IMG/VR virus record: IMGVR_UViG_3300032334_002567
Location: 248,001 to 312,000 of that record
Length of the DNA: 64,000 nucleotides
Strand: one strand, 5' to 3'
In this document: positions 1-64,000 of the stretch, piece after piece
How the letters are laid out: each line of letters begins with the position of its first letter
How positions within the stretch are numbered: the stretch's first letter is position 1
Program-made: the position numbers and the translations under genes
Notes under the pieces: generated by a model
Seen by the model: only the letters and a program-made list of their open reading frames with translations
What the model was told of the DNA's origin: nothing
Databases searched by the model: none

Positions 1-113
1 TGGGTTCATTTTATCCTTTAATTTGGTTATTTATATCTATCAGAGTAAATATCTTTTTAGATTGAAAAGCATAAATAAGAATGAATTATTTATAGATTTG
101 GAGTTTTTAAACT

Positions 114-650
114 ATGCAAAATAAACAAAATATTAATGAAATGTGGCCGTTTTCAACATCAGATCTTTATCATCCTGATGCTATGAAAAAGATTAATCTT
201 AAAGACCTAGAACGTAGAATATACAAATCAATAAATAGCTATAAAGACATGCTTTTAGATGCGTCTAGGAAGCAAGGAGAAACGGACGATAATATCCATC
301 ATGATGTGATTAGGAAGGATCAAGAACATAGAAGCATAGTAAAGTTTATTGCACAACTCTTTGCTCAGGTTTACGATTACGAGAAAGGTTCTACGAAACT
401 AAAGCCAAGTTTTTTTAGCGACACAGTTTTTGAAAAAGTAGCTCGTTACGCAAAGAACAAGCTCGGATATCATGCAGATGAGATCGCAGACCACCTCAGA
501 CAATTAAATCCAGCTTCTTTAGAGGATCTATACAACATTTGGCGTCCAGGTTCTTGGACTGGAATGAGGGAAAATATGAGCTTTTATAAAATGATGCAAA
601 TCATGGAATCGAAATCTGCCCCTCAAGGTAAAAGCATTAGAAAAAAATAA
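114..650 (+). CDS. hypothetical phage protein
   Basis: 178-aa ORF with GGAG RBS upstream; no recognisable motif. Confidence 0.7.
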   Translation: MQNKQNINEMWPFSTSDLYHPDAMKKINLKDLERRIYKSINSYKDMLLDASRKQGETDDNIHHDVIRKDQEHRSIVKFIAQLFAQVYDYEKGSTKLKPSFFSDTVFEKVARYAKNKLGYHADEIADHLRQLNPASLEDLYNIWRPGSWTGMRENMSFYKMMQIMESKSAPQGKSIRKK

Positions 651-742
651 AGTTACTAATATATAAAAATATGTGTTTTTTGCTATTTTGGCAACAATCC
701 ACGCTCTAAAGATCAAGCATCTATTAATGGTTAGTAATTTAT

Positions 743-3700
743 ATGGGAACATTTGCAAACAATAAAGACAATAAAACTACTATCAGAATGTCTGGTGGTA
801 AGTTTTTTATAAAGTACAATAACTCTTTAACACTGGGCGGATATGGATCAACGATAAGCAACTTTAATCTGACCCCTGTTATTAACTACCAAAAATTAAA
901 TTATTCATTAAGCGTTTCTGGTTCTTCTCTCACGTTAACCGATACACAAATAAACCAAATACAAGCACTTAATCCTGACGGATTGCTAATAGAAAGCAAC
1001 CAAAACAGTATAGATCTACAAACCGGACAATCAATCAGTTTTAGTCTATATTACCCAACATCTGCCACAAAATTAAGACAAGGTGGAAGTATAGTTTTAT
1101 CTATTCTATCATCATTGTACTACTCGATGGTGAAGAAAGATGTACAGGATATACCCTCAAAAATAAGCGCCAGTTTAGGAATAGATATTTCCCAATATGT
1201 AGGTAGTCAAAATGACACAACACCGTCAGGAACAGTTGCTGAGACTATTAGTAGACTTCAGGTTTTATCAACAGCTTCCCAATCTAATATTTCAAATTCT
1301 ACATTTACTCATGTTCTAGATAGTATCAGTGAAATAATAGGTTCAGGTGTTTCTGCCGCTACACCCACGCAGTTTTTTAGCAATAACGCATCAGATATTG
1401 TTACGAAGATTCAGAAAAAAGCATTGGGTCTAGCAGATAATCAAAGCGTTCCAAATCCAACGGCATTATCGAACTTGGCTCAGAACATAAATTCTATAGC
1501 TCAAAATCAAGTTGACCAAACCAACGCAGGCAATATTGTTTCTTCTATAGTCTATTCTTCTCAAGTATTACAAAGCATAGCAACTCCACTTACAAATTCT
1601 ATAACTTCACAACAGATAAATTCTGCGGCATCAAGTGTTATATCGAGTTTGACACCAACAGCCACACCAACACTAACTAATACACCGATACCAGCAACAA
1701 ATACACCTACGCCAACTAATACACCCATACCAGCAACAAGCACACCTACACCGACTAACACACCCATACCAGCAACAAGCACACCTACGCCAACTGCCGC
1801 AGTGTCGATTTCATATGCTAACAAGTTTGGTTACGGTAACGGCAGCGTTGATGCAGCGTACTCGGTTAGCGGCACTGGAACGATAACCGCTAGCCTGACA
1901 GGAGGTGGTGACAACTCTGACACTCGGCTCTGGCTTCTGATCGGAAGCTCTGGATCTCTCAGTTACACGGTGACAGCCAACAGCGAGGACGGTTACGACG
2001 GTGGGCGGTTGTACTTGACATCGGCATCACCGGCTGTGCACTCCTTTGGTCAGCATTGGGCTATCCCGTCAATCTCTGGGCTGACGAATGTGTCGGGGGC
2101 TGTTTCTGGTACATCAACTTCTAGTGGCACGATAGCAGTGACCGCCGGTCAATATTTGGTACTGCGGTACACCAAGGATGATAGTTCGGTGCAAGGCACA
2201 GACAGTATCACGGCAACTTTGACGCTCACGGCTGGCACACCTACACCGACTAACACACCGACTAACACACCGACCAACACACCTGTACCACCAACAGCCA
2301 CACCTACACCAACTAACACACCTATACCAGCAACAAATACACCTACACCAACTAGTACGCCGATACCACCAACACCAACACCAACCAACACACCAACCAA
2401 CACACCAACCAACACACCAACAAATACACCTACACCAACTAGTACGCCGATACCACCAACACCAACACCAACCAACACACCAACCAATACACCAACTAAC
2501 ACACCCACACCAACTAACACACCCACACCAACTAGTACGCCGATACCAGCAACAAATACGCCTACACCAACTAATACACCTATACCAGCAACAAATACAC
2601 CTACACCAACACCTACATCTGCACCATCTGGCATTATTCTTAGTACAAACACAACGCCAAGAGCACTAATGGGTGGTGGAGTAAATTATAATCCAACATT
2701 CATAAACAGCGACTACAGAGCATACTATTCTTCTTCAATTGTGAACTACCAAAACACTAGCATACTAAACGGCACACTTCCTCTACAGAATTGGAACAAC
2801 ATAAACAATTACGGATTGAACATAAGTCCATATGTATTCAATTTTATGATTCCTACGGTTTTGACAAAATATAGGTTGTGGAATGGATTTATGGCCAATG
2901 TCTACAGAGAATTCGGAGAAGGTCGTCAATATTCCGACATTGGCAATCAGACGCCCCAAGGCTGGACGATACAGGGAAGTAATGATGATCTGAATTGGAC
3001 AACAATAGACACAAGGACAAGCCAGGCAAGACTGCCATACGCAACAAGCGTTGATCCATCCGTAAGTCCGTATAGTGAATTCACTATCGCATCTCCAGCG
3101 GCATACAAATCCTACAGAATGAACATAACTGATACCGGTAGAGATGCTTACGATTGTGGAAAGGGCGGATGCTCGTATGACACGCAAATAGGAGAAATAC
3201 AGTTATGGGGCTATGAAAGCCCGAGTACAAGTTGTGCATTGCACGGCTACAATACCAATCTTCCATTCGTAAAGTATCTTAACAGTTCGGGTGCCGTTAG
3301 CGACTCCGTGTTTGTAAACGCATTTAGACAGTCCACATCAAGAGGAAACCTTTCCAACACTTGGACTTGGTGGAATACGGGCAAGCCAGTCGGAACAATA
3401 ATAGATACCGGATATATGGGGGTTGATTATCCTATCACGATCACTTCCTACAAGATGTGGACTTCGGGCATCAATAGTTGGAAGTGGTATGGAGCAAACA
3501 CGTTTGGAAGTTGGACCTTGTTTGATACAAGAACAAGTGTGTCATCTGGCTCCAATGTTACCTTTTCTATAAGCTCTCCTACTTCTTACAAATATTACAA
3601 GATAGAACTTACAGGATCTTCTAACCAACCTTGTTATAAGTCTGGGTGTTGGAATGAAGGAAGAGTGAACGACATACAAATAAACGGATATTTAACATAA
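743..3700 (+). CDS. Pro/Thr-repeat virion adhesin/fibre-like protein with C-terminal discoidin (F5/8 type C)-like domains
   Basis: 985 aa; two PTNTP/PTPT repeat blocks; C-terminal domains with [20 protein letters not shown]...IGEIQLWG pattern typical of galactose-binding-like folds. Confidence 0.65.
1653..2625 (+). repeat. two blocks of low-complexity ACACC(A/T)AC repeats encoding Pro-Thr linkers
   Basis: tandem ACACCAACC/ACTAACACA units at about 1653-1795 and 2236-2625. Confidence 0.9.
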
Positions 3701-3709
3701 AGGTGATAT

Positions 3710-5119
3710 ATGCCAACAGCAAGAGCATTGGTCGGAGGAGGCGTAGTTTATGACAATACAAATGTTGATTCAAAATATCAACCATACTACCAGTTCAGAG
3801 CAACAGACAGATATCAGATGTATACAGGTAGAAATAATGGTTATATGTATCACGGAAGTGCGAGCATAATGCCCGCATCAACTCTGTACGACGGCAAACC
3901 CGGAGGGAATTATTACTGTAGCAATTTGTTCTCCGGGATTCTTCCGTACCAGAATCCGAACAACCAATGCTATCTGCTCGACAACCTAGGTCAATTAAAT
4001 AGTCCGAGTATCTCTTACTACATGATGTTCGGATTGCCCGTTACCATAACAAAGTACAGATTGTGGAATGGATTTATAGCCAATGTTAAAGCAAATTTGA
4101 GATGGGCATCGGTAAATGATTTCGGCAATGAAACTCCTCAAGACTGGGCGCTTTATGGCACGAACGACGGATTTTCTTGGAATCTTATTGATTCAAGATC
4201 AAGTCAGGCAAGATTGCCGTATGCGACAGCCAATCATGCAAAAGATAGTTCATACAGCGAATTCACAATATCCAATCCGACTCCGTACAAAACCTACAAA
4301 CTTGCTGTGACCAAAGGGGGGAGAACAGCCACCGATTGTAGAAAAAGCGGTTGTAGTTACGCCATGTATCAACTTGGAGAAATGCAACTTTGGGGATATG
4401 AAAGTCCAGACACCAATTGTTCCATACATGGAATTGATACGATATTCCCAAAAGCTGTATATCCCACAAGCAACGGATCTTTAAGTACAGAATCAGTAAT
4501 AACTTACCAAGGAATTAGTTCCTTTTCAAAGATTTTTACTTTATGTCCATCTTACATTGAAGTTAGATCTGATGCCAAGGATGGCGGGGGTAACGCTTGG
4601 CCAGGAAGAGACTCTCACCCTCAAAGCGAATTCGTAAATGGCTCATGGGTGTCCAAATATTGCATACAATCAATTTATTACTATGGATACGGTGTGCCCA
4701 GCAGAATATCTTATGCGTGGGCGAGATCATATGAAGGATGGGGATTTAATTCTAGTCTAACATATGTTCCTATTGGCACCATATGGGGAACAGGCTACAT
4801 AGACTTTGGAGCGTCCGTAACCATTTCTTCTTACAAAATCAGAGGGGGAGCAGAGTGGTATAATGGAGATATTTCTCCCAATTCTTGGACATTATATGGA
4901 TCCAACGATTTCTCGTCCTGGACCAGCATAAGCAACATATCTTCCAATTCCGCCATGAATTATTTGACATACACAAATTTCACTATATCATCCCCATCAT
5001 CGTACAGGTATTATAAAATGGAAATAAAAGGTGGCAAAGCTCAACAATGCGGAAAAAGCGGATGCACCGCATACACGGCCAGAATTTACGACATGCAGAT
5101 AGTGGGGAAAATATCATGA
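3710..5119 (+). CDS. tandem discoidin-like domain protein, paralogous to the C-terminus of 743..3700
   Basis: shares [35 protein letters not shown] and CxKSGC segments with the upstream gene. Confidence 0.7.
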   Translation: MPTARALVGGGVVYDNTNVDSKYQPYYQFRATDRYQMYTGRNNGYMYHGSASIMPASTLYDGKPGGNYYCSNLFSGILPYQNPNNQCYLLDNLGQLNSPSISYYMMFGLPVTITKYRLWNGFIANVKANLRWASVNDFGNETPQDWALYGTNDGFSWNLIDSRSSQARLPYATANHAKDSSYSEFTISNPTPYKTYKLAVTKGGRTATDCRKSGCSYAMYQLGEMQLWGYESPDTNCSIHGIDTIFPKAVYPTSNGSLSTESVITYQGISSFSKIFTLCPSYIEVRSDAKDGGGNAWPGRDSHPQSEFVNGSWVSKYCIQSIYYYGYGVPSRISYAWARSYEGWGFNSSLTYVPIGTIWGTGYIDFGASVTISSYKIRGGAEWYNGDISPNSWTLYGSNDFSSWTSISNISSNSAMNYLTYTNFTISSPSSYRYYKMEIKGGKAQQCGKSGCTAYTARIYDMQIVGKIS

Positions 5120-5646
5120 GAGGCGTCTGTGCAATATATAACGGTAAGGCTCTCGCCCTCGTCACAAGAAGCGGCAGTCACGCCTTGATGAATTTGATGT
5201 TGCCAGAGGATCATATAAAAACCCATCCAGAACACCTGAAAGAAGAGCTTTGGCACCCAATAATGAATTTGCAAGGTCACGATCTGATTCTAGGACTCCC
5301 AGAATGCGAAGTCTGTTGCATGATAAGAAATCCCGTAGATAGATTTAGAAGTGCTTGTGCGAGAAGAAATAAGACTGTAGAAGAAGGTTTGTTGGAAGAT
5401 GAAGTTCACTTTTGGACTATGGAAAGTATGGGCCTTTTAAATGATAAAATTAAATACTTTCTATTTCCAGAACAAATTAATGAGTGTGCGGATTGGTTAG
5501 GATTACCAACTCCAGTACCAAGACTGAACGAAGAAAAAGACGAAAAAAAGCCATTTCTAAATGAAAAGCAACTTAAATTAGTAATCGAACAATACTATAA
5601 TGATAATGAGTTATATCAAAAATTAAGGGAGAATTATTATGAGTAA
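5116..5646 (+). CDS. sulfotransferase-like protein
   Basis: TRSGS (5'-PSB-like) and RNPVDRFRS (3'-PB-like) motifs; start moved to the ATGA overlap at 5116. Confidence 0.6.
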   Translation: MRGVCAIYNGKALALVTRSGSHALMNLMLPEDHIKTHPEHLKEELWHPIMNLQGHDLILGLPECEVCCMIRNPVDRFRSACARRNKTVEEGLLEDEVHFWTMESMGLLNDKIKYFLFPEQINECADWLGLPTPVPRLNEEKDEKKPFLNEKQLKLVIEQYYNDNELYQKLRENYYE

Positions 5647-6169
5647 AGGTTATATGTGGCATAATGGATCTGTGGGTTTGGCCTTTGTTTCAAGAAGCGG
5701 AACACAAATATTGTTTAAGGAAATTATTTCTAAATACAGCCCAGAATCAACAGCAGATTTCGTTGTATCAGACACAGAATGGAAGCCGCTGTCTAATTTA
5801 GAATCCGTAAAGAACTTGGATTCTTTAAATACTTCTGATTTAGGTTTTGCTGTTATTGTCAGAGATCCAGTTGAAAGATTTAGAAGTTCTTGTGTAAGAT
5901 TAAATTACTCTGTTGAACAAGCTCTAAATGATCTAGAAAATGTTCACTTGATATCACTCAAAAACATGGGTTTATTGGATTCACCCAATGCCAAATGTTT
6001 TCCTTACTCAAACGAAGGTTTAGCTAGTTGTTCTTCGTATTTGGGCTTGGATAGCAGTCCATCAGTCCCAGAAGAAGATGAAAGCAAAAAACCAGTTCTA
6101 ACACAGGAACAGATAGACTTAATTAAATCAGCATATTCATACGACTATGAGGTTTTCAGTAATTTATGA
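5639..6169 (+). CDS. sulfotransferase-like protein (paralog)
   Basis: SRSGT and RDPVERFRS motifs; similar to 5116..5646 and 19711..20223. Confidence 0.6.
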   Translation: MSKGYMWHNGSVGLAFVSRSGTQILFKEIISKYSPESTADFVVSDTEWKPLSNLESVKNLDSLNTSDLGFAVIVRDPVERFRSSCVRLNYSVEQALNDLENVHLISLKNMGLLDSPNAKCFPYSNEGLASCSSYLGLDSSPSVPEEDESKKPVLTQEQIDLIKSAYSYDYEVFSNL

Positions 6170-6666
6170 AAATATTTGGTATAGGATTAACAAGAACTGG
6201 AACTACATCTCTAACTGAAGCATTAAAATTACTTGGCTACTCAGCAGTTCATTGTCCTATGTCATATGAAGAAATAGAAACTCACGAAGTAAGCACAGAT
6301 ACTGCTGTTGCTGCAAGATTTGAGTTTCTAGATCTGCTTTATCCCGGATCCAAGTTTATACTAACGTTCAGAGATTTAGATTCTTGGATAGAAAGTGCAG
6401 CTTTTTTAAGAAGATCAGATAAAGATCCAATTTGGCAACTTGAGACTAGAGCTAAACTTTGGGGTTCGCTTGTTTTTGATAAAGAAAAATTCATTGAGGG
6501 ATATCACAAACACCATTCAAAAGTTCTGCATCACTTTAGAAACAGACCTAATGATTTTTTGATTTTAGACTTAAAAGCAACAGAAAAATTCAAAAAGCTT
6601 TGCAGTTTTCTGGATAAGCCAATTCCAAGTGCCGACTATCCACATCTAAATAAAAGAGGATTATGA
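6166..6666 (+). CDS. sulfotransferase family protein (Sulfotransfer_4-like)
   Basis: IGLTRTGTTSL..AL..LGY, KFILTFRD..SW..S, LC.FL..P.P...YPH.N pattern. Confidence 0.8.
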   Translation: MKIFGIGLTRTGTTSLTEALKLLGYSAVHCPMSYEEIETHEVSTDTAVAARFEFLDLLYPGSKFILTFRDLDSWIESAAFLRRSDKDPIWQLETRAKLWGSLVFDKEKFIEGYHKHHSKVLHHFRNRPNDFLILDLKATEKFKKLCSFLDKPIPSADYPHLNKRGL

Positions 6667-7250
6667 TGGAAAAAGATGAAAATGTAATAGTGATAAGAAA
6701 CTTTGCCTCATCAGAGGAGGTTCAAATTCTAAAAGATTGGCAGGTAAAAGCTGTTGAAGAAGGTCAATTTGTTGATGGAATCACTGGAGATTGGGATAAA
6801 AAAACTTTTACTACAACAAAAACTAGACTCACCAATCGCATGAGTCAGAATATCAACTACCCGGAATTAGTAAAGACTTTACAAGACAAGATTCGTCAAA
6901 CATTTCCAATCCTATCAGAAGCCACAGTAATTACTGGTCACGGTAAAGATGGAGTGGTTGTTAGCATTACATACAATGACGGTGACGTTTATAAACACAA
7001 AGATCCAAGTGTGGGAGAGGGAGTTGTCGGATTGAGATGTAATATTCTTGCTAGTAAGGCAGAAAGTGGTGGAACAATTCATGTTGAAGACAAAACATAT
7101 GATCTAAATGAAGGCGATATGATGTGCTATCTGGTCACAGAACTATATCATAGCGTCGAAGTTTGTCATGGAGACAACCCCAGAACGCTCTTTATGTTTG
7201 GTTTTGTGATTAACGAGGAGTCTTGGAAAAATCATATAAATTCTAAATAA
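6663..7250 (+). CDS. 2OG-Fe(II) oxygenase (prolyl-hydroxylase-like)
   Basis: HKD...GG...H.V......R double-stranded beta-helix signature. Confidence 0.75.
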   Translation: MMEKDENVIVIRNFASSEEVQILKDWQVKAVEEGQFVDGITGDWDKKTFTTTKTRLTNRMSQNINYPELVKTLQDKIRQTFPILSEATVITGHGKDGVVVSITYNDGDVYKHKDPSVGEGVVGLRCNILASKAESGGTIHVEDKTYDLNEGDMMCYLVTELYHSVEVCHGDNPRTLFMFGFVINEESWKNHINSK

Positions 7251-7306
7251 ATTCTAAATAAAATCTCTATATAATTGTTAGGATTTCATTAGGAGGGATT
7301 TTTTAT

Positions 7307-7561
7307 ATGAATTCTATACGATATATAACCAGAATTTTGTTTTTAGCGGTTCTTTTTTCTTGGATAGGTACCAGTGTTTCAATGCACGAACTTGATCTGC
7401 TTATACACAGTCCATTTGAAAAACACATGGCCAAAGATCTTTTTTACGGCTATGAATCTGTGCGAACCTATTATGAACTTTTACCTTACGCCACAGCCTT
7501 TCATTTCTGTATAGGCCTTATAGTTGGAATAATTTCTAAACCGGGCGATTTACAAATTTAA
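7307..7561 (+). CDS. small membrane protein
   Basis: two hydrophobic segments; AGGAGG RBS. Confidence 0.65.
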   Translation: MNSIRYITRILFLAVLFSWIGTSVSMHELDLLIHSPFEKHMAKDLFYGYESVRTYYELLPYATAFHFCIGLIVGIISKPGDLQI

Positions 7562-7581
7562 TTAATGTGCTTAAATAAGTT

Positions 7582-8070
7582 ATGATAAACTTTCAAAATT
7601 GGTTAGAAAACAGAATACTACAAGAGAATTACCAACCAGAATTTGGTGGTACTCTAAAGGTAAAACCTAATCCAACTCAGCTTATAGAAATACAAAACAG
7701 AGTTTTAAGCACCTATCCAGACCTTAAACCTCTTCCACAAGACAAATTACATGTCACTATGTTACATCAAAAGTTAGCAAAGCCATTGGCTACAGCTACC
7801 ATACCTCCACTTAATACCGAACTATCTTTTAACCCCACAGAAGTATATTTGGTAGAAAGAGACGGAAGAAAGTCAGTGTTCGCTGTAGTCAACGAACAAA
7901 AACCTATAAGAGATTATATGATGAATCTAAGCCAAATGCTAAGTGTAGCCATGGAGCCAAATAGAGTATATCACGTTACCGTAGCGAATCTAACAGGAAA
8001 TGTGGCAGACTCAGTAGGACACACAGAAGAATCACCAATAATGAATGGTGCAAATAAAGTCAGTGTGTGA
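7582..8070 (+). CDS. 2H phosphoesterase (Acb1/gp57B-like)
   Basis: two HxT motifs (LHVTM, YHVTV) about 75 aa apart in a 162-aa protein. Confidence 0.7.
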   Translation: MINFQNWLENRILQENYQPEFGGTLKVKPNPTQLIEIQNRVLSTYPDLKPLPQDKLHVTMLHQKLAKPLATATIPPLNTELSFNPTEVYLVERDGRKSVFAVVNEQKPIRDYMMNLSQMLSVAMEPNRVYHVTVANLTGNVADSVGHTEESPIMNGANKVSV

Positions 8071-8156
8071 GCCTTCTTTAGCCGGTAGTTCATATAATGG
8101 TGATAAATATACTATAATAATTGAAGACGCCAATGTATCCCAAATTGGCACGACTT

Positions 8157-8229
8157 GCTGGTGTAGCACAATTGGCGGTGCAGCTGACCTGTAATCAGCA
8201 GGCTGTGGGTTCAAATCCCACCGCCAGCT
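8157..8229 (+). tRNA. tRNA-Thr(UGU)
   Basis: cloverleaf: GCTGGTG/CGCCAGC acceptor, GCTGA-CCTGTAA-TCAGC anticodon arm, GTGGG-TTCAAAT-CCCAC T arm. Confidence 0.92.
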
Positions 8230-8297
8230 TTTAAAATTATCGGATTGTTTTCGAAAAACACAATAGGCTAACTCATGTATATCCAAAGGGGATATAC

Positions 8298-8948
8298 ATG
8301 AATATGTCGCAAGCAGGTAAGTTAGGTGCAATTGCATCTTTAAGCACTCACAATAAAAATAAAGAACTAAGAGTAGAAAAATACGACAACAATCCAAATA
8401 GATGCTTTACATGTGATTCTATTTTAGATTATGAGTCAAGAAGTAAAAAATTCTGCAACAGATCCTGTGCAGCAAAAACAAACAATATTGGGGTTACAAG
8501 AAATAAGAAAAATTTTAGTGAATCTTATTGTCCATCATCTAAAAATAAAAAAATTAAGTTCAAACCAGATTGTTTGAATTGTAGTAAGTCACTTAAAAAA
8601 AATGCATCAAAGTTTTGTTCTCTTATTTGTTTCGCTGATTATCAGTGGAGAACAAAAAAAGAAAAAATTTCTTTAAACAGCAAAGTAGAAGGAATTAACC
8701 AGGCTAAAAGGTATCTAAAAGAAGTAAGGGGAAATTCGTGTGAAATGTGTGGAATAGACACATGGGCAGGAAAGCCAATCCTACTTATTTGCGATCACAT
8801 AGACGGAAATTCAAGTAATTGGGAATTAAAAAACCTAAGACTAATTTGTTCTAATTGTGATGCTACAACACCTTTCTATAAAAATAAAAATAAAGGAAAT
8901 GGAAGATCATATAGGAGAGAAAGATATAAACTAGGTAAAAGTTTTTAA
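8298..8948 (+). CDS. HNH homing endonuclease with N-terminal Zn-binding repeats
   Basis: CxxC...KFCxxxC repeats; CEMCG...DHIDGN..N....NLRLICSNC HNH core. Confidence 0.85.
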   Translation: MNMSQAGKLGAIASLSTHNKNKELRVEKYDNNPNRCFTCDSILDYESRSKKFCNRSCAAKTNNIGVTRNKKNFSESYCPSSKNKKIKFKPDCLNCSKSLKKNASKFCSLICFADYQWRTKKEKISLNSKVEGINQAKRYLKEVRGNSCEMCGIDTWAGKPILLICDHIDGNSSNWELKNLRLICSNCDATTPFYKNKNKGNGRSYRRERYKLGKSF

Positions 8949-9027
8949 ATATACGTCGGCTAAGATATTGAAGGTTTATTGACTATATAATTTGTGATGA
9001 AAATGCACCCTCATAAAACAAATTAAT

Positions 9028-10110
9028 ATGCGAATATACCTCAATAACATAGGCGGCAAAAGACTCGTTAGAAGAGCTAATGATAAGAATTATTTAAAGG
9101 CAGTAGTCGCATACTTTGATAATTTCACAACACAATGGACAGCTTTAGGTCTTACGGGACTCGGTAGCGTTGTATCGAAAGTCACCAAAGCTCAACCCGG
9201 TTACGGTCAATATAGCGGCAACATTGCTGGTTTGGGTGCAAAAGTCATGGTTAATGGAACCATTCACATTAATGGAACTATGTACTCAGACGATGAAATT
9301 AATATTTACAAAAATGAAACCATAGTATACGCAACTGGCAGCAGTAGCGGTACTGATTTTACATTTAATGATGTTACATTTTCTGTAATTTATGGAGACA
9401 CTATAAGATTTGGCATACAGCCTCTGCCAGGCTTTGGTGGTGATTATTATGGCACTACTGGTGGCAGTAATGCACCTCTTAGTATTTGGATAGTACCATC
9501 GGGTCCAACACCAACTCCAACACCTGCACCAACATCAACACCAACTCCAACTCCTGGCCCAACTAATACTCCAACCAATACACCAATACCCCCAACTGAT
9601 ACACCAACACCTGGCCCAACTGATACACCAACACCTGTGCCTCCAACTCCAACTCCTGGCCCAACAAATACTCCCACATTAACACCAACTGCTACGCCAA
9701 CACCTGGCCCAGCACCATTTAATAATTTTAATTCTACTTGGAACGCTGTTGGATTTACTGGTTCTGGATCGTCAGGAGACCCATATACGAGAACTTATGC
9801 TCAATACTCCGGCGATATTGGAGGAGCACAGTTTACTGTTATATCTACCGGTACTCTACGCATAACCGGCTTAGTGGGAGAAGATTTTGGTGTAAATATA
9901 TATAAGCAAACTAACGGCGTTGGATCCTTTACTTCTATCTCTTCGTCCGGCGATAATTGGAGTGGCGGCGGTGGTTACTACATTCTTGACTTAACTCTCA
10001 GCGTTTCGGCTAATGACGTTATTCAACTAGATGATACCGGTAATGGATTTAGTATCTGGGGCGGCGGCTTAGGTCAGCCTGCTGGAGCACTTAACATTTG
10101 GTGGCAGTAG
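9028..10110 (+). CDS. Pro/Thr-linker protein with two related beta-rich domains (virion appendage-like)
   Basis: central PTPTP repeat; both flanking domains share FN/F..W.A.G.TG.GS and YSG.I.G segments. Confidence 0.6.
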
Positions 10111-10145
10111 TCTATTATTTCACAAATAACAAACTCTTTTAGAGT

Positions 10146-10334
10146 ATGCTAAAACCAATAATAGTCATACTTTCTATAACACAGCCATTAACAGCTTCAC
10201 CTAAACCAAAAGAGCCGTATACAATCAAATATAATACTTTATCTCAAGAGCAGCTCATCAAAGAGCAAAACCAAAGTATATTAAAAATGATGTTTAAACA
10301 AATGATAAAAGAAAATAATAAACCTAATCCTTAG
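10146..10334 (+). CDS. hypothetical protein
   Basis: short ORF with hydrophobic N-terminus. Confidence 0.4.
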   Translation: MLKPIIVILSITQPLTASPKPKEPYTIKYNTLSQEQLIKEQNQSILKMMFKQMIKENNKPNP

Positions 10335-10773
10335 GTGCTTGTTTAATCATATTTTTCAACATTACTTCATTTTTTTCTTCAATTACTTTGTTGAAATCTT
10401 TGGTATGATAATTATATTCCCAAGGTCTCCATCTTATTTTTGTGCTAATTATAGTTTTTACCTGTTCATTAGTCTTTATATCAGTATATTTGACTATAGC
10501 CCAATAATACTCTTCTGATTTAACAACATCTTCAAGAATTTGAAAATCTGACGGTTGACCCAACTCAGTCCATACTTTTTGCCTACCCATCATTTTAACA
10601 TAATTTTCTATGTTATCATTGTATTTTATAGGAAAGAATATATGATTAATTGATCTTCTTACAATAACAGCCTTTTCTCCAACATATTCTGAATTGCATA
10701 TGAATCCTATGGCAATTCCCGCAAATAGAAATAACCAATGATAGAAAATTGATCTAATAATAATCCTGTGCAT
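10324..10773 (-). CDS. membrane-anchored hypothetical protein
   Basis: N-terminal hydrophobic helix. Confidence 0.6.
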   Translation of the reverse strand: MHRIIIRSIFYHWLFLFAGIAIGFICNSEYVGEKAVIVRRSINHIFFPIKYNDNIENYVKMMGRQKVWTELGQPSDFQILEDVVKSEEYYWAIVKYTDIKTNEQVKTIISTKIRWRPWEYNYHTKDFNKVIEEKNEVMLKNMIKQAPKD

Positions 10774-10847
10774 AAAAATCCTTATAAAATAGATATTTTA
10801 TGTAGGTCAGACAGACATAATTAAATAGACTCAAAACCCGCTAACCT

Positions 10848-11645
10848 TTAAACTAAAACTTTAAACCCTGCTGGCGGACTAGATATTGAGTTGTTTATTG
10901 ATATTTGACCAAATACCCCATCATAAGCATATGGACAAGCTCCCGGATAAACATCGCCAGTTATGGCTGATATGTCTATTCCACCTGTTGCTGTTTCTGG
11001 GTTTTGATTGTTGTCGCCATTCCAATCTCCACCATCAACTCTAAACCAAATCAAATTATTTACTCTATCAACTGCAACATCTATAACGCTGCCGTCTCTT
11101 TTAAAACTTAAGTCTAAACTAATTATATCATCACCATCAAACCAAACCCTGCCATCATCATAAAAACCAATAGTATTAGTGTCACTACCCAGATAATCAT
11201 TCATATCAGCTTCATGGTTTGATATGCCTACACCGGTATAGCCGTCAGTATTACCATAAACTGTTACCATGCTGAACACTACTTTTTCGCCACTCTTTAT
11301 TGCATAGTTTGTTAAAACTGATGTTTCGGTTTCATCAGCATCAGATGTGAACGAAGCGGTGCAATTATTATTGCTTAATTCTATGAACTCTCCAATATAA
11401 TTTGGATCAAAAGCAAAGGTGACAGCTTCAAATGTTCCAATTCCAAGTATGTCTTGGAACGTTGTGTCATTAAAAGTATCACCATCCTCAACAGCAACAA
11501 TAACCTTTCTATTGCCAGCGTTGTCTACTTCATACATGTTTACTGTGCGTTGTATGCTTTTACCATTCAATATAGATGAATCCAAACTACCTTCTGTAGT
11601 TGGATCAATGAGATCTGGGGTTATTTTAATGTTATAATTTGTCAT
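10848..11645 (-). CDS. SPRY/B30.2-like domain protein
   Basis: LSNNN.TA...GVG........YLG.D....G.Y.DG...VI.VAVD.....IWFR..GG.WN pattern. Confidence 0.7.
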   Translation of the reverse strand: MTNYNIKITPDLIDPTTEGSLDSSILNGKSIQRTVNMYEVDNAGNRKVIVAVEDGDTFNDTTFQDILGIGTFEAVTFAFDPNYIGEFIELSNNNCTASFTSDADETETSVLTNYAIKSGEKVVFSMVTVYGNTDGYTGVGISNHEADMNDYLGSDTNTIGFYDDGRVWFDGDDIISLDLSFKRDGSVIDVAVDRVNNLIWFRVDGGDWNGDNNQNPETATGGIDISAITGDVYPGACPYAYDGVFGQISINNSISSPPAGFKVLV

Positions 11646-11692
11646 ATAATCCTTTAATGTTGCATTTGCAAGGCCTATACAGTTTATATATT

Positions 11693-11878
11693 ATGAACAA
11701 ACCAGATAAAAACAGTAAAAAAATTGAAGAAGTTATAAAGATGTGCCAAGCCGCTATATCAAAACAAATAGATAAAAACAAAAAAGGCGGATTCGGAATA
11801 GATGACTATACAGATGGTCGAATCATAGGCGGTGCCAGCTTAGCTAGAAATATACTAAGACTTCTTAGCACATTATAA
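11693..11878 (+). CDS. hypothetical protein
   Basis: ORF from ATG 11693 after a TATATA box. Confidence 0.5.
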   Translation: MNKPDKNSKKIEEVIKMCQAAISKQIDKNKKGGFGIDDYTDGRIIGGASLARNILRLLSTL

Positions 11879-12110
11879 GAATATCTATGAAGCGTCATTC
11901 CTATTTAAATACCTATCCCAAAAATAAATAAATATAGGAATAAAAAGTTCTATAAATAATATACCACAAATTATTGATAATATCTCATTCATGATTTCTT
12001 CTTTTAAAAAAGCCCCCTTCGGGAACCTAATTATTAATTTGGAGACTTTTACACCAAAAATATCACCACCCCCCCTAAATATAGTAAAATCAATAAATTT
12101 GGAGATATTT

Positions 12111-12869
12111 ATGAAATCATTTTCTGAAATGCTAAAAATATTAGAAGAAAGCAATCTATCATCGGGTCCTGTAAAAGACTTTCTTAAATCTACAAGCCGT
12201 CAAAACGACTATCGATTTTCAAGTCGCCAAGGCTTGCGACCTGCCGCCGATGTGAGACGCAGAGCAGCAAGATTTGCTGGACTTCCTACAGAGAAAAAAG
12301 ATGATAAATCACTACAAATAAAGAGCAGCTTTGAAAGATTAAGACATCATCTCACTACAGTTGGCGGCGATCTTAAAAAAGAACTTTCTAAAGCCAGAGT
12401 AAAGGGCATGTATCCAGACCTTTTTCCAAGTGAAAACGATATTTTTGCCGGGTTCACCCCAGAACAAATCAGAATGCTACAAACAGCGATAAAAAATAGT
12501 TACAGTTTTGGTGGTTCAAGAGGAATGGGGTCATCCCCTTTAAATAGAGAAATTGATAGCAAGGTAGGTTTGATAAAATTTAAAAGAGCTGCTGCTAGGG
12601 TTCCTTTTGAAGTTCGTCTTCAAAAAGCCGCAGAGGAAAGTGGCACGTTTGTTAGTGTAGACATGGATGAAGATGAATTAAAACAATATGACATAAGGGA
12701 TTACGATGGTCAAGAAATTATAATGCCAAAAGATTTAGATCCAAGCTCGCCAAAATATAAAGATACAATAATTCTATTGAAGAAAAAAGGATTTTTGGGA
12801 CCGGATGCTAAAGAACTAAGCTCTCATAGAACGATAAAATGGCTTAAACAAAACGGATATTGGCAGTAA
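12111..12869 (+). CDS. hypothetical protein with N-terminus resembling a T4 capsid-targeting sequence
   Basis: GGAG RBS before ATG 12111; MKSFSEMLKILEE resembles T4 internal-protein MKTYQEFIAE. Confidence 0.6.
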   Translation: MKSFSEMLKILEESNLSSGPVKDFLKSTSRQNDYRFSSRQGLRPAADVRRRAARFAGLPTEKKDDKSLQIKSSFERLRHHLTTVGGDLKKELSKARVKGMYPDLFPSENDIFAGFTPEQIRMLQTAIKNSYSFGGSRGMGSSPLNREIDSKVGLIKFKRAAARVPFEVRLQKAAEESGTFVSVDMDEDELKQYDIRDYDGQEIIMPKDLDPSSPKYKDTIILLKKKGFLGPDAKELSSHRTIKWLKQNGYWQ

Positions 12870-13065
12870 GATTTTACTTCATGTCCCGCCAACCACCACT
12901 AGTATCCTGAACATTTATAGCATCAGGAGATATTTCCTTATCTCCAACATACTTCCAAGCTCTAGGCTTCGCCCTACCCTCCGCAGTCCTTTTCATAATA
13001 GACCTTACATACTTTCAAGAAAACTCTGAAATGATAAGTCGCTCATAGTTTTATATACGAACTTA

Positions 13066-13911
13066 TTATCTTTTGTTCTTTCTTGTTGATCTGTATTTAT
13101 TGTTTTTTGCTATGATGCTATATGGCTTTTTCTCAATTTTCTCAATTTTTTCTATAGTTTTTGCTTTTTTATTCTTAACTTTATCTATAGTCGTTATTTT
13201 CTTATATTCCTCTGCGTTTATTAATACCTTATCATTTAAACCATTCTTCAATAGGTTTTTCATAAAGTCTTGTCTATAAATTTCAGATCTACCGCACAAA
13301 TGAACAAACAGAGCATCCTGTATAGGGTAGAAACGTTCTAAACAATTTAGGACATATGGTTTGTGTATAATAATTCTATCTAAATTATTAGGTATAATTT
13401 TCTCAACCATCACCCTTTGCTCATATGGGAATATTCTCCACATTTTATCATTGCGTAGATCCCAGATATCTGACTCAATTTTAATTGCTGCCTTGCTTAC
13501 AAATTTGACTCCTGTATTAACTTTGTTTTCTGTTTTTATTTTATATTTGAAGTCCCACACAGAAGGATAATCTTTTTCTGGCTTTTCATAAAACAAATGA
13601 TATAGTATATTATTATCTGATAAATCAATCGTTTCTTCTATTCTAAGGTTCATGCGATTCGCAAAGATGTCAGTATCAAGCCATACAAACCATTTCGCAT
13701 TAGGAAATCTTAGTGATGCTCTTTTTAGTATTTCACACCTTCTATAGTGTAATTGATGAACCTCTTTTTCAATCGGTTCTAACTCATCATAATAAAAATC
13801 ATAATCGTTTAAAGAGCAATAATGATCAATGGTTTTACGAGTGTTAACTGCAAACTCCACATCAAGCGGCCAATGACCACTAACTAATACAATATCACCT
13901 TTTTTATACAT
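13066..13911 (-). CDS. glycosyltransferase, GT34 (GMA12/MNN10)-like
   Basis: YC..NDY.F, WFVWLDTD (DxD), NTGV, YEQ, FVHLCG. Confidence 0.8.
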   Translation of the reverse strand: MYKKGDIVLVSGHWPLDVEFAVNTRKTIDHYCSLNDYDFYYDELEPIEKEVHQLHYRRCEILKRASLRFPNAKWFVWLDTDIFANRMNLRIEETIDLSDNNILYHLFYEKPEKDYPSVWDFKYKIKTENKVNTGVKFVSKAAIKIESDIWDLRNDKMWRIFPYEQRVMVEKIIPNNLDRIIIHKPYVLNCLERFYPIQDALFVHLCGRSEIYRQDFMKNLLKNGLNDKVLINAEEYKKITTIDKVKNKKAKTIEKIEKIEKKPYSIIAKNNKYRSTRKNKR

Positions 13912-14225
13912 AAAATCCTTGATATGTGATAAATTATATTTTATATATGAACTTTAGACTATTTATCTCTTGATGGCATTTGTGACTTGGCCCGTACCAC
14001 ACATACAAAAAATCAAAGATTATATACAGGATAGATAGTTCAACAATCCAAAGCACTATAAACCGGACCATCATTATTTGTCATAAATTCTCCTAATAAT
14101 GGATATCTATCACATCAATATAAAGAAATATTTTGTGTAACAGTTTTTAAATCAATTGGTGAAGCACTATTAAATATATTGTATAAAAAAAGACGGGGGC
14201 ATATATAAGTCAAAAGAGGTATATC

Positions 14226-14285
14226 ATGACATATAATAACAATGATGGGCCGGTTTATGCTAATTTTCATGAAATAATTAAATGA
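14226..14285 (+). pseudogene. truncated DGPIY-leader cassette remnant
   Basis: MTYNNNDGPVY then stop; preceded by the same GGGGCATATATAAGTCAAAAGAGGTATATC block as 17737 and 18762. Confidence 0.65.
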
Positions 14286-15175
14286 AATTTAAAATAATAC
14301 TCAAAACAAAAAATGAAGATAACCTAATAGACATTTGGATAAAATACTACTCCAAAATGGTAGGCAAAGAAAATCTAATCATATTTGATAACAATAGTAC
14401 CAGCCAAAAAGTTTTAGATGTTTACAAACAACACTCAATAGAACCAATAGCTATTGAAAATCCAAATTCAATTAATTTTTTTCATAGACATGCAAATTTT
14501 TATGAAAACATATTTTCTAATTGTGATGCTTTTGCTATTTTAGATACAGATGAATTTTTGTGTGTTTATGAAGATGGTGTATTCAGAGCAGATAAAGTTT
14601 TAGACACAATACAAAACTCTGAAGCTCAAGTTCTTGGTTCTATTTGGCTAGACCAAATGCATCTAAGCGACAGTATTGAATACTTTTTACCAAATAAAAA
14701 CTGGAAAATTGATCACAATAAAAAATATGGTAAATCTATATTTAAAACATCTTATACAGAAATTAAAAATTATATTTATGGACATAATATATGTTGCAAA
14801 GATGCAGATACAAATACCAATTTAATTTTATTGCATCTAGATAGAACAAACCCTGAAATTAGAATTAAAAATTGCATTGACCTAAGTATAATAGAAAGTA
14901 ATAATCATCAGAAGAAAGAATTGTTTGATGAACTTCAAAACATTAAGCTGACAGGCAAAGCAAGTAATTGGTTTCTAGATAGCAATTTTCCTGATAATTT
15001 TATGACAGGGGTTCATAAATTAAGAGAAATACAAGAATATTATCGAGATAGATATTCTTATTTAAAAAAACGCTATGGAACAAGCGAAGAATATATCAGA
15101 ACAAATGTAATCAATCATTATATTTACGGAGAACAACATAAGCAAGAGATTTTTTATAGAGACAAATTTTTTTAA
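14282..15175 (+). CDS. glycosyltransferase family 2-like (Glyco_tranf_2_4)
   Basis: KNE...I..WI.YY, FDNNST, LDTDEF, GKSIF, GHN. Confidence 0.8.
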   Translation: MKFKIILKTKNEDNLIDIWIKYYSKMVGKENLIIFDNNSTSQKVLDVYKQHSIEPIAIENPNSINFFHRHANFYENIFSNCDAFAILDTDEFLCVYEDGVFRADKVLDTIQNSEAQVLGSIWLDQMHLSDSIEYFLPNKNWKIDHNKKYGKSIFKTSYTEIKNYIYGHNICCKDADTNTNLILLHLDRTNPEIRIKNCIDLSIIESNNHQKKELFDELQNIKLTGKASNWFLDSNFPDNFMTGVHKLREIQEYYRDRYSYLKKRYGTSEEYIRTNVINHYIYGEQHKQEIFYRDKFF

Positions 15176-15199
15176 GAGAAATAATGAGCCATATAAATA

Positions 15200-15421
15200 A
15201 TGAGCCACATATTAGATTTAAAATTTAAATACCACTTAATCATCAATGTTGATAAACAGCTGATTTTTGATGGACCAGATCCTGAAAGACCTTGGTTTTC
15301 TTCTATTGCAATGAATATTAAATTGGTTGATGAAGAAAATAAAGAAATTTTTTTAGACCAACAACAAAAAGATGAAATAATATCTACTCTTTCAAAAATA
15401 GGAAGCATAAATGGAAATTGA
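15200..15421 (+). CDS. hypothetical protein
   Basis: 73-aa ORF overlapping the next gene. Confidence 0.5.
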   Translation: MSHILDLKFKYHLIINVDKQLIFDGPDPERPWFSSIAMNIKLVDEENKEIFLDQQQKDEIISTLSKIGSINGN

Positions 15422-17630
15422 AGTAGAAAACGATTTTAACGAAGAATTCTATGAATTAGTCTTACCTGAGGTACAGGACTATTACAAAGGTTCCCAATTA
15501 TCGAAACGAGAAAGATACTACCATCATTATTTGAATTACGGACAGCATCTTTACAAGAATTGCACGGAAGCAGAGAAAAAACTGTTTGGAGACATTGAAG
15601 TAAAAGATAACTTCAATGAAGATCTTCACGAGAAGAGGCATCCGGAAGTTAAAGAATATATGATCTATATGGGCGATTGGGTAGCACAATTGTCTAAAAG
15701 AAAAAGATACTACCACCATTACTTTAACTATTGTGTGCCTGGTTGCGATACTTCTTCATTGAAAGAAATTAAAGAATATACACAAAATATAAGAAAAAAA
15801 TTGATCGAGAACCAAGAACTATACGAAAAACATAAAGGATCAATTGTTCTTGTTAATCATGTTTCTAATCCTTATGGAGCCACACATTATCTATTAAGCT
15901 TATTCAAGTTGCTTAAAAAAGAAGGAGTTAAAGTCTGTTTATTAGATGAAATAGTAAATGAGAAACTTTACTCAAAATATCAAATAGATACAAAAGATGT
16001 GATTTCATACGAACAAGATCTATTATTCCTCTGTTATATCTACGAAAAAATCAAACCCAAGGTTTTTTACTTAAACTCGATAAGAGGCATATTTGTAGAT
16101 TTCATCAATTTGAAAAATCCGAATGTGATTACACACAGTCATGAAATAGCAGATGTATACGGACGATATGACTTGTTACCGACTTATGTCGTATCCAAAA
16201 GAATCCAAAAGGAATTTGAAGACCAATGTAACCATAAACCAAAAATTCAACCCCCAATATTTTTAGATGAAACTCTTGAACTCATAGACAAAGAGTTTAA
16301 CAAGAAATTACCGAAAGTTTCAAATAGCAAAGGCGACATGGATCTTTCCAAAATAACTATCGGAATGTGCGGCCAGACCGAGACTAGAAAAAACCCAGAG
16401 CTTTTTGAAGCAGTCTCAAAATTATACCCGCAATACAATTTTTTATGGATAGGCGGAGAAAAAGGACACTTCACAGACAGCCATAATCTGTACCATGTTC
16501 CTGTAGTGCAGTTCCCTTTTGTCTACTATAAGCTAATAGACTATTTTATTCTATTTTCTCAGGAAGACCCTTGTCCATATGTGGTATTAGAAAATTTGTA
16601 TGTCAATAATAAAGTAATTACATTCAAAGATAACATATATACCGACCATAAGTGCGAACAAACAAAAGACATATATTTTGAATTTGATGGAAAAGTATCA
16701 CTTGAAAATTTGTGTAAGGTTATAGACCATCAAGTTATTGAAAAAACAAATAGAAAAGGAAATGGTAAAAAATACGTAATAGACAATTTTACTTCAATAA
16801 ATATAAATTGTCTAATTGAAGACATGGAATATTTTATGGTATGTCACGATCAAGAAATAATAATCAAACACATATCTGATAATAACCACAACAATTTTCA
16901 TTATATGTTTGTTGGAAATAAAAATTCAGATAAACTTAATAATACAGATAATAAAATTACGATCTGCCATGAACTGCCTAAGAATTTGGAACAATATCCT
17001 AATTTATGTAGTTTTACCGCATGGTATGCTATTTCTAAAAATTATTTTTCAAAGAATAAAAAAATATGCTTATTAGAGTATGATGTCAACTTATCTGATC
17101 AATTTTATGCATATCATGAAAAAGAAGTATGTAATCATATAGATGATCAAACAGTGGTTGCTTATTTCTATACTTTAACAGATCATTATGTATTTTATAA
17201 AAGCACTCCATATCTTGAAATAGCCTTAAAAAAGATCTATGATATAGATCTTAATAGTTTTGTTCAAAAATTTAAGAGCCAATATCCTTTATGGCCAAAC
17301 ACAACCAATATGTGTATGAGCAAAAATACATTAGATAAATTTGTAGACTGGTTTTTGCCTATGACCGATCTCTTTAAAGAAGATCCATTGGGATCTTATG
17401 TTCATGAAAGGGCGTTTTTTATTTTTTGTGTAATAAATAATATCGAGATTAAATATGTCAAAAGTCCAATATTATCACATAATCAACAGGCATCTCACCA
17501 AAACTTCGATGTTTACGGCAAAGTATTGAATATGTATAAAACTACAGTCTTAAACCAAGATATGATCTCTGATTATGACGAGATTTATGAGGAAGCATAC
17601 CGAATTAGCCTAATTAATTGTTCAAAATAA
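15411..17630 (+). CDS. multidomain glycosyltransferase (GT-B-like plus a second GT-like domain)
   Basis: N-terminal FNE..Y....PEV..RYYHHY repeats; H.S.PYGA, RKNPELF, S.EDPCP.V.LE GT4-like motifs; C-terminal LEYD...HER domain. Confidence 0.75.
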   Translation: MEIEVENDFNEEFYELVLPEVQDYYKGSQLSKRERYYHHYLNYGQHLYKNCTEAEKKLFGDIEVKDNFNEDLHEKRHPEVKEYMIYMGDWVAQLSKRKRYYHHYFNYCVPGCDTSSLKEIKEYTQNIRKKLIENQELYEKHKGSIVLVNHVSNPYGATHYLLSLFKLLKKEGVKVCLLDEIVNEKLYSKYQIDTKDVISYEQDLLFLCYIYEKIKPKVFYLNSIRGIFVDFINLKNPNVITHSHEIADVYGRYDLLPTYVVSKRIQKEFEDQCNHKPKIQPPIFLDETLELIDKEFNKKLPKVSNSKGDMDLSKITIGMCGQTETRKNPELFEAVSKLYPQYNFLWIGGEKGHFTDSHNLYHVPVVQFPFVYYKLIDYFILFSQEDPCPYVVLENLYVNNKVITFKDNIYTDHKCEQTKDIYFEFDGKVSLENLCKVIDHQVIEKTNRKGNGKKYVIDNFTSININCLIEDMEYFMVCHDQEIIIKHISDNNHNNFHYMFVGNKNSDKLNNTDNKITICHELPKNLEQYPNLCSFTAWYAISKNYFSKNKKICLLEYDVNLSDQFYAYHEKEVCNHIDDQTVVAYFYTLTDHYVFYKSTPYLEIALKKIYDIDLNSFVQKFKSQYPLWPNTTNMCMSKNTLDKFVDWFLPMTDLFKEDPLGSYVHERAFFIFCVINNIEIKYVKSPILSHNQQASHQNFDVYGKVLNMYKTTVLNQDMISDYDEIYEEAYRISLINCSK

Positions 17631-17736
17631 TGTTATCTTCCAATAATGGATATCTATCACATCAATATAAATGTGTAACAGTTCTTTAATGATATAAAAA
17701 AGGATGGGGGCATATATAAGTCAAAAGAGGTATATC

Positions 17737-17844
17737 ATGACATATAATAACGAAGATTGGCCGATTTATAGTGTTTTGAATGGTAAACCAGGTTATGTTT
17801 ATGACTATTTTGGTAATTGCAATGCTCAGGGATATCCAATATGA
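17737..17844 (+). pseudogene. short DGPIY-leader cassette (35 aa)
   Basis: MTYNNEDWPIYSVLNGKP leader with the conserved upstream block; body truncated. Confidence 0.65.
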
Positions 17845-17996
17845 ATGAAGCTGCCAAATGGCTGGGCCTGCCCACGCCGCTGCCGCATGAGGACGCCACC
17901 AACGAAGCCGACAAGCCGACTTTGACGCCAGAGCAGGAGGCCCGCGTGCGTGAGATTTACGCCGACGATATCTCGCTCTGGGAAAATCTTCAATAA
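17841..17996 (+). pseudogene. C-terminal fragment of a sulfotransferase-like paralog
   Basis: AKWLGLPTPLPH...KPTLT.EQ...REIY.DD..LWE matches the C-termini of 5116 and 19711; locally high GC. Confidence 0.7.
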
Positions 17997-18044
17997 TATA
18001 TAAAACTTAAAAATATAATTCTAAATAAAAAGAAGTAAAAACCT

Positions 18045-18617
18045 TTAAAAATTACCGCAAGTCTCATACATCGCTTCGTGGTGTTGATAATTATCTCCAT
18101 TATAAAATAAGTGAAACAAGGTTCCTATGCATGTAGAAGATAAAGTTGATGAGTTATTATTATAAAATGAAATTAATGTTGATTTTGTTTCTTCACAATT
18201 AATACCATTAGGCCAAACTAATGGATTTGGTGTTGAAACACTAGAAGATATGGTAGTAAATGTAAGAGGGCTATAATCTTCTGTCGTATCTGCACTAACG
18301 CCAACTTTAACGGTTCTTGTTTTAAAATTAACATATCCAAGATGATCATAATCTGGAGTATAAAGAGTTAATGCTTTATGTTCAACTATCTCAAACACAA
18401 ATGCCCAGCCAGGAGATGAACTCAAACTTGGTCCCCACGCTGCTTGAACAACTGCTGCATAAGCACCAATTGTAATGTCTCCACAAGTTAAAGGATTGTT
18501 ATACTCCCATGCCGTTCCATAATAAGTATCTTGCTGATTCCATCTAAATTCGTAGTTTTGAGGGTCCGCAGGAGACCACTTCCCACTCAACATACTATAA
18601 ATTGGTCCATCACTCAT
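18045..18617 (-). CDS. DGPIY-leader family protein (inverted copy)
   Basis: starts MSDGPIYSMLSGK. Confidence 0.75.
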   Translation of the reverse strand: MSDGPIYSMLSGKWSPADPQNYEFRWNQQDTYYGTAWEYNNPLTCGDITIGAYAAVVQAAWGPSLSSSPGWAFVFEIVEHKALTLYTPDYDHLGYVNFKTRTVKVGVSADTTEDYSPLTFTTISSSVSTPNPLVWPNGINCEETKSTLISFYNNNSSTLSSTCIGTLFHLFYNGDNYQHHEAMYETCGNF

Positions 18618-18761
18618 AACTCCCCCTTTTTAACTATGTATGATATTACAATATTAAAATTGTCCTGATATATGTCGAATTTATTTTCAAATTGTAACTT
18701 ATATAAAAGTTTTTGATGATATAAAAGATAGGGGGCATATATAAGTCAAAAGAGGTATATC

Positions 18762-19700
18762 ATGACATATAATAATGATGGTCCAATTTATAGTGTTTTA
18801 AGTGGAAAACCTCTTTTGTTCTCTGGTTTTGAGAAATACTCAATCAACAGAGGCGGCAGTATTGGGACTATTCAATACCCCGCAACTTGGTCAAGCACCA
18901 GCAATTCTTTTACTTTCACAGCCAATCCCAATAGGTCGCTTGACGTTGTTTTTACTCTCAGCGGAACCTCTTCCCTGACCGCCACTGTGCCTGCTCCCAG
19001 CTATTCCAACAGTTATTATAGACCTCGCATTCGCTCTTATAGTAACAACGGCGGGGATTTAGACAAAGACGGGTGGTACAACTACGGCAACTGGCCGTCA
19101 CTTCCTACTAGTCTGAATGCTGGTTCCTACTGGGTCGATGCTCCGGTTACTGGTGACGGCGGTTATCCCACTGCGCATACAATCACCCTCCAGTTTGCCA
19201 ACTCTGTGCTTACCAGTGCGAAACCGCGTGATATTTACACAGACTACACCCAATCCACACCAGCAGCGCAAGTTAGTGTAAGCGGTCTGGTGACATCGTT
19301 TACGGTTGCCCCCAACGCACAGCCTGGAAAGGTGTTCTTTACTGTACCGGCGGGTTCCGCGCGATCAGTGACTTTTGCCGACACTAGAGTTGCCTATACC
19401 CATCCGATCTCCACGCACTATATCGCAATCAGCAATGTCAATAGAATCTACGATCTCGACGAAAATCGGGGCATAATTCGCTCTGTTGTCAACTATTCAA
19501 ACTCTGGTTGGTATCTTGATGGCACCGGCACTTATTCATCGCCCTATACAGGAAATTCTAACACTATCAATAGTTCTGATTACTTCAAAACTAAGACTAT
19601 GACTCTCAATCCCGGCGATTACATAGTTGATCTGCGGGCTGGCTACGACAGCACCGGATACCCCGGCACCGGATACACCGGGACAATCACAATCACATGA
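18762..19700 (+). CDS. DGPIY-leader family protein, beta-rich body
   Basis: starts MTYNNDGPIYSVLSGKP; S/T/G/Y-rich body. Confidence 0.8.
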   Translation: MTYNNDGPIYSVLSGKPLLFSGFEKYSINRGGSIGTIQYPATWSSTSNSFTFTANPNRSLDVVFTLSGTSSLTATVPAPSYSNSYYRPRIRSYSNNGGDLDKDGWYNYGNWPSLPTSLNAGSYWVDAPVTGDGGYPTAHTITLQFANSVLTSAKPRDIYTDYTQSTPAAQVSVSGLVTSFTVAPNAQPGKVFFTVPAGSARSVTFADTRVAYTHPISTHYIAISNVNRIYDLDENRGIIRSVVNYSNSGWYLDGTGTYSSPYTGNSNTINSSDYFKTKTMTLNPGDYIVDLRAGYDSTGYPGTGYTGTITIT

Positions 19701-19710
19701 GGTGCAGCCA

Positions 19711-20223
19711 ATGAGAGGCGCAAAAATCACACTACCAAATGGGAAAAAGTTTGCTCTGGTACCTCGTAGCGGAAGCTACAGTATCATATGGCAAGCTTTA
19801 CCGACATCTCTAAGAAATCCAGTTGGAGAAAGATGGCATCCTATTAATGCTACTACTCACACTATAGGCTCACCATTAAATAGCGACGATATTTCTGGCT
19901 TATGTTGTTTAGTTAGAGATCCTATTGAAAGATTTAAATCAGCTTGTGCTAGACAACAAAAAACTGTAGAAGAAGGGCTTAACCTAATCGAAACTGATGT
20001 CCACTTTTGGACACTGAAATCTATGGGACTACTGACTGATGGAATAACCCACTTTCGCTTTCCTGATCAAATAGATGATTGTGCGCAATGGTTGGGGTTA
20101 GAGACTCCTGTGCCAATATTGAATAACGAACCTGAAGAAGGCAAGCCAGTTCTAACCGAAGACCAGAAGATTCTTATTCGTGAAGCATACTCTTCTGATG
20201 TAACTTTGTGGGAATCTTTATAA
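19711..20223 (+). CDS. sulfotransferase-like protein (paralog)
   Basis: PRSGS, RDPIERFKSACAR, VHFWTL; start moved to ATG 19711 after GAGG. Confidence 0.65.
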   Translation: MRGAKITLPNGKKFALVPRSGSYSIIWQALPTSLRNPVGERWHPINATTHTIGSPLNSDDISGLCCLVRDPIERFKSACARQQKTVEEGLNLIETDVHFWTLKSMGLLTDGITHFRFPDQIDDCAQWLGLETPVPILNNEPEEGKPVLTEDQKILIREAYSSDVTLWESL

Positions 20224-20239
20224 AAAGGAAAAAATTATT

Positions 20240-20584
20240 ATGGTATATGATACTGATGGGCCGATTTATAGCATGTTAACAGGGAAACCTGACCCATTCT
20301 GTTATTTTTGTGACAGTAACCAGGACGGACCTTATGCAACATGCGGACAAGGACCGCCAAACGGATACTTTAACGGATTTCTTACCAGTGCTGAACGAGA
20401 TAGTTGGTGTTATAGCCCGGTATTTAGAACCTATTGCAACCCTGAAATGGGATGTAGAGATTGCTGTTACTATGGGGACTGCATTGGGAACGCACATTCT
20501 TGCAGTTCTCGCGAAGCACTAGGATATACAGTTTACACGAATGACAACTGCAATGGCGTTGGATGGGGCCAGCCTTGTTCATGA
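20240..20584 (+). CDS. DGPIY-leader family protein, Cys-rich
   Basis: MVYDTDGPIYSMLTGKP followed by many Cys. Confidence 0.75.
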   Translation: MVYDTDGPIYSMLTGKPDPFCYFCDSNQDGPYATCGQGPPNGYFNGFLTSAERDSWCYSPVFRTYCNPEMGCRDCCYYGDCIGNAHSCSSREALGYTVYTNDNCNGVGWGQPCS

Positions 20585-20612
20585 GTTCAACAGTCATTTA
20601 AGGGGTTTAATT

Positions 20613-20987
20613 ATGGTATATGATGATAATGGGCCGATTTATAGCATGTTAAATGGTAAGCCTTGCTCAACAGACTTTTATAGCACAAATTTAAGAGATC
20701 CTGGTTGTCCATGTAGGTGTCTTTGGTTAGTAGGCTATGAAGCAACATACGTGAACAATGCCACAAGTTGTCCACCAGGAGGTTATGTTAATAATGGTTC
20801 TTTGGGTGAAGATAATTATTACAGTTGCTATGTGGTGGCAGACTGCAATTGCAGTAGTCCTTCGTTTTCAGCACCAGGATCAATTTTCACTCAACTTGAT
20901 CCAATGATAGGTGCTTGCAATGGTACTTACGGTATGCAGTGTGGAGTTTGCATTGAAGGACAATGCGCTTATGCAAGCATAGAGTAG
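20613..20987 (+). CDS. DGPIY-leader family protein, Cys-rich
   Basis: MVYDDNGPIYSMLNGKP from ATG 20613. Confidence 0.75.
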   Translation: MVYDDNGPIYSMLNGKPCSTDFYSTNLRDPGCPCRCLWLVGYEATYVNNATSCPPGGYVNNGSLGEDNYYSCYVVADCNCSSPSFSAPGSIFTQLDPMIGACNGTYGMQCGVCIEGQCAYASIE

Positions 20988-21029
20988 ACATCCTATTGGA
21001 ATAAAAATATAAATTAAAAGAGGTATATC

Positions 21030-21563
21030 ATGACATATAATAACGAAGATGGGCCGATTTATAGCATGTTGAGTGGAAAATGTAGTAGTGGATTTGTTTT
21101 ATCCAATTTCCCAGTGCCTAATTGCAACCTAGAAAGTTATCTCTTTAGTTATCAGAATTGCTACGAAGCAGTAAGTGGCTCGGGAGCAAGCGTCACTCAG
21201 AACGGTGACGGAGACATGTTTGACTATGGAAGTCCAAATGGAACCTACAATTTTAGTCCAGATGCTTTCGGGCAAGGAATTGATGGAAGCGAATCCGGCT
21301 ATTTACGCACAGGAAATAATGGCTACTTATTTATGCACAATAAAGATTATTCCTGTAGTGAAGACGGATATACTGGAGAGTTTTGGGTTTTCTTTAAACC
21401 AGGTTGTGATAGTTGGATTATAGCTACAGCACCAGGAACAAGAGGAAACTTCCCTACAACTGGTTGGACATTAACTCAAAAAGCTTTGGGCGTATATAGA
21501 GGTTGCGAAGGATGTGGTGCTAATGATCCAACATCTTTTAATTTGACTTTTAATTGTCTGTAA
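21030..21563 (+). CDS. DGPIY-leader family protein
   Basis: MTYNNEDGPIYSMLSGKC. Confidence 0.75.
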   Translation: MTYNNEDGPIYSMLSGKCSSGFVLSNFPVPNCNLESYLFSYQNCYEAVSGSGASVTQNGDGDMFDYGSPNGTYNFSPDAFGQGIDGSESGYLRTGNNGYLFMHNKDYSCSEDGYTGEFWVFFKPGCDSWIIATAPGTRGNFPTTGWTLTQKALGVYRGCEGCGANDPTSFNLTFNCL

Positions 21564-22421
21564 AGATAAAATACATATAATAACAATGATGGGCCGGATT
21601 ACCTCCTGTTAGCATGGTGACTTCTATGGTTAAGATAAGGCCTATTAATTTTGTGAAGCAATATTAAATATATTGTACAAAAAAGACGTTATTAATTTTG
21701 TGAAGCATTATTAATAATGTCTATTATAAGCTAATCATATGAGATATCCACCGTTTTGTGTAGCTTTTCACATATGATCTGGGAGATGTTTAGAGAGAAT
21801 TTTTAAGCAGTATTTGTGAAGTTAATAAATAGAAAAAACCCGCCCATATATAGTTAACGCAACTAGTATATGGGCAGGGTCCTCTAACAAATAAACAAAA
21901 TACATTTAACAAACAAATTTGTGTAACATAAGGAACAGACGAGCATTTTAACATGAAGATTCATAAGGTTATTAACTTGTGTAGACATTTTATGATTATT
22001 GGGTGTGTAACCCACAATATTGATAAGTAAAGTGGTAGTTTGGGATCATAACCCACAATAAGACTATTTTTCGTATGTTATCAAAAATAAGCTATAATTT
22101 GAATAAAATAGTATTATTGTGAAATATGGGCCAGGTAGTGATGAATGGTTGGGCCTAGCCAGCCTTTGTTTGAACGCTTGTTCACCTCCCAGTTGCTGGG
22201 AGGATTCCATCCTTGAGCCCTTAATTCATCAAATTATATAAGCATCTATTGATGTTATTTTTATATTCTTTTGGTCTTTGGAATCTTTTCACAACCTTTT
22301 TGTGCACCTTTAATTGAATATAAATGGGAGTGAAAAGATTCCAACTTTACCGAGCGGGAAAGTTTGGAACATTGAGGCAGGGTTTCACCCTTAAATGTCC
22401 CGAGCGGGAAGTTTTGACCTA

Positions 22422-22534
22422 CCGGATCTGGGTAGGGACTTTGAAAAGTTCTTCTTTCTCAGTTCCGGATCTGGGTAGCGACTTTGAAAAGTTCTTCTTT
22501 CTCAGTTCCGGATCTGGGTAGCGACTTTGAAAAG
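22422..22534. repeat. 43-bp tandem direct repeat (about 2.6 copies)
   Basis: CCGGATCTGGGTAGSGACTTTGAAAAGTTCTTCTTTCTCAGTT at 22422, 22465 and partial at 22508. Confidence 0.9.
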
Positions 22535-22785
22535 GTTGTGTTCTTAATTTAAAATTAGCGGCAATAACTTTTTGGCACGCATCTGCAGCTCCGGATCTGA
22601 AAAAGATACGAATTGGAGATAACCTAAGTGTCAGGTTCTTTAAGGGTTGAGATTTTGAGGTTCTTTTGCTATGTGAATTGACCCCTCTTGACAGCGACCC
22701 CCTTTTGAGTGATGGTGTGTTGCGGTATTGGAGCCGCACATCATTTTTAGCAGTTTTACTTCTAGGATTCCCATGACAAGAAAAG

Positions 22786-23196
22786 GTGATAACTGTGAAA
22801 TCTCTTATGACGCAGGGCGAAGTAGAAGCCCAGATTGGCTCGACCGTCTTAAAATTCTATGCTGATATGTTTAGTCGTGGTCCTCATCATATTCAGGTGG
22901 ATGTGTATCGGTCATCTGCTGTGGTAATTACACAGAATAATTTCAATAAGTCTGAAAAGCAGATGATGGAACTTAGTCCACAGATGTTTAGGGATATGAG
23001 ATTTCGAATTATTGATTCAAATAGAGCTATTTTGAATGCTTTTATTGAGGCGGCTACTGGTGTGGTTGTGAATTGTTTTCATCATGATGTATCTGTCCTG
23101 ACAGGTGAAGAGGCGTTTATTTTTTCGTTGAAAGGTTCGCCGTCATATAGGCTGAATCATAATAATGGCAAAAGCCATACTAAATGCTTTGCCTGA
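22786..23196 (+). CDS. DUF2294 (MpsC-like) family protein
   Basis: TQGEVEA.I.....KF......RGP..I.V......E......L...IE..TGV.V...HHD.S..TGEE.FIFSL pattern. Confidence 0.8.
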   Translation: MITVKSLMTQGEVEAQIGSTVLKFYADMFSRGPHHIQVDVYRSSAVVITQNNFNKSEKQMMELSPQMFRDMRFRIIDSNRAILNAFIEAATGVVVNCFHHDVSVLTGEEAFIFSLKGSPSYRLNHNNGKSHTKCFA

Positions 23197-24065
23197 TTTA
23201 ACACTTTTTGAGTTAAAGGGTCCGGAAGGTCCACATGGAAAAGTTGAATGGTCCTAAAGGTCCGAAAGGGCCGAAGGGTCCAAAAGGACTTTTCTTGTCT
23301 AATTTTAAATTTGTGTACTGCCCGGATCATCTTTTATACGTTCAGCGCATATCTATATGTCAAAGAAACATGATCTAGGTACATGAAAGATCATGTTTTT
23401 TCGGATAAGTGAGTAAACCGGGTTGCTAAAAAATGAACACTTAAGTGCTTACTGGCATTAGACTTGTGAATATTCTTGCAATGCTGTAAGAATCTGTAAC
23501 CTCCTTATTTTATTGGGGTTATGGCTTGCAAAAATCATGAAGCAATTCCCAGATCTGTTCGTAGTCCTTTATTTGGTTTTTCCCGTTCGGGAATATCGGC
23601 TCTTAAGGGCTTATTTTTTCCCGTTCGGGAGTATTTTGTGAAGTTCTTTTGGACAACCTTGGGTCAGGGCTCTGAGAAAAGATGTTCTTTGGGACAAATT
23701 GTGGACGTGACCATAAGAGATAAAATGAAAACGCCCCCTTGCAATCATCAGTAAGAGTTGAGTTTTGACTGATTATTGGTCTTTTTGATTAAAATTGGTT
23801 TGAAAATTGTGGATTATCAGTAATTATCAGTTGAAACGGAGGTTGTGCAGGCTGAAAAGATGGATTTTAAGACCAACGGACTATGTGCCCATAAGAAAAG
23901 ATGGTGGTTTTTTCCTTTGATTGGTTATTTCCCGAGAAAAGAAGGTTTTTTGGGTCTTGACAGAGTTGGTCAAGGGGTGTGAAAGTTGATTTGTACCCAA
24001 TGGGGGCAATTTATTTGTACCCTAAGGAGATAGGGTATCGAGTAATTTAAAATTAGGGAGGGTTT

Positions 24066-24308
24066 ATGGATGATTCTGAGGCGGTTCGTCGTGCAATGGT
24101 GGAAGAGATCAATAGTTCGCCGGGGGATAGGGCTGAGTTGGAGGCTAGGTATGGGCAGGTGTGGGATACTTCGGAGCTTGGTCGTGATTTTGAGGTGGTG
24201 AGTTTTGCTGCTCCGTTGGTGATTGCTAGGAATAAGGCTACCGGAGAGGTTGGTTCATTGTTTTTCCAGCACATGCCCCGGTTTTATTGGGGATGGAAGG
24301 CTGACTAA
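24066..24308 (+). CDS. hypothetical phage protein
   Basis: GGAGG RBS; WDT.EL..DFEV..F.AP.V......G..GSL.FQH.PRFY. Confidence 0.75.
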   Translation: MDDSEAVRRAMVEEINSSPGDRAELEARYGQVWDTSELGRDFEVVSFAAPLVIARNKATGEVGSLFFQHMPRFYWGWKAD

Positions 24309-24325
24309 TTCCAAATTATACGAAA

Positions 24326-24353
24326 TTGACATTTTGATTGTACCCTATAGACT
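24326..24353 (+). promoter_or_regulatory. sigma70-type promoter with TTGTACCCTA inside the spacer
   Basis: TTGACA-16 bp-TAGACT upstream of the ruvB-like gene and array 1. Confidence 0.65.
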
Positions 24354-24379
24354 TGTTTCGTATAAAAGCAGGAGGTTCT

Positions 24380-25465
24380 ATGATTCCACAGGGTGAGTTG
24401 ATTTTCTGGGGGCCGAAGCATGAGGACAATCTTCCTATGCCTAGTAGGGAGGATAGGTTGAAGCGGGTGGACTCTGGCAATCCTTCTAGTCCGTTTAGCC
24501 GGTTCGTTGGTAATGAGCGGGCTGTTCGGAAGATGCAGGCTGCTGTGTATAGTGCGTTGGGCCGTCCGAATCATATCCAGCGTGATTTGGCGTTTGCCAT
24601 CTTTGGGCCTGCGTCTAGTGGCAAGACTACTTTGGCTCGGCTTTATGCTGATTCTGTAGAGTTGCCGTTGGTGGAGGTTAGTCCCAAGAGTATTCGGACT
24701 ACGGATGATCTTTTGGAGTTCATTCGTGCGACTTTGCTGGAGACAGAGGTTCCGTTGGTGGATTGTGGTACGGATCAGTTTGTGTTGCCTCCGATGGTGG
24801 TGTTTATTGACGAGGTTCATGCACTGAGTCGTTCGGTGGTGGATGGTCTGTTGAAGGCTACGGAATATAAGGATGCCATTCTTGTGACGGACGGTGGTTC
24901 AACCGTTGACTGTCATAACGTGACATGGATGATTGCGACAACGGATGAGGGTCGGTTGTTTGATGCGTTCCGTACTCGTTTTAGCCCGATTATGTTGCAG
25001 TATTTGACTAAGGCCGAAGTGGCGAAGATTGTTAGCATGGCTCATAAGGATTTGCCTTCTGAGGTGTGTATGTTGGTGGCTCACTATAACAGTCGGATTC
25101 CCCGTAAGGCTTTGGAGTTTGCTAGGTACATGAAGATGGTTCGTGATATGCACCCTGAGATGACTTGGGAGGACGTTGCCCGTCAGGTTGCTGGTGATGA
25201 GGGGATTGACGAGTATGGGATGCAGGAGCTTCATTTGAAGGTCTTGCGGGCTTTGGGTCAGGGGCCGGTTGCTCGTAATCGTATAAGTTTGGTTGTGGGC
25301 AGGAAGATTGAGGAAGTGGAGCGGTACATCATGCCGTGGCTGTTGAGTGAGACAGAGGATCAGCCTGCGATGGTTACTGTGTCGAGCAAGGGCTATGTGA
25401 TTACTAGGGCTGGGCTTGACGAATTGGAGAAACGTGGTATAAGCTATGTGGCTGAAGCTGCGTGA
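24380..25465 (+). CDS. ruvB: RuvB-like Holliday junction branch migration AAA+ ATPase
   Basis: F..FVGN, GPASSGKTTLA (Walker A), FIDEVHAL (Walker B), ATT..G.L..AFRTRF, PR.A, GID..G...GP...E.Y..P.L C-terminal winged helix; AGGAGG RBS before ATG 24380. Confidence 0.8.
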   Translation: MIPQGELIFWGPKHEDNLPMPSREDRLKRVDSGNPSSPFSRFVGNERAVRKMQAAVYSALGRPNHIQRDLAFAIFGPASSGKTTLARLYADSVELPLVEVSPKSIRTTDDLLEFIRATLLETEVPLVDCGTDQFVLPPMVVFIDEVHALSRSVVDGLLKATEYKDAILVTDGGSTVDCHNVTWMIATTDEGRLFDAFRTRFSPIMLQYLTKAEVAKIVSMAHKDLPSEVCMLVAHYNSRIPRKALEFARYMKMVRDMHPEMTWEDVARQVAGDEGIDEYGMQELHLKVLRALGQGPVARNRISLVVGRKIEEVERYIMPWLLSETEDQPAMVTVSSKGYVITRAGLDELEKRGISYVAEAA

Positions 25466-26198
25466 ACCAATAAGTTCGATTTTGCACACTGAAGAAGTGA
25501 ACCACTTCCATAGATTTAGCAAGTTCTGTGAGTGAACCACTATAGGGAATTTTACACAAAGCCGTAGTGAACCTTGGATGATGATTTTATATTCGCACTG
25601 AGTGAACCATTAGAAGAGATTTTACATGCCCCACGAGTGAACCATTGAAGCCGATTTTACATGATGAAATAGTGAACCACGGTTTAGGATTTTACATTTT
25701 GACAGAGTGAACCAGCCTCGAAGATTTTACACTGAAGTTGAGTGAACCAGGGACCGGGATTTTACATGGGATCCACAGTGAACCAAGTGGTACGATCTTA
25801 CAGTCAAGAAGAGTGAACCATCAAAAGCAATTTTATAGCGACGTTGAGTGAACCAGACTTTCGGATTTTACATCACGACCGAGTGAACCATATCCGCTGA
25901 TTTAAATAACGGAAAAGAGTGAATCACGCAATACGATTTTTAACACAACGCCCGAGTGAACCAAGAAAACGGATTTCAACATAATCCGATAGTGAACCAT
26001 TGGGCATTTTTTTGCAATGAGAGCGAGTGAACCAAATAGATCGATTTTACATACCGTGCGAGTGAACCAGGGGAGAAGATTTTATAGGTTTGGAGAGTGA
26101 ACCGTGTAGATCGATTTAGCATACAGTTCGAGTGAACCAATTCTTCAGATTTTACATGATGAGTAAGTGAACCATAAATTTGATTTAGCATAAAGGAA
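25460..26198 (+). ncRNA. TIGR-like dual-repeat guide RNA array 1 (about 21 units of 35 nt)
   Basis: alternating (G)AGTGAACCA and GATTTTACA repeats separated by unique 8-nt spacers; edge repeats at 25460, 25495, 25530 ... 26130, 26165. Confidence 0.88.
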
Positions 26199-26209
26199 TT
26201 GTACCCTAT

Positions 26210-26539
26210 ATGGATGCTCGGGTAGCTTTGCATACCATGATGTTGGCACTTGGGCGTGAAGGAGCGACTCCGATGGTCAGGATGGAGTCTGGGTACAGTA
26301 TCAAGAACAACAAGTTCCTAAAAAGATTAAAGAAAAAGTTTAAGAGGCACGGGCCGTGCAGGGTTCCAGAATATGAAGATTATTTTCTTCTAAGTTCGGA
26401 ACCTTATTTTGTTTATAAATATGCGGAGATTATTGGTGCAAACAAAATGCCTGAGCCTTTGCATCGAAAGATGTTAAGTTTTGCTATTATGAATCCGAAT
26501 AATTATTATGTGAAGCGTTATTTAAGTCAAAGGAGTTGA
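26210..26539 (+). CDS. phage helical-repeat family protein
   Basis: C-terminal YA......MPE.LHRKML......NNYYVK.Y shared with paralogs. Confidence 0.6.
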   Translation: MDARVALHTMMLALGREGATPMVRMESGYSIKNNKFLKRLKKKFKRHGPCRVPEYEDYFLLSSEPYFVYKYAEIIGANKMPEPLHRKMLSFAIMNPNNYYVKRYLSQRS

Positions 26540-26543
26540 GAAG

Positions 26544-27377
26544 ATGCCTTACCAGCAAAGATTTTTGGTTTTGGATGGCAGCGAAACTTTTAATTATAAT
26601 AGGGCTTCTTCTGATGTTAAGAGTAAACAACCAGCGGCTAAGTTTTGTCCCATTCTTCTGAGTGTTCCAGATAATATCTTCTCAAATTGTAAAAACATTG
26701 AGGATCGTCTTGAAGATTGGGTGAAGAAGGTTTACGCCCAAAAGAATGAATTGCAGCTTTGGTCTGGACATATGTTGGTTGTAATGACAGAGGAGCAGTG
26801 TAGTTCTAATCATCAGATGAATCTTGTATTTAATAGTTATAATTGGAATAATGTTTTACCTTCTTGGCTGAATGTTCCTACTGATGCTACTACAGCAATT
26901 ACATTTGTTAAGGATGTTGGCGTTAATCTTCCTGAGTTTGAGCCTGTAATTAGTCAAGAATCAAAGACAAGTTACGAGTACGCTATTATCTTGAGGAAGA
27001 GATTTGAGATGGGAGAACCGGCTATTGCTAAGGATGCTGGTTTGAGTTGTCGTTATGCTAAGGAAATTATTGGTGGTAGGTTTTTGCTTGGAGAGCCTAC
27101 TATTGCCCAGCATGAACGTGCTGCTGACTTGTATGCTGAGAAGATCAGGGAGTGGCGTTTGTGGGGAGAGTTCAGTCATGAAACCCTGATGACGAGTCCG
27201 GTTTGGATGTATCATTATGCCAAGGATTTTTGTGGAGGTCGTTTGCCTGAGAATCTCCATAATCGGATGTTGATGATGAGTGTGATGGAACCGAATAATT
27301 ATTGGGTGAAGCGGTATAGTGCCAAGAAGTATCAGAAGAAGAAGCGGGCGCCAAAAGCTAATTTAGAAAATGCTTGA
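26544..27377 (+). CDS. phage helical-repeat family protein
   Basis: YA..I...RF..GEP.IA repeats; GRLPENLHNRML...NYWVK. Confidence 0.75.
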   Translation: MPYQQRFLVLDGSETFNYNRASSDVKSKQPAAKFCPILLSVPDNIFSNCKNIEDRLEDWVKKVYAQKNELQLWSGHMLVVMTEEQCSSNHQMNLVFNSYNWNNVLPSWLNVPTDATTAITFVKDVGVNLPEFEPVISQESKTSYEYAIILRKRFEMGEPAIAKDAGLSCRYAKEIIGGRFLLGEPTIAQHERAADLYAEKIREWRLWGEFSHETLMTSPVWMYHYAKDFCGGRLPENLHNRMLMMSVMEPNNYWVKRYSAKKYQKKKRAPKANLENA

Positions 27378-27401
27378 CAAGTCTATTATCTGTGGTATAA
27401 T
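27374..27401 (+). promoter_or_regulatory. strong sigma70-type promoter of array 2
   Basis: TTGACA-16 bp-TATAAT with extended TGn. Confidence 0.85.
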
Positions 27402-27407
27402 GGTTTT

Positions 27408-27555
27408 AACCAAGGTAGTCGATTTTTTAAGTTCAAATAGTGAACCATATTGCCGGATTTTATATCAGGCTGAAGTGAACCATAGCAAAGGATTTTGCAT
27501 CGGCTGAAGAGTGAACCATCGCCCAGTGATTTCAACAAGATCAACAAGTGAATCA
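27408..27555 (+). ncRNA. TIGR-like array 2 (about 4 units)
   Basis: AACCA-aggtagtc-GATTTTTTA-agttcaaa-TAGTGAACCA-tattgccg-GATTTTATA-tcaggctg-AAGTGAACCA-tagcaaag-GATTTTGCA-tcggctgaa-GAGTGAACCA-tcgcccagt-GATTTCAACA-agatcaac-AAGTGAATCA. Confidence 0.85.
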
Positions 27556-28085
27556 TGAATCTGAAGTTTGGCATTAAACCGAGTGACGACGATTGGACGG
27601 CAGAAAAAGAGCTTTCTTATAAAGCTGCTAAGGCTGCTTTTCAAAAGTTTTTTAATGGTGAAAAATTAAGTCGTGAATTAGAGAAGATTATTGCGTCAGA
27701 CGCTACTTGGAGCTGTCAGTATGCTGCTGCATTAAAGGATAGGTTTATACTGGGCGAACCTATTATTGCTTCTAAAGCGAGAACAGCAGGTTGGTATGCT
27801 CGTCATATTATCCGGGGTCCGTGGCCTGAAGGCGAGTCTGGAATATCCCAAAGTGCATATTTCGTATGTGCATATATTTGTGATGTTTTAAACGGGAGCA
27901 GGGTATCTGATTTAATTCACAGAAATATGTTGGCTTTGCTTATAGAAAACCCATCAGATTATTGGGTGCTTGAATATATGCACTATAGAGAATGGCTTGA
28001 TGGTCACGTTGCAGAGCCTAGTTGGGTTCGTCAGGGAAATTGGAATTATGGCGGGGTTACGCAAGAATATTTAAATTCGAATTAG
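27555..28085 (+). CDS. phage helical-repeat family protein
   Basis: YA..L..RF.LGEP.IA, YA..II.GPWPEGE, IHRNML...DYWV. Confidence 0.75.
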   Translation: MNLKFGIKPSDDDWTAEKELSYKAAKAAFQKFFNGEKLSRELEKIIASDATWSCQYAAALKDRFILGEPIIASKARTAGWYARHIIRGPWPEGESGISQSAYFVCAYICDVLNGSRVSDLIHRNMLALLIENPSDYWVLEYMHYREWLDGHVAEPSWVRQGNWNYGGVTQEYLNSN

Positions 28086-28130
28086 GGCAAATGAATTGTA
28101 CCCTATGAAGTTATCGAAAGGAGATTTCTG

Positions 28131-28850
28131 ATGGACATTCTCACTGATAATTGGGTTCAAGTATTCCCTAATATGCTGCATTATGCTTCTAGGACTGGTG
28201 GGCGGGTTCCTGAATTTGAGCCGCTGTTTATTCAGGATGCTGATGCTGCTTCTAGCTATGCAGCTGGATCTATTCATGGGCGTTGGCCAGAAGCAGAAGA
28301 AATTATAGCTACTAATTCTGGTGCTGCTCTTAATTATGCCCGTAAAGTAATTGCGGGTAAGTGGGAACCCGGAGAGGCTGCTATTGCTACTAATCCTAAA
28401 GATAGCTACTGGTATGCCACTTATGTTCTCAAAGGCAGCTTCCCAGAAGGCGAAGCGGAAATTGCTAAACATCCTGACCTTAGTTTTGATTATGCAAGAA
28501 ATGTGATTTATGGTCGGTTTATTGCTGGTGAAGCTGAGATTGGCAAGTTAGAAGTCACTGGCTTTAATCCCAAGATGGCTTTAGATTATATGAATCTTTG
28601 GGTGAAGGGTAATTGGTCGGGTTGGACTGAAGATCAGATTCGTGTGTGTCCTTGTTGGCTGTATAACTATGCCAAGCAGCATTGTAAGGGTAGGCTTCCA
28701 GATAATCTTCATAATGCTATGCTGACATTTGGCATGACAATTAATGAGAATTATTGGGTGAAGAAGTATTTTAAGGCTGCGAAGTACCAGAAGAAGATTA
28801 AGCGGCGCAATCCACCGGAGATGGCTGCTCCTATTGTTATCCCTGATTAA
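28131..28850 (+). CDS. phage helical-repeat family protein
   Basis: four ~23-aa YA..V..G.W.E.E..IA repeats; GRLPDNLHNAML...NYWVK. Confidence 0.8.
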   Translation: MDILTDNWVQVFPNMLHYASRTGGRVPEFEPLFIQDADAASSYAAGSIHGRWPEAEEIIATNSGAALNYARKVIAGKWEPGEAAIATNPKDSYWYATYVLKGSFPEGEAEIAKHPDLSFDYARNVIYGRFIAGEAEIGKLEVTGFNPKMALDYMNLWVKGNWSGWTEDQIRVCPCWLYNYAKQHCKGRLPDNLHNAMLTFGMTINENYWVKKYFKAAKYQKKIKRRNPPEMAAPIVIPD

Positions 28851-28860
28851 GGAGTATTTT

Positions 28861-29046
28861 ATGAATCTATCCCCTCGGCAGTCTTTAGTTCTTAAGGCAA
28901 TTTTGGTTTATGTGGACAAAGATTTGAGTAATATCAATGATTTCTTCACCCAGTTTGACGGGGCATTTGTAGTTAATGGTGAAGACACTCAGCCCATTGA
29001 AGAATCTGAGATTATTGAGCTTTGGAGTTTAGCGGGTGGAAACTGA
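28861..29046 (+). CDS. hypothetical protein
   Basis: AAGGAG RBS before ATG 28861. Confidence 0.6.
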   Translation: MNLSPRQSLVLKAILVYVDKDLSNINDFFTQFDGAFVVNGEDTQPIEESEIIELWSLAGGN

Positions 29047-29539
29047 AAAAGTTATTTTTGATAATGACGAACATTCTATAACGGTTAAACCCGTTACGTT
29101 AATTTTCAATAATACTTATGGGGAGAGTGTATATCCTGAACGGGTAATGATTGATTCAAATATGACTTTGGATCATTTTAAAACCCTAAAGGAGATTGAT
29201 CCTTATACGGCTGCTTTTTTTAAATTTGTTGTGGATGATTATCCTCATCCTGTGATGAAGAGTTTTCTTGAGAAGTCGGCAATTGGATGTCGTCATTTAA
29301 TTGGATTGTTTTCTTTGAGCTTGGAGCTGCTGAGTCAACAGAAAAAGTTCGGTTGGAAGTATCCAGAGGCTAATCTTCATCCTAGACAACAGTTAAATTT
29401 AGCAGATGCTTTGATTGTTTTTGGGCAACCAGAGCGATTTGTTAAATTGGTGAAATATGTGCAAGCTGGGTTCTTTGACCAGTATCAAATGTGTGCAAAA
29501 GAATCTTGGCGTGATGAAGCGTTCAGGGTGATGTCTTGA
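29036..29539 (+). CDS. hypothetical protein
   Basis: 167-aa ORF, GGAG RBS. Confidence 0.65.
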   Translation: METEKVIFDNDEHSITVKPVTLIFNNTYGESVYPERVMIDSNMTLDHFKTLKEIDPYTAAFFKFVVDDYPHPVMKSFLEKSAIGCRHLIGLFSLSLELLSQQKKFGWKYPEANLHPRQQLNLADALIVFGQPERFVKLVKYVQAGFFDQYQMCAKESWRDEAFRVMS

Positions 29540-29563
29540 CATTAGTGTTTTCTGTGGTATACT
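29536..29563 (+). promoter_or_regulatory. sigma70-type promoter of the putative sRNA
   Basis: TTGACA-16 bp-TATACT with extended TGn. Confidence 0.8.
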
Positions 29564-29569
29564 GATCGG

Positions 29570-29766
29570 GCCGATCAAAACTTACCGTGCTTGTGCTGCT
29601 ATGGCATCCAGCAGAAACGGTGACTCAGCGGAAGGTAGTCGGCTGATCTGCCCGTAAGACTCCGGGCAGTTAGCTAAACGTCCGCAGTTCATAACACATT
29701 CACCCTCCGTCCTTTCTAATGTGTGTATGAATAGGTCTGCCTCCTCAAAAGAGGCAGACTTTTTTT
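29570..29766 (+). ncRNA. putative ~200-nt structured small RNA
   Basis: lies between a promoter and an intrinsic terminator, no convincing ORF; helices ACCGT/ACGGT, CTGCT/AGCAG, GCGGA/TCCGC, CTGCCCG/CGGGCAG, TTCATAACACATT/AATGTGTGTATGAA. Confidence 0.7.
29735..29766 (+). terminator. intrinsic terminator
   Basis: GTCTGCCTC-ctcaaaa-GAGGCAGAC followed by T7. Confidence 0.85.
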
Positions 29767-29809
29767 GTACCCTATAGTTTTGTGTTCTCAACTTTTTAGG
29801 AGCTAAACC

Positions 29810-29965
29810 ATGGCTAAGGATGATAAGCCCCAGTTCGATCCTGATAGTGATGATGAGTATGACTATCTCAAGGAGAATTGGGAACCGGGTGATGAGCCTA
29901 TGAATGATCGTCAGCGTCGTGAAAATGAACAGTTGGATGAAGAGTACCGTCGTAACAAGTTTTAA
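29810..29965 (+). CDS. small acidic protein (51 aa)
   Basis: AGGAG RBS; MAKDDKPQFDPDSDDEYDYLKENWEPGDEPMNDRQRRENEQLDEEYRRNKF; below the ORF-track cutoff. Confidence 0.65.
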   Translation: MAKDDKPQFDPDSDDEYDYLKENWEPGDEPMNDRQRRENEQLDEEYRRNKF

Positions 29966-29986
29966 TTTTACAAAAGGAGTTTAACT

Positions 29987-30898
29987 ATGGGTAAGGCTAA
30001 GAAGGCGACTTTAAGTGAAGATGCAATTGAAGTTTTGAGTGGTCTTGGGGAGATTACTCGACTTGATAAAGATTTGAAAAAGCTAATTCGAACTTTGAAT
30101 CGTGATGAGGTTCGGTGCATTGTGAACTATTATTACAATGTGCAGGAGAACCGGATGAGGTCTTCTAAGCAGATTGATGCTGCCAGTAAGGCTGGTACTC
30201 CGCATGATCTGATGGTTTATCTGAATGCCCAAACTCAAGTTTTGGAAAATCAGATTGCTAAGGCTATGGATGAGTGGACTGAGGGGCATCCTGTAGCTAA
30301 GGCTTTGAAGGACAATGTTTATGGTATTGGCCCGATTATTTCAGCGGGTCTGGTTGCTCATTTTGATATTCGTCGGGCTGCTACTGCTGGTGCATTCTGG
30401 CGATATGCTGGTCTTGACCCCACATCTGAGTGGAACAAGGGTGAGAAGCGGCCTTGGAATGCAGCTTTGAAAACTTTGTGTTGGAAGGTCGGCCAGAGTT
30501 TCATGAAGTTCTCTAATGCTACTGATAAAGATACCGGGGCAGCTAAGTGCTTTTACGGTGATCTTTATCGTCAGAAGAAGGCTGAATTGGTTGCTAAGAA
30601 TCAGGGTGGTGGATTTAAGGGTCTGGCGGATAGTGTGTTGAAGGCTAAGAAGTTTCGTGATGTCGCAACTAAAGCAAAATATGAATCAGGGATGCTTCCT
30701 GATGGTCATATTGATGCTATGGCTCGTCGCTGGGCTGTGAAGCTGTTTCTGAGTAATCTGCATGAACTTTGGTGTGCAGCAGAGGGAATTCCGTGTCCTC
30801 GGCCTTATTCGATGGCGATTCAGGGCCATGCTCATTACATCATGCAGCCTGAACTGGCTGATTTGATTAATGTTTGGAAGAATGAAGCTAGGATTTAA
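29987..30898 (+). CDS. TasA-like Nop-domain RNA-binding protein (IS110/IS116 C-terminal fold, no nuclease domain)
   Basis: coiled-coil then YGIGPIISAGLVAHFDI.R..T.GAFWRYAGLDP...G.K..WN..LK..C, Y..LY...K, H....A.R.AVKLFL..L...W; no DEDD RuvC or HNH; dual-repeat arrays nearby. Confidence 0.82.
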   Translation: MGKAKKATLSEDAIEVLSGLGEITRLDKDLKKLIRTLNRDEVRCIVNYYYNVQENRMRSSKQIDAASKAGTPHDLMVYLNAQTQVLENQIAKAMDEWTEGHPVAKALKDNVYGIGPIISAGLVAHFDIRRAATAGAFWRYAGLDPTSEWNKGEKRPWNAALKTLCWKVGQSFMKFSNATDKDTGAAKCFYGDLYRQKKAELVAKNQGGGFKGLADSVLKAKKFRDVATKAKYESGMLPDGHIDAMARRWAVKLFLSNLHELWCAAEGIPCPRPYSMAIQGHAHYIMQPELADLINVWKNEARI

Positions 30899-31116
30899 TG
30901 AATAAAGAAAACGTCAAGTTGCTCCAATGCTTGATTGATAAAGTTGTTCTTGAGCAGGAATGTATCGAGCAGAGAATTAAGAATGGTACTGTCGAGGAAT
31001 CTGCCACAAATGATGAAGTTGTGGCTTTAGCAAAAGGTTTAATTGCTGATATTACACGGGTCAAAAGAATCATACATATGCTAGAAGATGTCAAAAGTAT
31101 GTGTAGATTAACTTAG
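30898..31116 (+). CDS. hypothetical protein translationally coupled to the TasA-like gene
   Basis: TAATG overlap. Confidence 0.6.
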   Translation: MNKENVKLLQCLIDKVVLEQECIEQRIKNGTVEESATNDEVVALAKGLIADITRVKRIIHMLEDVKSMCRLT

Positions 31117-31118
31117 AT

Positions 31119-31213
31119 TTGACGTAAGTTCTTTTGAATAAAGAACTTACGTCAACAGACTTTTTGCCATTTGACGTAAGTGCAGTCTAACAAACGACTT
31201 ACGTCAAATGGCT
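31119..31213. repeat. two tandem inverted repeats with TTGACGTAAGT/ACTTACGTCAA arms
   Basis: TTGACGTAAGTTCTTT-tgaat-AAAGAACTTACGTCAA and GCCATTTGACGTAAGT...ACTTACGTCAAATGGC. Confidence 0.85.
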
Positions 31214-31397
31214 GAAGTTTTGTGTTCGAGGTGATTTGTCATTGTTTTTTTACACCCAGGGCGATGGTATTTGTCATTGTTTTATGAACCCAATAATTTT
31301 TGGGTCGGTCTAATTTTAAAATAGATTGTGGTATACTTAGGGTCACATAAAAAAATTGTACCCTATGAATTTGTTGTCTACTTAAAAGGGAAAAAAG

Positions 31398-31577
31398 ATG
31401 GGACGTAGAACGCTAATTTTAACTTTGCTGGCTGTTGCTTTGGGAAGCACCGCAGTTTTTGCGGCGAATAAGGTCTATAAATACCGCTGCCCTAAGTGCA
31501 AGTTAATTCAAGAATATGAAATTCCCGGTTCAAAGAAATGTCCGAATGACGGACGAATGATGATTCGTGTAAATTAA
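31398..31577 (+). CDS. small exported Zn-ribbon-like protein (59 aa)
   Basis: signal-peptide-like N-terminus, CPKC and CPND motifs. Confidence 0.6.
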   Translation: MGRRTLILTLLAVALGSTAVFAANKVYKYRCPKCKLIQEYEIPGSKKCPNDGRMMIRVN

Positions 31578-31588
31578 GGGGCTTAATC

Positions 31589-31777
31589 ATGGAGGACAGT
31601 ATGGACGCTTCTCCTTTGTGGAGACTTCGGATTCCTGAATCTGAAATCAAAGAAATTATTGCTAAACATCTCAAGGAAGAAAAAGGATATTTCGTATATC
31701 CTGAGATGATTGATATTGTTCCTTTAACTAATTCAAAATATGAAATTTTAGTCAAAGCCGCCACCAAGATCGACTAA
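31589..31777 (+). CDS. hypothetical protein
   Basis: short ORF ending before a motif copy. Confidence 0.5.
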   Translation: MEDSMDASPLWRLRIPESEIKEIIAKHLKEEKGYFVYPEMIDIVPLTNSKYEILVKAATKID

Positions 31778-31829
31778 TTTTAAAATATCCATAAAAGAAT
31801 TGTACCCTATAGGTGCAAGGAGAACCCAC

Positions 31830-33173
31830 ATGCCAAGAGCGAAAAAGGTTACGAAGAACGAGCAAGAGATTGTTGATGCTGTCAAGCAGACTCTTGCATC
31901 TTTTAGTGTTTCAGAAGCGGAATACGTCGAGTTCAAGAAAGATATTGAGAACATTGGCTACCGCTATAGCTTGGAGTTCCCTTTTTGGGGAGTGCTGTCG
32001 GAGCGGTGTTCTTTTAGTCTGACTAAGCATCTTGTGCCGACTGCCGGTATTACCAAGACGGGCCATATTATTTTTAATGTGGACTTTGTGAAGGAACTGC
32101 GTGAGAAGCACGGCAAGCTGTATCATAAGAAGATGCTGTTTCTGATTGCACATGAGATTGCCCACTTTGCTTTTGAACACGCCGAGCGGCAGGGTCAGCG
32201 TGATGCCAAAATCTTCAATATTGCTGCTGACTATGCAATCAACCTGCTGTTGCACTACCAGTTCAATGGTAATAGCGATTACTTTATCGAAGGTGGTATG
32301 CTTGATACTTCGTATGACGGCATGAGTGCCGAGCAGATTTACGAACTTATCAAGGATAATTATAAAGGTCGTGGCCGAAGTGATGGTGGTGACGGTGGCG
32401 ACGGTATTGGTAACGATCTTCGTCCTGATCTTACGGAAGAAGATATTGCCAATGGTTCTGCTTCGGTTCGTGAGCGTCGGATTCCTCTTCCTGATCTTCG
32501 TGGGAAGAGTCCCGAGCAAGCGAGGAAGGAACTTGCAGACTGGATTGGTCGTGGAACGCAAGAGGCTTTTGCTGTTGCAAAGTCACAGGGCAAGTTGCCA
32601 TCTGATCTTGAGCGGGCTATTGCCAAGTTGCTCAAGCCACAGATTGACTGGCTGCGGGCTTTGAAGCAGAAGTTGCGTTTCGGTGTTAGCAGGACAGAGA
32701 AGCGGGACGTTACTTGGTCTGTACCTAACCGTCGTTTTCTTGGTGCTGATTTTATTATGCCAAGCAACGTCGGCCCGGATAAGCCCAAGATTGTTTATGC
32801 TATTGACACTAGCGGTAGCATGAGCGAAAGTGATTTGTCACAGGCTGTTAGTGAGTTGGAAGAAATCCGTGTCAAGTACGGTGCTAAGGTTTATATGCTT
32901 GATTGTGACGCTGATGTTCAATCAAGCCGTTGGATCGAACCGCATGAGCCGCTTCCTAAGTTGAAGGGTGGTGGTGGAACTGATTTTGTTCCAGTGTTCA
33001 ACCATCTGATTGAGAAGCGTATCAGGCCGGATTACTGCTGCTTCTTTACTGACGGTTATGGGAACTTCGGTGACGAAAAGCCACCGTTTGAAGTTCTCTG
33101 GGTCATGACGAGTCAGGTTGACCCGCCGTTTGGAGAAGTAGTCAGGGTGAATGTCCCGTATGAGGGGCAATAA
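31830..33173 (+). CDS. DUF2201-type metallopeptidase plus vWA domain protein
   Basis: HEIAH, NIAADYAIN, DTSGSM (MIDAS), GGGGTDF, FTDGYG. Confidence 0.88.
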   Translation: MPRAKKVTKNEQEIVDAVKQTLASFSVSEAEYVEFKKDIENIGYRYSLEFPFWGVLSERCSFSLTKHLVPTAGITKTGHIIFNVDFVKELREKHGKLYHKKMLFLIAHEIAHFAFEHAERQGQRDAKIFNIAADYAINLLLHYQFNGNSDYFIEGGMLDTSYDGMSAEQIYELIKDNYKGRGRSDGGDGGDGIGNDLRPDLTEEDIANGSASVRERRIPLPDLRGKSPEQARKELADWIGRGTQEAFAVAKSQGKLPSDLERAIAKLLKPQIDWLRALKQKLRFGVSRTEKRDVTWSVPNRRFLGADFIMPSNVGPDKPKIVYAIDTSGSMSESDLSQAVSELEEIRVKYGAKVYMLDCDADVQSSRWIEPHEPLPKLKGGGGTDFVPVFNHLIEKRIRPDYCCFFTDGYGNFGDEKPPFEVLWVMTSQVDPPFGEVVRVNVPYEGQ

Positions 33174-33209
33174 AAATTGTACCCTAAAGGTTTGTGAAGG
33201 AGATACCTT

Positions 33210-33596
33210 ATGGCTAAGAAAACTGCTAAGAAGAAGAAACCTGATCTCAGGGAGCTTTATATGCAGGCTTTCAGGGATAAGAAAAGACTTCCAGAGGATC
33301 AAGAAAAGTTGATGGCTAGTGATCCTGAGTTCGCTTATATGTATGCCAAGTATCTTCGTAAGCCTGCGGGCCTACCGAATAATGGTGCTTGGAGTGAAGA
33401 AGAGGAAACCATCTTCTTCAAAAGTCCTAAATGGGCTTATATGTATAGCCTGTTCGTCAGGAAGTCTGACGCTATATGCCGATATATGATGGCTAATGCC
33501 ATTGTTGATGTTGAAGATGATTGGACTAAGCGTTTCTTTGACTTTCACACGGGAGTTGATAAAATCCGTGAAGAGTTAGAGAAAGTCGGAAAATAA
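33210..33596 (+). CDS. phage helical-repeat family protein
   Basis: P..AYMYA repeats; C-terminal D.WTKRF resembling paralogs. Confidence 0.6.
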   Translation: MAKKTAKKKKPDLRELYMQAFRDKKRLPEDQEKLMASDPEFAYMYAKYLRKPAGLPNNGAWSEEEETIFFKSPKWAYMYSLFVRKSDAICRYMMANAIVDVEDDWTKRFFDFHTGVDKIREELEKVGK

Positions 33597-33652
33597 TTGT
33601 ACCCTATAAGTTTGTTCTCGGGGTTTGATTTTTAAACTAAGGAGTTGATTAA

Positions 33653-34732
33653 ATGGCTGAAAAGCTCTTGAGCAGTGCTAATGTCATCACCGGCAGTCTG
33701 GTGAATGAGATTCGTAAGTGCCGGTCTGTTAAGACGAGCAAGGGGAATGGTATCCCCATGTTTATTTATGGTTCGCCTGGTGTGGGCAAGTCAGAGCAGG
33801 TTCATCAGGCTTGTGAGGCCGATGAAACCATGATCGACCTGCGGCTGAATACTCTTGATTCTATTGACCTTCGTGGTCTGCCTGTGGTGAAGAAGGACGA
33901 TAAGGGCAACCCGACTCAGGTGGAGTGGGTTCGTCCTGAGTTTATCCCGTGGAATGGCAAGGGCATTTTGTTCCTTGACGAGATGAACACGGCTGCACCG
34001 TCTGTGCAGAATCCTGCCCTTCAACTGGTGCTTGACCGTAAGGTTGGTTCGCATCATCTTGGGCCGGATTGGTACATCGTTGCGGCTGGCAACAAGGCTG
34101 ATGATCGGGCGCATACCCATCCTCTGTCTGCTGCTCTGCGTCAGCGGTTTGCCATCTATCACTATGAGCCGGATAAGGATACTTGGAGCAACTGGGCGGT
34201 CAAGAACAACATTCACCCGAACGTCATCGGGTTTATTAGTTTCAAGCCCGACCTGTTGATCCAGCCGCCTCTGGATGATGAGGGTGCTAACCCGAGTCCC
34301 CGTAGCTGGTATTACGTTTCGCAGCGGCTTTATGCCGACCAGTGCGAAACCAGTGATATTCGTGCGATGGTGGGTAGTGCTGCTAACGAGTTCATGGCTT
34401 ATCAGGCTGTCTGTGCCAAGATTCCGAACATTTCGGAAATTATCAATGGTAAGACTACGTTCAAGGAAGATAACAAGAACGTAACCATGAGCTATGCTGT
34501 CAGCACGGCGTTGTCGATTCATCTGCTTCGGTCAAAGTATACGACCGAGCATGTGAATAACTGCTTCAAGGGTGCTATCAACAACATGGCCGGTGAGCCG
34601 AGCATGGTGTTTATGCGGCAGTGCTTGATTCAGGGTGATGAGAAGATGAAGGCCGTCATCATCTCTTGCGACGAAGGCAAGAAGTGGTTCGACAAGCACG
34701 GCGAACATCTCCAGAAGGCTGTCAACTTCTAA
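33653..34732 (+). CDS. MoxR-like AAA+ ATPase
   Basis: GSPGVGKS, DLRGLP, LFLDEMN, AAGN, L.AALRQRF, PSPRSW. Confidence 0.9.
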   Translation: MAEKLLSSANVITGSLVNEIRKCRSVKTSKGNGIPMFIYGSPGVGKSEQVHQACEADETMIDLRLNTLDSIDLRGLPVVKKDDKGNPTQVEWVRPEFIPWNGKGILFLDEMNTAAPSVQNPALQLVLDRKVGSHHLGPDWYIVAAGNKADDRAHTHPLSAALRQRFAIYHYEPDKDTWSNWAVKNNIHPNVIGFISFKPDLLIQPPLDDEGANPSPRSWYYVSQRLYADQCETSDIRAMVGSAANEFMAYQAVCAKIPNISEIINGKTTFKEDNKNVTMSYAVSTALSIHLLRSKYTTEHVNNCFKGAINNMAGEPSMVFMRQCLIQGDEKMKAVIISCDEGKKWFDKHGEHLQKAVNF

Positions 34733-34747
34733 TAGCCCCCGAGAACC

Positions 34748-34791
34748 ACCGGCCCCAGATGAATAGTCTGGGGCCGGTGATGGGCTTTTCT
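34748..34791 (+). terminator. GC-rich hairpin/terminator; near-duplicate at 55398
   Basis: CACCGGCCCCAGA-tgaatag-TCTGGGGCCGGTG then GGGCTTTTCT. Confidence 0.6.
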
Positions 34792-34806
34792 AACAAGGGA
34801 CATATA

Positions 34807-35043
34807 ATGAAAAATAATATAACTTTTCCTGCGTTGATTACCGCCAACGATTATCATGAGTTTGATTACATTGCTAATGCCTTGAGGCAGTTCAAGGTGA
34901 AGTGTAGGTTCAAAGAAGTTGGGTTTGCTGACAGGGGCTACATGGCTGTTTTTTATGACACCAAAATGAGTGACCCCAAAGTTGTGAAACTGGTTTCTTT
35001 GGCTGAAAAGAAAGTAAAGGAGTTCGATAGCTTTTATGTCTAA
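34807..35043 (+). CDS. hypothetical protein
   Basis: AAGGGA RBS before ATG 34807. Confidence 0.6.
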   Translation: MKNNITFPALITANDYHEFDYIANALRQFKVKCRFKEVGFADRGYMAVFYDTKMSDPKVVKLVSLAEKKVKEFDSFYV

Positions 35044-35311
35044 GAAAAAACCCAAAAAGAAGAAGGTAAAAGTTTGGACTCCCGAGGAGCAGATGGCTGA
35101 TCTGAGGGAAAGGTATGGTCACGATTCTAACTGGGTGGAATTAAACCTGCCGTTGACACATCACGAAGTCACAAGTTACTTCGGCCCAGAGTGTAAAGAA
35201 TACGAACCTACTTGTGGCTGTTGCCGAGCTTGGGTTGAATGGCATACCAAAAGTCAAAAGGTAACTGTTACACTAGAGAGACATCAAATTATCAAAGCAC
35301 TTTTGGAGTAA
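35036..35311 (+). CDS. hypothetical protein
   Basis: FG..C.EY...C.CC.AW Cys motif. Confidence 0.65.
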   Translation: MSKKKPKKKKVKVWTPEEQMADLRERYGHDSNWVELNLPLTHHEVTSYFGPECKEYEPTCGCCRAWVEWHTKSQKVTVTLERHQIIKALLE

Positions 35312-35318
35312 GGCAATA

Positions 35319-35789
35319 ATGGCTAAGAAGAAGTCTAAAAAGAAGATTGCTAGAGATCCAAATTATTGCATTGTCTGTGGTTCATCAGAAGGTGATGATG
35401 ATGTTCCCGGTACAAAAGTCGAGGTTAGGAAAGGACTTAATTTCGGAGATAATGAACCTGTTTACATCTGTAAACCTTGTGACGGATTCTTTCAGCCAGT
35501 ATCAGACTACACTAACAAGCAGATTGTTGAACTCTATAAAAATGAACCCGTTTTAAGACTTTATACAAGGGCAATGCGTTTGGCATCTCTTTCTTCTATG
35601 CGTGCTCCTGAGTGTATTCTTACAAATGAGGTTATGCAAAGCGTCAGAAGTCTTGTCCATCATATGAATGCTTATGAAGATATTAAAAGAGCTCTATTTG
35701 AAACCAATGTGCCAATTTTTTCTGACACGCAGTTGGTAGATTTAATTGTTGCAGCAGAACTTGCTTTGGGTAAAAAGAAAAGAACATGA
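35319..35789 (+). CDS. Zn-finger hypothetical protein
   Basis: CIVC...ICKPC. Confidence 0.65.
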   Translation: MAKKKSKKKIARDPNYCIVCGSSEGDDDVPGTKVEVRKGLNFGDNEPVYICKPCDGFFQPVSDYTNKQIVELYKNEPVLRLYTRAMRLASLSSMRAPECILTNEVMQSVRSLVHHMNAYEDIKRALFETNVPIFSDTQLVDLIVAAELALGKKKRT

Positions 35790-35798
35790 GGATTCTTC

Positions 35799-36122
35799 AT
35801 GGTATTTCTGGGGGCCGAGTACGATATTGTGTATATGGATGATAGCAAGGTATATTTGATTGACTTGAATTTGGGCGCCAAATCAATAACAAATGATGCC
35901 GAGCGGGTTTATGAGGAGATTCAAAAGAAATTCCCCGGCAAAAGACTCATATACAGAGATAGCATGGGGCAATGGGATGAAATTGTTTTATTAGAGCAGT
36001 ATTTATATGACCAATCCACGTCACCAGAGCATTGGCTATGTCATCAATCTATAGACTTCAAACCTTATAAGGGAGAAATCCCAGACGTATCAGGAAGAGT
36101 TAAAAACCATGAAGAATCCTGA
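35799..36122 (+). CDS. hypothetical phage protein
   Basis: DL..G..SITNDAE.V.......R.IYRDS.G.WDEI. Confidence 0.7.
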   Translation: MVFLGAEYDIVYMDDSKVYLIDLNLGAKSITNDAERVYEEIQKKFPGKRLIYRDSMGQWDEIVLLEQYLYDQSTSPEHWLCHQSIDFKPYKGEIPDVSGRVKNHEES

Positions 36123-36534
36123 AGACTATGTATTTCTTAAAATTAGTGAGGAATATGGATTTCAAAGTTGGTATGCTTTTCTTACCAATGAGGAGTTTGA
36201 AGAAGCAAAAAGGCGCTGGCAGACAATAAAAGGTTTGAATTGTCTGGTTCCAGTGCAATTTATTTTCCCCCAAGCCAAAATGTATGACAGAGGGGTAGAA
36301 CGCTGGAATCTACGTTTTACGGACGAGAGATTTCAGCCTGAAGATTATGAATTCGAAAACATTTGGGGCCAAATAGCAATAGTTTGTGCCCATGTCCACC
36401 AGTCAGATGACAGCTACCTTGATTGTGTGGAATATGAAATTCCTGAATCTGATTATTTCGAAATGGACGGAAAAATATATTCCGATAGTGATATTACGAC
36501 GATTAGAGATGGCATTTTAAAAAATCTAGAATAA
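36109..36534 (+). CDS. hypothetical protein
   Basis: 141-aa ORF in the operon. Confidence 0.65.
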   Translation: MKNPEDYVFLKISEEYGFQSWYAFLTNEEFEEAKRRWQTIKGLNCLVPVQFIFPQAKMYDRGVERWNLRFTDERFQPEDYEFENIWGQIAIVCAHVHQSDDSYLDCVEYEIPESDYFEMDGKIYSDSDITTIRDGILKNLE

Positions 36535-36552
36535 TGCTATAATGATTTGTAT

Positions 36553-36624
36553 GCCCCGTTAGTCTAGAAGTTAGGACGCGGCCCTTTCAAGGCCGAGACG
36601 CCGGAGCGTTACCGGCACGGGGTA
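36553..36624 (+). tRNA. tRNA-Glu(UUC), atypical T-loop
   Basis: GCCCCGT/ACGGGGT acceptor, CGGCC-CTTTCAA-GGCCG anticodon arm, GCCGG-AGCGTTA-CCGGC T arm; TGCTATAAT upstream. Confidence 0.8.
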
Positions 36625-36839
36625 TTTTGAGTATTTAGAACATTTTTTTCATGGCTTAAATTGGGGTTCAATTTGGAATTAGATTATGAATTCATTGTCA
36701 AATTCCTGATGAATGTGAAAGAGAATCGTAGAGTATTCCCGTTGAATAAGGCATTTGAAGAAACAGCGAAAGTTTTTAAAATGACTCCTGAAGAGGCGGA
36801 GAGAAAATACGTTGAATTGAAAGATTTGCTTTAGGTCAC

Positions 36840-36910
36840 TCCGGGATGGTGAAACGGTATCACAAAGGATTTTGGTTCCTTTTTTCTACGTTCGAATCGT
36901 AGTCCCGGAA
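36840..36910 (+). tRNA. tRNA-Gln(UUG)
   Basis: TCCGGGA/TCCCGGA acceptor, AAGGA-TTTTGGT-TCCTT, CTACG-TTCGAAT-CGTAG. Confidence 0.9.
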
Positions 36911-36979
36911 TTTAAAATTAGAATTATGCTTATTAATTGTACCCTAGAGCTATGTGCTAAAAGCTAAGGAGAAACTATT

Positions 36980-37555
36980 GTGGACGACGACGTAATTGTG
37001 AAATTCAATGTTGAACCAATTGGAAATAATGATCACTACAACGAAATCCGAGCCCACATATTCCTTTCTGATGAAGATTGCATAAGGACTAAAATTGGAT
37101 TTGCCGAACTTGTGCAGTTTAATTTTTCAAACGCACTCAACGAAAATCATGGATGGATCAGTCTGATTGACGAGGTGGATGATGATATTTTAGCCCTATT
37201 CGAACCGCTAGTAGCCACGCAAAAAGAATTTACAGATGAATTTATAGACATTCTTGTTGATGAACTAGAGGACCCAAAGTCTGTAATTGCAATCCAAAGA
37301 CTCTTCATCAAGAAAGAATACAGAGGGAGAAGGCTTCTCAAACACATACTGAGGGCGATCAGAAAGTTCAACTATTGCCCAATAGCCTTGTCTCCCGTGC
37401 CTTTGCAACACGCCACAGGAGATTCAAATAAGAAACTGATGGGTTGTGAAGGAAAAAAGAAAGAAACCAAAAGAGATTTCAAGAAACTTATTAATTATTA
37501 TGAGAAAAATGGATTTAAGAGAGTAGGAAAATCCAAAACTTGGGTTTTGATATGA
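36980..37555 (+). CDS. GNAT-like acetyltransferase
   Basis: I.RLFIKKEYRGRRL (motif A-like) and LINYYEKNGFK (motif B). Confidence 0.7.
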   Translation: MDDDVIVKFNVEPIGNNDHYNEIRAHIFLSDEDCIRTKIGFAELVQFNFSNALNENHGWISLIDEVDDDILALFEPLVATQKEFTDEFIDILVDELEDPKSVIAIQRLFIKKEYRGRRLLKHILRAIRKFNYCPIALSPVPLQHATGDSNKKLMGCEGKKKETKRDFKKLINYYEKNGFKRVGKSKTWVLI

Positions 37556-37593
37556 TAGAGAATATGCGTTTTTAAAATCAGGAGTTCTAAATT

Positions 37594-37782
37594 GTGAAGT
37601 ATAAATTGAAGGGTTTTTGTGAAACTTGCTCCCAGAACACATGGGTCAGAAGCGACAGTATGCAGGGAGTAGTCTGTAAGAATTGTGACGAGCCAGTTCT
37701 AAAGTTCAAAAACCAAAAGACCGAATATCAGGTAGAAACTTATTCTCAGGAACTTTATCCAAAAAGACGTAGGGCCGTATAA
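37594..37782 (+). CDS. Zn-ribbon small protein
   Basis: CETC...CKNC; AGGAG RBS. Confidence 0.6.
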   Translation: MKYKLKGFCETCSQNTWVRSDSMQGVVCKNCDEPVLKFKNQKTEYQVETYSQELYPKRRRAV

Positions 37783-37892
37783 TGACTTATGTTTTTTGGA
37801 TAATTGCTTTTTTATGTATGGGACTTATTTGGTACATTAAAAGTAATGAGTAAATGATTTGAACAGTTCTTGATACAAGGAGGTATCAAGCC

Positions 37893-38123
37893 ATGAAAAC
37901 CAATAAAGGCAAAGGAGTTGCTTCTGTGGTTGGATTTGTGACTGCGTTGTTGACGTTTTTTGCAGTTGTGCTTCAGGGAGTTCAGCAATATCAAAAAGAA
38001 CATCCTGTGGTAGAACAAAAGCAAGTTCAGAGTATTCAACAACCTTATTACTGGTATGATCAAAGAACAAACCAGTGGTTCTGCTGTGCTAATAATCAGG
38101 TTTATGTTTGGAGACAAAGATGA
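37893..38123 (+). CDS. small membrane-anchored protein
   Basis: AGGAGG RBS; one TM segment. Confidence 0.65.
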   Translation: MKTNKGKGVASVVGFVTALLTFFAVVLQGVQQYQKEHPVVEQKQVQSIQQPYYWYDQRTNQWFCCANNQVYVWRQR

Positions 38124-38725
38124 TTTCAACGGATGAATTTGAAAAAGCTGTAGCAGGAAAGTTCTCCCAGATTTGTGAAAGTGGGTTCAAGGACTTTGAA
38201 CCTGTATACGACAAGGTTTGTGAAAGTTTCGGCACTAGCCTTATTGGGCTTGGAGCTGATCCAACCACTTATCAATTTGTTGTGAATGATAACAATATCA
38301 GCTATTACGCAGAGATTTTCATTACTGAAGTAGCTCACAACTTATTGAACATCTTTAGAAAGTTTCACGAGAATCAGCACAATGAAATTGTTTGTGAAAC
38401 AGATCTAGAAATCTTTTTGCTTGGTATGGTTCTGGGCAACACTATTGATAAAGAAGGTCAGGTCGGAGCAGGACTTCCCAGAATTATGAGGAGCAATGAG
38501 ATTTTTAATACTGGTTTAGAATACATCAGCAGAGAACAAGTTCAAAGTTTGATTAGACATAAGGCTCAAGGAACTCTCACTAAAGAAAATATCCTTGAGA
38601 TTTGGAATGAAACATTTCAAATTATGTTTGATGGTCTTTTGAGTAGATGTTCTGCCAAAGGTGAGCTAGAATGTGCTTTTGATGACGAGAAAAATAAGTT
38701 TGTTCACTGGATTGACCCAAAATAA
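38120..38725 (+). CDS. hypothetical protein
   Basis: ATGA overlap; stop lies within the TTGTACCCT element flank. Confidence 0.7.
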   Translation: MISTDEFEKAVAGKFSQICESGFKDFEPVYDKVCESFGTSLIGLGADPTTYQFVVNDNNISYYAEIFITEVAHNLLNIFRKFHENQHNEIVCETDLEIFLLGMVLGNTIDKEGQVGAGLPRIMRSNEIFNTGLEYISREQVQSLIRHKAQGTLTKENILEIWNETFQIMFDGLLSRCSAKGELECAFDDEKNKFVHWIDPK

Positions 38726-38757
38726 TTGTACCCTAATCGTTTAAGGAGAATCGAAAA

Positions 38758-39054
38758 ATGAACATTCCTGCTCAGTCTCTTATTCATTATGTTCGTGAAA
38801 AGAATGGCACCCCCCGTGGTGTTCTGGTTGCTGTGAAGATGGATTCATCGGAATTTGGGGCGTTGGGTCAGGGGCGTTTTATTGGTTGGTCTTATTGCCG
38901 TAAGACTGACCGCTTTACCAAGGAAAGAGCAATTGATATTGCTGTTGGACGGGCTATGGCTGGTACGTCTCTTGATGATGGTCAAATGCCCCATCAGTTA
39001 AGCCGACACTTGCCCGTTTTTATTGAACGGTGCAGGAAGTATTATAAAGTTTGA
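38758..39054 (+). CDS. hypothetical phage protein
   Basis: GWS.C.K.D.F.K.....IA.GRA motif common in phage small proteins. Confidence 0.7.
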   Translation: MNIPAQSLIHYVREKNGTPRGVLVAVKMDSSEFGALGQGRFIGWSYCRKTDRFTKERAIDIAVGRAMAGTSLDDGQMPHQLSRHLPVFIERCRKYYKV

Positions 39055-39119
39055 TTTAGCAGACGGTAGCCCAGATAAGAACCGATATATCGGACGTTAA
39101 CCCAGATAAGGACTCATAT

Positions 39120-39458
39120 ATGAAGGTTAAAGTTTACTTTAATTTGAGGAAGAAGTGCTTCAGTGTTCAGCATAAAGGTCTGGTAGTTGCTCATACTGAT
39201 AAAATTGGCCTTAGAGATGTTGTTTTTCGTGTTAGTGAGGCAGGAAGACAGCGTGTTTTGAGGGAAAAGCGTAAGAATGTTCATGCTTATGTGATCGGCT
39301 TTATTGACAAATTTAAACCCCTCAAGGGCTCTGAAATCACCTATAATCCCTATAAATGGGCTAATTTTGTTAAAAAGAGAGGAAAAAAGCCTGTATTTGA
39401 GGCTCGTTTTGCACAATTGACATGTGAAAACGAAAAAGGTAAGATCATCGCTCTATAA
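39120..39458 (+). CDS. hypothetical phage protein
   Basis: VYFNL.K..FSV...F.VSEAGRQRVLREKRKNVHA.V.G...YNPYK. Confidence 0.8.
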   Translation: MKVKVYFNLRKKCFSVQHKGLVVAHTDKIGLRDVVFRVSEAGRQRVLREKRKNVHAYVIGFIDKFKPLKGSEITYNPYKWANFVKKRGKKPVFEARFAQLTCENEKGKIIAL

Positions 39459-39660
39459 TAGTTGTACCCTAGCCATTTGAAAGGAATCTTATGGGGCCAC
39501 AAATCGGTGCTATCGTTCTGACTGATCCTGCTAACCACTCGCATATCAATAGCGATGCGTTTGTTGCTATGGTTAAAGAGCAAAAATACTTAGTTGGCTC
39601 TGTTCAAACGAACGATCAGGGTGTGAAATACATCCCGATTCATAAGGCTGGCTAAGGTGA

Positions 39661-39732
39661 GGCCCCATAGTTTAACGGATAAAATAAGGGATTTCTAATC
39701 CCTTGATAGTGGTTCGATTCCACTTGGGGCTA
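39661..39732 (+). tRNA. tRNA-Arg(UCU)
   Basis: GGCCCCA/TGGGGCT acceptor, AGGGA-TTTCTAA-TCCCT, AGTGG-TTCGATT-CCACT. Confidence 0.9.
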
Positions 39733-39784
39733 GTATTTTATTTGTACCCTAAGACTTCGGTTCGATAACTTTGGAGATTTTATA

Positions 39785-40135
39785 ATGGGTTACAGCGGCC
39801 TAGAAACGTGGGCGTACAGCGATAATGCTGCCGAGTTGCGGCAGATAATTGAAGAAGCCCGTGAGAAGAGAAAGCCATTAGATAAGGTTTTCTATGGCAA
39901 GGTTGTGAAGCAAAGAGACAATGAGTGGAATACTGAAGGTTGTGTGAATTTGGCTCTTTTGTTAGAAGACGGTTTTATAACTGTCAAAGATCTGGGTAAA
40001 AAAAATACTCAGGAAGTTTTGTATCGGCTGGGTGAGCTTCTAGAAAATCCTGATAATGATAAGTATCACGATAAGGCATATCTTAGAATGGTTCATTCTG
40101 TAACAAGTATGATCGCTAAAAAAGGAACCAAATGA
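39785..40135 (+). CDS. hypothetical protein
   Basis: GGAG RBS after a motif copy. Confidence 0.7.
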   Translation: MGYSGLETWAYSDNAAELRQIIEEAREKRKPLDKVFYGKVVKQRDNEWNTEGCVNLALLLEDGFITVKDLGKKNTQEVLYRLGELLENPDNDKYHDKAYLRMVHSVTSMIAKKGTK

Positions 40136-40390
40136 GTCTTTTTGAAAAACATCACGCTTCTATTCAGAAAAGCAATAACGAACCTATCAATCCTCCTTTA
40201 AACAAGAACCACATCTTAGCCAGAGGTGTTCCAACTAGAGGTATTCCGCCACTAAAGGAGCTGAAGCAATTACTTAAAAATAGGAAGAGAATTCGGTAGC
40301 TAATTTAAAATTTGAATAATTGCATTGTATTTTAATTGTACCCTAGCGGTTTGTCGTCAATAACATTCCCTTCCTTTGATGGGTAAACAA

Positions 40391-40609
40391 ATGACCAAGA
40401 CTAAGACCACTATGGCGGACGAGAACTGTGAGTTTCATGATGAAGTCGGTTTCTTTTGGCATCGGAACTACAACAGCGTGGCTAACGTGACTCTTTTGGC
40501 CGATGGCACTCTGGTGTTTAGCGGCTCTAACTACAATCTGGAAATCCAGAACATCGGTACGGATCAGGAGAAGGTGGTTGTAAAGAATGCTGCTGATCTG
40601 GTTCTGTAA
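40391..40609 (+). CDS. hypothetical protein
   Basis: ORF after a motif copy, followed by a GC-rich hairpin at 40616-40672. Confidence 0.6.
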   Translation: MTKTKTTMADENCEFHDEVGFFWHRNYNSVANVTLLADGTLVFSGSNYNLEIQNIGTDQEKVVVKNAADLVL

Positions 40610-40775
40610 ACGTGTGCTAGGGGCGGCAAGGCTCTACGGCCAAAAGCTGCGAAACTGCTAGCCGCCCCTAGCCGCTAATTCAAATTTTGAATAATAGCAA
40701 TCAAAATAATTGTACCCTAAACAGGTACGACGTTCTTCGATAAACTTGTTTTTCTAACCTTTCTAGGAGTTTCTC

Positions 40776-41924
40776 ATGGCTCGGACGAAGTCTGCCGAAG
40801 CGGTGTTGATTGAGGCTTGCTTGGCTGCTGGCACTGCTCACAACTACCGTATGTTTCAAAGGACGAACGAGTATCAGCTTTATACTGACAACAATCCCGG
40901 CAAGGATATCAGCCAGCCGTTCTTCAATAGCGTGAAGAATCGTTGGGTTCGTAACCGTCCCGGCACTACTGTTACCGCCGCCCCGGCTGTTGGTTCGGCT
41001 GTGGCTGTGGATGCTCCTTCTGTCCCGTCTCTCCCCCCTGCATTCGCTTTTGAGCCTGCGACTTGGACATACGATGCGGAGGCCATTGATATGATTCCTA
41101 CGTTGGATAAGCACTTCGTTATTACCGAAGAGAACAAGGCACTCGTTGACCTTGTTCAGAAGCGTAGCAAGGTTAGCAACGTCAACGTGCGGCTTGTCGG
41201 CCCCGCTGGCTGCGGCAAGACCAGCTTCGCTATGCAGTACGCAGCTAACCGTAAGCTGCCTGCGATGGTGATGGACTGTGCCAACGTGCGTGAGCCGCGA
41301 GACTGGTTCGGCTACCGTAAGTTCGGTGCCGATACCAAGGACATTGTGTGGCATGAAAGTATGTTCATCAAGATGATCGAAACGGCTGGAAGCGTTGTTG
41401 TGCTGGACGAGTTGAATCGTGTCAGTCCGATGGTTGTGAATACGCTGATCCCGCTGCTCGACCATCGTCGGTCAACGTATCTGGAAGAGGCTGGGCGCCG
41501 GATCACGGTGGCAGAGGGCGTTACCTTCTGGGCTGCGTTGAATGAAGGCAACCAATTCACCGGAACTATCGCTCTGGACGAGGCTCTTAGCGACCGCTTC
41601 GGCCTTGTCGTGGAGTGCAAGTTTCTTGAGTCCAAGACCGAAAGCCATGTTCTTCGCCAGAAGACCGGCCTCGACCTTGATAGCTGCAAGAAGTTGGTAG
41701 ACGTTGCCAACCAAGTGCGGGCTAAGTCGCAGTCGGACAGCGTGGATGCCTTTAGCAAGCCTATCAGCACCCGTATGCTGGAAGAGGCTGCGATGGCAAT
41801 GAGCATCGGTGGTACTAAGACCATGCACTACACGCTGCTGAACCACTTCAGTGCGGACGGTGGTGTGACTAGCCAGCGAGACGGCCTGCGGAAGCTGCTG
41901 GTTGGCAAGTTCGGGGAGATTTGA
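40776..41924 (+). CDS. CobS/CbbQ/NirQ-like AAA+ ATPase
   Basis: GPAGCGKTS, VLDELNR, ALNEG..FTGT..LD.AL.DRF, ISTR. Confidence 0.88.
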   Translation: MARTKSAEAVLIEACLAAGTAHNYRMFQRTNEYQLYTDNNPGKDISQPFFNSVKNRWVRNRPGTTVTAAPAVGSAVAVDAPSVPSLPPAFAFEPATWTYDAEAIDMIPTLDKHFVITEENKALVDLVQKRSKVSNVNVRLVGPAGCGKTSFAMQYAANRKLPAMVMDCANVREPRDWFGYRKFGADTKDIVWHESMFIKMIETAGSVVVLDELNRVSPMVVNTLIPLLDHRRSTYLEEAGRRITVAEGVTFWAALNEGNQFTGTIALDEALSDRFGLVVECKFLESKTESHVLRQKTGLDLDSCKKLVDVANQVRAKSQSDSVDAFSKPISTRMLEEAAMAMSIGGTKTMHYTLLNHFSADGGVTSQRDGLRKLLVGKFGEI

Positions 41925-41931
41925 TCGACGC

Positions 41932-41968
41932 TGCCTGCCGGGGGAGACTAATAACCCCCGGCAGGCAG
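41932..41968. terminator. GC-rich hairpin between the AAA and vWA genes
   Basis: TGCCTGCCGGGGG...CCCCCGGCAGGCA. Confidence 0.55.
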
Positions 41969-42051
41969 GCTAATTTTAAATAATTGTCCTCTAATTTTAT
42001 TGTACCCTAACAAACTACAGTTCAACGGCACTCACTCTCAGGAGACGAACG

Positions 42052-44259
42052 ATGAAGGCTGAATGGTTCAAGCGGTGGGACGATAAGGCCGAGGATGATG
42101 TTGAAATCATCGAGGTTGATTCTTCTACTGGCTACTTCGGTCAGGAGGAGGAAGAGGAGACGGACAATCGGTCTGGCTGGTGGAGCCAGTTCCACGGTGG
42201 CGGCAAGTCCCGGTCTTATACCCCCGTCAAGAGTACCAGTGCGTACCTTCGGTCTCATTCGGGTTCTCAGGACAATGGTCGCCGTGCTGATCGTAACGAA
42301 GACCTTCTGGAGGTTATCAAGGAGGTCAGCAAGACGATCAATCTCACCATCAATAGCGATGGTGGCAAGGATGAGAAGAATCTCAGTGTCCGGTATAGCG
42401 ACGGGTGCGTTGTGAATGACCTGTCCTCACCGATTCTGTATGTCTCTCCCAAGGTTCTCATGGACGATAGCGGTGTTGTTCACGACAAGTCCAGCGATGC
42501 TTACTATGCTGGGCTTGATGCCTTGAACGGTCAGGCCATGCTGTGCAGCTTCATGCGAAAGAGCGTTGGCCGTAGGGCTAACTATCAGTACCAGTCTTGT
42601 GACAACTGGGCTGTTCGTAATCTTTACATGACCGATCTTCAGAGTACGGCTGGCAATGAGATTTATTCTGATTGGCCCGGCTTTCGCTCCTATGTCGATT
42701 CCCAGCAGAAGGTTTTCAACCAGAGCAGGGAAGCGATCATGGGTGCGTTCGCTAGCCCCGATCAGAACATTGACAACTTTGTCAATCTGATTTGTCACAA
42801 CCGTCTGTCTCAGGATCGTATTGACTATCACGATTACTTCCAGACAGAGATTGCCGACCGGCTTGATGCAGCGGATTGTCTTCTCAATGAGACGATGGAC
42901 ACGCCGTGCGAGAATGACGAGCGGTTCCAGCGGTCTAGCGATCTGTACAATCAGATTCAGCAGCTTCTTGATCTGACTCAGCCGCCCCCGCAGCAGCAGC
43001 CGCAGGACGGTGATGACGAGCAGGATGATGATCAGCAGCAGGACGGCCAGCCGCAGGGCAGCAAGGGCCAGAATGACGATGACAGCGATTCCGATGGTCA
43101 GGATGGGGATGCTGATGGGGATGCTGATGGTGACGGTCAGGATGCTGACGGTGATGGTGATAGTGACTCTGATAGCGATGCCGATGGTGGCAATAGTAAC
43201 AACCCCGGTAAGGGTCGTAGCACTCCCGGCAACGGGAAGGGCAAGCCCAAGACCGACATTCAGAGCATCGACACCAACTCCAACAGCCCGAAGAATCGGG
43301 AGTTCACTGGTGACAATAGTTACAATGAGACTACTGTCGCTGGTGACTATGCTGCTAGTCACATTGACCCCAGCCAGCAGTTGAGGGAGCGGGAGCAGCA
43401 TCAGCCGGATGCACTCCGGTCGATTCAAGATAAGCAGCTTGAAGGTGCGACTTACACTCGCATCGTGCCGCCAGTGAATCCCGAAACGAGGGAGCGGTAC
43501 AAGCGAGTTGTTAGTGCTAATCGTGGAGCGATCAGTCGTGTAAAGAACTGCTTCGACTTCCATAACACTGACTTCGCTCTGTCAAGCTATGGTTTGACGG
43601 TTGGCGGTCTTGACGAGCAGAGCCTTCATAAGGTTCAGTTCGGTGAGACAGAGCGGCTGTACGAGCGTAAGGATATCCTTTCGAAGAAGAAGTGGCTGGT
43701 GACGCTGCTTATCGACCAGAGCGGTTCGATGGCAGGCCGGAAGATGGAACAGGCTAGGGAGTTGGCGATCATCTTCTCCGAAGCTTTGAAGTCTCTCCGT
43801 GACACTGACTTCAGCGTGTACGGTTTCTCTACGGGTGGTAACACTAGGATTAACACCTATTGTTACAAAGACACCCAGACGAAGAAACTGGAAGCGTTGA
43901 GCGAGGCGTGTGAACACCAGAACACGGGTCTTGGGTTCCATATCGCTCATGTTGGGGATAAGATGCTCAAGCAGTATCCCAACCATGAGAATCGGATTCT
44001 GTTTGTGATTACTGACGGTGAACCTAACATGACTCCCACTCCGACAATGAATGGGTATCAGCATACGGCTCACTGTTGTAATCTCTTGCGGAAGCGTGGT
44101 ATCAACGTGTACGGCATCGGCATTGCCAATGCGTTCGGTGATCCCACTGGTCAGCAGTTGTTCGGCAACGGTAACTACACCGTGTTGAACGATGTTCGGT
44201 CTACGCTGAACGTGCTTACCAATCGGTTGCGGAACTTCTTCAAGAAGATGAAGAGGTAG
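42052..44259 (+). CDS. CobT-like vWA domain protein
   Basis: acidic D/G/Q linker; IDQSGSM (MIDAS), VITDGEP, GIGI. Confidence 0.85.
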   Translation: MKAEWFKRWDDKAEDDVEIIEVDSSTGYFGQEEEEETDNRSGWWSQFHGGGKSRSYTPVKSTSAYLRSHSGSQDNGRRADRNEDLLEVIKEVSKTINLTINSDGGKDEKNLSVRYSDGCVVNDLSSPILYVSPKVLMDDSGVVHDKSSDAYYAGLDALNGQAMLCSFMRKSVGRRANYQYQSCDNWAVRNLYMTDLQSTAGNEIYSDWPGFRSYVDSQQKVFNQSREAIMGAFASPDQNIDNFVNLICHNRLSQDRIDYHDYFQTEIADRLDAADCLLNETMDTPCENDERFQRSSDLYNQIQQLLDLTQPPPQQQPQDGDDEQDDDQQQDGQPQGSKGQNDDDSDSDGQDGDADGDADGDGQDADGDGDSDSDSDADGGNSNNPGKGRSTPGNGKGKPKTDIQSIDTNSNSPKNREFTGDNSYNETTVAGDYAASHIDPSQQLREREQHQPDALRSIQDKQLEGATYTRIVPPVNPETRERYKRVVSANRGAISRVKNCFDFHNTDFALSSYGLTVGGLDEQSLHKVQFGETERLYERKDILSKKKWLVTLLIDQSGSMAGRKMEQARELAIIFSEALKSLRDTDFSVYGFSTGGNTRINTYCYKDTQTKKLEALSEACEHQNTGLGFHIAHVGDKMLKQYPNHENRILFVITDGEPNMTPTPTMNGYQHTAHCCNLLRKRGINVYGIGIANAFGDPTGQQLFGNGNYTVLNDVRSTLNVLTNRLRNFFKKMKR

Positions 44260-44281
44260 ACTTGGTAAGATGGGCAAGACC

Positions 44282-44309
44282 TTTACAAAGTCTTGTTCTG
44301 TGTTATGAT
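44282..44309 (+). promoter_or_regulatory. sigma70-type promoter
   Basis: TTTACA-16 bp-TATGAT with extended TG. Confidence 0.55.
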
Positions 44310-44356
44310 GTTCGTCGGTTTTGTTTTCGGTTGTACCCTACTAGGAAAGGAATCTT

Positions 44357-44737
44357 ATGAGGACGTTTGTTATTGTCGCTGTTGCTGTTGTGATCGGTGG
44401 TCTTTGCCAGCAGGATGCTCATGCTTGGCCCCGATATCGCAACAGTAATAGCAATTACACTACGCAGTCTTCTTCGACACCGAAGGTGACTTCGTACACC
44501 AACAGCTACGGTGCTAATGATACTAGCTCCGCCCAAGGCGTGGCTGAGATCATGGCTCGTACTGGTCGTGTTGGCCACTGGGGTGGCAACCGTGGTTACG
44601 AGGGTTGTGGTTCTGGCTCTTCGCAGGAAGCTGCCTACAGGAACTGCTGCTTTTCAAACAGCGGTATGACTACGGTCGATGTTGGTTATGCCCAAGGTAG
44701 CAATGGTCAGTGGTATTGTTGCCGTCGATATCGATAG
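44357..44737 (+). CDS. secreted Cys/Gly-rich protein of a type I associate with Planctomycetota
   Basis: signal peptide; AQGVAE.MA..G..GH.GG..GYEG.G.GSS...A..NCCF......D.G.A.G..G.WY.C.RY. Confidence 0.7.
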   Translation: MRTFVIVAVAVVIGGLCQQDAHAWPRYRNSNSNYTTQSSSTPKVTSYTNSYGANDTSSAQGVAEIMARTGRVGHWGGNRGYEGCGSGSSQEAAYRNCCFSNSGMTTVDVGYAQGSNGQWYCCRRYR

Positions 44738-44792
44738 TCAGTTCAGGATTAATCCCGTCAGGATGACTGCATCTAATAACAAGGAGAACATA

Positions 44793-45383
44793 ATGTCCGA
44801 CAATAATTATAATGAAGTATACGTGGCTGTTCGAATCAAGGGCAGTCATCCTGACGGGGATCCCGACAAGTCGATTGAGGTGGTGGAGGTTGTCAAGGGA
44901 CATCGGCTCAGCAAGAGTTATGCAAAACTTCTTGCAAGCCCAACGTTTGCTATGAACATTGGTATCAATGACGTAGTGGAACTTGGACCTGCTGACCCAG
45001 ATTTCTTGGATGAGAATCCTGACTTCTCCAGCAATTTATATGATCCAGACGAGATGAAACAGAAGGCAGCTCAGGGTCTGCTCTTTGAAGCGAAGAAGGT
45101 TATCACCCACGGCACGTATAAAATCGGCGTTCGTTTCGTCACAGCAAAAGATGAAGACGTAGGGATGATTTCTGATCATTTCAATAAGAACAATGCAATT
45201 TTTGAAATGTGTATGCCAAGTGTTGGCACGGTCAGCTTCACCAGAGAGACTCCTTTTTCGTCAGCGGTAGAGACTTTACAGGCCGCACCATATGTGGTAA
45301 CCTGTGCCGTCTGTTTTGATCCCAGTTGTTTTCCAGAAATTGGATTCAGCGAGGATCTAATTCCAAAAAATGATGAAGACTGA
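44793..45383 (+). CDS. hypothetical protein
   Basis: AAGGAG RBS before ATG 44793. Confidence 0.65.
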   Translation: MSDNNYNEVYVAVRIKGSHPDGDPDKSIEVVEVVKGHRLSKSYAKLLASPTFAMNIGINDVVELGPADPDFLDENPDFSSNLYDPDEMKQKAAQGLLFEAKKVITHGTYKIGVRFVTAKDEDVGMISDHFNKNNAIFEMCMPSVGTVSFTRETPFSSAVETLQAAPYVVTCAVCFDPSCFPEIGFSEDLIPKNDED

Positions 45384-45388
45384 TCACT

Positions 45389-45606
45389 TCCGCTGCGAAA
45401 GCAGCCACCTTGCCTGAGGTGCCCTTTCCGCAGGGAATCAGGCCGTCGTGTTCATGAGGCGTACCCTTTCCGTCGTCGGGGTGCATGAACTCACTTTGAT
45501 ATTGCATGTGCTGTTTGGACTCGACAGTAAATATCATGGTCAACCCGTACCAGTGTCACTGTGGACTCATACCCCACGGTGTGTCCGTGCGACTCGGATG
45601 ACGGGC
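45389..45606 (+). ncRNA. candidate multi-hairpin structured RNA upstream of tRNA-Lys
   Basis: five consecutive helices including GCTGC-GAAA-GCAGC, GCCTGA/TCAGGC, GTTCATG/CATGAAC, TGATATT/AATATCA, CCCGT/ACGGG. Confidence 0.5.
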
Positions 45607-45638
45607 ATAAATGGATTTATGGGACTGATACTGCAAAA

Positions 45639-45907
45639 GGAAGCGTAGCTCAGTTGGTAGAGCATCGGACTTCAAATAGGAGTGCTTATCGGGAAACTGA
45701 TAAAGTAGAACTGCTCAAATTCGGTGAACGCTTAACTGCCAATACCGAGCCAAGCCTAGAAATAGGAAGGTGTAGAGACTTGACGGGCAGCACCTAAAGT
45801 TGAAAAACAATGGTGAAGGTAAAGTCCAGACCACAAACAGAAATGGTAACGAAAGTTATAGTGGTAAGTTAATCCGTTGGTCCTGGGTTCGAGTCCCAGC
45901 GCTTCCA
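45639..45907 (+). tRNA. tRNA-Lys(UUU) interrupted by a group I intron (exons 45639-45672 and 45869-45907)
   Basis: GGAAGCG/CGCTTCC acceptor; spliced loop CT-TTT-AA; T arm CTGGG-TTCGAGT-CCCAG. Confidence 0.85.
45673..45868 (+). ncRNA. self-splicing group I intron (IC3-like), 196 nt, no ORF
   Basis: P1 ACTTC/GGAGT with U.G at the 5' splice site; CAAATTCGGTGAA, ATACCGAGCCAAG, GTGTAGAGACTTGACGG and AAGGTAAAGTCC core elements; terminal G. Confidence 0.85.
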
Positions 45908-45939
45908 TTGTTATTGTTTTCAAGGACGTAAGGACAACA

Positions 45940-46116
45940 ATGAAAAAGAAAAAGCCAAGCTATAAGAAATTGAAGAAGGCGTTTTTGGCGGTTGTAAACA
46001 ATACGAATCTTGATAGTGAAAAATGTGCTGAGTATTCTTTCGTGCTTAAGATCTGGGAGCGTTTGAAGAAAGAACAAAAGAAGAAGCAGGACAACGAACC
46101 GCTTTTACCTGTGTGA
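45940..46116 (+). CDS. small basic hypothetical protein
   Basis: AAGGA RBS before ATG 45940. Confidence 0.5.
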   Translation: MKKKKPSYKKLKKAFLAVVNNTNLDSEKCAEYSFVLKIWERLKKEQKKKQDNEPLLPV

Positions 46117-46123
46117 TTAGGTT

Positions 46124-46208
46124 GCCGAAGTGGCGAAATTGGCGAAACGCAAGGGACTTAAAATCCCTCACATTAGAAACACTGCGGGTTCGAATCCCGC
46201 CTTCGGCA
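46124..46208 (+). tRNA. tRNA-Leu(UAA)
   Basis: GCCGAAG/CTTCGGC acceptor, AGGGA-CTTAAAA-TCCCT, long variable arm. Confidence 0.92.
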
Positions 46209-46246
46209 CTGGTTTGATTTTTATAACTTGTGAATAAGGAGATAAC

Positions 46247-46516
46247 ATGAAGTATGCTATTGCGTTCTTGACTATGTTTGGCGCTTTTAATGTTTGCAAT
46301 TATGTGAACGCTGATCAGATTCAAATCAATGACGATGAGATCAATAAGATTCTTAAGGCTAAAGAGATTGTTCGGGGGATGGTAAACTTTCCCGATACCC
46401 TTGTGTTCCATGAGTTCTATACCAAGGTCAGCGGAAACACTGTGACGCTTAAGTTTACCGCTAAGAATGCTTTTGGTGTGCCAGAGACGCATATCAAAGA
46501 TATTAAAGTCAATTGA
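46247..46516 (+). CDS. small exported protein
   Basis: signal-like N-terminus; P.T..F...V...F.AKNAFG motif. Confidence 0.65.
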   Translation: MKYAIAFLTMFGAFNVCNYVNADQIQINDDEINKILKAKEIVRGMVNFPDTLVFHEFYTKVSGNTVTLKFTAKNAFGVPETHIKDIKVN

Positions 46517-46668
46517 TATTAAATCCGGCCTACCGCAGATAGCATTCACTGTTCGCTCGGTGAGTACGTCCCGGCAGGCCGGATTTCTCTTAATTTAGAA
46601 TTAGGGTGCATAAAATAATTGTACCCTATAATTCTAGCGGTCTCTCTAAACTTTACCCGGAGTATCCT

Positions 46669-46968
46669 GTGAAACTTCTAACTAAAGAACTGCGGAACAA
46701 GCTGCCTCCCCTCTATGCTAATGATGGAAAGGGTGAGGACGCTGTGGCAATCGTCAAGTTTTTCGATGCTTTTGGAAGCTGGACTTGGTGGGCTTCTGAG
46801 TTTGATGGTGATGACACATTCTTCGGGGTTGTTGAGGGACACGAACGAGAGTTCGGCTATTTCAGCTTGAGTGAGTTGGAAAGTTTGAAGATTGGTGGGG
46901 GGTGCCCACGAATCGAAAGAGATTTATATTTTGTCCCCAAGCCTTTGAAGGAATGTAAAAATGAGTAA
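46669..46968 (+). CDS. DUF2958 family protein
   Basis: LP.LY.......A.VKFF...SWTW.ASE.D....FFG.V.G.E.E.GYFSL.EL...IERDLYF.P. Confidence 0.8.
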   Translation: MKLLTKELRNKLPPLYANDGKGEDAVAIVKFFDAFGSWTWWASEFDGDDTFFGVVEGHEREFGYFSLSELESLKIGGGCPRIERDLYFVPKPLKECKNE

Positions 46969-47434
46969 CCTTGTATTGTACCCTTATTATCTTGATGAGT
47001 ATCAGCTTTATTGCTTCGATGATGAACGAACAAACTTGAAGGAAGAGCTTTTTGTTGAAACGATTACAGCAATGATTCATAAGTTGCTAGATTTGAAGGG
47101 GGTAAAGAATCCCCGAGAAGGATTTGAACTAACATTTAGCACAAGTCCTATGAGTGATGCTGACGCTACTTTGACTTGGGTAAGAAGTAACAACCCAACA
47201 GTCAAGCCAGATACTCCCCGAAGTGGAGAAGCAGGCAATTTCTACGCTGTAGAATTAGAAGGTCAGTATATGGAAGGTTGGCTGTGTCCTGCTCTTGCTA
47301 AGTATATGAATGGATATGCACCTTCTAAGATTTATGTGAAGGTTGATAATCTTCCCAAGGGTGTCAATCCGATTTGGGACATTTCTGAGTCTGATAGTCC
47401 TACCGCTTATGTTGGGCCTTACGCTAAGGAGTAA
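46961..47434 (+). CDS. DUF6717-like protein
   Basis: PY......FDD....L.EE.FV...F.L.FS..P...G..Y......GWLCPAL.KY...AP..IYV. Confidence 0.7.
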   Translation: MSNLVLYPYYLDEYQLYCFDDERTNLKEELFVETITAMIHKLLDLKGVKNPREGFELTFSTSPMSDADATLTWVRSNNPTVKPDTPRSGEAGNFYAVELEGQYMEGWLCPALAKYMNGYAPSKIYVKVDNLPKGVNPIWDISESDSPTAYVGPYAKE

Positions 47435-47439
47435 ATGTG

Positions 47440-47688
47440 ATGGAAACTGTTTCGCAGACAGAGAAAAGATGGACTGATGTTGCTAAGAGTCAATTTCTAA
47501 ATAAGAAGATTGTTGCCGTCAGGTATCTTTCTCAAAAAGAAGCAGATTCATTAGGGTGGTACCATCGTCCAATTGTTTTGCAGTTGGACGATGGTAACCT
47601 CATTTTCCCCAGCAGAGATGATGAGGGAAATGATGGTGGTTCACTTTTTACGAATGATGATAAACAACCAGTAATCCCTGTTATTTAA
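47440..47688 (+). CDS. hypothetical phage protein
   Basis: VRY....E....GW..RP....LDDG....PS.DDEGNDGG.LF. Confidence 0.7.
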   Translation: METVSQTEKRWTDVAKSQFLNKKIVAVRYLSQKEADSLGWYHRPIVLQLDDGNLIFPSRDDEGNDGGSLFTNDDKQPVIPVI

Positions 47689-47700
47689 GAAGAGGAAACT

Positions 47701-48204
47701 ATGGGAACAAGATCAATGCACGTTTTCCCTTCAGCTACGAAGGGCAAGTGGATTACTCAGTATTTTCAGTTTGATGGTTCTCCTGCTTATCAGCTTGAGA
47801 AGTTTCTTAGAGATAGTCAGTGCTTTCTAAGAAATCTGACGCTGATTATTGCTTCTGAAAAGAAGATGTCTCCAGATAATGTGCAATTGTTTACAGATTA
47901 TCTTCGTAAGTATTATGCTTGGCGCAGTTTTGATACCCATCATTCAATTGGTAATTCTTGTGAAGTCGATTCTTATGCACTAAAAGACTTTCAAGATCAG
48001 TGGTGTGAATGGGCCTATGAATGGGACAATAACGCTAATCTGAAGATTACCCGTCTTGAGGGTGATTACCCAGCAGTTATTTGTCCTTTGACTGATCTAA
48101 CAAAGTTCCAGTTAGATGGCCCTACAGGCTGGTTTGACGAGTCCAACTTTAAAAAGATGCCTGAAATCATTATGGAAGAGTTTGATGCTCTTTCGGAAAT
48201 CTAG
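47701..48204 (+). CDS. hypothetical phage protein
   Basis: MGTRS....Y.Q.DG.P ... EWAY pattern. Confidence 0.7.
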   Translation: MGTRSMHVFPSATKGKWITQYFQFDGSPAYQLEKFLRDSQCFLRNLTLIIASEKKMSPDNVQLFTDYLRKYYAWRSFDTHHSIGNSCEVDSYALKDFQDQWCEWAYEWDNNANLKITRLEGDYPAVICPLTDLTKFQLDGPTGWFDESNFKKMPEIIMEEFDALSEI

Positions 48205-48290
48205 CTAATTTGGATAAAATAGATGATTTAGACCCTGTAAAATAATTGTACCCTAAGAAAAAAGTTTGTGATCTAAAAAAGGGACAAATA

Positions 48291-48764
48291 ATGCCGAAAA
48301 CAAAAGTAGACAAGCTAAAGGGTGATGACGGCAAGGCTCTTTCAAAGCTCCCTAATGCTACTAGGGCTTTTATTCTTGATCTATTTGAAAAGAATGGATT
48401 CAAGGAAGTCACTATTAGCTTTAGTGGAGAAGGTGATGACGGTCAAATTGATGACCTTGACGTTCATGGTGGTGTAAGGGAATCTTTGCAGGATTTGATC
48501 ACAGTTCCCGATGAAGTCCTCAATGAGCTTGAGAAGTGGCCTTTGTCGCATGACGGGTATAAGATAAATCCACTGGTGAGCATCAGTGATTTTCTTGAGC
48601 AAGTCAGTGGTTTTTGGATCAACTACTGTGGAGTTGATTGGGTGAATGGTGAGGGCGGAACAGGATACATCAGGTATTCTGTTGATAAAAAAGGTTTGAA
48701 AGTTCGTATGGAGGTTTCGGAATGGGAGCGGGTTGAAGGATATACCCAAGCTGGTGATCTCTAA
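48291..48764 (+). CDS. DUF6878-like protein
   Basis: V.I.FSG.GDDGQI ... W.N.EGG.G. Confidence 0.65.
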   Translation: MPKTKVDKLKGDDGKALSKLPNATRAFILDLFEKNGFKEVTISFSGEGDDGQIDDLDVHGGVRESLQDLITVPDEVLNELEKWPLSHDGYKINPLVSISDFLEQVSGFWINYCGVDWVNGEGGTGYIRYSVDKKGLKVRMEVSEWERVEGYTQAGDL

Positions 48765-48836
48765 AATAATTGTACCCTATTGAACCGTTGGCACTGTGCT
48801 AACGGTTGAGTTTTTTGATACCTTGGAGAGATAAAT

Positions 48837-49115
48837 ATGGCTCGTACTAAGAACGACGGTCGGAAGAACAATGCTCGTCCCGAAAAGACCTATAAGTATA
48901 ATTCTGCTACTGAGGCAGCTATTGTGAAGGTTCTTCGTGAGCATGGTCTTACGGGTGGTTATAACTGGATTCGTAAGAACAAGCTGGTTGGTGTTCGTCG
49001 CTGCGGCGAGTTGGAGGGTCAGGAAGAGCGTGTTGAACTGTCGCTCCCTGCTCTGCAACAGCTTGCCAAGCGACACCGTGTCAAGTTTGCTCGCGGCCCA
49101 CGCAAGGCTGCTTGA
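48837..49115 (+). CDS. small basic DNA-binding-like protein
   Basis: paralog of 49859..50107 (YKY...AI..VLR.HGLTGG...LSLPAL.QLA...V.F..G.RKAA). Confidence 0.75.
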   Translation: MARTKNDGRKNNARPEKTYKYNSATEAAIVKVLREHGLTGGYNWIRKNKLVGVRRCGELEGQEERVELSLPALQQLAKRHRVKFARGPRKAA

Positions 49116-49130
49116 GCCAACTGACACGTT

Positions 49131-49180
49131 TAGCCAGCCGGAGGAACCCCGCCACACATTCCTCCGGCTGGCTATTTTTA
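49131..49180 (+). terminator. intrinsic terminator
   Basis: TAGCCAGCCGGAGGAA/TTCCTCCGGCTGGCTA followed by a T-tract. Confidence 0.8.
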
Positions 49181-49212
49181 TTTGTACCCTAAAGAATCAA
49201 GGAGATAACCAA

Positions 49213-49791
49213 ATGATTGAACTTCCTGTTGGTTCTAGCGTCAAGGGTTTTGCAAAGCTCGGTCTGCAAAAGAAAGAGAATTGGGTTAGAGGAACTTATC
49301 TCGGCAACAACAAGGTCGAGTTCTGGACAGGCGCAGTATTGACCCTTGAGGATCGCAATATCAAGGAATACAGGCGACTCAAATCAAATAGCACTGAGCA
49401 GGCCGATTTTATCAATAGTTCTTGGGAAGCACTCAAGAATAATGTGCAGCAAGCTGTCTCTGCTTTTTTCCCTGATGTCAGCGTTCAGTTCGATGAGGAT
49501 GAACACATCATTTACGCTCTGGATAACTGCCTTTCTATCTGTCCTGCGATTGTAGAAAAGAATACTTTTTGCTCTATCATTGAGATTCCCACATGGCAGG
49601 TTTGTGAAGAAGTTTATTATTCTTCTACCCAGTGGGAGCCCAGTGGTTCTGATCTTTGTGAAGTGGCAGATTCCCCGAATCCCATTTCAGCAGCAAAGTT
49701 GTTTGTTGACAGGATTTGGTCATATAAGACCGATGGTTTTTGGCAGAATAAGTATGATGATGCTTATGCTAAAGATTTCTGCGAAGACTAA
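49213..49791 (+). CDS. hypothetical protein
   Basis: AAGGAG RBS before ATG 49213. Confidence 0.7.
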   Translation: MIELPVGSSVKGFAKLGLQKKENWVRGTYLGNNKVEFWTGAVLTLEDRNIKEYRRLKSNSTEQADFINSSWEALKNNVQQAVSAFFPDVSVQFDEDEHIIYALDNCLSICPAIVEKNTFCSIIEIPTWQVCEEVYYSSTQWEPSGSDLCEVADSPNPISAAKLFVDRIWSYKTDGFWQNKYDDAYAKDFCED

Positions 49792-49858
49792 AATAATTGT
49801 ACCCTAGAAGTTTGTGGCTCGTTGTAACCTTGTCTAAATCCTAAAAGGAGGAATTAGA

Positions 49859-50107
49859 ATGGCGAAGAAGAAGGATGGTCGTGGGCGTCCGGCTGGGACG
49901 TTCAAGTACGCTGGTAAGACCAGTCGTGCGATTGCTTCTGTTCTGCGGAAGCATGGTCTGACGGGTGGCGCCACGGTGCTTGCAAAGAGCGGCGTGGTGG
50001 TTGGTGGCAAGAAGGTCAAGGTGAGCCTGAGCCTTCCGGCTCTTGGTCAGCTTGCCACCCGTGAGGGTGTGACGTTTTCGGCAGGTCGGCCTCGCAAGGC
50101 GGCTTGA
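49859..50107 (+). CDS. small basic protein with AT-hook-like GRP motifs
   Basis: GRGRPAG and GRPRK; AGGAGG RBS. Confidence 0.75.
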   Translation: MAKKKDGRGRPAGTFKYAGKTSRAIASVLRKHGLTGGATVLAKSGVVVGGKKVKVSLSLPALGQLATREGVTFSAGRPRKAA

Positions 50108-50200
50108 TTTTGTGGTAGCGGGGCGAGCAATATCGCCGCCCCTGCTACCATAAAAATTGTACCCTAGAAAGCTGTCCTAATCCTAAATTGGAGCAATTCG

Positions 50201-50623
50201 ATGGCTAATCCTTACCACCATGCACTTTCTAGCGTCAAGAAGTGGGGCGGCACCACCACTGATTATCAAGCCATTCACGATTGGTTTGATGAATCCAAGA
50301 TGATGTATGCTAATTTTCGGCATCGTGCTTTGCGGCATCATGCCGAGGGCATTTTTATGTGTGAAAAGTTTTTTGGTCACACCATCACCAATAGCGATGG
50401 ACGTGTAATTCCTGTTCGTTGGGTTGGAGAACAGCACGTCAAAGAAGATTGCGGTTTTATTCCGTCTATTCAAGATTGGTTCCAGCATATCCAGCCGCAG
50501 CGTTGGATGGGCGAACCTCCGGTCAAGCTGGAGAAGGAACTGGATAAGATGGAGAACGCAGATAACGCTAGTTGGTCAGAGCATTTGGATAAGAAGTTTG
50601 GCAACAGTCCAGAGCGACTTTGA
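50201..50623 (+). CDS. DUF6915-like protein
   Basis: P.HHA.SS.K.WGG...DY..IH.WFD.SK...RHRALRHH.EGIF...GEQHV.ED.G.IP...DW. Confidence 0.8.
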   Translation: MANPYHHALSSVKKWGGTTTDYQAIHDWFDESKMMYANFRHRALRHHAEGIFMCEKFFGHTITNSDGRVIPVRWVGEQHVKEDCGFIPSIQDWFQHIQPQRWMGEPPVKLEKELDKMENADNASWSEHLDKKFGNSPERL

Positions 50624-50657
50624 TAAGATAGGTAGTTTAGGTAAAATAATTGTACCC

Positions 50658-50685
50658 TAGACAACTACCTTTATCGTGGTATACT
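50658..50685 (+). promoter_or_regulatory. sigma70-type promoter between two TTGTACCCTA copies
   Basis: TAGACA-16 bp-TATACT with extended TG. Confidence 0.6.
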
Positions 50686-50753
50686 AGGCACCGGGGCCAA
50701 TTCTAAATTGTACCCTATGAATACGTTGATCTCACTAAACGAAAGGTTCCTTT

Positions 50754-51023
50754 ATGAAGATTACTGCACGGGACGTTGCTGAACATCTTGGTTGCGATTA
50801 TGTTGTAGCATCCGGCCTTCTAACTGTTCTTGTTGAAAAGGGTATCGTCAAACACGCTGAGAATCGTAAGCACTCTAGTGGTAAGGGAAAGCCGACTCGG
50901 GTTTTTGAAGTTGACCGTGTTATTCAAATTGAATTAGCACCAGCACCACCCGCTGTTGCTACTGAAACGACCGAAACACCGGCAGTTGATTCTGTGGCTG
51001 AACCCGCTGCGGAAGCTGCCTGA
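50754..51023 (+). CDS. winged-HTH DNA-binding protein
   Basis: TA.DVAEHLG......S..L..LVEKG.V.......GKP..VF. Confidence 0.7.
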   Translation: MKITARDVAEHLGCDYVVASGLLTVLVEKGIVKHAENRKHSSGKGKPTRVFEVDRVIQIELAPAPPAVATETTETPAVDSVAEPAAEAA

Positions 51024-51031
51024 CAATAATT

Positions 51032-51209
51032 AGACCATTTCTAGCGGTGCGTGATTGAATGCAAGGAGCGACAGCTGCGCAAACCTTGTGGCAGTCCTAA
51101 ACGTGAATCTGTCTCCGGGGATCTGAGATTCCCGTCACGGGTTCGTTGGGTAAAAAAGATGCTTTATGGGTGTCTGGCCGATTTTATCCAACCACCGCTA
51201 GAATGGTCT
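51032..51209 (+). ncRNA. candidate ~180-nt multi-branch structured RNA
   Basis: closing stem AGACCATT(T)CTAGCGGTG/CACCGCTAGAATGGTCT enclosing three hairpins. Confidence 0.6.
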
Positions 51210-51265
51210 CTCGATTTTATTTGTACCCTATAAAGTTGTAATAAATAACTCCCAAGGAATAAAAA

Positions 51266-52402
51266 ATGGCTGCTACGGCTACTGTGGTTGATTCCGCTAG
51301 TCTTTATTTCCGTGAGGGTACGAGCGATAAGGTTTATCATGCTACCCTTGAGGACGCTGGTTCCGGTTATGTCGTGAACTTCTCTTATGGTCGCCGGGGA
51401 AGCACTCTCAAGACTGGTTCCAAGACGGCCCGCCCTGTTTCTATGGCAGAGGCTAGGAAGGTCTTTGATCGGCTTGTTGCCGAAAAGACTGGCAAGGGCT
51501 ACCAGTATATGACTTCTTCTAGTCACGGTACTCCCGGTGGAGTTGCTGCCTCTAATCGTCATATCCCCACCGTTGTGCAGACCGCTCCTGCTGTTAGCCA
51601 GTGCGTTCTTCTCAACCCCATCAACCCGGATCACATTGAAACCTATTTGCGGGGAGATGAGTGGGTTGCCCAGCCCAAGTTGGACGGCGTTCGCTTTATG
51701 CTTCGTAATGAAAGCGGAGGCATCACAGCTATCAACCGCAAGGGTGGATCAGTGGCAGTTCCCAATGAAATTATTGAATGTATCGAAGCTGCGAGTTCCT
51801 ACTACGAGGAAGGTCTGCCTGACTTCTTTATCGACGGCGAGTTGATCGGTAGCACCTACTACGTTTTCGATATTCTTGAGCATGAAGGCGACAAGATTAC
51901 CGGACTGAATGTGGTGAACCGAATGGAGATTCTTCGGACTCTGTTCGATGATCTGGAATCGGACAATTTGAAGCTGGTGGATATTGTCGAAGGTAGGGAA
52001 AATAAGACGAAGCTCTATGTGCAGCTTCAAAGAGATAAGAAGGAAGGGGTTGTTTTCAAGTATAGGGAAGCGGCTTATACGACTGGTCGCCCTGCCAGCG
52101 GTGGCAACTACATGAAGCACAAGTTTTATGACACCGCTAGTTGCATCGTTTCAATGACGAATGGAACCAAGCGTAGTGTTGCTTTGAAGGTTCTTGAAAA
52201 AGGCATGAATGTTGCGATTGGGAACGTCACCATTCCGGCGAACCACCCGATCCCAAGTATGGGCGATATTGTGGAAATCAAGTATCTCTATGCCTATAAG
52301 AACGGCTCTCTTTACCAGCCGATCTATTTGGGAAAGAGAACTGATCTGACTTATTCGGACTGCAAGTACGATCAACTCAAGTTCAAGTCAGAAGATGACT
52401 GA
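51266..52402 (+). CDS. WGR-domain ATP-dependent DNA ligase
   Basis: N-terminal SDKVY...YGRRG...KGY WGR domain; QPKLDGVR (motif I), IDGEL, YVFDIL, EGVVFK, K.KF and C-terminal OB fold. Confidence 0.88.
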   Translation: MAATATVVDSASLYFREGTSDKVYHATLEDAGSGYVVNFSYGRRGSTLKTGSKTARPVSMAEARKVFDRLVAEKTGKGYQYMTSSSHGTPGGVAASNRHIPTVVQTAPAVSQCVLLNPINPDHIETYLRGDEWVAQPKLDGVRFMLRNESGGITAINRKGGSVAVPNEIIECIEAASSYYEEGLPDFFIDGELIGSTYYVFDILEHEGDKITGLNVVNRMEILRTLFDDLESDNLKLVDIVEGRENKTKLYVQLQRDKKEGVVFKYREAAYTTGRPASGGNYMKHKFYDTASCIVSMTNGTKRSVALKVLEKGMNVAIGNVTIPANHPIPSMGDIVEIKYLYAYKNGSLYQPIYLGKRTDLTYSDCKYDQLKFKSEDD

Positions 52403-52711
52403 AAATAATTGTACCCTAATTTCAACATGGAGGGTCACTATGGCCGACGCTGAAAACAAGTACGAAGATTACGCTGAGTTCACTGACAAGCCAGAGTACG
52501 CTTGGAGCAATTTGCCTAAGATTGAACTTACCCCTGTGTCTAAAAAGAGAGAGGTGGTTGTTGAGTCGTGACGTAATCCCGTTCCCAACATGGGAACCAA
52601 TGATTATTCGTGGCCCGTGGTTCCCGAAGCCAGATTTGAAGATTTTTTCTGAGCCTGAGGAACAGAATTGTACCCTACAAGATCAGTCTAATTCCTAACT
52701 TGGAGATAACG

Positions 52712-53317
52712 ATGGACGCTGCAACTTTTGACAAGCTGACTCGGGGTGACGAATACCAGACTTTCTTTGCTCTTATGGAGTCTCTTGGCTATAAAAAGGT
52801 TCATGTGAACTACAGTGGTGGTGGTGATAGTGGTGGTACTGACAGTATTGACTTTTTGCCAGTTCCTAAAGACAAAAACAAGGACGAGAAGTACGATATT
52901 CAGCGACGTATTTCAGAGCATTTTGAGGAGTTTCTTTCCAATCCCATCTACAGCCGTCACGGCAGCTTTGCAGACGGTGGTGGCTATAGCGTCGATGGCG
53001 TGGTTGTTTGGGACATTCCCAACAAAGCAGTGACCATTGAAGGCACTGAGCATAATTGGGGATACAACGACAGCGAGGAAGATGATGAAGAGGAAGTTTG
53101 TGAAGATACGGGGTTTGAAGAGCCTGTCTATTCTTTTGACGAAGGCAGTCCCGATCATGCTCGTAGCTTTGAAGTTCTTTGCTTTTATGTTCGTAATATC
53201 TTGAAGAAGAAGTTGCCCGAGGTTCTCCATAATCGGGTTCTTGCCGCTATCATTGAGGGCGATGAGAGTGCTAAGGATTACGTTGCTTTCTTGGAAGAAC
53301 AGAAGGAGAAGGTGTAA
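52712..53317 (+). CDS. DUF6878-like domain fused to the helical-repeat family C-terminal motif
   Basis: YSGGGDSG; C-terminal KKLPEVLHNRVLA......AKDY. Confidence 0.65.
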   Translation: MDAATFDKLTRGDEYQTFFALMESLGYKKVHVNYSGGGDSGGTDSIDFLPVPKDKNKDEKYDIQRRISEHFEEFLSNPIYSRHGSFADGGGYSVDGVVVWDIPNKAVTIEGTEHNWGYNDSEEDDEEEVCEDTGFEEPVYSFDEGSPDHARSFEVLCFYVRNILKKKLPEVLHNRVLAAIIEGDESAKDYVAFLEEQKEKV

Positions 53318-53667
53318 TGGGATTTCTTACTACTCTGACTTTTTATAACGACGGAGTTCATCTTCTTACGGAACACGCAGAGGACTTTTCCAAGCGTGTG
53401 CATGAAGTTGCAACAAGTTTCAATCACACCCCGGTAGAGATTCCATTGGGGAGTTTTGCTAATTTTGCAAAAGTCCAACGGAGCCGCCATGCAGATGACA
53501 ACACGGTTTATGTCCATTGTGGCAATACCGTTTGTGAAATGAATTGCAATTCAGAAGAAACGAAACGGATTATGAAACAAAATCCTGCTTTCTTTGCTAA
53601 AATGCTGGAAGAAATGAAAAAGCAGGTCGAGATTTTGGAAGGAATGAAGAATGGAAATGTTCGATAG
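53317..53667 (+). CDS. hypothetical protein
   Basis: MGF.TT...YND...HADD..VY...GN. Confidence 0.7.
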   Translation: MGFLTTLTFYNDGVHLLTEHAEDFSKRVHEVATSFNHTPVEIPLGSFANFAKVQRSRHADDNTVYVHCGNTVCEMNCNSEETKRIMKQNPAFFAKMLEEMKKQVEILEGMKNGNVR

Positions 53668-53839
53668 AGCGTTATCGCAGATTATCCTAAAGCAACGAGG
53701 CCAAAATCAAAAATTGGTCACTGAGCTATTGGATAAGATTTCTGAGGAGAGCAAAGAACGTCTTCATCGTATTATTCAAGACTTAGAATCAGATTTGGCA
53801 GTTGCAAAAAGAAAAGCAAGATTGCCTTGGATTCGATAG
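53651..53839 (+). CDS. hypothetical protein
   Basis: overlapping ORF in the operon. Confidence 0.55.
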   Translation: MEMFDRALSQIILKQRGQNQKLVTELLDKISEESKERLHRIIQDLESDLAVAKRKARLPWIR

Positions 53840-53907
53840 ATTTACAAAAAGTGAATTTTTTTGTAAGATAGCCCGGCGAGGCTAAAAAACAGTTGAAAGG
53901 AACTCAA

Positions 53908-54252
53908 ATGAAGAACTCTACAGTTTGCTGGGTTTTGGTTGTTTTTGCTATTTTTCAATTTGCTATTTTTCAAAATTACGAAATCAATCGACTTCATCAA
54001 GAAATCCGTTTGGCACAGCAAGCAAAGCAAATTGACTCCGACCAGATTCGTGATTTGATGTATACTTTGACTAATTCCAAAATGGAACAAGAGTCCATTG
54101 GAAATCGTCAATTTGTCGCTGGCGTTGTTGAAGCTGTGACGAAGCCTGACCATTATTCTGAGATATGGCACAACGGCTACGACCGAGGAACAGCGATTCA
54201 GCAATATGCTGATTCTTTAGATAAAAAGGTCACGCTAACCGGCAATAAATAA
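53908..54252 (+). CDS. membrane-anchored hypothetical protein
   Basis: N-terminal TM segment, coiled coil. Confidence 0.65.
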   Translation: MKNSTVCWVLVVFAIFQFAIFQNYEINRLHQEIRLAQQAKQIDSDQIRDLMYTLTNSKMEQESIGNRQFVAGVVEAVTKPDHYSEIWHNGYDRGTAIQQYADSLDKKVTLTGNK

Positions 54253-54327
54253 TTTTGGCCGCAATTTTGGCCGCTTATTTTTTGTACCCTATAAGGTTGT
54301 TCTTCTAACTTATACAAGGAATAAATC

Positions 54328-54804
54328 ATGATTCGTGAGCAGTGCCAGATCGGTATGACCGTTTCTTTTGGCCGGGAAAATGGCCAGACTACAACTGGTA
54401 TTATTGAGAAGCTAAATCCCAAGAGTGCCAAGGTTCGTTCTAATGAATCCCGTGGCCGTGCTACCGCTGGAACCATTTGGCGTGTTCCTTATAGCCTTCT
54501 TTCTCCCGCTGGTACGACCGTAGTCCCCCAACCAGCAGCAATTCCCCAAATTACCTATCACCCTTTTCAAGACTATGTTGAGCAGTGTGTTCTGGAAGGT
54601 ATCAACGCTTGTTATAACGCCCTTAGTCCAGAGAACCTGACTTGCGATGGTGAGGCTCCCCTTCATATGGTCAATGCCCGACGCAGTAAGTTGCAACGTC
54701 AACTCCGAGGTCTTTTTCAGGCATTTGGACGAGAAGTTGATGAAATGGAAGCCTTCAACTGGATTCAGCAAAAAGAGGCACAACAGAAAGTGGAAAGAAC
54801 GTAA
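54328..54804 (+). CDS. hypothetical protein with SH3/Tudor-like N-terminus
   Basis: G..V.F......G.I.K.N.K.A.V.....W.VPYSLL. Confidence 0.7.
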   Translation: MIREQCQIGMTVSFGRENGQTTTGIIEKLNPKSAKVRSNESRGRATAGTIWRVPYSLLSPAGTTVVPQPAAIPQITYHPFQDYVEQCVLEGINACYNALSPENLTCDGEAPLHMVNARRSKLQRQLRGLFQAFGREVDEMEAFNWIQQKEAQQKVERT

Positions 54805-54810
54805 AACAAA

Positions 54811-55386
54811 ATGACCCTAATTCCCATGATAAAGGACAATATAATGTTTACCTTTGAAAATGCAGTTCTCTCCAGTAACTCAGTCAAAGAAGAGGGAGTT
54901 TTGATTGTCCCTAATGGCATTAAAGGCTTACACCCTCTTTTTGTTCCAAAAGATAGAGCTGTTCCGTTTTTCCTAAAGCCCAACGAAGGGTATGTTCTTG
55001 AAGATTACTTTAATAGAGATAGTGATGAACTTCATAACATTTTTACAAAATCTTCTAATCTCTTAAGCCTTTGGACAGAGTTAGAGGAGGCAGAGATAGT
55101 TGGTAATGAGTGTTCTATTTGGACTGTTTTAGACATTAATTCTAATATCATTTTAGAAGTGTCTCAAATAAATGGTTATTATGATAATATGCTAGAAGTT
55201 CGTGTCGGAAATGAATCTGCTTTTCACACTTTGATTGCGATTGCTTATGAGCATAACTTTGTTCTTAGCAAAGTTATGTATAATAAATACATTGAGATTA
55301 CTAAAACAGATCTTTTTGAAGAACTAAAGAATCTTGGCGATGATGGCACATACACAGCAAAAGTCGATAAGGCTTTGAATGAATAG
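54811..55386 (+). CDS. hypothetical protein
   Basis: 191-aa ORF. Confidence 0.65.
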   Translation: MTLIPMIKDNIMFTFENAVLSSNSVKEEGVLIVPNGIKGLHPLFVPKDRAVPFFLKPNEGYVLEDYFNRDSDELHNIFTKSSNLLSLWTELEEAEIVGNECSIWTVLDINSNIILEVSQINGYYDNMLEVRVGNESAFHTLIAIAYEHNFVLSKVMYNKYIEITKTDLFEELKNLGDDGTYTAKVDKALNE

Positions 55387-55492
55387 GCGTCAATAATCAC
55401 CGGCTCTAGATGAATAGTCTGGAGCCGGTGAAGGGCTTTTCTATCCAAACTTCTAATTAAAAATTGTACCCTAAGAGACTAAGGAGCAAACA

Positions 55493-56413
55493 ATGAAATA
55501 TGGTTTGTGTTGCATTAGTCTCGACCTTCAAGAAGTTGAAACCCCTCTAAAGTTTCAAAAGATAACTTATAAGCGTTTCTCTCAATTGCCCCGAGAAGAA
55601 GCTCTTTCTATTCTTGGAGACAGAATCCACAACAACTTGATTGTGACAAATGAAACAATCAAGTATTGCTCTAAGAATGATCTTTGCTACAGGCTTTCTA
55701 GCGATCTCTTTCCGCTAATTACTTATGACACGGCAGGTGTGGATCTTACCGACTTGCCGAACCACGATGATATTCAAGATGCTTTTGATGCAATTGAAAA
55801 CACTATCATCGAAACTAAAGTTAGAATTAGCTGTCACCCGAGTGAATTCAATGTTTTGGCTTCCAGGAACCAGGTAGCTGTCAATAAAACTATTGACGAA
55901 TTGAACTTCTACTCATCTTTTATGGACAGAATTGGATGTCCAGCCAATTACGATTCCCCAATGAATCTCCACATTCACAATAAAGAAGGTGAATATAGCG
56001 AGATTATTGGCCGGTTTTTAGATAATTTTTCTAAGCTCGATGACAATTGCAAAGCTCGATTGGTTATTGAGAACGATGACAAATTAGGATGTTGGTCTGT
56101 GAAAGAACTCGTCGAGGAATTTCATTCAAAGACGAATATCCCAATTACATTCGATTATCTCCATCATAAATGTCATCCAAATGGATTGTCTGAAAGTGAA
56201 GCTTTTTTGCTCTGCTATGACACATGGAAAGACTATAAACCACTTTTTCATTACAGCGAGAGCAGAATCGGCAACAACCCGAGGGCTCATGCAGATTATG
56301 CAGAAAATGTTTTTGAAGTTTATAAAGAGGTGGACGTAGATTTTGAATTGAAAATGAAGGATAAGGCTATTTCAAAATATAAAGAAGCCTACCCTAAAAA
56401 CATTGTACCCTAA
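55493..56413 (+). CDS. uvsE: UV damage endonuclease UvsE/UVDE
   Basis: GLCCIS, YRLSSDLFP, R.S.HP.EFNVLAS, LVIENDDK, PITFDYLHH, PLFHYSE, RAHADY, E.KMKD.A. Confidence 0.92.
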   Translation: MKYGLCCISLDLQEVETPLKFQKITYKRFSQLPREEALSILGDRIHNNLIVTNETIKYCSKNDLCYRLSSDLFPLITYDTAGVDLTDLPNHDDIQDAFDAIENTIIETKVRISCHPSEFNVLASRNQVAVNKTIDELNFYSSFMDRIGCPANYDSPMNLHIHNKEGEYSEIIGRFLDNFSKLDDNCKARLVIENDDKLGCWSVKELVEEFHSKTNIPITFDYLHHKCHPNGLSESEAFLLCYDTWKDYKPLFHYSESRIGNNPRAHADYAENVFEVYKEVDVDFELKMKDKAISKYKEAYPKNIVP

Positions 56414-56419
56414 AAGACC

Positions 56420-56662
56420 ATGTTCAAAATTGAAGATTTATGGATTGATTTGTCCCGTGCAAAAGATACGCAGGCACGGGGACTGAGCATGGGGAATCCT
56501 CCCTCTGGCAAAGATTTGGGTTTTAGTTGTGGAATAGGCAAGAATGTTGGTGGATTTTATCACTTAGATGTTTTTGATAGCAGAAAGACATTAGTTCTTT
56601 CGCTATGTCTGACCAAAGATGAGCTTATAAACCTTGTGATCGACGCAGAAAATACCATTTGA
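56420..56662 (+). CDS. hypothetical protein
   Basis: 80-aa ORF. Confidence 0.55.
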   Translation: MFKIEDLWIDLSRAKDTQARGLSMGNPPSGKDLGFSCGIGKNVGGFYHLDVFDSRKTLVLSLCLTKDELINLVIDAENTI

Positions 56663-56669
56663 GGACATA

Positions 56670-57440
56670 ATGGCTAAAACACCTACAAAGAATTATACGA
56701 ATCTTGATGTTCGAGTGAAAGTCTATAATAAGTGCAAAAAAGCTGAGAGACTTATTCTTCATGGTATCCCTTGGCCCCGTTATGCCGCTGATCGGGCTTA
56801 TCAATATGCTCGTTTTGTATTAAAGCATCGGTGGACAGCGGGCGAGAGGGTTATTCTCAAGTGCCCCCGGTCTGCCTATCTTTATGCTCGTCACGTTATT
56901 GGTGGTCGCTGGGAGAAGGCAGAGAAAATTATTGCTACTTCTTCTTATGCTTCTTATCAATATGCAAAGTATGTGTTGAAGGGTCGATTTCTTCGTGCAG
57001 AAAAGTATGCAAAGCAAACAAGAGCTGGCTGGATTGAATATGATGCCTCTAGGTATGCTTTCTATTATGCTAGAGACATTATCAAGGGACGTTGGAAAGA
57101 GGGTGAGAAACATATAGCCGCAGGTGGCGAAGTTGCTTGTCTTTATGCTAAGAACTTTCTGAAAGCACGGTTCAAAATTGCTGAGGACTGCATTATTCAT
57201 AGTGCCGAAAGTGCTGCTGAATATGCTATCTTCGTTTTAGGTAAGCGATGGAAGAATGCAGAAGATAGAATTCTTCGCAATGAGAGAGCTTTGACTAAGT
57301 ATATGGATTTCTTGAAAGGCGAAGATAAGATTGAGATGCACAACAAGATTCTGGCGGAGGTTATAAAGTATCCGAGTAGTTATAGTGCTGCTAAGCAATG
57401 GGTACAGAGTCATCCTGATTTTTCTAGGGACGCTTGTTGA
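56670..57440 (+). CDS. phage helical-repeat family protein
   Basis: six or more AY.YA..V...RW..AE..I repeats; MHNKIL. Confidence 0.8.
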   Translation: MAKTPTKNYTNLDVRVKVYNKCKKAERLILHGIPWPRYAADRAYQYARFVLKHRWTAGERVILKCPRSAYLYARHVIGGRWEKAEKIIATSSYASYQYAKYVLKGRFLRAEKYAKQTRAGWIEYDASRYAFYYARDIIKGRWKEGEKHIAAGGEVACLYAKNFLKARFKIAEDCIIHSAESAAEYAIFVLGKRWKNAEDRILRNERALTKYMDFLKGEDKIEMHNKILAEVIKYPSSYSAAKQWVQSHPDFSRDAC

Positions 57441-57452
57441 AAGGAATCAAAC

Positions 57453-57638
57453 ATGAAGTTTGCTGCCCTGTATAGATTTGCTTTGGAAAGAGGTTATACT
57501 ATCCACAAGACCAAAGCTTATGTAGAATGGATTCGAAATATAGATGGCACCAAAGGAATGTGTGAAACGTTGCAGGAGGCATATGATGAAATCCACCACG
57601 ATTACGAAGTCCGAAGAAACAAATTCCTTCAAGTATGA
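57453..57638 (+). CDS. hypothetical protein
   Basis: AAGGA RBS. Confidence 0.55.
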   Translation: MKFAALYRFALERGYTIHKTKAYVEWIRNIDGTKGMCETLQEAYDEIHHDYEVRRNKFLQV

Positions 57639-57814
57639 GGTTGGAGATTTTGTAATTCTGAAAATTGGCGATAAAAGATTTATCAATTGCCAGATTTTAG
57701 AAAGAATAAAAAAAGAAAAGAAATCGTATTACCGGGTTGATTGGACGCTATCAGGTCATCAGCAAATTCTAAATTCAGTTTTTGTTTGTGAAACAGCTAT
57801 AAAGGAGATCATTA

Positions 57815-58240
57815 ATGGAATATAGATACAATGATGGAGGACGAAAAGATACTGGATATAAAGGCAAAACTGGTGATTGCGTTACTCGATCCATTGCTAT
57901 TGCTACAGGGCTGCCCTATCAGCAGGTATACGACGACTTGAATGTTATTGCTGAAAGTGAGCGACCACGAGGAGAGAAAAAGCGTTCAAATGCTAGAACT
58001 GGTGTTCACAAACAAACTATAAAGAAGTATCTTGAGAGTCTTGGTTGGACATGGACACCCACCATGCACGTTGGTTCTGGCTGCAAAGTCCATCTTTGTG
58101 CAGATGAATTGCCGTCTGGTATTCTAATTGTTTCTGTGAGCAAGCATCTTACCGCTGTAATTTATGGTGTTATTCACGACACCCATGATTGCTCTAGGGA
58201 CGGCAAAAGATGTGTGTACGGATACTGGACTAAATCCTAA
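57815..58240 (+). CDS. hypothetical phage protein
   Basis: NDGGR..GYKG..GDCV.RSIAIA...Y..VY..L...H..AV..G.I.DT.D....RCVYGYW. Confidence 0.8.
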   Translation: MEYRYNDGGRKDTGYKGKTGDCVTRSIAIATGLPYQQVYDDLNVIAESERPRGEKKRSNARTGVHKQTIKKYLESLGWTWTPTMHVGSGCKVHLCADELPSGILIVSVSKHLTAVIYGVIHDTHDCSRDGKRCVYGYWTKS

Positions 58241-58260
58241 TTTTGAAAAAGGAACAATAT

Positions 58261-58476
58261 ATGGAACCACACTATCAGCCTGAAGATGATTTGCTATTGG
58301 TTCAAGAGGAAATGACAACGCCAATAAAATACATGGCAGTTTGTCAAAATGAAGGAAAGAACTTTCCTCTGACATATATTGTTGTTGATGCTACTTGTGA
58401 AGCAGATGCAATTCAGAATATTTTAGAAATGCACCCGAGCTTGAAGGTTCTAAAAGCGTATCCTTCAAAGGGGTAA
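58261..58476 (+). CDS. hypothetical protein
   Basis: AAGGA RBS before ATG 58261. Confidence 0.55.
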   Translation: MEPHYQPEDDLLLVQEEMTTPIKYMAVCQNEGKNFPLTYIVVDATCEADAIQNILEMHPSLKVLKAYPSKG

Positions 58477-58555
58477 TTAGGCAATATAGGCAATTTGTCT
58501 CTCTAAATAAATTGTACCCTAAAAGTGTGTTGGATCTAAACCCCGGAGCTATAAA

Positions 58556-58765
58556 ATGTCGAATCATACGAAGGATGCAGTGTTCATGCACACAAACACG
58601 GCTATGCAGGCCGCTGTGATCATGATGCAGCTTCCCAGCTTTTCTGAGCTTTCCGATGAGGAAAAGACTAAGCTGATGATGACGATTGCCATAAAGAGCA
58701 CGGATCGTATTATGGCTGTCATTGACCACGATGCCCGTGAAATTCCAGAGCCAAGTCTAAATTAG
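58556..58765 (+). CDS. hypothetical protein
   Basis: GGAG RBS after a motif copy. Confidence 0.6.
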   Translation: MSNHTKDAVFMHTNTAMQAAVIMMQLPSFSELSDEEKTKLMMTIAIKSTDRIMAVIDHDAREIPEPSLN

Positions 58766-58851
58766 TCATGAGAAGGCTCTACCCGTTTACGGACGAAAAC
58801 TTACGTCCAGTTGATATTTATAAACCCCTACTATCTTGTTGGAGAACTAAA

Positions 58852-59244
58852 ATGGGTCTTGATATGTTTGTCTATTCCGTTCCCGAAAGTCTTGTTGCCG
58901 ACAAAGGTGACACCGATGTTGTTCTTGAACTAGCTAGGGAAGTAAAGGAAGACGTTCACTATTGGCGCAAGCACCATGACCTTCATGGATGGATGGAAAA
59001 TCTGTATCGTGAGAAGGGTGGAGTCGCCCAATCTTTCAATTGCACCAATGTTCGATTGACCGAGGAAGACCTCGACAATTTGAAGAAAGACCTTCTTGAA
59101 CAACATCTGCCTAAAACAGAGGGATTCTTTTTTGGGAATAATCCTCCTGATGACGAAACCCTTGTTGATGATCTAGAGTTTATTGTGAAGGCAAGAGATG
59201 CTATAAAGAGCGGGAAGGCTGTTTTCTACGATAGTTGGTGGTAA
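58852..59244 (+). CDS. hypothetical phage protein
   Basis: MGLDM...YWRKH..LHGWM......FNC..V.LT.EDL..L...LP.TEGFFFG...FYDSWW. Confidence 0.8.
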   Translation: MGLDMFVYSVPESLVADKGDTDVVLELAREVKEDVHYWRKHHDLHGWMENLYREKGGVAQSFNCTNVRLTEEDLDNLKKDLLEQHLPKTEGFFFGNNPPDDETLVDDLEFIVKARDAIKSGKAVFYDSWW

Positions 59245-59473
59245 AGGAATAAATGGTGGAACTAAAAAAAGTTCAGTCTTGGGTAGAAGAATTCCCACCC
59301 CATTGGGATCTCTTTATTGACAAAACTGGTCGATTTCTAATCATTTCCAGTCCTGGCGGAACAACAATTTCTACATTGGAAATATCTGGAAATATAGAGA
59401 GATTTGATATTGGAACTTTGAAAGATAATTGTACCCTATCAGATTGCAAATTATAACTTTACCGGAGATACCA

Positions 59474-59710
59474 ATGAGCGGCTACAACGGATGGAAAAAT
59501 TGGGAAACTTGGAACGTAGTTCTCTGGATTGACAACGATGAGGGACTTTATAGCCTTCGCAAAGAGTGCGGAAACAATTATAATCGCTTCGTTTCAACCC
59601 TTGAAGAAATCTCTGAGGGTGAAATACGATACCGCACTCCAGACGGCGTGAGCTGGAATGATAGCGGAATCGACGTAGAAGAAATCAATAGCCACTGGGA
59701 GGATGAATAA
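59474..59710 (+). CDS. hypothetical phage protein
   Basis: YNGW.N.ETWNV.LWI.NDEGLY...TPDGV.W. Confidence 0.75.
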   Translation: MSGYNGWKNWETWNVVLWIDNDEGLYSLRKECGNNYNRFVSTLEEISEGEIRYRTPDGVSWNDSGIDVEEINSHWEDE

Positions 59711-59712
59711 GG

Positions 59713-59973
59713 ATGCACTCTCTGAAAGAAACACTTTGCAAAACACTGGATGACATCTTTTGCGACGTTTGTGGCGGATCTTGCAAAAAGATGATTGACG
59801 ATGAAGCATTCAACATCGAAAGTGCTTGTTTATCCGCAAATTGGGGATACGGCTCGCAACTTGATGGCGAAATGTATAGAATTGATATTTGTGAAGGTTG
59901 TTTTCAAAAGACCATTGGCTTTCTAAACAACAATCGAACTGTTGCGAACCCTTTAGCACCGCTAAACAACTAA
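59713..59973 (+). CDS. Zn-finger hypothetical protein
   Basis: CDVCG...WGYGS..DG.....DICE.C. Confidence 0.7.
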   Translation: MHSLKETLCKTLDDIFCDVCGGSCKKMIDDEAFNIESACLSANWGYGSQLDGEMYRIDICEGCFQKTIGFLNNNRTVANPLAPLNN

Positions 59974-60112
59974 AAGATAGCTTTAGGGTACAATTTGTGA
60001 ATGATTTCTTTGGAATCCTTGTAGTCGGTATTTGTGCAGTTATCGGTCAGGTTATCGGTCAGATCATCGTTAGAAGATAATTGTACCCTAAATCTAAAAC
60101 TAAGGAGCTAAT

Positions 60113-60322
60113 ATGGAAATCAAGATTTTTATTGGCGACATCGATGAGTTTTATAGTGATGCAAAAGAGGGAAACCGTCGCTGGGCGGTCTGGTCTAATT
60201 ATGGTGATAGTGGCAAGTTAGTAGAAAAACTTCTTGGCCGCTTTGAAACAGAAGAAGAAGCAGTTCAGTTTGCCAACGAATACGATCCTGGTGAGGGAAA
60301 GACTAAAGTAATTGTACCCTAA
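60113..60322 (+). CDS. hypothetical protein
   Basis: AAGGAG RBS; C-terminus (IVP) encoded by the motif. Confidence 0.65.
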   Translation: MEIKIFIGDIDEFYSDAKEGNRRWAVWSNYGDSGKLVEKLLGRFETEEEAVQFANEYDPGEGKTKVIVP

Positions 60323-60347
60323 ATCTATACCACTACAGGGGAAATAA

Positions 60348-61040
60348 ATGGAACGCCTTTACCACGGTACGTCTTCTAAGAATCTCAATAAAATCCTCGA
60401 AAACGGAATCCAGCCCCGAGGAAAGCGAAAAAGCAACTGGAAAGAATATCCCAGTCGCTCAGACATGGTTTATCTGACCAATGCTTATGCTCCCTTTTTT
60501 GCAGTTCAGAGCTGCAAGAAAAATGAAAAAGCATTGGTTCTGGAACTTGATAGAGATTCTCTGGATGCCAGCAATGTTTATCCTGATGAAGATTTCATTG
60601 CTCAAGCAATCGCCCAACAAACAAATGGCTCAATCGAAGATGTGCATGAGGCAGTTCGTGAGAATCTGGAAGATTACCAGCACCACACAGATGATAGCTT
60701 GGGTGGTCTGGGTAATGCTTGCTACAAGGGAACGGTTCCCCAGAATGCAATTACTCGTTATTGTTTGATTGATATAAAAGAGCGGCCTGATCTTGGAATG
60801 ACCGTCCTTGACCCTTCAATTAGCCTCTTAAACTATAAGTTTTGTGGAAGTCGGTATCGTTCGATTATAGCTTGGCTATTTGGTGATAGAGCCGATTTTG
60901 AAATTAGTATTGGGTCAAACGATACTTGGTTTCAAATGATGGAAACACAACAGCCCGGATATACTGAAAACATTAAAACGTTTTTCACAAATCGAGCTGG
61001 TATCGAGGTTGTCGAATCTAAAATAATTGTACCCTGCTAA
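60348..61040 (+). CDS. ADP-ribosyltransferase-fold (Tpt1/KptA-like) protein
   Basis: LYHGTS..NL..IL..GI.P ... VYLT ... VLE.D ... Y.G.VP..AI. Confidence 0.6.
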   Translation: MERLYHGTSSKNLNKILENGIQPRGKRKSNWKEYPSRSDMVYLTNAYAPFFAVQSCKKNEKALVLELDRDSLDASNVYPDEDFIAQAIAQQTNGSIEDVHEAVRENLEDYQHHTDDSLGGLGNACYKGTVPQNAITRYCLIDIKERPDLGMTVLDPSISLLNYKFCGSRYRSIIAWLFGDRADFEISIGSNDTWFQMMETQQPGYTENIKTFFTNRAGIEVVESKIIVPC

Positions 61041-61056
61041 GGTAAGGAGAAACCGA

Positions 61057-61452
61057 ATGACTTTCAATCTCAATGAGTATTTTGCTAATCCGGCTAATTT
61101 CACTAAGCATGGCAGTAGCTTTGTCATGTTCAAGCGGATTTTTTGTGCCGATGGTCTGACTTTTTCTGCTCAAGTTAGGGAGAGTGCTTACTGCACTCCC
61201 CGGCAAGACAATGGCCCATGGACTGCCGTGGAAGTCGGCTTTCCCAGTGAGAAGGTCGATGAGTTTATGCAGTACGCAGAGAATGCCGATGACCCCACTG
61301 GCACTGTGTATGGTTGGGTTCCGGTCGAGGTTGTGGAGCAAGTTGTTGAGAAGCATGGTGGTCTTATGCTCCAAGAGAGTAAGGAAGCAAAAATCACTGA
61401 ACTCAACAAGCAAATCAAAGAGCTTCAGAGTAAAGTCAAAGAGCTGTCTTGA
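61057..61452 (+). CDS. hypothetical phage protein
   Basis: I.CADG..FS.Q.....YC.PR...GP...VEVGFPS...YAE....PT.TVYG.VP. Confidence 0.75.
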   Translation: MTFNLNEYFANPANFTKHGSSFVMFKRIFCADGLTFSAQVRESAYCTPRQDNGPWTAVEVGFPSEKVDEFMQYAENADDPTGTVYGWVPVEVVEQVVEKHGGLMLQESKEAKITELNKQIKELQSKVKELS

Positions 61453-61496
61453 TTTGTACCCTATGTTTTTGTGAATAACCCCCTTTGGAGATAATC

Positions 61497-61736
61497 ATGA
61501 AAGCTATTGTTGCCGGACAGACTAGCCGGGGAAACGATTACTATAAGTTTGAAATGAGCGAGCAAGAGTTTGTTGCTTGCGACAATGACAATGAAGGCTT
61601 GTGCGTCTTTTGCGGCGAGCCAGCTTATGATGTTGAACCCGATGCTCGTAAGTATGCTTGCGAAAGCTGTGAGAAGAACGGTGTTTACGGTACGCAGGAA
61701 CTCTTGATGATGGGATACATCAAGTTCACTGAATAG
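61497..61736 (+). CDS. Zn-finger hypothetical protein
   Basis: G.C..CG.....VEPDARKY.CE.C....VYG. Confidence 0.75.
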   Translation: MKAIVAGQTSRGNDYYKFEMSEQEFVACDNDNEGLCVFCGEPAYDVEPDARKYACESCEKNGVYGTQELLMMGYIKFTE

Positions 61737-61917
61737 CCAGTTGTAGGTCGGCCCATATGGTAAGGGTCACGGCAAGGGTTGAATTATATGGGAAAACAAA
61801 AGGTTTGCTGAAATAAAATGGGCTAAGCCCGGCGACACTCCCGCCCCGTGACTACCCGCAACTGCTAAATATAAATTGTACCCTAAAAGTTTGTTCGATC
61901 CCCAAAGGAGATAAGCA

Positions 61918-62226
61918 ATGACTTGCTACATCATTGACGAAAACAACGAGCTTGGCCTTGGCGATGATGTTGAAATCGGTGTTGAAGTGAATTACACCGC
62001 CAACAGTGCTTCCGGCCCTAGCTGGAATGAATGGAGCGGTGGAGATCCGGGTTCCTCGGCTTTCCTCGACATTCATGGTTGGTCTGTCGATTCGATCACG
62101 GTCGGAAAGACTCTGGTTGATTATGACACTCTGCCTGAGGAAACTAAGAAAAAGATCGACGGTTTTATCGATAGCAGCTTCGATGACATCGAAGCTCAAA
62201 TCTGGGCTTCAGTGAGCGATGGGTGA
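61918..62226 (+). CDS. acidic hypothetical protein
   Basis: AAGGAG RBS after a motif copy. Confidence 0.65.
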   Translation: MTCYIIDENNELGLGDDVEIGVEVNYTANSASGPSWNEWSGGDPGSSAFLDIHGWSVDSITVGKTLVDYDTLPEETKKKIDGFIDSSFDDIEAQIWASVSDG

Positions 62227-62232
62227 AGGGGC

Positions 62233-62260
62233 TTGACAAACTAATTGTACCCTGTAAAAT
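62233..62260 (+). promoter_or_regulatory. sigma70-type promoter with TTGTACCCT inside the spacer
   Basis: TTGACA-16 bp-TAAAAT. Confidence 0.65.
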
Positions 62261-62285
62261 GGAAGCAACACCCCCCGGAGATCCA

Positions 62286-62558
62286 ATGATGACAAGCGTT
62301 TATGCGAAGATTACTGGTCGTGGCGAGTTTCCAATGGATATGCTGCGGTATGACAGTTGCAGCCCTGCTACTGAGTCCGACAGCTATTTGATTGCTCGCA
62401 CCTTTCATGACTTTGATAGGTGGGAGATTTTTGTGAAGTGCCGCCCGCTGGAGAAGAGGCGTTCTCCTTGGACGGTTGGCAGGTGGGAGAGCTTCGGTTG
62501 CAAGATCGAAGAAATTGACTATCATCCGCCACTTACCCGCAACACACAGCTTGCCTAA
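62286..62558 (+). CDS. hypothetical phage protein
   Basis: G.G.FP.DMLRYD.C.P...T..RW.SFG. Confidence 0.7.
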   Translation: MMTSVYAKITGRGEFPMDMLRYDSCSPATESDSYLIARTFHDFDRWEIFVKCRPLEKRRSPWTVGRWESFGCKIEEIDYHPPLTRNTQLA

Positions 62559-62564
62559 GCTGTT

Positions 62565-62647
62565 GCCGAAGTGGTGAAATTGGCATACACGCCAGACTCA
62601 AAATCTGGTGCCCAAAAGGCGTGTGGGTTCGACCCCCACCTTCGGCA
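62565..62647 (+). tRNA. tRNA-Leu(CAA)
   Basis: GCCGAAG/CTTCGGC acceptor, CCAGA-CTCAAAA-TCTGG, long variable arm. Confidence 0.92.
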
Positions 62648-62777
62648 TATTTAAATTGTACCCTAACAAAACGTTCCGATGGTGCCAACGCATTCGCTAG
62701 GTGTTGGGCTTGGGTAAATGGTTGCCTTCTCAACCAGCCAACGGAACACTGATCTTAACCCCAACGGAGATAACCAA

Positions 62778-63035
62778 ATGGATAACTATGTTCATTTTGA
62801 TGGTGAGTACGCTGATATTCCTGAGCTTACCCAAGGTGCTATCTTGCGGTATGTGCTTCAAAAGATTCCCCCCGGCAGTTTTCTGACGGCGGTTCTTTGC
62901 AATGACCTCTATAACGCAACGGGTAGGGCAGATGCAAATAATCTGGTAGCTCTGCCTCTTATCGTGCGATGGTTTGCTAACAAGTGTCCGCATCTTTACG
63001 GTGCAGATAATATGTACAAGTACCTCGGCACCTAA
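62778..63035 (+). CDS. hypothetical phage protein
   Basis: RY....IPPGSFL.AVL.NDL..A..RAD..N. Confidence 0.75.
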   Translation: MDNYVHFDGEYADIPELTQGAILRYVLQKIPPGSFLTAVLCNDLYNATGRADANNLVALPLIVRWFANKCPHLYGADNMYKYLGT

Positions 63036-63088
63036 ATAAAAATTGTACCCTATAAAGTTGTCCTTCTAACCCCCAACGGAGCTAACTT

Positions 63089-63400
63089 ATGCGTTATGCT
63101 GATTCCCGCTGTGAGATGATCGAAACTTACCAGCCTGATCACACCTACACCTTTGTCGGCCCGTGCATCGTGACCGGCAAGGAGCAGCGTGTCACGGTCA
63201 AAGCTCCCGACCTTTTCAAGTATCGGACGGGAGCATATGTTCAGGACGCTTTCCCCTACCTTGATGCCGCTGATCGTGAGTTTCTCATGACCGGCATGAG
63301 TGCAGAAGGTTGGCTTTTGACCTTCGGTGACGGTGCGGAAGACGATGAAGATTATGAAGATGATTGGGATGATGATGGAGAGCTTGGGGATCGGGATTGA
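63089..63400 (+). CDS. hypothetical phage protein
   Basis: G...QDAFP.L.A..REFL.TG....W...FG with acidic tail. Confidence 0.75.
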   Translation: MRYADSRCEMIETYQPDHTYTFVGPCIVTGKEQRVTVKAPDLFKYRTGAYVQDAFPYLDAADREFLMTGMSAEGWLLTFGDGAEDDEDYEDDWDDDGELGDRD

Positions 63401-63440
63401 TTTGTACCCTAACTCTAACTCTACTCCCAAAGGATTATCT

Positions 63441-63902
63441 ATGACAGTTCACGATAAGATGTGCACACCTAGTGGCTTACAGGAATTGGCAAAAGAATGG
63501 TGGGACTGTCTTGTCTCTGATGAGCTAGCTTTGAGCCTAAGTACAGCTTATATAAAAGCAACTGAAGGATTCGAACCTGAAGCGGGCTCGTTCTCTGTTC
63601 CTTGTCTATGCTCCTCCGGCACAGGCCAGATTGTTTGGTTGAAAAACAGAATCAATGATTTGAATCTATTGCCCGTAGGCGAAGCACGAATGCACGACGA
63701 TATCCCAGCTGTTACAACAGCTGTATTGCATGTAGGTTTTTTGTCTGTGTTCGAAACAGAAGAAATGGTTTGCCGATTACGCAACGAGCCTCTACGTCAA
63801 AATTGTGAAAACCCAGCAAGGTCGAAGATGTTTGCGACAGCTCAAAAGCAGGATGTGGCTCCGATAGATCGTACTGCGTCAATCGTTTCTAGATCAAATT
63901 GA
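63441..63902 (+). CDS. hypothetical protein
   Basis: AAGGA RBS after a motif copy; ATG 63441. Confidence 0.55.
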   Translation: MTVHDKMCTPSGLQELAKEWWDCLVSDELALSLSTAYIKATEGFEPEAGSFSVPCLCSSGTGQIVWLKNRINDLNLLPVGEARMHDDIPAVTTAVLHVGFLSVFETEEMVCRLRNEPLRQNCENPARSKMFATAQKQDVAPIDRTASIVSRSN

Positions 63903-64000
63903 TTTGGGAGTATCAAATGTCAATGAAAGTTTCTGAACTATCTGATTGGATCAAAACTCTTGAAAAAGATGATGTAGTCTGGATAGATGAGGGTGGACTA

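What the first reader, a model, noticed from the sequence alone, without database searches (positions are those of the whole stretch)
14090..21700. Cassette family: constant promoter/RBS/16-aa leader (DGPIYSMLxGK) fused to unrelated variable bodies
Seen: five intact genes (18045 on -, 18762, 20240, 20613, 21030) and three remnants (14226, 17737, about 21573) share the leader. Three share the upstream block GGGGCATATATAAGTCAAAAGAGGTATATCATGACATATAATAA, and flanks are duplicated too (14093 vs 17641; 14159 vs 21653). Similarity stops right after GK(P), and the bodies are Cys-rich or beta-rich. Inference: the leader is an assembly or anchoring tag that displays interchangeable domains on the virion, and its DNA is a recombination handle for capturing new domains. 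This would be a diversification system needing no RT or invertase.
Basis: partly seen in the sequence, partly recalled or inferred. Interest (0 to 1): 0.7.

Follow-up and report, generated by a model that had tools for sequence, protein, structure and literature searches.

The report
Leader-tagged hypervariable phage mini-protein cassettes
A large uncultured freshwater phage carries an array of genes that all begin with the same 13-17-residue peptide (…DGPIYS[VM]LxGK) followed by unrelated, disulfide-rich or beta-rich bodies. This turns out to be a big undescribed family that travels with, and is sometimes fused to, a PaaK-like ligase, so it looks like a leader-guided maturation system for swappable extracellular modules.

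Summary

A leader profile finds about 88 mutually unrelated protein clusters in metagenomes that start with M[TV]Y[DN]N(N)DGPIYSxLxGK. The bodies are 25-330 aa, have no Pfam family and fall into 69 BLAST-unrelated groups. They are poor in Lys/Arg/His and rich in Cys, with an even Cys count in 85 of 92. Leader codons vary synonymously and upstream DNA is not conserved between phages, so selection acts on the peptide.

In relatives, leader genes fill variable slots of one conserved island: epimerase, GlmS, GT2, PaaK-like ligase, 134-aa orphan protein, sulfotransferase-like protein, small membrane protein. A sister ligase clade pairs with a sister motif (N-x-I-[ILV]-F-S-L-x-K-x-C), and in ten clusters it is fused in frame to motif-plus-Cys-rich units.

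One body also occurs fused to FN3 or PT-linker fibre-type proteins.

Best reading: a recognition tag for ligase-centred maturation of exchangeable extracellular modules. Virion anchoring is unproven, and cassette exchange is evolutionary rather than programmed.

The parts
14040..14084 (-).
   Evidence: translation; inverted repeat I3
14089..14190 (+). Upstream flank, with copies at 17636-17690 and 21650-21684
   Evidence: direct repeats D6, D13 and D7
14196..14239 (+). Shared promoter-like/RBS/start block, copy 1 (other copies at 17707 and 18732; partial copy at 21010)
14226..14285 (+). Leader stub of 19 codons. Its stop overlaps the start of the GT2-like gene (ATGA).
14282..17630 (+). Two inserted genes bracketed by duplicated leader 5' regions: a GT2-like gene (14282-15175) and a 739-aa gene with repeated N-terminal motifs (15411-17630)
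   Evidence: Pfam; repeats
17737..17844 (+). Truncated leader gene of 35 aa. It is the 5' part of a P0124-like 149-aa gene.
17817..17996 (+). GC-rich 3' fragment of a foreign sulfotransferase-like gene, matching the C-terminus of L058 2255-2746. This is a recombination scar.
18045..18617 (-). Leader gene, 190 aa, 4 Cys. Homologues are P0147 and L057 3194-3778.
18762..19700 (+). Leader gene, 312 aa, beta-rich and Cys-free. From FTGFAR onward the body also occurs fused to FN3 (P0215) or to a PT-linker protein (P0217).
19711..20223 (+). 170-aa sulfotransferase-like gene. It follows this body in every relative; a paralogue lies at window 5047-5646.
20240..20584 (+). Leader gene, 114 aa, 12 Cys
20613..20987 (+). 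Leader gene, 124 aa, 12 Cys. Homologue P0129 is 57% identical.
21030..21563 (+). Leader gene, 177 aa, 8 Cys
21571..21620 (+). Leader remnant without a start codon (TYNNNDGPDYLLLAW*)
21650..21684 (+). Copy of the upstream flank 14156-14190 at the right edge of the array
   Evidence: repeat D7
13066..13911 (-). GT34-like glycosyltransferase at the left edge
   Evidence: Pfam PF05637, E 2e-8

Best explanation
The leader (core P-I-[YF]-S-x-L-x-G-K, often followed by P-C) is a short recognition motif. It marks diverse extracellular-type modules as clients of a conserved phage island built around a PaaK-like adenylate-forming ligase. That island also carries a GT2 glycosyltransferase, a 134-aa orphan protein, a sulfotransferase-like protein and a small membrane protein.

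The logic resembles a RiPP leader peptide, or an enzyme-substrate fusion of the borosin type, but the clients are 3-35-kDa mini-proteins. One constant tag gives one maturation pathway (ligation, acylation or glycosylation near the invariant Lys/Ser), and any body can be placed behind the tag.

Because every gene starts with the same about 50 nt, homologous and illegitimate recombination at the tag swaps, duplicates, truncates and captures cassettes. In this genome the array has left the island and sits beside glycosyltransferase and tail-fibre-like genes.

- **Shown:** the family, its modularity, peptide-level selection, the island synteny, the ligase fusions and the recombination scars.
- **Inferred:** that the ligase (or the 134-aa protein) binds the tag, the chemistry involved, and that the products act outside the cell, either on the virion or released at lysis.
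For: **Family size**
- A leader profile finds 92 clusters at E<=1e-3 among 1.84e9 representatives. About 88 begin at or near residue 1 with the motif.

**Body diversity and composition**
- There are 69 unrelated body groups among 94 bodies, and no Pfam family in 88 of them.
- Cys count is even in 85 and odd in 7.
- Composition: K 1.3%, R 1.9%, H 0.6%, G 12%, Y 7%, C 7%.

**Selection on the peptide**
- Invariant residues use several different codons, and upstream DNA is unrelated between phages.

**Island synteny**
- Five of five arbitrarily chosen family members, plus L009, L029 and L032, lie next to the ligase (or a ligase remnant) and/or the 134-aa gene. The number and identity of leader genes differ per slot.
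- The ligase stop overlaps the leader-gene start in L009, L029 and L037.

**Co-divergence**
- The ANL2 clade is followed by Cys-rich proteins carrying a sister motif..[VI][VL]FSLxxKPC (G000 53167-53739, L055, L056).

**Fusion (Rosetta-stone) evidence**
- Ten ANL2 clusters are fused in frame to 1-2 units of N-x-I-[ILV]-F-S-L-x-K-x-C plus a Cys-rich module.
- The five-residue core [ILV][ILV]FS[LV] of that motif occurs 0 times in 44,716 aa of ligase domains.
- GT2-ligase fusion P0073 and GT2/ligase gene overlaps also exist.

**Ligase identity and co-occurrence**
- The ligase matches a solved phenylacetate-CoA ligase, 9s3l, at E 6e-5.
- G000 (79% complete), the two complete genomes G001 and G007, and the 244-kb contig of L023/L025 (completeness not determined) all carry both leader genes and the ligase.
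Against: - No physical or structural evidence shows that the ligase or the 134-aa protein touches the leader.
- In G000 the array is 145 kb from ligase 1.
- Some islands show leader genes without an adjacent ligase (L040, L057). These are short contigs, so the ligase may lie elsewhere in the genome.
- Ligase homologues also occur in plain glycan-synthesis clusters without recognisable leader genes. Adjacency could therefore reflect a shared hyperplastic region.
- Bodies of up to 330 aa are far larger than RiPP cores.
- No universal leader peptidase was found: no C39 peptidase, and the S8 peptidase is absent from the complete genome G001.
Confidence: 0.45

Rival explanations
1. Virion docking tag. 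The leader is a short strand that plugs interchangeable adhesin or receptor-binding modules non-covalently into a conserved acceptor on the tail, fibres or capsid.
For: - The body of the 312-aa protein recurs fused to an FN3 domain (P0215). It also recurs fused through a PT linker to a protein lying among giant Ig/Laminin_G/FN3 fibre-type genes (P0217).
- P0217 and the window's tail-like 985-aa and 360-aa ORFs share phrog_15511.
- Body composition resembles fibre tips, and even Cys counts point to an extracellular life.
- The leader is modelled as disordered and free in AF2.
- The array lies 4 kb from tail-protein-like genes.
Against: - No acceptor has been identified.
- The sister motif also occurs internally and repeatedly inside ligase fusion proteins, which an N-terminal plug would not explain.
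- Most bodies are 40-110-aa monomer-like Cys knots rather than fibres.
- Only one body family has fibre-type relatives.
- No cultured phage carries the tag, so no virion proteome exists.
Confidence: 0.25
2. Processing or export signal. The motif is a cleavage or export site, and the bodies are released as free disulfide-rich peptides or proteins (bacteriocin- or glycocin-like, or host-surface effectors).
For: - The architecture of conserved leader plus hypervariable Cys-rich core, with GT2 next door, parallels glycocins. This comparison is from memory of sublancin/SunS.
- Repeated motif-plus-core units in one polypeptide resemble multi-core precursors.
- S8 and trypsin-like peptidase genes lie near some islands.
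- A small membrane protein and a signal-peptide protein belong to the island.
Against: - The leader has no hydrophobic signal segment.
- There is no double-glycine motif and no C39 transporter.
- The S8 peptidase is missing from complete G001.
- Lys is usually followed by Pro, a poor trypsin-type site.
Confidence: 0.15
3. Capsid-targeting sequence, as in T4 internal proteins. The leader would direct the bodies into the prohead for injection.
For: The gene logic is the same: a short conserved N-terminus, unrelated bodies and cassette polymorphism (PMC3012670).
Against: - The bodies are acidic, Lys/Arg-poor and built for disulfides, which does not suit DNA-embedded proteins injected into the cytoplasm.
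- There is no L/I-x-E-type cleavage motif.
- No T4-type capsid or prohead protease was found, although that search was insensitive.
- The motif also occurs internally.
Confidence: 0.05
4. No peptide function. The shared 5' end is only a translation-initiation or regulatory cassette spread by duplication.
For: Three to four copies in this genome share an identical promoter/RBS/start sequence.
Against: - Across phages the DNA upstream is unrelated.
- Invariant residues use several synonymous codons: P uses CCG/CCA/CCT, L uses TTG/TTA/CTA, and G uses four codons.
- The motif is conserved inside fusion proteins, far from any start codon.
Confidence: 0.03

Closest known systems
RiPP leader peptides with promiscuous enzymes, and enzyme-precursor fusions (prochlorosins/ProcM, borosins; cited from memory)
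   Same: - A conserved leader sits in front of a hypervariable, often Cys-rich core.
- There are many precursors per genome.
- The modifying enzyme is encoded next door or fused to the substrate.
- Some precursors carry repeated recognition-plus-core units.
   Different: - The enzyme is a PaaK-like ANL ligase with no known RiPP role.
- Bodies are whole mini-proteins of up to 330 aa.
- The leader is only 13-17 aa.
- No leader peptidase or recognition element has been identified.
- The system is encoded by large lytic-type phages.
T4 internal proteins with the capsid targeting sequence (PMC3012670)
   Same: A short conserved N-terminal tag on unrelated bodies, in a phage, in a polymorphic cassette locus.
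   Different: - The composition and Cys content are different.
- There is no protease-site motif.
- This motif also works internally.
- This phage is not T4-like: G001 has a lambda-J-like central fibre hit and its terminase matches only general large-terminase PHROGs.
PeSL regulatory cassettes of T4-type phages (PMC2839356, PMC4122927)
   Same: Short conserved 5' regulatory DNA flanks novel ORFs and serves as a substrate for modular shuffling. The three or four identical promoter/RBS blocks here behave the same way.
   Different: PeSLs are non-coding. Here the conserved unit across phages is a peptide, and the promoter is not conserved between phages.
T2-type gp38 adhesins and short N-terminal anchors of secondary receptor-binding proteins (PMC3157838; Klebsiella-phage anchors from memory)
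   Same: A conserved N-terminal attachment part is followed by a hypervariable, Gly/aromatic-rich specificity part. A small accessory gene lies downstream of the 312-aa body.
   Different: Attachment to a fibre is not shown here. The tag is far shorter and most bodies are Cys knots.
Polymorphic toxin loci with orphan cassettes (CDI/Rhs; from memory)
   Same: A conserved junction motif demarcates variable C-terminal modules, and truncated orphan copies retaining the junction lie nearby as recombination substrates.
   Different: There are no immunity genes and no toxin domains (no Pfam hit in 88 bodies). The conserved part is 17 aa, not a large delivery domain.

Membership tests
RiPP-type leader/core precursor system | Conserved leader with a hypervariable core, and several precursors per genome | tested here: met
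RiPP-type leader/core precursor system | A dedicated modifying enzyme genetically coupled to the precursors | tested here: met
   Adjacency or overlap, co-divergence with the ANL2 motif, and in-frame fusions
RiPP-type leader/core precursor system | The leader is bound by the enzyme or a recognition element, and the core is chemically modified | not testable with these tools
   This needs binding assays and mass spectrometry.
RiPP-type leader/core precursor system | A small peptide product (below about 10 kDa) after leader removal | tested here: inconclusive
   Median body length is 90 aa, but bodies reach 330 aa. No common peptidase was found.
Glycocins (GT2-modified disulfide bacteriocins) | A double-glycine leader and a C39 peptidase-ABC exporter | tested here: not met
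   The leader ends in GK, not GG/GA/GS. There is no PF03412 in G000 or G001, and the control genomes did respond.
Glycocins (GT2-modified disulfide bacteriocins) | A GT2 glycosyltransferase next to Cys-rich precursors | tested here: met
   GT2 lies directly upstream of the ligase in L032, L055 and L056, and is fused in P0073.
T4 internal proteins / capsid targeting sequence | The N-terminal tag ends in a prohead-protease site (L/I-x-E), and a T4-type prohead protease is present | tested here: not met
   The leader has no such motif. PF03420 and PF07068 were not found, but that search also found nothing in the control genomes, so absence of the protease is weak evidence.
T4 internal proteins / capsid targeting sequence | Small basic proteins packed with the DNA | tested here: not met
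   Lys+Arg+His is 3.8% and the bodies are Cys-rich.
Phage receptor-binding proteins with a conserved N-terminal anchor | The variable part is a receptor-binding module of fibre or spike type | tested here: inconclusive
   One body family occurs in fibre-type fusion proteins. The other bodies have no relatives, and the AF2 model is poor.
Phage receptor-binding proteins with a conserved N-terminal anchor | The protein is a virion component bound through the anchor | not testable with these tools
   No cultured relative exists.
Diversity-generating retroelement / invertible shufflon | A reverse transcriptase with template/variable repeats, or a site-specific invertase | tested here: not met
   No RVT_1 and no Resolvase in the 381-kb record. 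There are no body-level repeats. Tyrosine recombinases were not searched.
PaaK-like adenylate-forming (ANL) enzymes: the island ligase | Sequence similarity to a solved phenylacetate-CoA ligase, including the Y-x-x-G-D region | tested here: met
   Profile match to PDB 9s3l at E 6e-5 over the C-terminal half. JGI labels several homologues as PaaK-like. There is no Pfam hit.

The most novel reading that the evidence does not exclude
A natural 'tag-and-ligate' display system. The 13-17-aa leader would be an acceptor peptide whose invariant Lys (or Ser) is joined by the phage's PaaK-like ligase, working with GT2, to a carboxylate on a phage-made glycan or virion protein. Any Cys-knot or beta-sandwich binding module placed behind the tag would then be covalently mounted on the particle. 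This would be a phage equivalent of AviTag/SpyTag chemistry that makes host-range modules plug-and-play.
Probability: 0.12. Interest if true: 0.9.

Novelty: new variant of a known kind. Interest (0 to 1): 0.7.

Why it matters
- It defines a large, unannotated protein family: about 90 sequence-unrelated clusters, with none of 88 representative members scanned matching any Pfam family. It is unified only by a 17-residue tag and confined to large uncultured freshwater phages.
- It gives the family a testable partner, an unusual PaaK-like ligase that is sometimes fused to its presumed substrates.
- If the ligase modifies the tag, this would be a new leader-guided protein-modification chemistry. 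It would also be a ready-made short acceptor peptide for protein engineering.
- If the modules sit on the virion, it would be a compact way for phages to exchange host-recognition parts.
- Either way, it explains a hyperplastic genome island shared by a lineage of large phages that recur in lake metagenomes.

Tried and rejected
- **Complex prediction.** Complex prediction with ligase + 134-aa protein + leader residues 1-45 gave no answer. It is not evidence either way.
- **312-aa body model.** AF2 gave pLDDT 52, too poor for fold search.
- **134-aa protein.** The AF2 model was excellent (pLDDT 94), but no fold match came from PDB Foldseek, AFDB clusters, BFVD or the VIA wide search (best Z 4.5). 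Only the C-terminal beta-alpha-beta-beta piece resembles half an ACT domain.
- **Family scans.** Pfam and PHROGs on the window bodies, and NCBIfam and Pfam on the island proteins, found nothing useful.
- **Atlas.** The search on the 177-aa body gave no lead.
- **Cultured phages.** INPHARED has no match to the locus DNA, the ligase or the leader.
- **Candidate shared late promoter.** CATATATAAG occurs only 5 times in the genome, 3 of them here, so no regulon can be claimed.
- **Disulfide machinery.** There is no Erv1/ALR (that search also found nothing in the control genomes). Two thioredoxin-like genes exist in G000 but none in G001. This is uninformative.
- **Read-level heterogeneity.** Only Logan contigs were available. 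They break at the leader repeats, and the single 'joint' is the repeat at 14226, so population variation could not be tested.
- **Tyr sulfation of the leader by the sulfotransferase-like neighbour.** Rejected as essential, because Tyr is replaced by Phe in several leaders.
- **Lys-free bodies as proof of Lys chemistry.** Rejected, because Arg and His are equally depleted.
Full report
**1. What is in the window**

The window is bases 248,001-312,000 of a 381,443-bp IMG/VR virus record, estimated 79% complete.

Five ORFs begin with M-[TV]-Y-[ND]-x-(x)-[DN]-G-P-I-Y-S-[MV]-L-x-G-K, or with the short form MSDGPIYSMLSGK:
- 18045-18617(-)
- 18762-19700
- 20240-20584
- 20613-20987
- 21030-21563

Damaged copies:
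- 17737-17844 is a truncated sixth copy. Its 35 residues match the start of a 149-aa metagenomic protein, P0124.
- Remnants lie at 14226-14285 and 21571-21620.

A degenerate leader pattern matches six times in the 381-kb genome, all within this region. Its reversed control matches zero times.

The 44-nt block GGGGCATATATAAGTCAAAAGAGGTATATCATGACATATAATAA is shared by three copies, and half of it by a fourth.

Together these repeats show that about 150-190 bp of leader 5' region (14089-14271 matching 17636-17782) brackets two inserted genes, 14282-15175 (GT2-like) and 15411-17630. The leader stub at 14226 ends in an ATGA overlap with the first of them.

Behind the truncated copy at 17737 lies a GC-rich 3' fragment of a foreign sulfotransferase-like gene (17817-17996). 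It is nearly identical in protein to the C-terminus of L058 2255-2746. These are recombination scars located at the leader.

**2. The family is large and modular**

Pattern scans of viral contigs found the same N-terminus in 12 contigs other than the window's own phage.

A 31-column leader profile, searched against 1.84 billion cluster representatives, returned 92 clusters at E<=1e-3. About 88 of them carry the motif at or near residue 1.

After the Lys, the sequences are unrelated:
- 94 bodies fall into 69 BLAST components, 53 of them singletons.
- None of the 88 members scanned has a Pfam family.
- Median body length is 90 aa, with a range of about 25-330 aa.

Composition is distinctive:
- Gly 12%, Ser 9%, Thr 8%, Pro 7%, Tyr 7%, Cys 7%, Asn 7%, Trp 2.6%
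- Lys 1.3%, Arg 1.9%, His 0.6%
- Cys number is even in 85 bodies and odd in 7

This is the signature of disulfide-bonded, extracellular binding-type modules.

**3. Selection acts on the peptide, not the DNA**

Between phages, the 70 nt upstream of the leader genes are unrelated.

Invariant residues are written with several codons: Pro uses CCG/CCA/CCT, Leu uses TTG/TTA/CTA, Gly uses four codons and Lys uses AAA/AAG.

The 'constant promoter/RBS' therefore describes only recent duplicates inside this genome.

**4. Genomic context in relatives**

In other phages the leader genes sit in one conserved island:

epimerase - GlmS-like - GT2 - PaaK-like ligase (about 400 aa) - [leader genes] - 134-aa protein - [leader genes] - sulfotransferase-like 170 aa - [leader gene] - 95-aa membrane protein - about 100-aa signal-peptide protein

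The number and identity of leader genes differ from phage to phage:
- L032: three
- L040: five
- L057: five
- L009: three

All five family members that I picked without regard to context fall in this island: P0138, P0179, P0160, P0128 and P0201.

Some orthologous pairs do persist, such as the 312/277-aa body with its downstream 170-aa gene.

In G000 the ligase/134-aa/membrane trio (G000 120451-122437) is contiguous and empty. The leader array has moved 145 kb away, next to glycosyltransferase genes and about 4 kb from tail-protein-like ORFs.

**5. Link to the ligase**

The ligase has no Pfam model. A profile of 16 homologues matches a solved phenylacetate-CoA ligase (9s3l, E 6e-5), and JGI labels several homologues as PaaK-like.

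Three independent genomic observations tie it to the leader.

(a) *Adjacency.* There is tight adjacency with overlapping stop/start in L009, L029 and L037.

(b) *Co-divergence.* A second ligase clade includes G000 53736-54950(-), 42% identical to ligase 1. It is followed by Cys-rich proteins with a sister N-terminal motif:
- G000: DDILFVMLAK
- L056: DVVFSLAKPC
- L055: EVLFSLYDKPC

(c) *Fusion.* Ten distinct clusters of that clade are single polypeptides. In them the ligase is followed by one or two units of N-x-I-[ILV]-F-S-L-x-K-(x)-C plus a Cys-rich module. The five-residue core [ILV][ILV]FS[LV] of that motif never occurs in 44,716 aa of ligase domains.

GT2 overlaps the ligase gene and is fused to it in P0073.

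The genomes in which both were looked for all carry leader genes and the ligase: G000 (79% complete), the complete G001 and G007, and the 244-kb L023/L025 contig of undetermined completeness.

Because the motif works internally in the fusions, it is not an N-terminus-specific signal.

**6. Evidence for an extracellular or virion role**

Homologues of the 312-aa body start exactly after the leader, at FTGFAR. In P0215 they are preceded by an FN3 domain. In P0217 they are preceded by a 250-aa domain and a PT linker.

P0217 lies among giant Ig/Laminin_G/FN3 genes, followed by the same about 170-aa partner gene.

Logan contigs from two other lake samples match the window only from 18817 onward. 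That is the leader/body junction, and it is preceded there by PT-linker-coding DNA.

This supports a surface-exposed, fibre-associated role for at least this body. It also shows that the leader is an alternative to covalent fusion with a structural protein.

**7. Mechanism**

I conclude that the leader is most likely a recognition or acceptor motif for a ligase-centred maturation pathway that serves many interchangeable extracellular modules.

The chemistry is inferred, not shown. It could be acylation or ligation at the conserved Lys, or glycosylation at the Ser.

The destination of the products is open. Anchoring on the virion, possibly as the result of the ligation, is a live rival or complement.

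No reverse transcriptase or serine invertase is present. Diversification is by ordinary recombination at the shared 5' end, as with PeSL cassettes in T4-type phages (PMC2839356) and the T4 internal-protein locus (PMC3012670).

**8. Limits**

- There is no cultured relative.
- Structure prediction of the 312-aa body failed, and no small Cys-rich body was modelled.
- The 134-aa protein is a confident orphan fold.
- Raw reads were not available.

Noticed in passing
window 45662-45849: Group I catalytic intron (Rfam RF00028, 52 bits, just above the gathering score) on the + strand. Which gene it interrupts was not examined.
   Followed up: no
window 21700-24300: ORF-poor 2.6-kb stretch just right of the array. 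It has three pairs of short direct repeats: 21999/22040, 22343/22393 and 22422/22465. Rfam finds nothing there. It could be a regulatory region or an unknown RNA.
   Followed up: no
window 17850-17980: Markedly GC-rich patch in an AT-rich region. It is the 3' end of a sulfotransferase-like gene of foreign (L058-like) origin, fused behind a truncated leader gene.
   Followed up: partly
window 8298-8948: HNH endonuclease ORF (phrog_10822, E 2e-17) next to tRNA-Thr (8157-8229), inside the tail-fibre-like gene block. The window has six tRNA genes in all.
   Followed up: no
window 3710-5646: A 469-aa tail-protein-like ORF with an F5/8 type C domain is followed by a paralogue (5047-5646) of the sulfotransferase-like gene that follows the 312-aa leader protein. 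The 'body plus about 170-aa partner' arrangement therefore recurs with a fibre-type gene.
   Followed up: partly
G000 116001-126000 (L042): - The ligase/134-aa/membrane trio is preceded by a YeaH-like VWA protein and a SpoVR-like protein (annotation from sequence reading only).
- It is followed by an acyl-carrier-protein-like 71-aa ORF (L042 6660-6875, with a DSL motif).
- A CATATATAAG box like the one upstream of the leader genes lies at G000 120104.
   Followed up: no
L042 5749-6153 and homologues P0225-P0298: The 134-aa island protein is always 134 aa and is 50-92% identical across most of about 75 clusters (two outliers of 156 and 160 aa are about 35% identical). It gives an AF2 model of pLDDT 94 with no match in any structure library. 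It is a confident orphan fold with a C-terminal half-ACT-like beta-alpha-beta-beta unit.
   Followed up: yes
G001 41905-109036 (L049-L052): The complete 150-kb relative devotes about 67 kb to a run of giant ORFs (5937, 2488, 2241, 1728, 1516 aa and more), presumably fibre or baseplate proteins.
   Followed up: no
L009 3997-4311(-): A 104-aa ORF homologous to the body of leader protein P0145 but lacking a leader. It sits directly after a 59-aa leader gene. It is either a split gene or a leaderless body.
   Followed up: no
L056 4741-5844 and L035 5292-8336: Downstream of more distant ligases lie long Cys-rich proteins: 367 aa with three Cys modules joined by PT linkers, and 1014 aa with 52 Cys and Ser linkers. 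The ligase/Cys-rich-protein pairing therefore extends beyond the leader family proper.
   Followed up: partly
L043 2756-3166(-), L056 5880-6215, L019 367-969: A small protein family with a conserved P-x-C-x-C...M-[DN]-x-[NW]-G motif recurs next to both canonical and sister-motif Cys-rich genes. Its function is unknown.
   Followed up: no

What the first reader, a model, noticed from the sequence alone, without database searches (positions are those of the whole stretch)
23991..63411. About 45 copies of a strand-polarised TTGTACCCTA element organise the whole right arm
Seen: nearly every transcription unit from 24 kb onward is preceded, typically 20-60 nt before the start codon, by (AAAATAA)TTGTACCCT(A). 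44 copies are on + and one is on -, and I saw none in 1-23.9 kb. Twice it sits inside the spacer of a TTGACA/-10 promoter (24326, 62233), and once directly upstream of a -35 (50650). Inference: a phage-specific early/middle promoter element or activator box (for a phage sigma, RNAP or MotA-like factor), or an RNA processing site. I do not recognise the motif.
Basis: partly seen in the sequence, partly recalled or inferred. Interest (0 to 1): 0.75.

Follow-up and report, generated by a model that had tools for sequence, protein, structure and literature searches.

The report
Phage-specific promoter of a jumbo-phage island
An invariant 10-base signal in front of roughly two of every three genes in a 51-kb island of an uncultured freshwater jumbo phage is most likely a phage-specific promoter read by the host RNA polymerase carrying a phage sigma factor, and it also seems to mark where gene cassettes are swapped between strains.

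Summary
The window has 43 exact + copies of TTGTACCCT, a near-copy at 23,991 and one - copy, against 0.3 expected, and none before 23.9 kb. The window is part of a 381-kb viral record with 76 +/4 - copies. Of the + copies, 72 fill a GC-rich 51-kb island (genome 272.0-322.6 kb) of about 105 mostly small + strand genes. The element is about 28 bp (tAAAWTAA-TTGTACCCTA-6N-YR). It has no degenerate copies, lies a median 35 nt before start codons, and sometimes directly abuts terminators. Shine-Dalgarno sequences never start before +17. In a diverged relative (G008) with the same TGTACCCTA core, SDs or the ATG itself start at +16. This puts the RNA 5' end 6-7 nt after the core and the core at -15 to -7, an extended -10 geometry. 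No phage RNA polymerase was detected, but several sigma genes were. The sigma at 197.5 kb co-varies with the motif: G008 (55% identity, same recognition helix) has the same core, and G002 (37%) has a different one. Strain contigs break preferentially at motif/leader copies. Best reading: a new phage-sigma promoter class acting as a PeSL-like modular cassette. No transcript data exist.

The parts
24015..64000 (+). Window part of the motif-bearing, GC-rich hyperplastic island (whole island: genome 272,015-322,628, which is window 24,015 to 10.6 kb beyond the right edge). Plus-strand 9-mer copies start at 24015, 24338, 26199, 28096, 29765, 31356, 31800, 33177, 33597, 36937, 38726, 39462, 39742, 40336, 40710, 42000, 44331, 46619, 46976, 48246, 48770, 49182, 49797, 50157, 50650, 50708, 51221, 52409, 52668, 54282, 55464, 56403, 58512, 59429, 60081, 60312, 61027, 61454, 61876, 62245, 62656, 63043, 63402.
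   Evidence: GC is 0.41-0.48 in the island against 0.33-0.37 elsewhere.
23991..24000 (+). Near-copy (TTGTACCCAA) 24 nt before the first full copy, at the left edge of the island.
24338..24347 (+). Copy leading the AAA+ (RuvB_N/AAA/RuvB_C-like) gene at 24,380-25,465. This is the first sizeable gene of the island in both G000 and G008 (64% identity).
29765..29774 (+). Copy whose upstream base is the last T of a hairpin plus T-run terminator, leaving no room for another promoter.
40710..40719 (+). Copy leading the CbbQ/MoxR-like AAA+ gene (40,776-41,924). The G002 ortholog (55-58% identity) is led by G002's own motif instead.
42000..42009 (+). Copy leading the VWA/CobT-like gene (42,052-44,259). 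Its G002 ortholog is likewise led by the G002 motif (L061 11,179).
54282..54291 (+). Copy abutting a terminator and leading gene 54,328-54,804. The G008 ortholog (50% identity) is also motif-led, and only the core plus TGT is shared upstream.
56403..56412 (+). Copy followed by an ATG at motif position +17 with no Shine-Dalgarno (80-aa ORF 56,420-56,662). Candidate leaderless mRNA.
59984..59993 (-). The only minus-strand copy in the window. No convincing gene lies downstream of it.
46976..46985 (+). Variant (T at position 10, poor flanks, lowest matrix score) inside an ORF. Probably a non-functional or decayed copy.
50650..50717 (+). Two copies 58 nt apart before one gene (50,754-51,023).

Best explanation
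The element is a phage-specific promoter. The sequence shows an about 28-bp signal with three parts: an A/T-rich upstream part that often supplies the previous gene's stop codon, an invariant core TTGTACCCTA, and six variable bases followed by a pyrimidine-purine step. It is repeated before about two thirds of the genes of a 51-kb accessory island. From this I infer that transcription starts at the purine 6-7 nt after the core. That places TGT-ACCCTA (or TG-TACCCT) at about -15 to -7, the position of an extended -10 element, with no -35 element. I also infer that it is read by the host core RNA polymerase carrying a phage sigma-70-family factor. The most likely reader is the RpoD/RpoS-like sigma at genome 197.5 kb, which has a host-type promoter of its own and so would be made early. 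That would make the island a delayed-early or middle regulon. A full copy also precedes a divergent sigma-like gene at 211.8 kb, which suggests a cascade. Because the promoter and leader are near-identical over 30-50 nt, they probably also serve as homology patches where promoter-gene cassettes are gained, lost and exchanged.
For: Enrichment and polarity. It is the top 10-mer of the genome. No degenerate copies exist. Copies are intergenic with a tight leader length. Eleven of 72 copies abut a hairpin plus T-run, against 5.5% at random positions, and most T-variant copies in G008 follow T-runs. RNA 5' end: in G000, SD starts have a sharp left edge at +17, five SDs start exactly there, Y16R17 holds in 64 of 74 sites, and one copy has an ATG at +17. 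In G008, Y15R16 holds in 49 of 51 sites, five SDs start at +16, two ORFs have the ATG at +16 and two at +19. Machinery: no beta/beta' hits, no two-barrel catalytic motif in any frame, and the only T7-RNAP-family hit is 12 bits inside a tape-measure-like giant protein. Sigma genes are present and have host-type promoters. Co-variation: G008's sigma ortholog is 55% identical overall and 78% in region 2, with the same ...YATWV(L/V)KKNFFRD helix, and G008 has the same core in 51 copies. G002's ortholog is 37% identical overall and 43% in region 2, with a different helix, and G002 has a different core, CTGCGATAA-(6N)-G, at the same places, including before orthologous genes. Footprint: orthologous G000/G008 gene pairs share only the core plus TGT upstream. 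Cassettes: 22 of 39 strain-contig breakpoints lie in motif/leader zones that make up 20% of the sequence (p about 5e-7), and one joint is a precise one-cassette deletion.
Against: There are no transcript data, so the start site is inferred from SD and ATG positions only. The assignment to the 197.5-kb sigma rests on three lineages. A second full-length sigma at 330.4 kb is also early-type. It was not found in G008, but that record is only 69% complete. Both registers are somewhat atypical. TACCCT keeps the usual TAnnnT form, but TG then sits directly next to it and the discriminator is 7-8 nt. ACCCTA lacks an A at -11. The conserved span of about 26-28 bp is longer than a sigma alone needs. 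G000 is only 79% complete, so a polymerase gene could lie in the missing part. The three other sigma-ortholog records examined in full (G007, G010, G011; 10-40% fragments) show no motif block. G009 and G012 were only searched for the 9-mer, without a hit.
Confidence: 0.62

Rival explanations
1. It is a promoter for a phage-encoded RNA polymerase that went undetected. That could be a single-subunit or non-canonical enzyme, either unrecognisable by sequence or encoded in the missing ~21% of the genome. It would work like the phiKZ/AR9 virion-polymerase early promoters or T7-type promoters.
For: The element is a long, contiguous, all-or-none consensus with the start about 6 nt downstream. This is the architecture described for AR9/phiKZ virion-RNAP promoters, which have a conserved element, then 6N, then G+1, and tolerate almost no deviation (PMC5312081). 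The conserved span of 26-28 bp exceeds what a sigma usually contacts. The record is 79% complete.
Against: PF00562 and PF00623 gave no hit even at E<=1. No D[FYW]D[GAIVS]D motif occurs in six frames of G000 or G008. PF00940 hit only at 12 bits, in hydrophobic repeats of a tape-measure-like protein whose family profile matches no polymerase. The motif co-varies with a sigma lineage.
Confidence: 0.12
2. It is an RNA-level signal: a site where an endoribonuclease cuts polycistronic RNA 6-7 nt after the core, producing the 5' ends that the SD and ATG positions imply.
For: The element is strand-polarised and intergenic at a fixed distance from the SD. Most copies have no terminator upstream, so they would be transcribed by read-through. 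Several copies directly follow tRNA genes.
Against: Copies that abut terminator T-runs, and the first copies of the island, would have no upstream transcript. The upstream half differs completely between G000 (A/T-rich) and G008 (TAGGTCYA) while the geometry to the start is kept. No conserved RNA structure and no Rfam match were found. Back-to-back divergent copies share a spacer in the way divergent promoters do.
Confidence: 0.08
3. It is a box for a phage activator that re-targets the host sigma-70 holoenzyme (MotA/AsiA-like sigma appropriation), not a sigma-specific -10 element.
For: An invariant box lies upstream of many genes, and the host-type machinery is evidently used for other phage genes.
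Against: A MotA-type box sits near -30 and needs a TAnnnT -10 element about 12-13 bp downstream (own knowledge of T4 middle promoters). Here, positions +22 to +28 carry almost no information. A start near +34 would lie at or past the start codon in about a dozen sites, or would exclude their SD.
Confidence: 0.06
4. It is a protein-binding operator or recombination site rather than a promoter. It could be a polarised repressor site like the mycobacteriophage 'stoperators', or a cassette-recombination site like an integron attC.
For: The short asymmetric site is invariant, oriented with transcription, and found in short intergenic gaps. Strain breakpoints cluster at it.
Against: This does not explain the fixed YR step or the SD/ATG left edge, nor the placement after terminators. 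No integrase was seen among the 10 larger island ORFs scanned against Pfam. There was only a sub-threshold 37-residue IS110-type match. Breakpoints spread over the motif, the leader and the ATG, as expected for homologous exchange rather than a defined crossover point.
Confidence: 0.05

Closest known systems
PeSL (promoter-early stem-loop) regulatory cassettes of T4-type phages (PMC2839356, PMC4122927)
   Same: The elements are repeated promoter (+/- terminator) units with an SD and start codon at the 3' end. They are concentrated in hyperplastic regions full of small orphan genes. Indels and replacements between related phages have crossovers inside the repeated element. In both systems the signal is kept while the genes turn over.
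   Different: PeSL promoters are strong host sigma-70-like -35/-10 promoters, and a G/C stem-loop is a defining part. Here the promoter is not sigma-70-like, and only about 15% of copies in G000 abut a terminator (more in G008). The phages are not T4-type as far as tested. Mini-circles were not examined.
Promoters of phage-encoded sigma factors (SPO1 gp28 and gp33/34 classes; T4 late TATAAATA read by gp55; own knowledge)
   Same: The phage encodes its own sigma-70-family factor(s), and a phage-only consensus marks a temporal gene class. A -10-type element without a -35 can suffice, and sigma cascades occur.
   Different: The sequence is unrelated and C-rich. The conserved span is much longer (26-28 bp), density is far higher (about one per 1.4 genes), and the copies are all-or-none. 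Neither sigma specificity nor timing has been shown here.
Virion-RNA-polymerase early promoters of phiKZ-like and AR9 jumbo phages (PMC5312081)
   Same: The host is a jumbo phage. There are tens of copies of an extended, highly conserved contiguous element with the start about 6 nt downstream, and the system is very intolerant of deviation.
   Different: Those elements are AT-rich and are read by a phage multisubunit polymerase. No such polymerase genes or catalytic motif are detectable in G000 or G008.
T7-type single-subunit polymerase promoters (own knowledge)
   Same: The consensus is about 23 bp and nearly invariant, with an A/T-rich upstream part and a specific core.
   Different: There is no T7-type polymerase gene. 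Conservation here stops 6 nt before the start instead of running through +1.

Membership tests
Sigma-70-family extended -10 promoter | TG motif just upstream of a -10 hexamer placed about -12 to -7 | tested here: inconclusive
   With the start inferred at +16 (G008) or +17 (G000), TGT-ACCCTA spans -15 to -7 (G008) or -16 to -8 (G000). The alternative register, TG-TACCCT, keeps TAnnnT but puts TG adjacent to the hexamer. The start site is inferred, not measured.
Sigma-70-family extended -10 promoter | Start site 6-8 nt after the hexamer, usually a purine after a pyrimidine | tested here: met
   Y-R is at +16/+17 in 64 of 74 G000 sites and at +15/+16 in 49 of 51 G008 sites. The SD/ATG left edge coincides with it. 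This is indirect evidence.
Sigma-70-family extended -10 promoter | A cognate sigma factor is available | tested here: met
   There are two full-length region 2 + region 4 sigma genes (197.5 and 330.4 kb), a region-2-only ORF, and a weak sigma-like ORF. The 197.5-kb lineage co-varies with the motif.
Sigma-70-family extended -10 promoter | Holoenzyme binds and initiates at the site | not testable with these tools
   No RNA run was listed. The phage is uncultured.
PeSL-type mobile regulatory cassette | Repeated promoter unit flanking small variable genes in a hyperplastic region | tested here: met
   72 copies serve about 105 genes. Only 7 of about 104 island genes have homologs in G008, and 2 ORFs of the G002 locus have homologs in the G000 island.
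PeSL-type mobile regulatory cassette | Recombination between copies creates indels or replacements between related phages | tested here: met
   Breakpoints are enriched at motif/leader zones (22 of 39 against 20% of sequence). One joint, 5350->5604, removes exactly one cassette. Caveat: the contigs are short, and repeats attract alignment breakpoints.
PeSL-type mobile regulatory cassette | The promoter part is a host sigma-70-like -35/-10 promoter | tested here: not met
   There is no -35/-10 pair in register, and sigma-70-like matches are at chance.
PeSL-type mobile regulatory cassette | A stem-loop terminator is part of the unit | tested here: inconclusive
   It is present directly upstream of 11 of 72 copies in G000 and before most T-variant copies in G008, but absent from the majority.
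phiKZ/AR9-type virion-RNAP early promoter | Phage-encoded multisubunit RNA polymerase | tested here: not met
   Searches were all negative, within records that are 79% and 69% complete.
T7-type promoter | Phage single-subunit (PF00940) polymerase | tested here: not met
   The only hit is 12 bits, below the cut-off, and lies in a non-polymerase giant protein.

The most novel reading that the evidence does not exclude
A lineage of freshwater jumbo phages carries a private sigma/promoter pair. An RpoD-like phage sigma reads a C-rich, -35-less extended -10 element (TGTACCCTA). The pair has been re-tuned to an unrelated sequence in a sister phage, which would make the two systems naturally orthogonal. 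The promoter-leader unit doubles as the homology module that assembles and reshuffles a GC-rich island of tens of single-gene cassettes. That would be a PeSL-like mechanism built on a phage-only promoter instead of a host-type one.
Probability: 0.35. Interest if true: 0.62.

Novelty: new member of a known kind. Interest (0 to 1): 0.5.

Why it matters
If confirmed, the finding gives three things:
- A ready-made transcription map of an uncultured jumbo phage: about 75 promoters, with start sites predicted to within a base or two.
- A naturally diverged set of sigma/promoter pairs (G000/G008 versus G002) that could show how -10 recognition is re-tuned, and that could serve as orthogonal expression parts.
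- A second, independent example, outside T4-type phages and on a non-host promoter, of regulatory repeats acting as the joints for modular gene shuffling in a hyperplastic region.

It is not a new principle of phage gene control.

Tried and rejected
**Giant 4,404-aa ORF (genome 348,024-361,238) as an N4-like virion polymerase: rejected.**
- The PF00940 hit was 12 bits.
- The whole protein matched no solved structure.
- A 21-sequence family profile shows a coiled coil plus hydrophobic Gly-rich repeats and matches only low-complexity chains.
- No PHROG family matched.

**Phage multisubunit polymerase.** Pfam searches and a six-frame catalytic-motif scan were negative.

**RNA evidence.** No RNA run was listed, only DNA runs.

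**Literature.** A search for the 9-mer returned only unrelated primer hits.

**Overlap with sigma-70-like promoters.** This is at chance level.

**Bipartite reading of G000 (core as -35, second element at +23 to +28).** There is no consistent second element. The implied start near +35 conflicts with SD and ATG positions.

**Dense k-mers in other relatives that turned out to be something else.**
- L074's GGCCCCGGA is mostly the 5' arm of a terminator hairpin.
- L105's TCTTGGTCT is a clustered 6/12-nt iteron.
- G007's 47-copy repeat is a 27-nt coding tandem repeat.

**Other negatives.**
- Close CbbQ relatives L062-L066 have no dense invariant motif.
- The prediction that KKN(F/Y)F-type sigma carriers G007, G010 and G011 hold the motif could not be tested. 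These 10-40% fragments show no block.
- The 338-aa (G000) and 274-aa (G002) sigma-like proteins behind outlier copies are not detectably related to each other.
- G008 has no copy before its ortholog of the 338-aa gene, so the 'cascade' link is not general.


Full report
**Observation.** TTGTACCCT occurs 44 times in the window: 43 on +, and 1 on - at 59,985-59,993. Shuffles give 0.31 expected, and no copy lies before 24,015. The window is bases 248,001-312,000 of a 381,443-bp linear viral record that CheckV rates 79% complete. Genome-wide there are 76 + and 4 - copies. Of the + copies, 72 lie in one stretch at 272,015-322,628. It is therefore an internal island that runs past the window's right edge, not a chromosome arm. 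TTGTACCCTA is by far the most over-represented 10-mer in the genome.

**Anatomy.** Aligning the 72 island copies gives tAAAWTAA-TTGTACCCTA-nnnRnn-TGTtc.
- The core is all-or-none. A matrix scan that would tolerate a mismatch finds no degenerate copy anywhere.
- Three + copies are poor-scoring and lie inside ORFs (153,906; 192,831; window 46,976).
- Two out-of-island copies, at 198,762 and 211,741, carry the full extended motif in intergenic DNA.
- About 105 + strand genes share the 72 copies, roughly 1.4 genes per copy.
- The distance from core end to start codon has a median of 35 nt, and most values are between 19 and 46 nt.
- The upstream TAAAATAA often contains the previous gene's stop codon.
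- Eleven of 72 copies abut a hairpin plus T-run, against 5.5% of random positions. In clear cases (window 29,765 and 54,282) the T-run runs straight into the motif.
- In 312-323 kb the whole unit is conserved: the core, five variable bases, GTGTTCGATCC, CCCCAACGGAG, then the ATG.
- Three - copies sit 18-27 bp upstream of + copies, just after bidirectional terminators.

**Where the RNA starts (inferred).** In G000, Shine-Dalgarno sequences have a sharp left edge at motif position +17.
- Five sites have AAGGAG starting exactly there, and only two sites start earlier.
- Positions +16/+17 are pyrimidine-purine in 64 of 74 sites.
- The copy at window 56,403 has an ATG at +17 and no SD.

The relative G008 has the same core (see Relatives below).
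- Positions +15/+16 are pyrimidine-purine in 49 of 51 sites.
- Five SDs start at +16.
- Two ORFs of 97 and 88 aa have their ATG exactly at +16, and two more have it at +19.

These independent constraints place the 5' end 6-7 nt after the core. The shared TGTACCCTA then lies at about -15 to -7. From general knowledge of sigma-70-family promoters, that is where an extended -10 (TGn plus hexamer) sits. No -35 element is conserved.

**Context.** The island is GC-richer than the rest of the genome (0.41-0.48 against 0.33-0.37) and has a strong positive GC skew.
- It encodes accessory functions: MoxR/CbbQ AAA+ ATPases, VWA proteins, a DUF2201 metallopeptidase, a ligase and UvdE.
- It also holds five tRNAs and many small ORFs.
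- The motif-free left part of the window holds tail-type genes.
- Sigma-70-like promoter matches inside the island are at chance, 38 found against 33.9 +/- 6.6.

**Which polymerase.**
- No beta or beta' domains were found, and no two-barrel catalytic motif in any frame.
- The only T7-RNAP-family match is 12 bits, inside a 4,404-aa protein. That protein's family profile shows a coiled coil plus hydrophobic repeats and matches no polymerase.
- The phage has two full-length sigma-70-family genes: 197,511-198,389 (RpoD/RpoS-like) and 330,421-331,332 on the - strand. It also has a FliA-like region-2-only ORF.
- The ClpX-like/sigma operon that contains the 197.5-kb gene is preceded by TTTACA-N16-TAAAAT, and the 330.4-kb gene by TTGTCA-N16-TATAAT. 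Both sigma genes therefore look host-transcribed.
- The outlier copy at 211,741 precedes a 338-aa ORF with weak sigma-family matches (phrog_351 at 3.5e-4, TIGR02937 at 3e-6). That ORF is followed by an SNF2 helicase.

**Relatives.**
- *G001* (146 kb, another sample) is the same phage with identical spacing. This supports contiguity of the island with both of its flanks.
- *G002* (155 kb; its CbbQ ortholog is 55-58% identical) lacks the motif but has CTGCGATAAAAA-N10-cTAGtG. The 10-mer CTGCGATAAA occurs 13 times, all on +. Eleven copies fill the homologous, again GC-richer, island up to the contig end. Another lies directly before a sigma-like gene at 69,950. The two genes shared with G000 are led by each phage's own motif.
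- *G008* (340 kb) has TGTACCCTA 51 times on + and once on -, all within 265.3-293.0 kb. That stretch has GC 0.52-0.53 against 0.45-0.49 for its flanks. The consensus is TAGGTCYA-KTGTACCCTA-GnGGGY-R, and many copies follow terminator T-runs.
- Only 7 of about 104 G000 island genes have homologs in G008.
- Both islands open with the same AAA+ gene (64% identity).
- In three orthologous pairs that are motif-led in both phages, the upstream DNA shares only the core and TGT.

**Sigma co-variation.** The 197.5-kb sigma lineage is the only sigma found in all three phages.
- G008's ortholog is 53-55% identical overall and 78% in region 2. The helix that I align by eye with sigma-70 region 2.3-2.4 reads YATWV(L/V)KKNFFRD in both G000 and G008.
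- G002's ortholog is 32-37% identical overall and 43% in region 2, and reads YCTWVLMNNSLRD there.
- Same helix goes with same core, and different helix with different core. This is suggestive, but it rests on three lineages.

**Strain variation.** Only DNA runs hold the sequence. They are lake and freshwater metagenomes from several studies. Short contigs from four of those studies, laid on the densest 6 kb, are mosaic.
- 22 of 39 breakpoints fall in motif/leader zones that make up 20% of the stretch (p about 5e-7).
- Three breakpoints lie exactly 2 nt before a core.
- One joint (5350->5604) removes exactly one promoter-gene cassette.
- None of the 40 listed substitutions hits a core, but only about 1.3 would be expected to.
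- Repeats attract alignment breakpoints, so I treat this as moderate evidence.

**Reading.** The best-supported mechanism is a phage-specific, -35-less, extended -10-type promoter read by host core polymerase with a phage sigma. That sigma is probably the 197.5-kb one, which would make the island a delayed-early or middle regulon. The repeated promoter-leader would then also serve as the homology patch for cassette exchange, as PeSLs do in T4-type phages (PMC2839356, PMC4122927). The architecture also resembles the AR9/phiKZ virion-polymerase promoters, which have a conserved element, then 6N, then G+1, and are intolerant of change (PMC5312081). No such polymerase is detectable here. RNA processing, an activator box and an operator or recombination site are less consistent with the terminator junctions and with the SD/ATG edge.

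**Limits.** The start site, the timing and the sigma assignment are all inferences. All the genomes are incomplete metagenomic records, and the host is unknown.

Noticed in passing
window ~25,490-26,190 (also ~27,509; genome 171,242/171,277): A tandem array with a 35-bp period, (G)AGTGAACCA-N8-GATTTTACA-N8. It has nine strict units plus degenerate ones, all on +, and lies directly after the AAA+ (RuvB_N/AAA/winged-helix) gene that opens the island in both G000 and G008. It looks like iterons of a replication origin or a centromere next to its initiator. No equivalent array was found at the matching place in G008.
   Followed up: partly
window 45,662-45,849 (+): Group I catalytic intron (Rfam RF00028, 52 bits against a gathering score of 50). 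The only megablast hit of the region to a public phage record (92% over 72 nt, a marine uncultured phage) falls inside it.
   Followed up: no
genome 317,030/317,057, 319,989/320,024, 321,404/321,430 (L017); G008 268,241/268,257 and 284,448/284,464; window 59,984-59,993 (lone - copy): Back-to-back inverted motif pairs 16-27 bp apart, just after bidirectional terminators, are conserved as an arrangement in two diverged phages. The - copies would fire straight into the terminator hairpin and might make very short antisense RNAs.
   Followed up: partly
island versus rest of genome in G000 (272-323 kb), G008 (265-293 kb), G002 (142-155 kb): In all three phages the motif-bearing island is 4-10 GC points richer than the rest of the genome. 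I have no explanation. Possible sources are foreign gene supply, expression-linked bias, or biased gene conversion.
   Followed up: partly
outside the island, e.g. genome 98,560, 120,105, 176,478, 177,475, 262,201, 265,712, 266,737: ATATATAA(t) lies 20-45 nt before many start codons outside the island. It is 10-16x enriched in upstream regions, though its total count is at the level composition predicts. It may be a T4-late-like promoter class for another of the phage's sigma-like proteins.
   Followed up: partly
genome 348,024-361,238 (L013), outside the window: A 4,404-aa protein belongs to a family of 2,500-5,400-aa proteins from huge-phage contigs with no Pfam annotation. It has an N-terminal coiled coil followed by repeated hydrophobic Gly-rich segments, which looks like a tape-measure or ejection protein.
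   Followed up: partly
genome 312-323 kb (L017); in the window e.g. after 63,043: The conserved 5' leader contains GTTCGATCC, which resembles a tRNA T-loop/T-arm sequence, followed by CCCCAACGGAG. Whether the leader has an RNA function or is conserved only by descent is unknown.
   Followed up: no
window, 25-40 nt upstream of copies at 31,800, 36,937, 40,336, 40,710, 42,000, 46,619, 48,246: A second recurrent A/T-rich motif, CTAATTTAAAAT(T) and variants, often overlaps the stop codon of the upstream gene. I did not analyse it.
   Followed up: no
genome 162,412-163,624 (L016); G008 48,034-49,489: A 96-aa FliA/WhiG-like sigma region-2-only ORF is followed at once by a 304-aa ORF with no family match. 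The pair is conserved in G008 (48% and 37% identity). It may be a split or highly reduced sigma.
   Followed up: partly
L074 (IMGVR_UViG_3300044957_000763, 478,840 bp, direct terminal repeats): Another jumbo phage with a CbbQ-like homolog has GGCCCCGGA 20 times in 21 kb, on the + strand only, between stop and start codons. The motif is often the 5' arm of a terminator hairpin but sometimes stands alone.
   Followed up: partly

Follow-up and report, generated by a model that had tools for sequence, protein, structure and literature searches.

A probable dual-repeat TIGR-TasA system on a 381-kb phage contig

Introduction

Two arrays of short alternating repeats lie upstream of a gene for a small Nop-domain protein on a 381-kb IMG/VR phage contig, and they raise the question whether arrays and protein form a single RNA-guided system and, if so, of which class and directed against which DNA. 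Since TIGR-Tas systems were reported in 2025, catalogues have come to list more than 20,000 tas loci and 4,126 dual-repeat arrays; hence, the existence of such a locus is in itself unsurprising. A first-pass annotation of the 64-kb stretch analysed here (the window) had proposed a TIGR-Tas locus, and the match of the protein to Tas sequences and folds, the dual-repeat arrays and the relatives with the same kind of array bear this out. We put the probability that the contig carries a dual-repeat TIGR-TasA system acting by the mechanism proposed below at roughly 0.85. The locus is a further, ordinary example of this recently described RNA-guided, DNA-binding family. What it offers is of practical value: a complete-looking dual-repeat TasA system with relatives available, in the long phage context that the field says is wanting for work on natural targets and array evolution.

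Results

Two dual-repeat arrays

Both arrays were found where the first-pass annotation had placed them, with the alternating repeats and 8-nt spacers that it described; its figure of about 25 guides corresponds to 21 plus 4 units, some of them degenerate:

25460..26199 (end approximate), + strand: TIGR array 1, 21 units, each composed of edge repeat (G)AGTGAACCA, spacer A (8 nt), loop repeat GATTTTACA and spacer B (8 nt)
27403..27560 (end approximate), + strand: TIGR array 2, 4-5 units; the first edge GTTTTAACCA is truncated at its 5' end, three units are good and the last is degenerate

The standard unit comprises a 10-nt edge repeat GAGTGAACCA, spacer A, the 9-nt loop repeat and spacer B, 35 nt in all. 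This layout agrees with the dual-repeat arrays in the literature (PMC12045711). TIGR arrays alternate two different repeats of 8-12 nt with two variable spacers, likewise of 8-12 nt, in units of ~36 nt. In array 1 the period is 35 nt in 16 units and 36-37 nt in four, and the last unit has no following edge repeat; the loops of the units at 25881-25990 are degenerate. The first edge of this array holds the TGA stop codon of the upstream gene, and a phage motif, TGTACCCTAT, stands directly after the array at 26200. The degenerate last unit of array 2 overlaps the ATG of the next gene (27555); a 5'-truncated first edge such as that of array 2 has already been described for TIGR arrays (PMC12045711). 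There is no terminator after array 1 or array 2, and read-through into the downstream genes is therefore possible.

Of 21 exact copies of the 9-mer AGTGAACCA in the window, 20 lie in the arrays, all of these on the + strand; shuffles gave an expectation of 0.65, and none of 100 reached 21. The per-column information is ~2 bits in the repeat cores versus ~0.1 bit in both 8-nt spacers. The two repeats share their terminal motifs: the edge reads GA-GTGAAC-CA and the loop GA-TTTTA-CA. In TIGR arrays the box D (5') and box C (3') ends covary between edge and loop repeats (PMC12045711); the GA...CA ends observed here differ from the UG...CCA of TasR, yet match between edge and loop. Since the loop ends in ACA rather than CCA and is 9 nt long, its contacts with the protomer may differ from those in the solved complexes. 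The 35-nt period arises because this loop is one base shorter than in 64%-identical relatives (GATTTTAACA, 36-nt period). The 35-nt period and 8-nt spacers had been taken as signs of a variant form; both are present, but the differences are minor and the framing was overstated. In particular, the spacer length is no departure, as 8+8-nt spacers were already described for SpTIGR of Salicola phage CGphi29 (PMC12045711).

Two other guide-RNA systems were rejected. CRISPR needs a single 25-36-nt repeat, spacers of similar size and cas genes, whereas the arrays have two repeats of 9-10 nt and 8-nt spacers, and no Cas domain was found in the neighbouring ORFs. A box C/D sRNP, which would have RUGAUGA/CUGA boxes and a K-turn and would be accompanied by fibrillarin and L7Ae, was discarded on the ground that the array units are without these boxes; the sole Rfam C/D-like match (29817-29863) scores 19 bits against a 40-bit cut-off and lies inside Asp-rich coding sequence.

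The Nop-domain protein TasA

The protein component and its two regions of interest are the following:

29987..30898, + strand: tasA, 303 aa, Nop domain only, without a nuclease domain (sequence search, AlphaFold model and Foldseek)
30101..30283, + strand: residues 39-99, two long helices (H39-69 and H74-99; AlphaFold pLDDT 90-97, TasH/TasR alignment)
30806..30829, + strand: codons Y274 to H281 (PYSMAIQGH), aligned with SpTasH Y289/H296 by BLASTP

The 303-aa protein noted some 2.4 kb after array 2 is encoded by an intact ORF that starts 2.43 kb after it and retains all 38 invariant residues of the family, whose 3,032 homologs are mostly 260-310 aa long. The IS110/IS116 C-terminal signature ascribed to it was recovered as a Pfam Transposase_20 (IS116/IS110/IS902) match, albeit a weak one (E=1e-3; 19.9 bits, short of the cut-off at 21.3 bits). 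Among solved structures, TasR 9mty (E=1e-11) and TasH 21kl (E=5.5e-10) are the nearest in sequence by a phmmer search of the PDB. The AlphaFold model is all-helical (pLDDT 88.9, pTM 0.85). In the Foldseek comparison with Nop5, IS110 and Tas proteins that the annotation had suggested, the top 11 matches are all TasH/TasR complexes (probability 1.0, TM up to 0.73); the IS621/ISCro4 recombinases (E ~0.02) and Nop5 (E 1.5) rank below them. The reading of the effector as nuclease-less also holds: the model is without HNH or RuvC domains, and there is no Pfam nuclease match. Only 38 residues precede the coiled coil, and residues 1-40 contain no Cys or His.

By the model and alignment, the helices of residues 39-99 would correspond to the Tas coiled-coil domain for dimerisation and reading of the guide duplex. 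In SpTasH, Y289 and H296 have a catalytic role in pre-tigRNA processing (PMC13421893), and TasA keeps this pair as Y274/H281. H281 is invariant in 38 homologs; the tyrosine column holds Y or F, and self-processing is thus not guaranteed family-wide. The pair sits in a flexible C-terminal loop, with pLDDT below 50 at residues 278-281. The array format, the TasH/TasR match, the lack of a nuclease domain and the Y274/H281 pair together point to a dual-repeat TIGR-TasA locus.

Both Pfam and PHROGs name only an IS116/IS110/IS902 'transposase' for this protein, as they would if there were no guide system at all and an IS110-family transposase remnant lay near a minisatellite by chance. This explanation is vanishingly improbable: the model contains no DEDD/RuvC-like N-terminal domain and no β-sheet, the Foldseek E-values of TasH/TasR are better than those of IS621/ISCro4 by some five orders of magnitude, arrays accompany the protein family on 12 further contigs, and the paired GA...CA repeat ends are as expected for binding by a symmetric dimer.

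Locus architecture and neighbouring genes

The arrays and tasA lie on the same strand, array 2 ending 2.43 kb and array 1 ending 3.8 kb upstream of the gene; the whole array region is 2.4-4.5 kb upstream. The Science study of TIGR-Tas searched for arrays within 5 kb either side of tas, and the distant upstream position is not unusual, as it falls inside this published range. The separation of the arrays from the effector by unrelated genes had been counted as peculiar: the intervening genes belong to a phage module also found without tas, and the arrays stay within the known spacing. Three further elements bear on transcription:

25416..25443, + strand: predicted sigma-70-type promoter with extended -10 (TTGACG, 16 nt, TGgTATAAG), by consensus match
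27374..27401, + strand: predicted perfect sigma-70 promoter before array 2 (TTGACA, 16 nt, TGgTATAAT), 12/12 consensus positions
29766..29775, + strand: phage-specific promoter-like motif TGTACCCTAT, upstream of a small acidic ORF (29810-29965) and tasA

Each array is hence predicted to have its own sigma-70-type promoter. That of array 1 would lie inside the 3' end of a RuvB/clamp-loader-like gene, ~17 nt before the first edge; GTGGTATA is common to the predicted promoters at 25416, 27374 and 29536. The phage motif occurs 43-44 times against 2.9 expected, nearly always on the + strand and followed 25-60 nt later by a start codon, and the tasA transcription unit probably begins at its copy at 29766.

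Several neighbours were considered as accessory components and rejected. The helical-repeat paralogs between the arrays are not taken as TIGR partners because the same module of RuvB-like gene and repeat proteins is present without tas or arrays in three other loci (L138-L140). The ORF at 31800-33173, labelled 'HNH endonuclease' in PHROGs, was dismissed as a trans nuclease because Pfam shows a DUF2201 metallopeptidase and a VWA domain in it; it adjoins a MoxR-type AAA ATPase. The 200-nt RNA before tasA was not retained as an accessory or tracr-like RNA, having no Rfam family and no homolog in related loci; it shows no complementarity to the repeats, its shared AAGGTAGTCG being same-sense and the partner half-site mismatched.

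The neighbourhood also bears on whether TasA serves for targeting only, with a separately encoded nuclease or effector being recruited to destroy or modify the targets. Fusions to a nuclease have arisen more than once among Tas proteins (TasH, TasR), and some TasA genes share an operon with ParB-like partners (PMC12045711). However, there is no nuclease or ParB gene near tasA, the 31800-33173 product being a DUF2201 metallopeptidase/VWA protein; the genes between arrays and tasA occur as a module also without tas; and across the loci examined no neighbour of tas other than the arrays is conserved. A recruited effector is accordingly improbable.

Related loci and shared guides

The same kind of array is found on 12 further viral contigs with Tas proteins 34-64% identical to that of the window, 11 of the 12 arrays being recognisable at once. 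In three loci whose Tas is 63-64% identical (L003-L005), tas adjoins arrays built of GAGTGAACCA/GATTTTAACA repeats and 8-nt spacers; the arrays of L007-L016 have GAGCGAGCCA-type or AACGAGTCA/AGAGAACCA-type repeats. A second metagenome contig carries the locus base-for-base identical over 16.9 kb. GenBank phages gave no DNA match to window positions 24300-32000, and the supplements of the Science paper mention neither the contig nor the repeat.

The window and L004 share the guide pair TATCCGCT/ACGGAAAA letter for letter, and a second pair almost so. The identical pair thus spans phages with Tas only 63% identical, which counts as evidence that the guides may be under constraint. Among the relatives, another guide pair occurs with A and B swapped in different phages, so that one target would be specified in both orientations. 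The shared pair, the swapped pair and a segmental duplication in one array are small, checkable clues to natural targets and array evolution.

Proposed mechanism

By homology with FpTasA, SpTasH, TaTasR and MbTasA, we propose the following steps. Each array would be transcribed from its own sigma-70-type promoter, and a TasA dimer would engage both repeat types, edge and loop, at their GA...CA termini, which correspond to box D and box C. Y274/H281 of the dimer would then cut the precursor inside the edge repeats to yield 35-nt tigRNAs. TIGR targeting involves both strands and is PAM-independent (PMC12045711), and the predicted target here is spacerA + revcomp(spacerB), likewise PAM-free; this geometry was worked out from the 8-nt 3' overhangs in the literature together with the 'C-5 rule'. 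As TasA has no nuclease, the outcome would be stable binding and bending of the DNA, with transcription or replication of the target blocked rather than the target cut. The earlier suggestion that the system may silence rather than cut agrees with work of 2026 in which another TasA, MbTasA, was shown to bind DNA and to repress transcription (bioRxiv 10.64898/2026.09.09.750476). With its 303 aa and 8+8 guides, the compact protein is a candidate for programmable repression.

Searches for targets

The same TIGR-TasA machinery might serve as a developmental switch for genes of the phage itself, rather than act on host or competitor DNA. The arrays stand behind predicted host-type sigma-70 promoters, and tasA and 43 other genes behind the phage motif, an arrangement that would suit temporal control. 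Further, 14 of the 16 positions of the conserved guide (unit 25881) match at 5049-5064, both mismatches being at the 5'-most spacer positions, where mismatches are tolerated (PMC13421893). Against this, the site falls within the 3'-terminal part of a tail-like gene and not in a promoter; a search for homologs of this gene in relatives retrieved only the phage's own contigs. When the 64-kb window was searched on both strands with spacerA+revcomp(spacerB) and the reverse order, matches with ≤3 mismatches equalled partner-shuffled controls, as did those with ≤2, and none had ≤1, with 0-2-bp gaps allowed. One self-target per guide would put ~4 in the window (17% of the genome), and the probability of finding none would then be 0.01. 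Half-spacer 8-mers are not enriched either (2.74 matches each in the window versus 3.7 ± 0.5 for another phage's natural 8-mers). An own-gene switch is therefore unlikely: the targets probably lie for the most part outside the phage genome, more likely in host DNA or in competing mobile elements.

Beyond the window, the guides of the window and of L003-L005 gave no excess over controls in each other's flanks. Against 139 loci, the window guides gave the ascertained 14-mer matches and 2 others, with 1.5 expected. When IMG/VR was scanned with the 14-nt target core of the conserved guide, >117 unrelated matches came back, their flanking bases at chance frequencies; hence, targets so short cannot be found by brute scan. 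The paired-spacer search outlined by the first-pass annotation thus returned no own-window target at ≤1 mismatch and matches at chance level in related phage loci.

The lack of identifiable targets, together with the degenerate loops (25881-25990) and terminal units, the missing terminators and the 2.4-4.5 kb separation, could also indicate a decaying relic with drifting repeats, its protein being non-functional or kept for another reason. Yet the ORF is intact with all 38 invariant residues, the repeat cores hold ~2 bits while the spacers are unconstrained, consensus promoters are predicted directly before both arrays, the 16.9 kb are identical in the second contig, and one guide pair is kept across phages with 63%-identical Tas; decay is thus highly improbable.

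Within the preferred reading of a working TIGR-TasA system, we tentatively raise a more specific possibility, to which we give a modest chance: the clade's guides may be kept by selection for specific 16-bp sites outside the phage genome, with early tigRNAs driven by host RNAP, together with TasA, silencing host or rival-phage genes in jumbo-phage infection. On this view the swapped A/B pair would mean that guide capture draws on double-stranded targets and can take place in either orientation. If so, these would be the first natural targets and a first clue to TIGR spacer acquisition.

Comparison with known systems

SpTIGR-TasH of Salicola phage CGphi29 (PDB 9w03, 9w04, 21kl) is, like the present system, phage-encoded with a dual-repeat array and 8+8-nt spacers. 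Its unit, read from its sequence, is AAGCGAGCCA / 8 / AAGACAACCA / 8, and the edge AAGCGAGCCA is related to GAGTGAACCA / AGTGAACCA here. The Nop domains are 27% identical over 190 aa, with the Y/H pair at the same 7-residue spacing. SpTasH differs in its N-terminal HNH nuclease, by which both strands are cut, whereas TasA is without a nuclease; in its 10-nt loop and 36-nt unit, against the 9-nt GATTTTACA and 35 nt here; and in its array, which is directly downstream of the gene rather than 2.4-4.5 kb upstream.

FpTasA of Flavonifractor plautii, the type example of dual-repeat TIGR-TasA, likewise combines a Nop-only Tas with a dual-repeat array (PMC12045711), but has 9+9-nt spacers, a 36-nt unit and a bacterial locus; binding of 36-nt tigRNAs is the sole activity demonstrated for it (PMC12045711). 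MbTasA, PlTasA and dead-RuvC TasR show nuclease-free, guide-directed DNA binding (bioRxiv 10.64898/2026.09.09.750476; 10.64898/2026.08.11.744272). The reversible repression described there for MbTasA and CsTasR is the function that, by analogy, is predicted for the present TasA, although the MbTasA study centres on stem-loop-type systems, and the system here is of the dual-repeat type with a loop. TaTasR (PDB 9mty) has the same Nop and coiled-coil scaffold (Foldseek probability 1.0) and a dual-repeat array whose edge and loop share terminal box D/box C motifs, as here; it differs in its active RuvC domain, UG...CCA motifs and 9-nt spacers.

More distantly, the IS110/IS621 bridge-RNA recombinases and archaeal box C/D Nop5 have a Nop-type RNA-binding domain in common with TasA; the present system has no DEDD domain, bridge RNA, fibrillarin or L7Ae, and its guides are arrayed. 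The nuclease-free CRISPR systems (type IV, V-M, Cas12k) resemble it in carrying guide arrays on mobile elements and binding without cutting, but they use unrelated proteins, a single long one-strand spacer and one repeat type, and need a PAM.

Organization of the arrays

The two arrays of alternating short repeats described in the first-pass annotation are confirmed, both lying on the + strand and each preceded by a predicted promoter.

Features of the TIGR-Tas locus and its surroundings
25416-25443, + strand: predicted sigma-70-type promoter of array 1 with an extended -10, within the end of a RuvB/clamp-loader-like gene
25460-26199, + strand: TIGR array 1, 21 units
27374-27401, + strand: predicted sigma-70-type promoter of array 2 with an extended -10, 12/12 consensus positions
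27403-27560, + strand: TIGR array 2, 4-5 units
29536-29563, + strand: third predicted sigma-70-type promoter with an extended -10, strong (TTGACA, 16 nt, TGgTATACT), preceding a ~200-nt structured RNA
31800-34732, + strand: DUF2201 metallopeptidase/VWA protein beside a MoxR-type AAA ATPase (Pfam)

The usual unit is 35 nt long and comprises an edge repeat (G)AGTGAACCA, an 8-nt spacer A, a loop repeat GATTTTACA and an 8-nt spacer B, with the information per column being ~2 bits for the repeat cores and falling to ~0.1 bit across the spacers. Exact copies of the 9-mer AGTGAACCA number 21 in the 64 kb (0.65 expected), a count reached by no shuffle; 20 of these copies are inside the arrays, on the + strand. 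The units of array 1 at 25881-25990 have degenerate loops and periods of 36-37 nt. At the boundaries, the first edge repeat of array 1 includes the stop codon of the gene before it, and the last unit of array 2 is degenerate and runs into the ATG of the gene that follows. No terminator was found for array 1 or array 2.

The TasA effector

In Pfam, the 303-aa ORF at 29987-30898 reaches only the IS116/IS110/IS902 C-terminal domain, below threshold (E=1e-3). The only solved structures that it matches by sequence are TasR (9mty, 1e-11) and, from Salicola phage CGphi29, TasH (5.5e-10). An AlphaFold model built with 38 homologs is all helical (pLDDT 88.9, pTM 0.85). In the Foldseek comparison that the first-pass annotation had proposed, the best 11 matches to this model in the PDB are all TasH/TasR complexes (probability 1.0, TM up to 0.73), followed by the IS621/ISCro4 bridge-RNA recombinases (E about 0.02), with Nop5 far behind.

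A long helical hairpin spanning residues 39-99 is the counterpart of the Tas coiled coil, and the 38 residues ahead of it are devoid of Cys and His. As the model is also without a beta-sheet anywhere, the protein contains no HNH domain and no RuvC domain and, given its Tas-type matches, is a TasA; the nuclease-less effector proposed earlier is thus borne out. Y289 and H296 of SpTasH (native numbering), which catalyze pre-tigRNA processing (PMC13421893), align with Y274 and H281 of the protein at equal spacing. In the 38 homologs H281 is invariant, whereas the position of Y274 is occupied by Y or F. The family is large: at E<=1e-3 it comprises 3,032 homologs, most of them 260-310 aa long.

Gene neighborhood and transcription signals

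The stretch from the arrays to tasA encodes four helical-repeat paralogs and carries two small ORFs. The paralogs (26210-28850, + strand) consist of helical repeats of ~26 aa and have a conserved C-terminal tail, ...LHxxML...NYWVKxY; they belong to a small family of 41 homologs, some of which are fused to HTH domains. This family always adjoins the RuvB/clamp-loader-like gene, tas-less phages included, and the two form the same block in L138-L140, viral contigs with neither tas nor arrays. Hence, the intervening genes are indeed unrelated to the system, as the first-pass annotation held, and the arrays occupy gaps between the genes of a phage module that is conserved.

The motif (aaaataat)TGTACCCTAW is present in 43-44 copies in the window (24016-63412) versus 2.9 expected, all but two on the + strand. 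The copies lie 25-60 nt upstream of start codons (e.g. 24339, 26200, 28097, 29766, 31357, 31801), and presumably represent the phage's own promoter type. tasA and a small acidic ORF sit downstream of TGTACCCTAT (29766). Just upstream of tasA, a strong terminator (29733-29761) closes the ~200-nt structured RNA (29536-29768, + strand; folding z-score -3.9), for which we found no Rfam family, no homolog in related loci and no detectable array link. The promoter at 29536 and that of array 2 have TCTGTGGTATA in common.

No trans-acting nuclease or ParB-like partner was seen in the tasA neighborhood. The PHROGs label of HNH endonuclease for 31800-33173 was rejected in favor of the Pfam assignment to the DUF2201 metallopeptidase/VWA protein. 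The 51-aa Asp-rich ORF before tasA yields weak matches to archaeal box C/D sRNA models (sR5; 29817-29863, + strand; 19 bits against a model cut-off of 40 bits, E=0.036), most likely explained by its GAT-GAT codons. Elsewhere in the window are a group I intron (45662-45849, Rfam 52 bits); six tRNA genes (Thr, Glu, Gln, Arg and two Leu, at 8157, 36552, 36840, 39661, 46124 and 62564); and long imperfect tandem repeats of the ACACCAAC type (1656-2625 and 9505-9711) inside large tail-like ORFs, whose translation would be Thr/Pro-rich.

Related loci

The source record, IMGVR_UViG_3300032334_002567, is a 381,443-bp viral contig of which the window spans positions 248,001-312,000; a second contig from a different metagenome is identical throughout the 16.9 kb compared, and 24300-32000 of the window has no DNA match among GenBank phages. 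Tas proteins 34-64% identical are encoded on 12 other viral contigs, each with dual-repeat arrays. In the closest relatives, L003-L005 (Tas 63-64% identical), the arrays lie just downstream or 2 kb downstream of tas, and have the same edge GAGTGAACCA, a loop GATTTTAACA, 8-nt spacers and a 36-nt period.

L136 is a backbone-related phage, with a RuvB-like protein 71% identical and the TGTACCCTAW motif; its Tas (10001-11191) is only 45% identical and is interrupted by two large insertions (one Cys-rich), and its sole array is of 2 units (18040-18130), 7 kb downstream of tas. L003-L005 have the closer Tas, yet are without the motif. This pairing of a related backbone with a distant Tas, and of a closer Tas with no such motif, hints at exchange of the TIGR-Tas system between phages.

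Guides, array evolution and targets

The window (25881-25916) and the array end of L004 (L004:10448-10483), whose Tas is 63% identical, share one identical guide pair, TATCCGCT/ACGGAAAA; the probability of this by chance is about 1e-7. A second pair is near-identical (window 25954 and L004:9373), with spacer B shared and spacer A matching at 6/8 bases. Further, a spacer switches sides: L003:10883 and L005:11772 have A=ACCTGCTT and B=AGGACGAG, and L004:9086 has A=AGGACGAA and B=ACCTGCTT, thereby specifying the same 16-bp target read on the opposite strand (0.095 such events in shuffled controls). Half-spacers also recur in other combinations: AGGTAGTT is paired with three A spacers and ATGTGCGA with two. 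These shared, near-identical and swapped pairs provide modest, new clues that the guides are under constraint. Inside a single array of L004 a block of several units has been duplicated (9511-9691, 9837-10017), and the spacers of the copies have since diverged at single positions; duplication and drift thus account for at least part of array growth.

No 16-bp target with <=1 mismatch was found in the window with the paired spacers read in either order and 0-2-bp gaps allowed, and matches with 2-3 mismatches are as numerous as in partner-shuffled controls. Were each of the 25 guides to have one self-target, ~4 would be expected in the window, which is 17% of the phage genome (P(none)=0.01), which makes wholesale self-targeting unlikely. 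The target of the conserved guide shared with L004, TATCCGCTTTTTCCGT, has a 14/16 match at 5049-5064, with both mismatches at outer, tolerant positions, which is no better than chance expectation. This site falls within the 3' end of the tail-like gene at 3710-5119; the ATGA start/stop overlap with the following gene comes 52 nt further on. A scan of IMG/VR with a 14-mer of this target returned chance hits only, in agreement with the caution that the literature urges about short spacers.

Proposed mechanism

Beyond the anatomy and homology of the locus, we infer expression of TasA and the arrays, processing and DNA binding from homology with characterized systems (PMC12045711, PMC13421893, bioRxiv 10.64898/2026.09.09.750476). 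The arrays would be transcribed, and TasA dimers would bind the transcripts via the GA...CA ends common to edge and loop repeats; cuts within the edge repeats would then release 35-nt tigRNAs, which would direct TasA to 16-bp double-stranded DNA sites. Given the 8-nt 3' overhangs described in the literature and the 'C-5 rule', the target sequence can be deduced as spacerA + revcomp(spacerB). In the absence of a nuclease, the likely outcome would be guide-dependent DNA binding and repression, as demonstrated for MbTasA (bioRxiv 10.64898/2026.09.09.750476).

Comparison with known TIGR-Tas systems

The arrays, the identity of TasA and the relatives with dual-repeat arrays together support the TIGR-Tas interpretation as a whole, and the value of the locus is chiefly in its rich genomic context, which bears on the open questions of how arrays evolve and what they naturally target. 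The weight initially given to its variant features was too great. As the loop of L003-L005 gives 36 nt, the 35-nt period merely reflects a loop shorter by one base, rather than a variant design. SpTIGR, as read from the phage record, has the organization AAGCGAGCCA / 8 / AAGACAACCA / 8, and hence the 8+8 spacers and the edge family of the window arrays were already known and fall within the described TIGR diversity (PMC12045711). The locus is another member of the known TIGR-Tas family and no separate variant.

Follow-up and report, generated by a model that had tools for sequence, protein, structure and literature searches.

Two IMG/VR contigs, one of 381 kb and the other of 146 kb, contain segments identical to the stretch of DNA analysed here (64 kb, hereafter the window), which is therefore from a jumbo phage. 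Megablast of the locus against GenBank phages returned no match, and these contigs are not listed in the Faure 2025 supplements consulted. Six tRNA genes (8157, 36552, 36840, 39661, 46124 and 62564) and a group I intron (45662–45849; Rfam, 52 bits) are consistent with a large lytic phage genome. Long tandem repeats of the ACACCAAC type are present at 1656–2625 (periods 39 and 87) and 9505–9711 (periods 18–45); they lie within large + strand ORFs and apparently encode Thr/Pro-rich linkers. The locus itself harbors two arrays of short repeats, assigned below to TIGR, tandem guide RNAs with two spacers that were first reported as a class in 2025 (Faure 2025), along with a tas gene and the following neighbors:

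24338..24348, + strand: promoter-like motif TTGTACCCTAT, 5′ of the RuvB-like ORF
24380..25465, + strand: RuvB-like AAA+ ORF (Pfam RuvB_N and AAA; PHROG clamp-loader match)
25460..26198, + strand: putative TIGR array 1, 21 units, the last one degenerate
26199..26209, + strand: promoter-like motif TTGTACCCTAT, immediately 3′ of array 1
27374..27401, + strand: predicted sigma-70-type promoter of array 2 (TTGACA, 16 nt, TATAAT; 12/12 matches, extended −10 TG), called purely from its match to the consensus
27438..27555, + strand: putative TIGR array 2, three full units closed by an edge-repeat variant AAGTGAATCA, repeats as in array 1
29987..30898, + strand: tas gene of TasA type (303 aa, coiled coil and Nop domain, no nuclease domain)

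Units of array 1 are composed, in this order, of an edge repeat (G)AGTGAACCA of 10 nt, spacer A of 8 nt, a loop repeat GATTTTACA of 9 nt and spacer B of 8 nt. The resulting dual-repeat sum (10 + 8 + 9 + 8 = 35 nt) is observed in 16 of 20 intervals and conforms to the dual-repeat TIGR format, in which distinct repeats of two kinds, 8–12 nt long, alternate with spacers of approximately 8–12 nt in a unit of approximately 36 nt. An earlier note on this DNA, made from the sequence, had listed 21 edge-repeat starts, all of which were recovered at exactly those coordinates; its strict 35-nt phase is better called near-strict, since three intervals measure 36 nt and one measures 37 nt. As the same note had proposed, information content was calculated per position, here over the sixteen 35-nt units, and it separates conserved repeats (edge positions 2–10, 1.2–1.9 bits; loop positions 19–27, 1.0–1.9 bits) from two 8-nt variable windows per unit that carry close to 0 bits (−0.1 to 0.3 bits in both). 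Edge position 1 is weakly conserved (0.54 bits) and loop position 1 carries 1.0 bit; the note had described the first base of each repeat as variable. Every spacer pair quoted in the note is found in the array, and so are the three longer loop variants (units 25881, 25917 and 25954). Length variation had been attributed mostly to the T-run of the loop: one extra T does occur there, but the variation is mainly an extra A (AACA for ACA). This AACA ending is the form used by related phages, and the GATTTTAACA loop form is ancestral-looking. Unit 25740 (36 nt) has an additional base at the boundary between loop and spacer B, and the degenerate last unit (26165) has a spacer A of 7 nt.

Edge and loop repeats share a GA start and a CA end, in agreement with the note, although the last three bases are CCA in the edge and ACA in the loop, and this lack of identity between the two boxes was counted against the TIGR reading. 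The arrangement is not due to chance: of the 20 exact AGTGAACCA copies in the 64 kb, 19 are inside the two arrays. Tandem Repeats Finder reports fragments only (25566–25731) because half of every unit varies. Translation of array 1 as a repeat protein, named in the note as an outcome that would speak against guides, is contradicted by 16–22 stops per + frame, with at most 46 open codons, and by a unit length of 35 nt that is not a multiple of three. Both arrays start with an edge repeat and array 2 also finishes with one, AAGTGAATCA, which overlaps the ATG of the ORF at 27555–28085. Array 1 finishes with its degenerate unit followed by TTGTACCC. No terminator-like site was found after array 1, which was also counted against the TIGR reading, and an Rfam search of the arrays gave no match.

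Both arrays would be transcribed from the + strand. The stop codon of the RuvB-like ORF (TGA, 25463–25465) falls within the first edge repeat of array 1, and the two are probably on a shared transcript. The TTGTACCCTAT copy at 24338..24348 is the probable start of a transcript running through array 1, and the copy at 26199 marks the next transcription unit; given these two positions and no terminator between them, array 1 is probably the 3′ tail of the RuvB-like transcript. The GT of the motif at 26199..26209 may stand in for a 3′-truncated terminal edge repeat. Array 2 is probably transcribed from its own sigma-70-type promoter, which lies approximately 37 nt 5′ of the array. Written as TTGTACCCTA(T/A), the promoter-like motif is found 44 times in the window (0.8 expected), with 42 copies on the + strand. 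Those copies span 23991–63412 (e.g. 24338, 26199, 28096, 29765, 31356, 31800 and 33597), and a single copy, on the minus strand at 13322, precedes 23991. Seven copies checked against ORF starts are each located 30–56 nt 5′ of an ATG. The motif looks like a promoter specific to this phage, possibly served by an RNA polymerase of the phage, and would mark out a large block of genes with the same orientation.

Four paralogous ORFs are interleaved with the two arrays (26210–26539, 26544–27377, 27555–28085 and 28131–28850). Internal repeats of GEPxIA type and an NYWVKRY motif at the C terminus are common to all four, and none has a Pfam or PHROG match. Their homologues are found 1–2 kb 5′ of tas in the related loci L003–L005 and are absent from other tas loci.

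The tas gene is located 3.8 kb 3′ of array 1 and 2.4 kb from array 2 (range over the arrays, 2.4–4.5 kb), and unrelated genes separate both arrays from it, a distance likewise counted against the TIGR reading. Its 303-aa product matches TasR (9mty, E 1e-11) and TasH (21kl and others, E 5e-10) in alignments that start at residue 85 or beyond. An AlphaFold2 model based on 11 homologues (pLDDT 81.8, pTM 0.80) is all helical, and the top 11 PDB matches returned by Foldseek are all TasR/TasH chains, followed by the IS621 recombinase. Since neither HNH nor RuvC has a Pfam match in the protein, no beta structure appears in the model and the TasR/TasH alignments begin only at residue 85 or beyond, we assign it to the nuclease-free TasA type. 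More than 3000 homologues exist in public databases, labelled hypothetical or transposase, and the PHROG family of the protein, which was counted with sequence and fold as identifying it as Tas, has the label "transposase". The properties of an IS110 transposon are not found: Pfam Transposase_20 is sub-threshold (19.9 bits against a cut-off of 21.3, residues 111–147) and the model has no N-terminal alpha/beta domain. Residues Y274, H281 and H283 are invariant in 11 of 11 homologues. Y274 and H281 align, with the same 7-residue spacing, to Y289 and H296 of SpTasH, residues shown to cut the pre-tigRNA (PMC13421893), and on the basis of this match the window TasA is expected to process its own pre-tigRNA.

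Other elements are found around the tas operon. A candidate small RNA (29536–29768; approximately 200 nt without an ORF) just 5′ of it is bracketed by a sigma-70-type promoter (TTGACA, 16 nt, TATACT) and a strong terminator (29733–29761), and folds at −72.3 kcal/mol (z = −3.9); it has no Rfam match and is not conserved in L003–L005. Sub-threshold Rfam matches to archaeal box C/D sRNAs at 29817–29863 (sR5, 19 bits against a cut-off of 40) fall within a small acidic ORF just 5′ of tas. The sR5 match is probably due to chance, from GATGATGA/CTGA-like sequence, even though it sits beside a Nop-domain gene. On the 3′ side of the operon, two near-identical long hairpins are present at 31119–31215 (TTGACGTAAG...CTTACGTCAA), the first of which scores as a terminator.

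Association between this type of array and tas is recurrent. All 15 non-identical IMG/VR loci that have a tas homologue (34–64% identity) carry adjoining dual-repeat arrays with 35–38-nt units. Most of them present two similar repeats of the form GAG.GA.CCA and 8-nt spacers; an AU-rich loop repeat sets the window and L003–L005 apart, as GATTTTAACA in the relatives and shortened to GATTTTACA in the window, and this shortening accounts for the 35-nt unit of the latter. The longer window units 25881–25954 are the carriers of the relatives' loop form. Three closer TasA relatives of metagenomic origin (P0002, P0016 and P0007, 58–69% identity) have no array within the 1–10 kb of flank available for them, so that array–tas proximity is not universal in the clade; this too was counted against the TIGR reading. 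In L017 (8852–10786), the tas homologue is a 644-aa ORF whose Tas-like segments are split by insertions of approximately 840 nt and 260 nt, which could be an intein or a domain insertion. The RuvB-like ATPase was considered as a conserved Tas partner and rejected, having no homologue in other tas loci.

The way the arrays are embedded in neighboring genes raises the possibility of a true TIGR array with a mainly cis role, in which Tas cuts edge repeats in mRNAs and DNA targeting is secondary. The RuvB-like stop codon, placed in the first edge repeat, speaks for this scenario, as does the overlap between the ATG of the ORF at 27555 and the last edge repeat of array 2, itself endowed with a strong predicted promoter; intragenic tigRNAs are reported in other systems (bioRxiv 10.64898/2026.09.09.750476). 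However, in L003–L005, the closest array-bearing relatives, the arrays are 3′ of tas and have neighbors that differ from those of the window, and 25 diverse spacer pairs are needless for cis cleavage. We regard as very improbable a primary cis role of this kind, in which the regulated genes would be the RuvB-like one, cut at its 3′ end, and ORF 27555, cut at its leader and start codon.

Among known systems, the nearest characterised relative of the arrays is SpTIGR-TasH from Salicola phage CGphi29 (structures 9w03, 9w04 and 21kl), a dual-repeat system that is phage-borne, like that of the window. In SpTIGR, 10-nt repeats of two kinds alternate, both following RAG.GA.CCA, with spacers of 8 nt, and the edge is 7/10 identical to the window edge. 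In that array AAGACAACCA alternates with AAGCGAGCCA up to a truncated AGCGAGCC and a terminator, which supports taking GAGTGAACCA as the edge repeat here; the window edge resembles the SpTIGR terminal repeat AAGCGAGCCA. Both proteins have the Tyr/His processing pair, and their Nop domains are 27% identical over 190 aa. SpTasH differs in having an N-terminal HNH nuclease that cuts DNA, whereas the window protein has no nuclease. The SpTIGR loop resembles the SpTIGR edge, whereas the 9-nt loop of the window, GAUUUUACA, is AU-rich and brings the unit to 35 nt rather than 36. The SpTIGR array is directly 3′ of tasH. It is described as having 16 variable nt, 8+8 (PMC12045711), and its 10-nt edge is of the same type as in the window, with a variable first base. 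The earlier note had left room for an effective spacer of 9 nt; the 8+8 description favours 8 nt.

Systems of TasA type (FpTasA, MbTasA and PlTasA) are nuclease-free solo coiled coil and Nop proteins, to which we liken the window protein by their published description, its own coiled coil and Nop architecture being predicted from the all-helical model. Their published function is RNA-guided DNA binding with transcriptional repression. PlTasA uses stem-loop tigRNAs and has no Tyr/His loop, whereas the window protein keeps that loop. TaTasR (9mty), the best PDB match in both sequence and fold, has repeats that start with box D and end with box C, paired together as in the window; it differs by its RuvC domain, 9-nt spacers and UG...CCA boxes.

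IS110/IS621 recombinases and archaeal box C/D sRNPs (Nop5) have the same RNA-binding fold (Foldseek ranks 12–16), and Pfam and PHROG label the Tas family as IS110-type transposase. Both have, as the window does, two guide segments flanked by box C/D-like motifs. The window system differs from these in its arrayed guides and in lacking a DEDD or RuvC catalytic domain, a single bridge RNA and any K-turn/L7Ae or fibrillarin partner. CRISPR arrays are likewise repeat–spacer arrays processed into guides, but the window has two alternating short repeats (9–10 nt, of two kinds) instead of one repeat of 25–40 nt, split 8+8-nt spacers that would read both DNA strands instead of spacers of approximately 30 nt, and neither cas genes nor a known adaptation module. 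A scan of ten flanking ORFs found no Cas-like Pfam match, and PADLOC run on four flanking ORFs returned only a weak IetA match, for the RuvB-like ATPase.

Constraint at the RNA level is visible within the repeats. Base 3 and the third-from-last base are G-C in 23 of 23 edge repeats of the window, counting one G-U, and in the loop repeats they are U-A in 16/23 and U-G in 4/23 (20/23); in the second repeat of L009, L011 and L012 the same positions are A-U, and across the loci G-C is the pair in nearly all repeats of edge type. This covariation supports an RNA pair, which is the box D/box C pair of the TasR structure, kept by compensatory change. The earlier note had envisaged two-spacer guide RNAs bound by a symmetric dimer through a pair of boxes, and this is the published TIGR-Tas architecture. 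A Tas gene nearby, arrays beside its homologues and the covarying box pair all support the guide-RNA reading, and we hold with high confidence that arrays 1 and 2 are a dual-repeat TIGR array of a jumbo phage with TasA, working by the mechanism proposed below. The TIGR-TasA kind has been known since 2025 and is catalogued in thousands of loci, to which this locus adds a new example.

As for that mechanism, we infer transcription, processing, dimer binding, target geometry and repression from published relatives. A coiled-coil dimer of TasA would bind, its two protomers sitting on the edge and the loop repeat respectively, and each reading the 5′ GA (box D) and 3′ CA (box C) common to both, with base 3 pairing with the third-from-last base as G-C in the edge and as U-A or U-G in the loop. 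The Tyr274/His281 loop would then cut within each edge repeat and release tigRNAs of approximately 35 nt. The two 8-nt spacers of a tigRNA are expected to pair with opposite strands, at adjacent halves of a 16-bp DNA site. By deduction, the top strand of the target would read spacer B and then the reverse complement of spacer A, the sole arrangement that gives the published 8-nt 3′ overhang under the C-5 rule. Given that TasA has no nuclease, the outcome would be RNA-guided DNA binding without cleavage, blocking transcription or replication of a host or rival-element target, and TasA proteins have been described as RNA-guided repressors (bioRxiv 10.64898/2026.09.09.750476).

The two arrays hold 25 guides, 22 of them in units that parse cleanly. 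Identity of the variable windows across related genomes had been put forward in the earlier note as an argument against guides, and only 3 of the 22 cleanly parsed guides recur in relatives. The variable windows are thus not fixed, most guides being confined to a single phage. The note had also suggested comparing arrays across phages for turnover and polarity. What we see suggests mosaic turnover rather than polar: L003 and L005 have flanks that are 96–99% identical, yet their arrays differ internally, by replacement of units and reshuffled half-units, and one spacer B is paired with differing spacer A sequences in the two. In L004, segmental duplications have left several units duplicated.

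Duplications of this sort (L004), the reshuffled half-units (L003 and L005) and the degenerate last unit of array 1 would also be expected from a functionless, decaying tandem duplication with windows that are mere drift. Drift, however, erodes all positions alike, whereas here the repeats retain 1.2–1.9 bits against approximately 0 bits in windows that hold an exact 8-nt length in almost all units. Guide pairs, moreover, survive between phages without detectable flank similarity. We therefore consider decay a most unlikely account of the arrays and retain the reading as guides.

Phages with a TasA of only 63% identity share three guides with the window, and in two of the three A and B are swapped; no nucleotide similarity was detected between the flanks of the guide-sharing phages and the window. 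Unit 25881 (TATCCGCT / ACGGAAAA) has an exact counterpart in L004. The guide of unit 27438 (TATTGCCG / TCAGGCTG) reappears in L003 and L005 with its two spacers in swapped order, each half carrying one change, and spacer B of unit 25954 occurs again in L004. One more swapped guide pair links L003 and L004. From 3100 cross-phage guide pairs, four swapped and one direct match were found at ≤2 mismatches, against none in 300 shuffles. Faure et al. (PMC12045711) showed experimentally that swapped spacers are equivalent, a swapped guide specifying the same double-stranded site, and the A/B-swapped guides fit the opposite-strand pairing rule. In the two swapped guide pairs, the differences are 9 and 3 nt apart under the ungapped arrangement of B followed by the reverse complement of A. 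Such spacing would fit third codon positions, but a 2-nt gap in the other geometry does just as well, so that the differences favour neither geometry. Recurrent guides look like they are kept for shared targets.

Searches for these targets found no natural target. When all 25 guides were compared with the 64-kb window in both geometries, with gaps of 0–2 and ≤3 mismatches, match counts equalled those of shuffled guides. The composite target of guide 27438 and its L003 variant returned 46 scattered exact matches in IMG/VR, without a common context and none in the phages' own contigs. For guide 25881, the composite target with gaps of 0–2 had 57 IMG/VR matches, close to chance as estimated from the hit rate of the guide 27438 scan. 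At gap 0 it matches one redundant group of approximately 35 kb phages; with a 2-bp gap, three independent matches (L112; L067; L089/L104/L117) fall in phage DNA methyltransferase genes, at the GK(K/Q)AD...(D/E)PPY region (GKKADM...TDPPY). The latter are not above background and are suggestive as a lead only; at the loci matched by guide 25881, other guides showed nothing beyond decoy level. Exact IMG/VR scans with the opposite target geometry likewise stayed at chance level. In L004, the shared guide's spacer A appears in reverse complement as spacer B of unit 10904, which prompted the idea of two guides tiled over one contiguous site. This tiling was rejected, scans for the predicted 24-mer and 20-mer being empty.

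Missing guide targets, both in the 64-kb window (all guides) and in IMG/VR (two conserved guides), count against the TIGR reading. They are compatible with the repeats being DNA-level protein-binding sites (iterons, centromere or origin-like) where a replication or partition protein of the phage would act, for instance the neighboring RuvB/clamp-loader-like ATPase, as are the regular 35-bp spacing and the AAA+ ATPase gene that array 1 abuts. That ATPase, however, is absent from all other loci with the same type of array, where a Tas homologue is always present. The box bases covary like an RNA pair, G-U included, a compensatory change that is hard to explain for a DNA-binding site, and the related SpTIGR array was experimentally shown to be processed into guide RNAs (PMC12045711). 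Binding sites of this kind are thus highly improbable, and TIGR arrays with TasA continue to be our reading.

With this locus the TIGR family gains a TasA system from a jumbo phage, its 25 guides divided between two arrays, and the picture of the TIGR mechanism is unchanged. Three aspects of it deserve attention: an unusual AU-rich loop repeat with compensatory change in the box pair, arrays probably embedded in transcripts of unrelated genes, and guide pairs conserved, sometimes swapped, between distant relatives. The conserved and swapped guides, the best lead from this locus, provide specific 16-bp sequences to seek in host genomes and allow the equivalence of spacers A and B to be examined on natural material. 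We tentatively propose, at somewhat less than an even chance, that selection keeps a subset of guides intact, each as a complete 16-bp double-stranded target unit, among jumbo phages otherwise diverged beyond nucleotide recognition. If true, the same few natural targets would be conserved among these phages, whether located in the host or in a rival element, and guides would be born or rebuilt in either orientation, giving a handle on the natural targets of TIGR systems and on how their arrays gain units.
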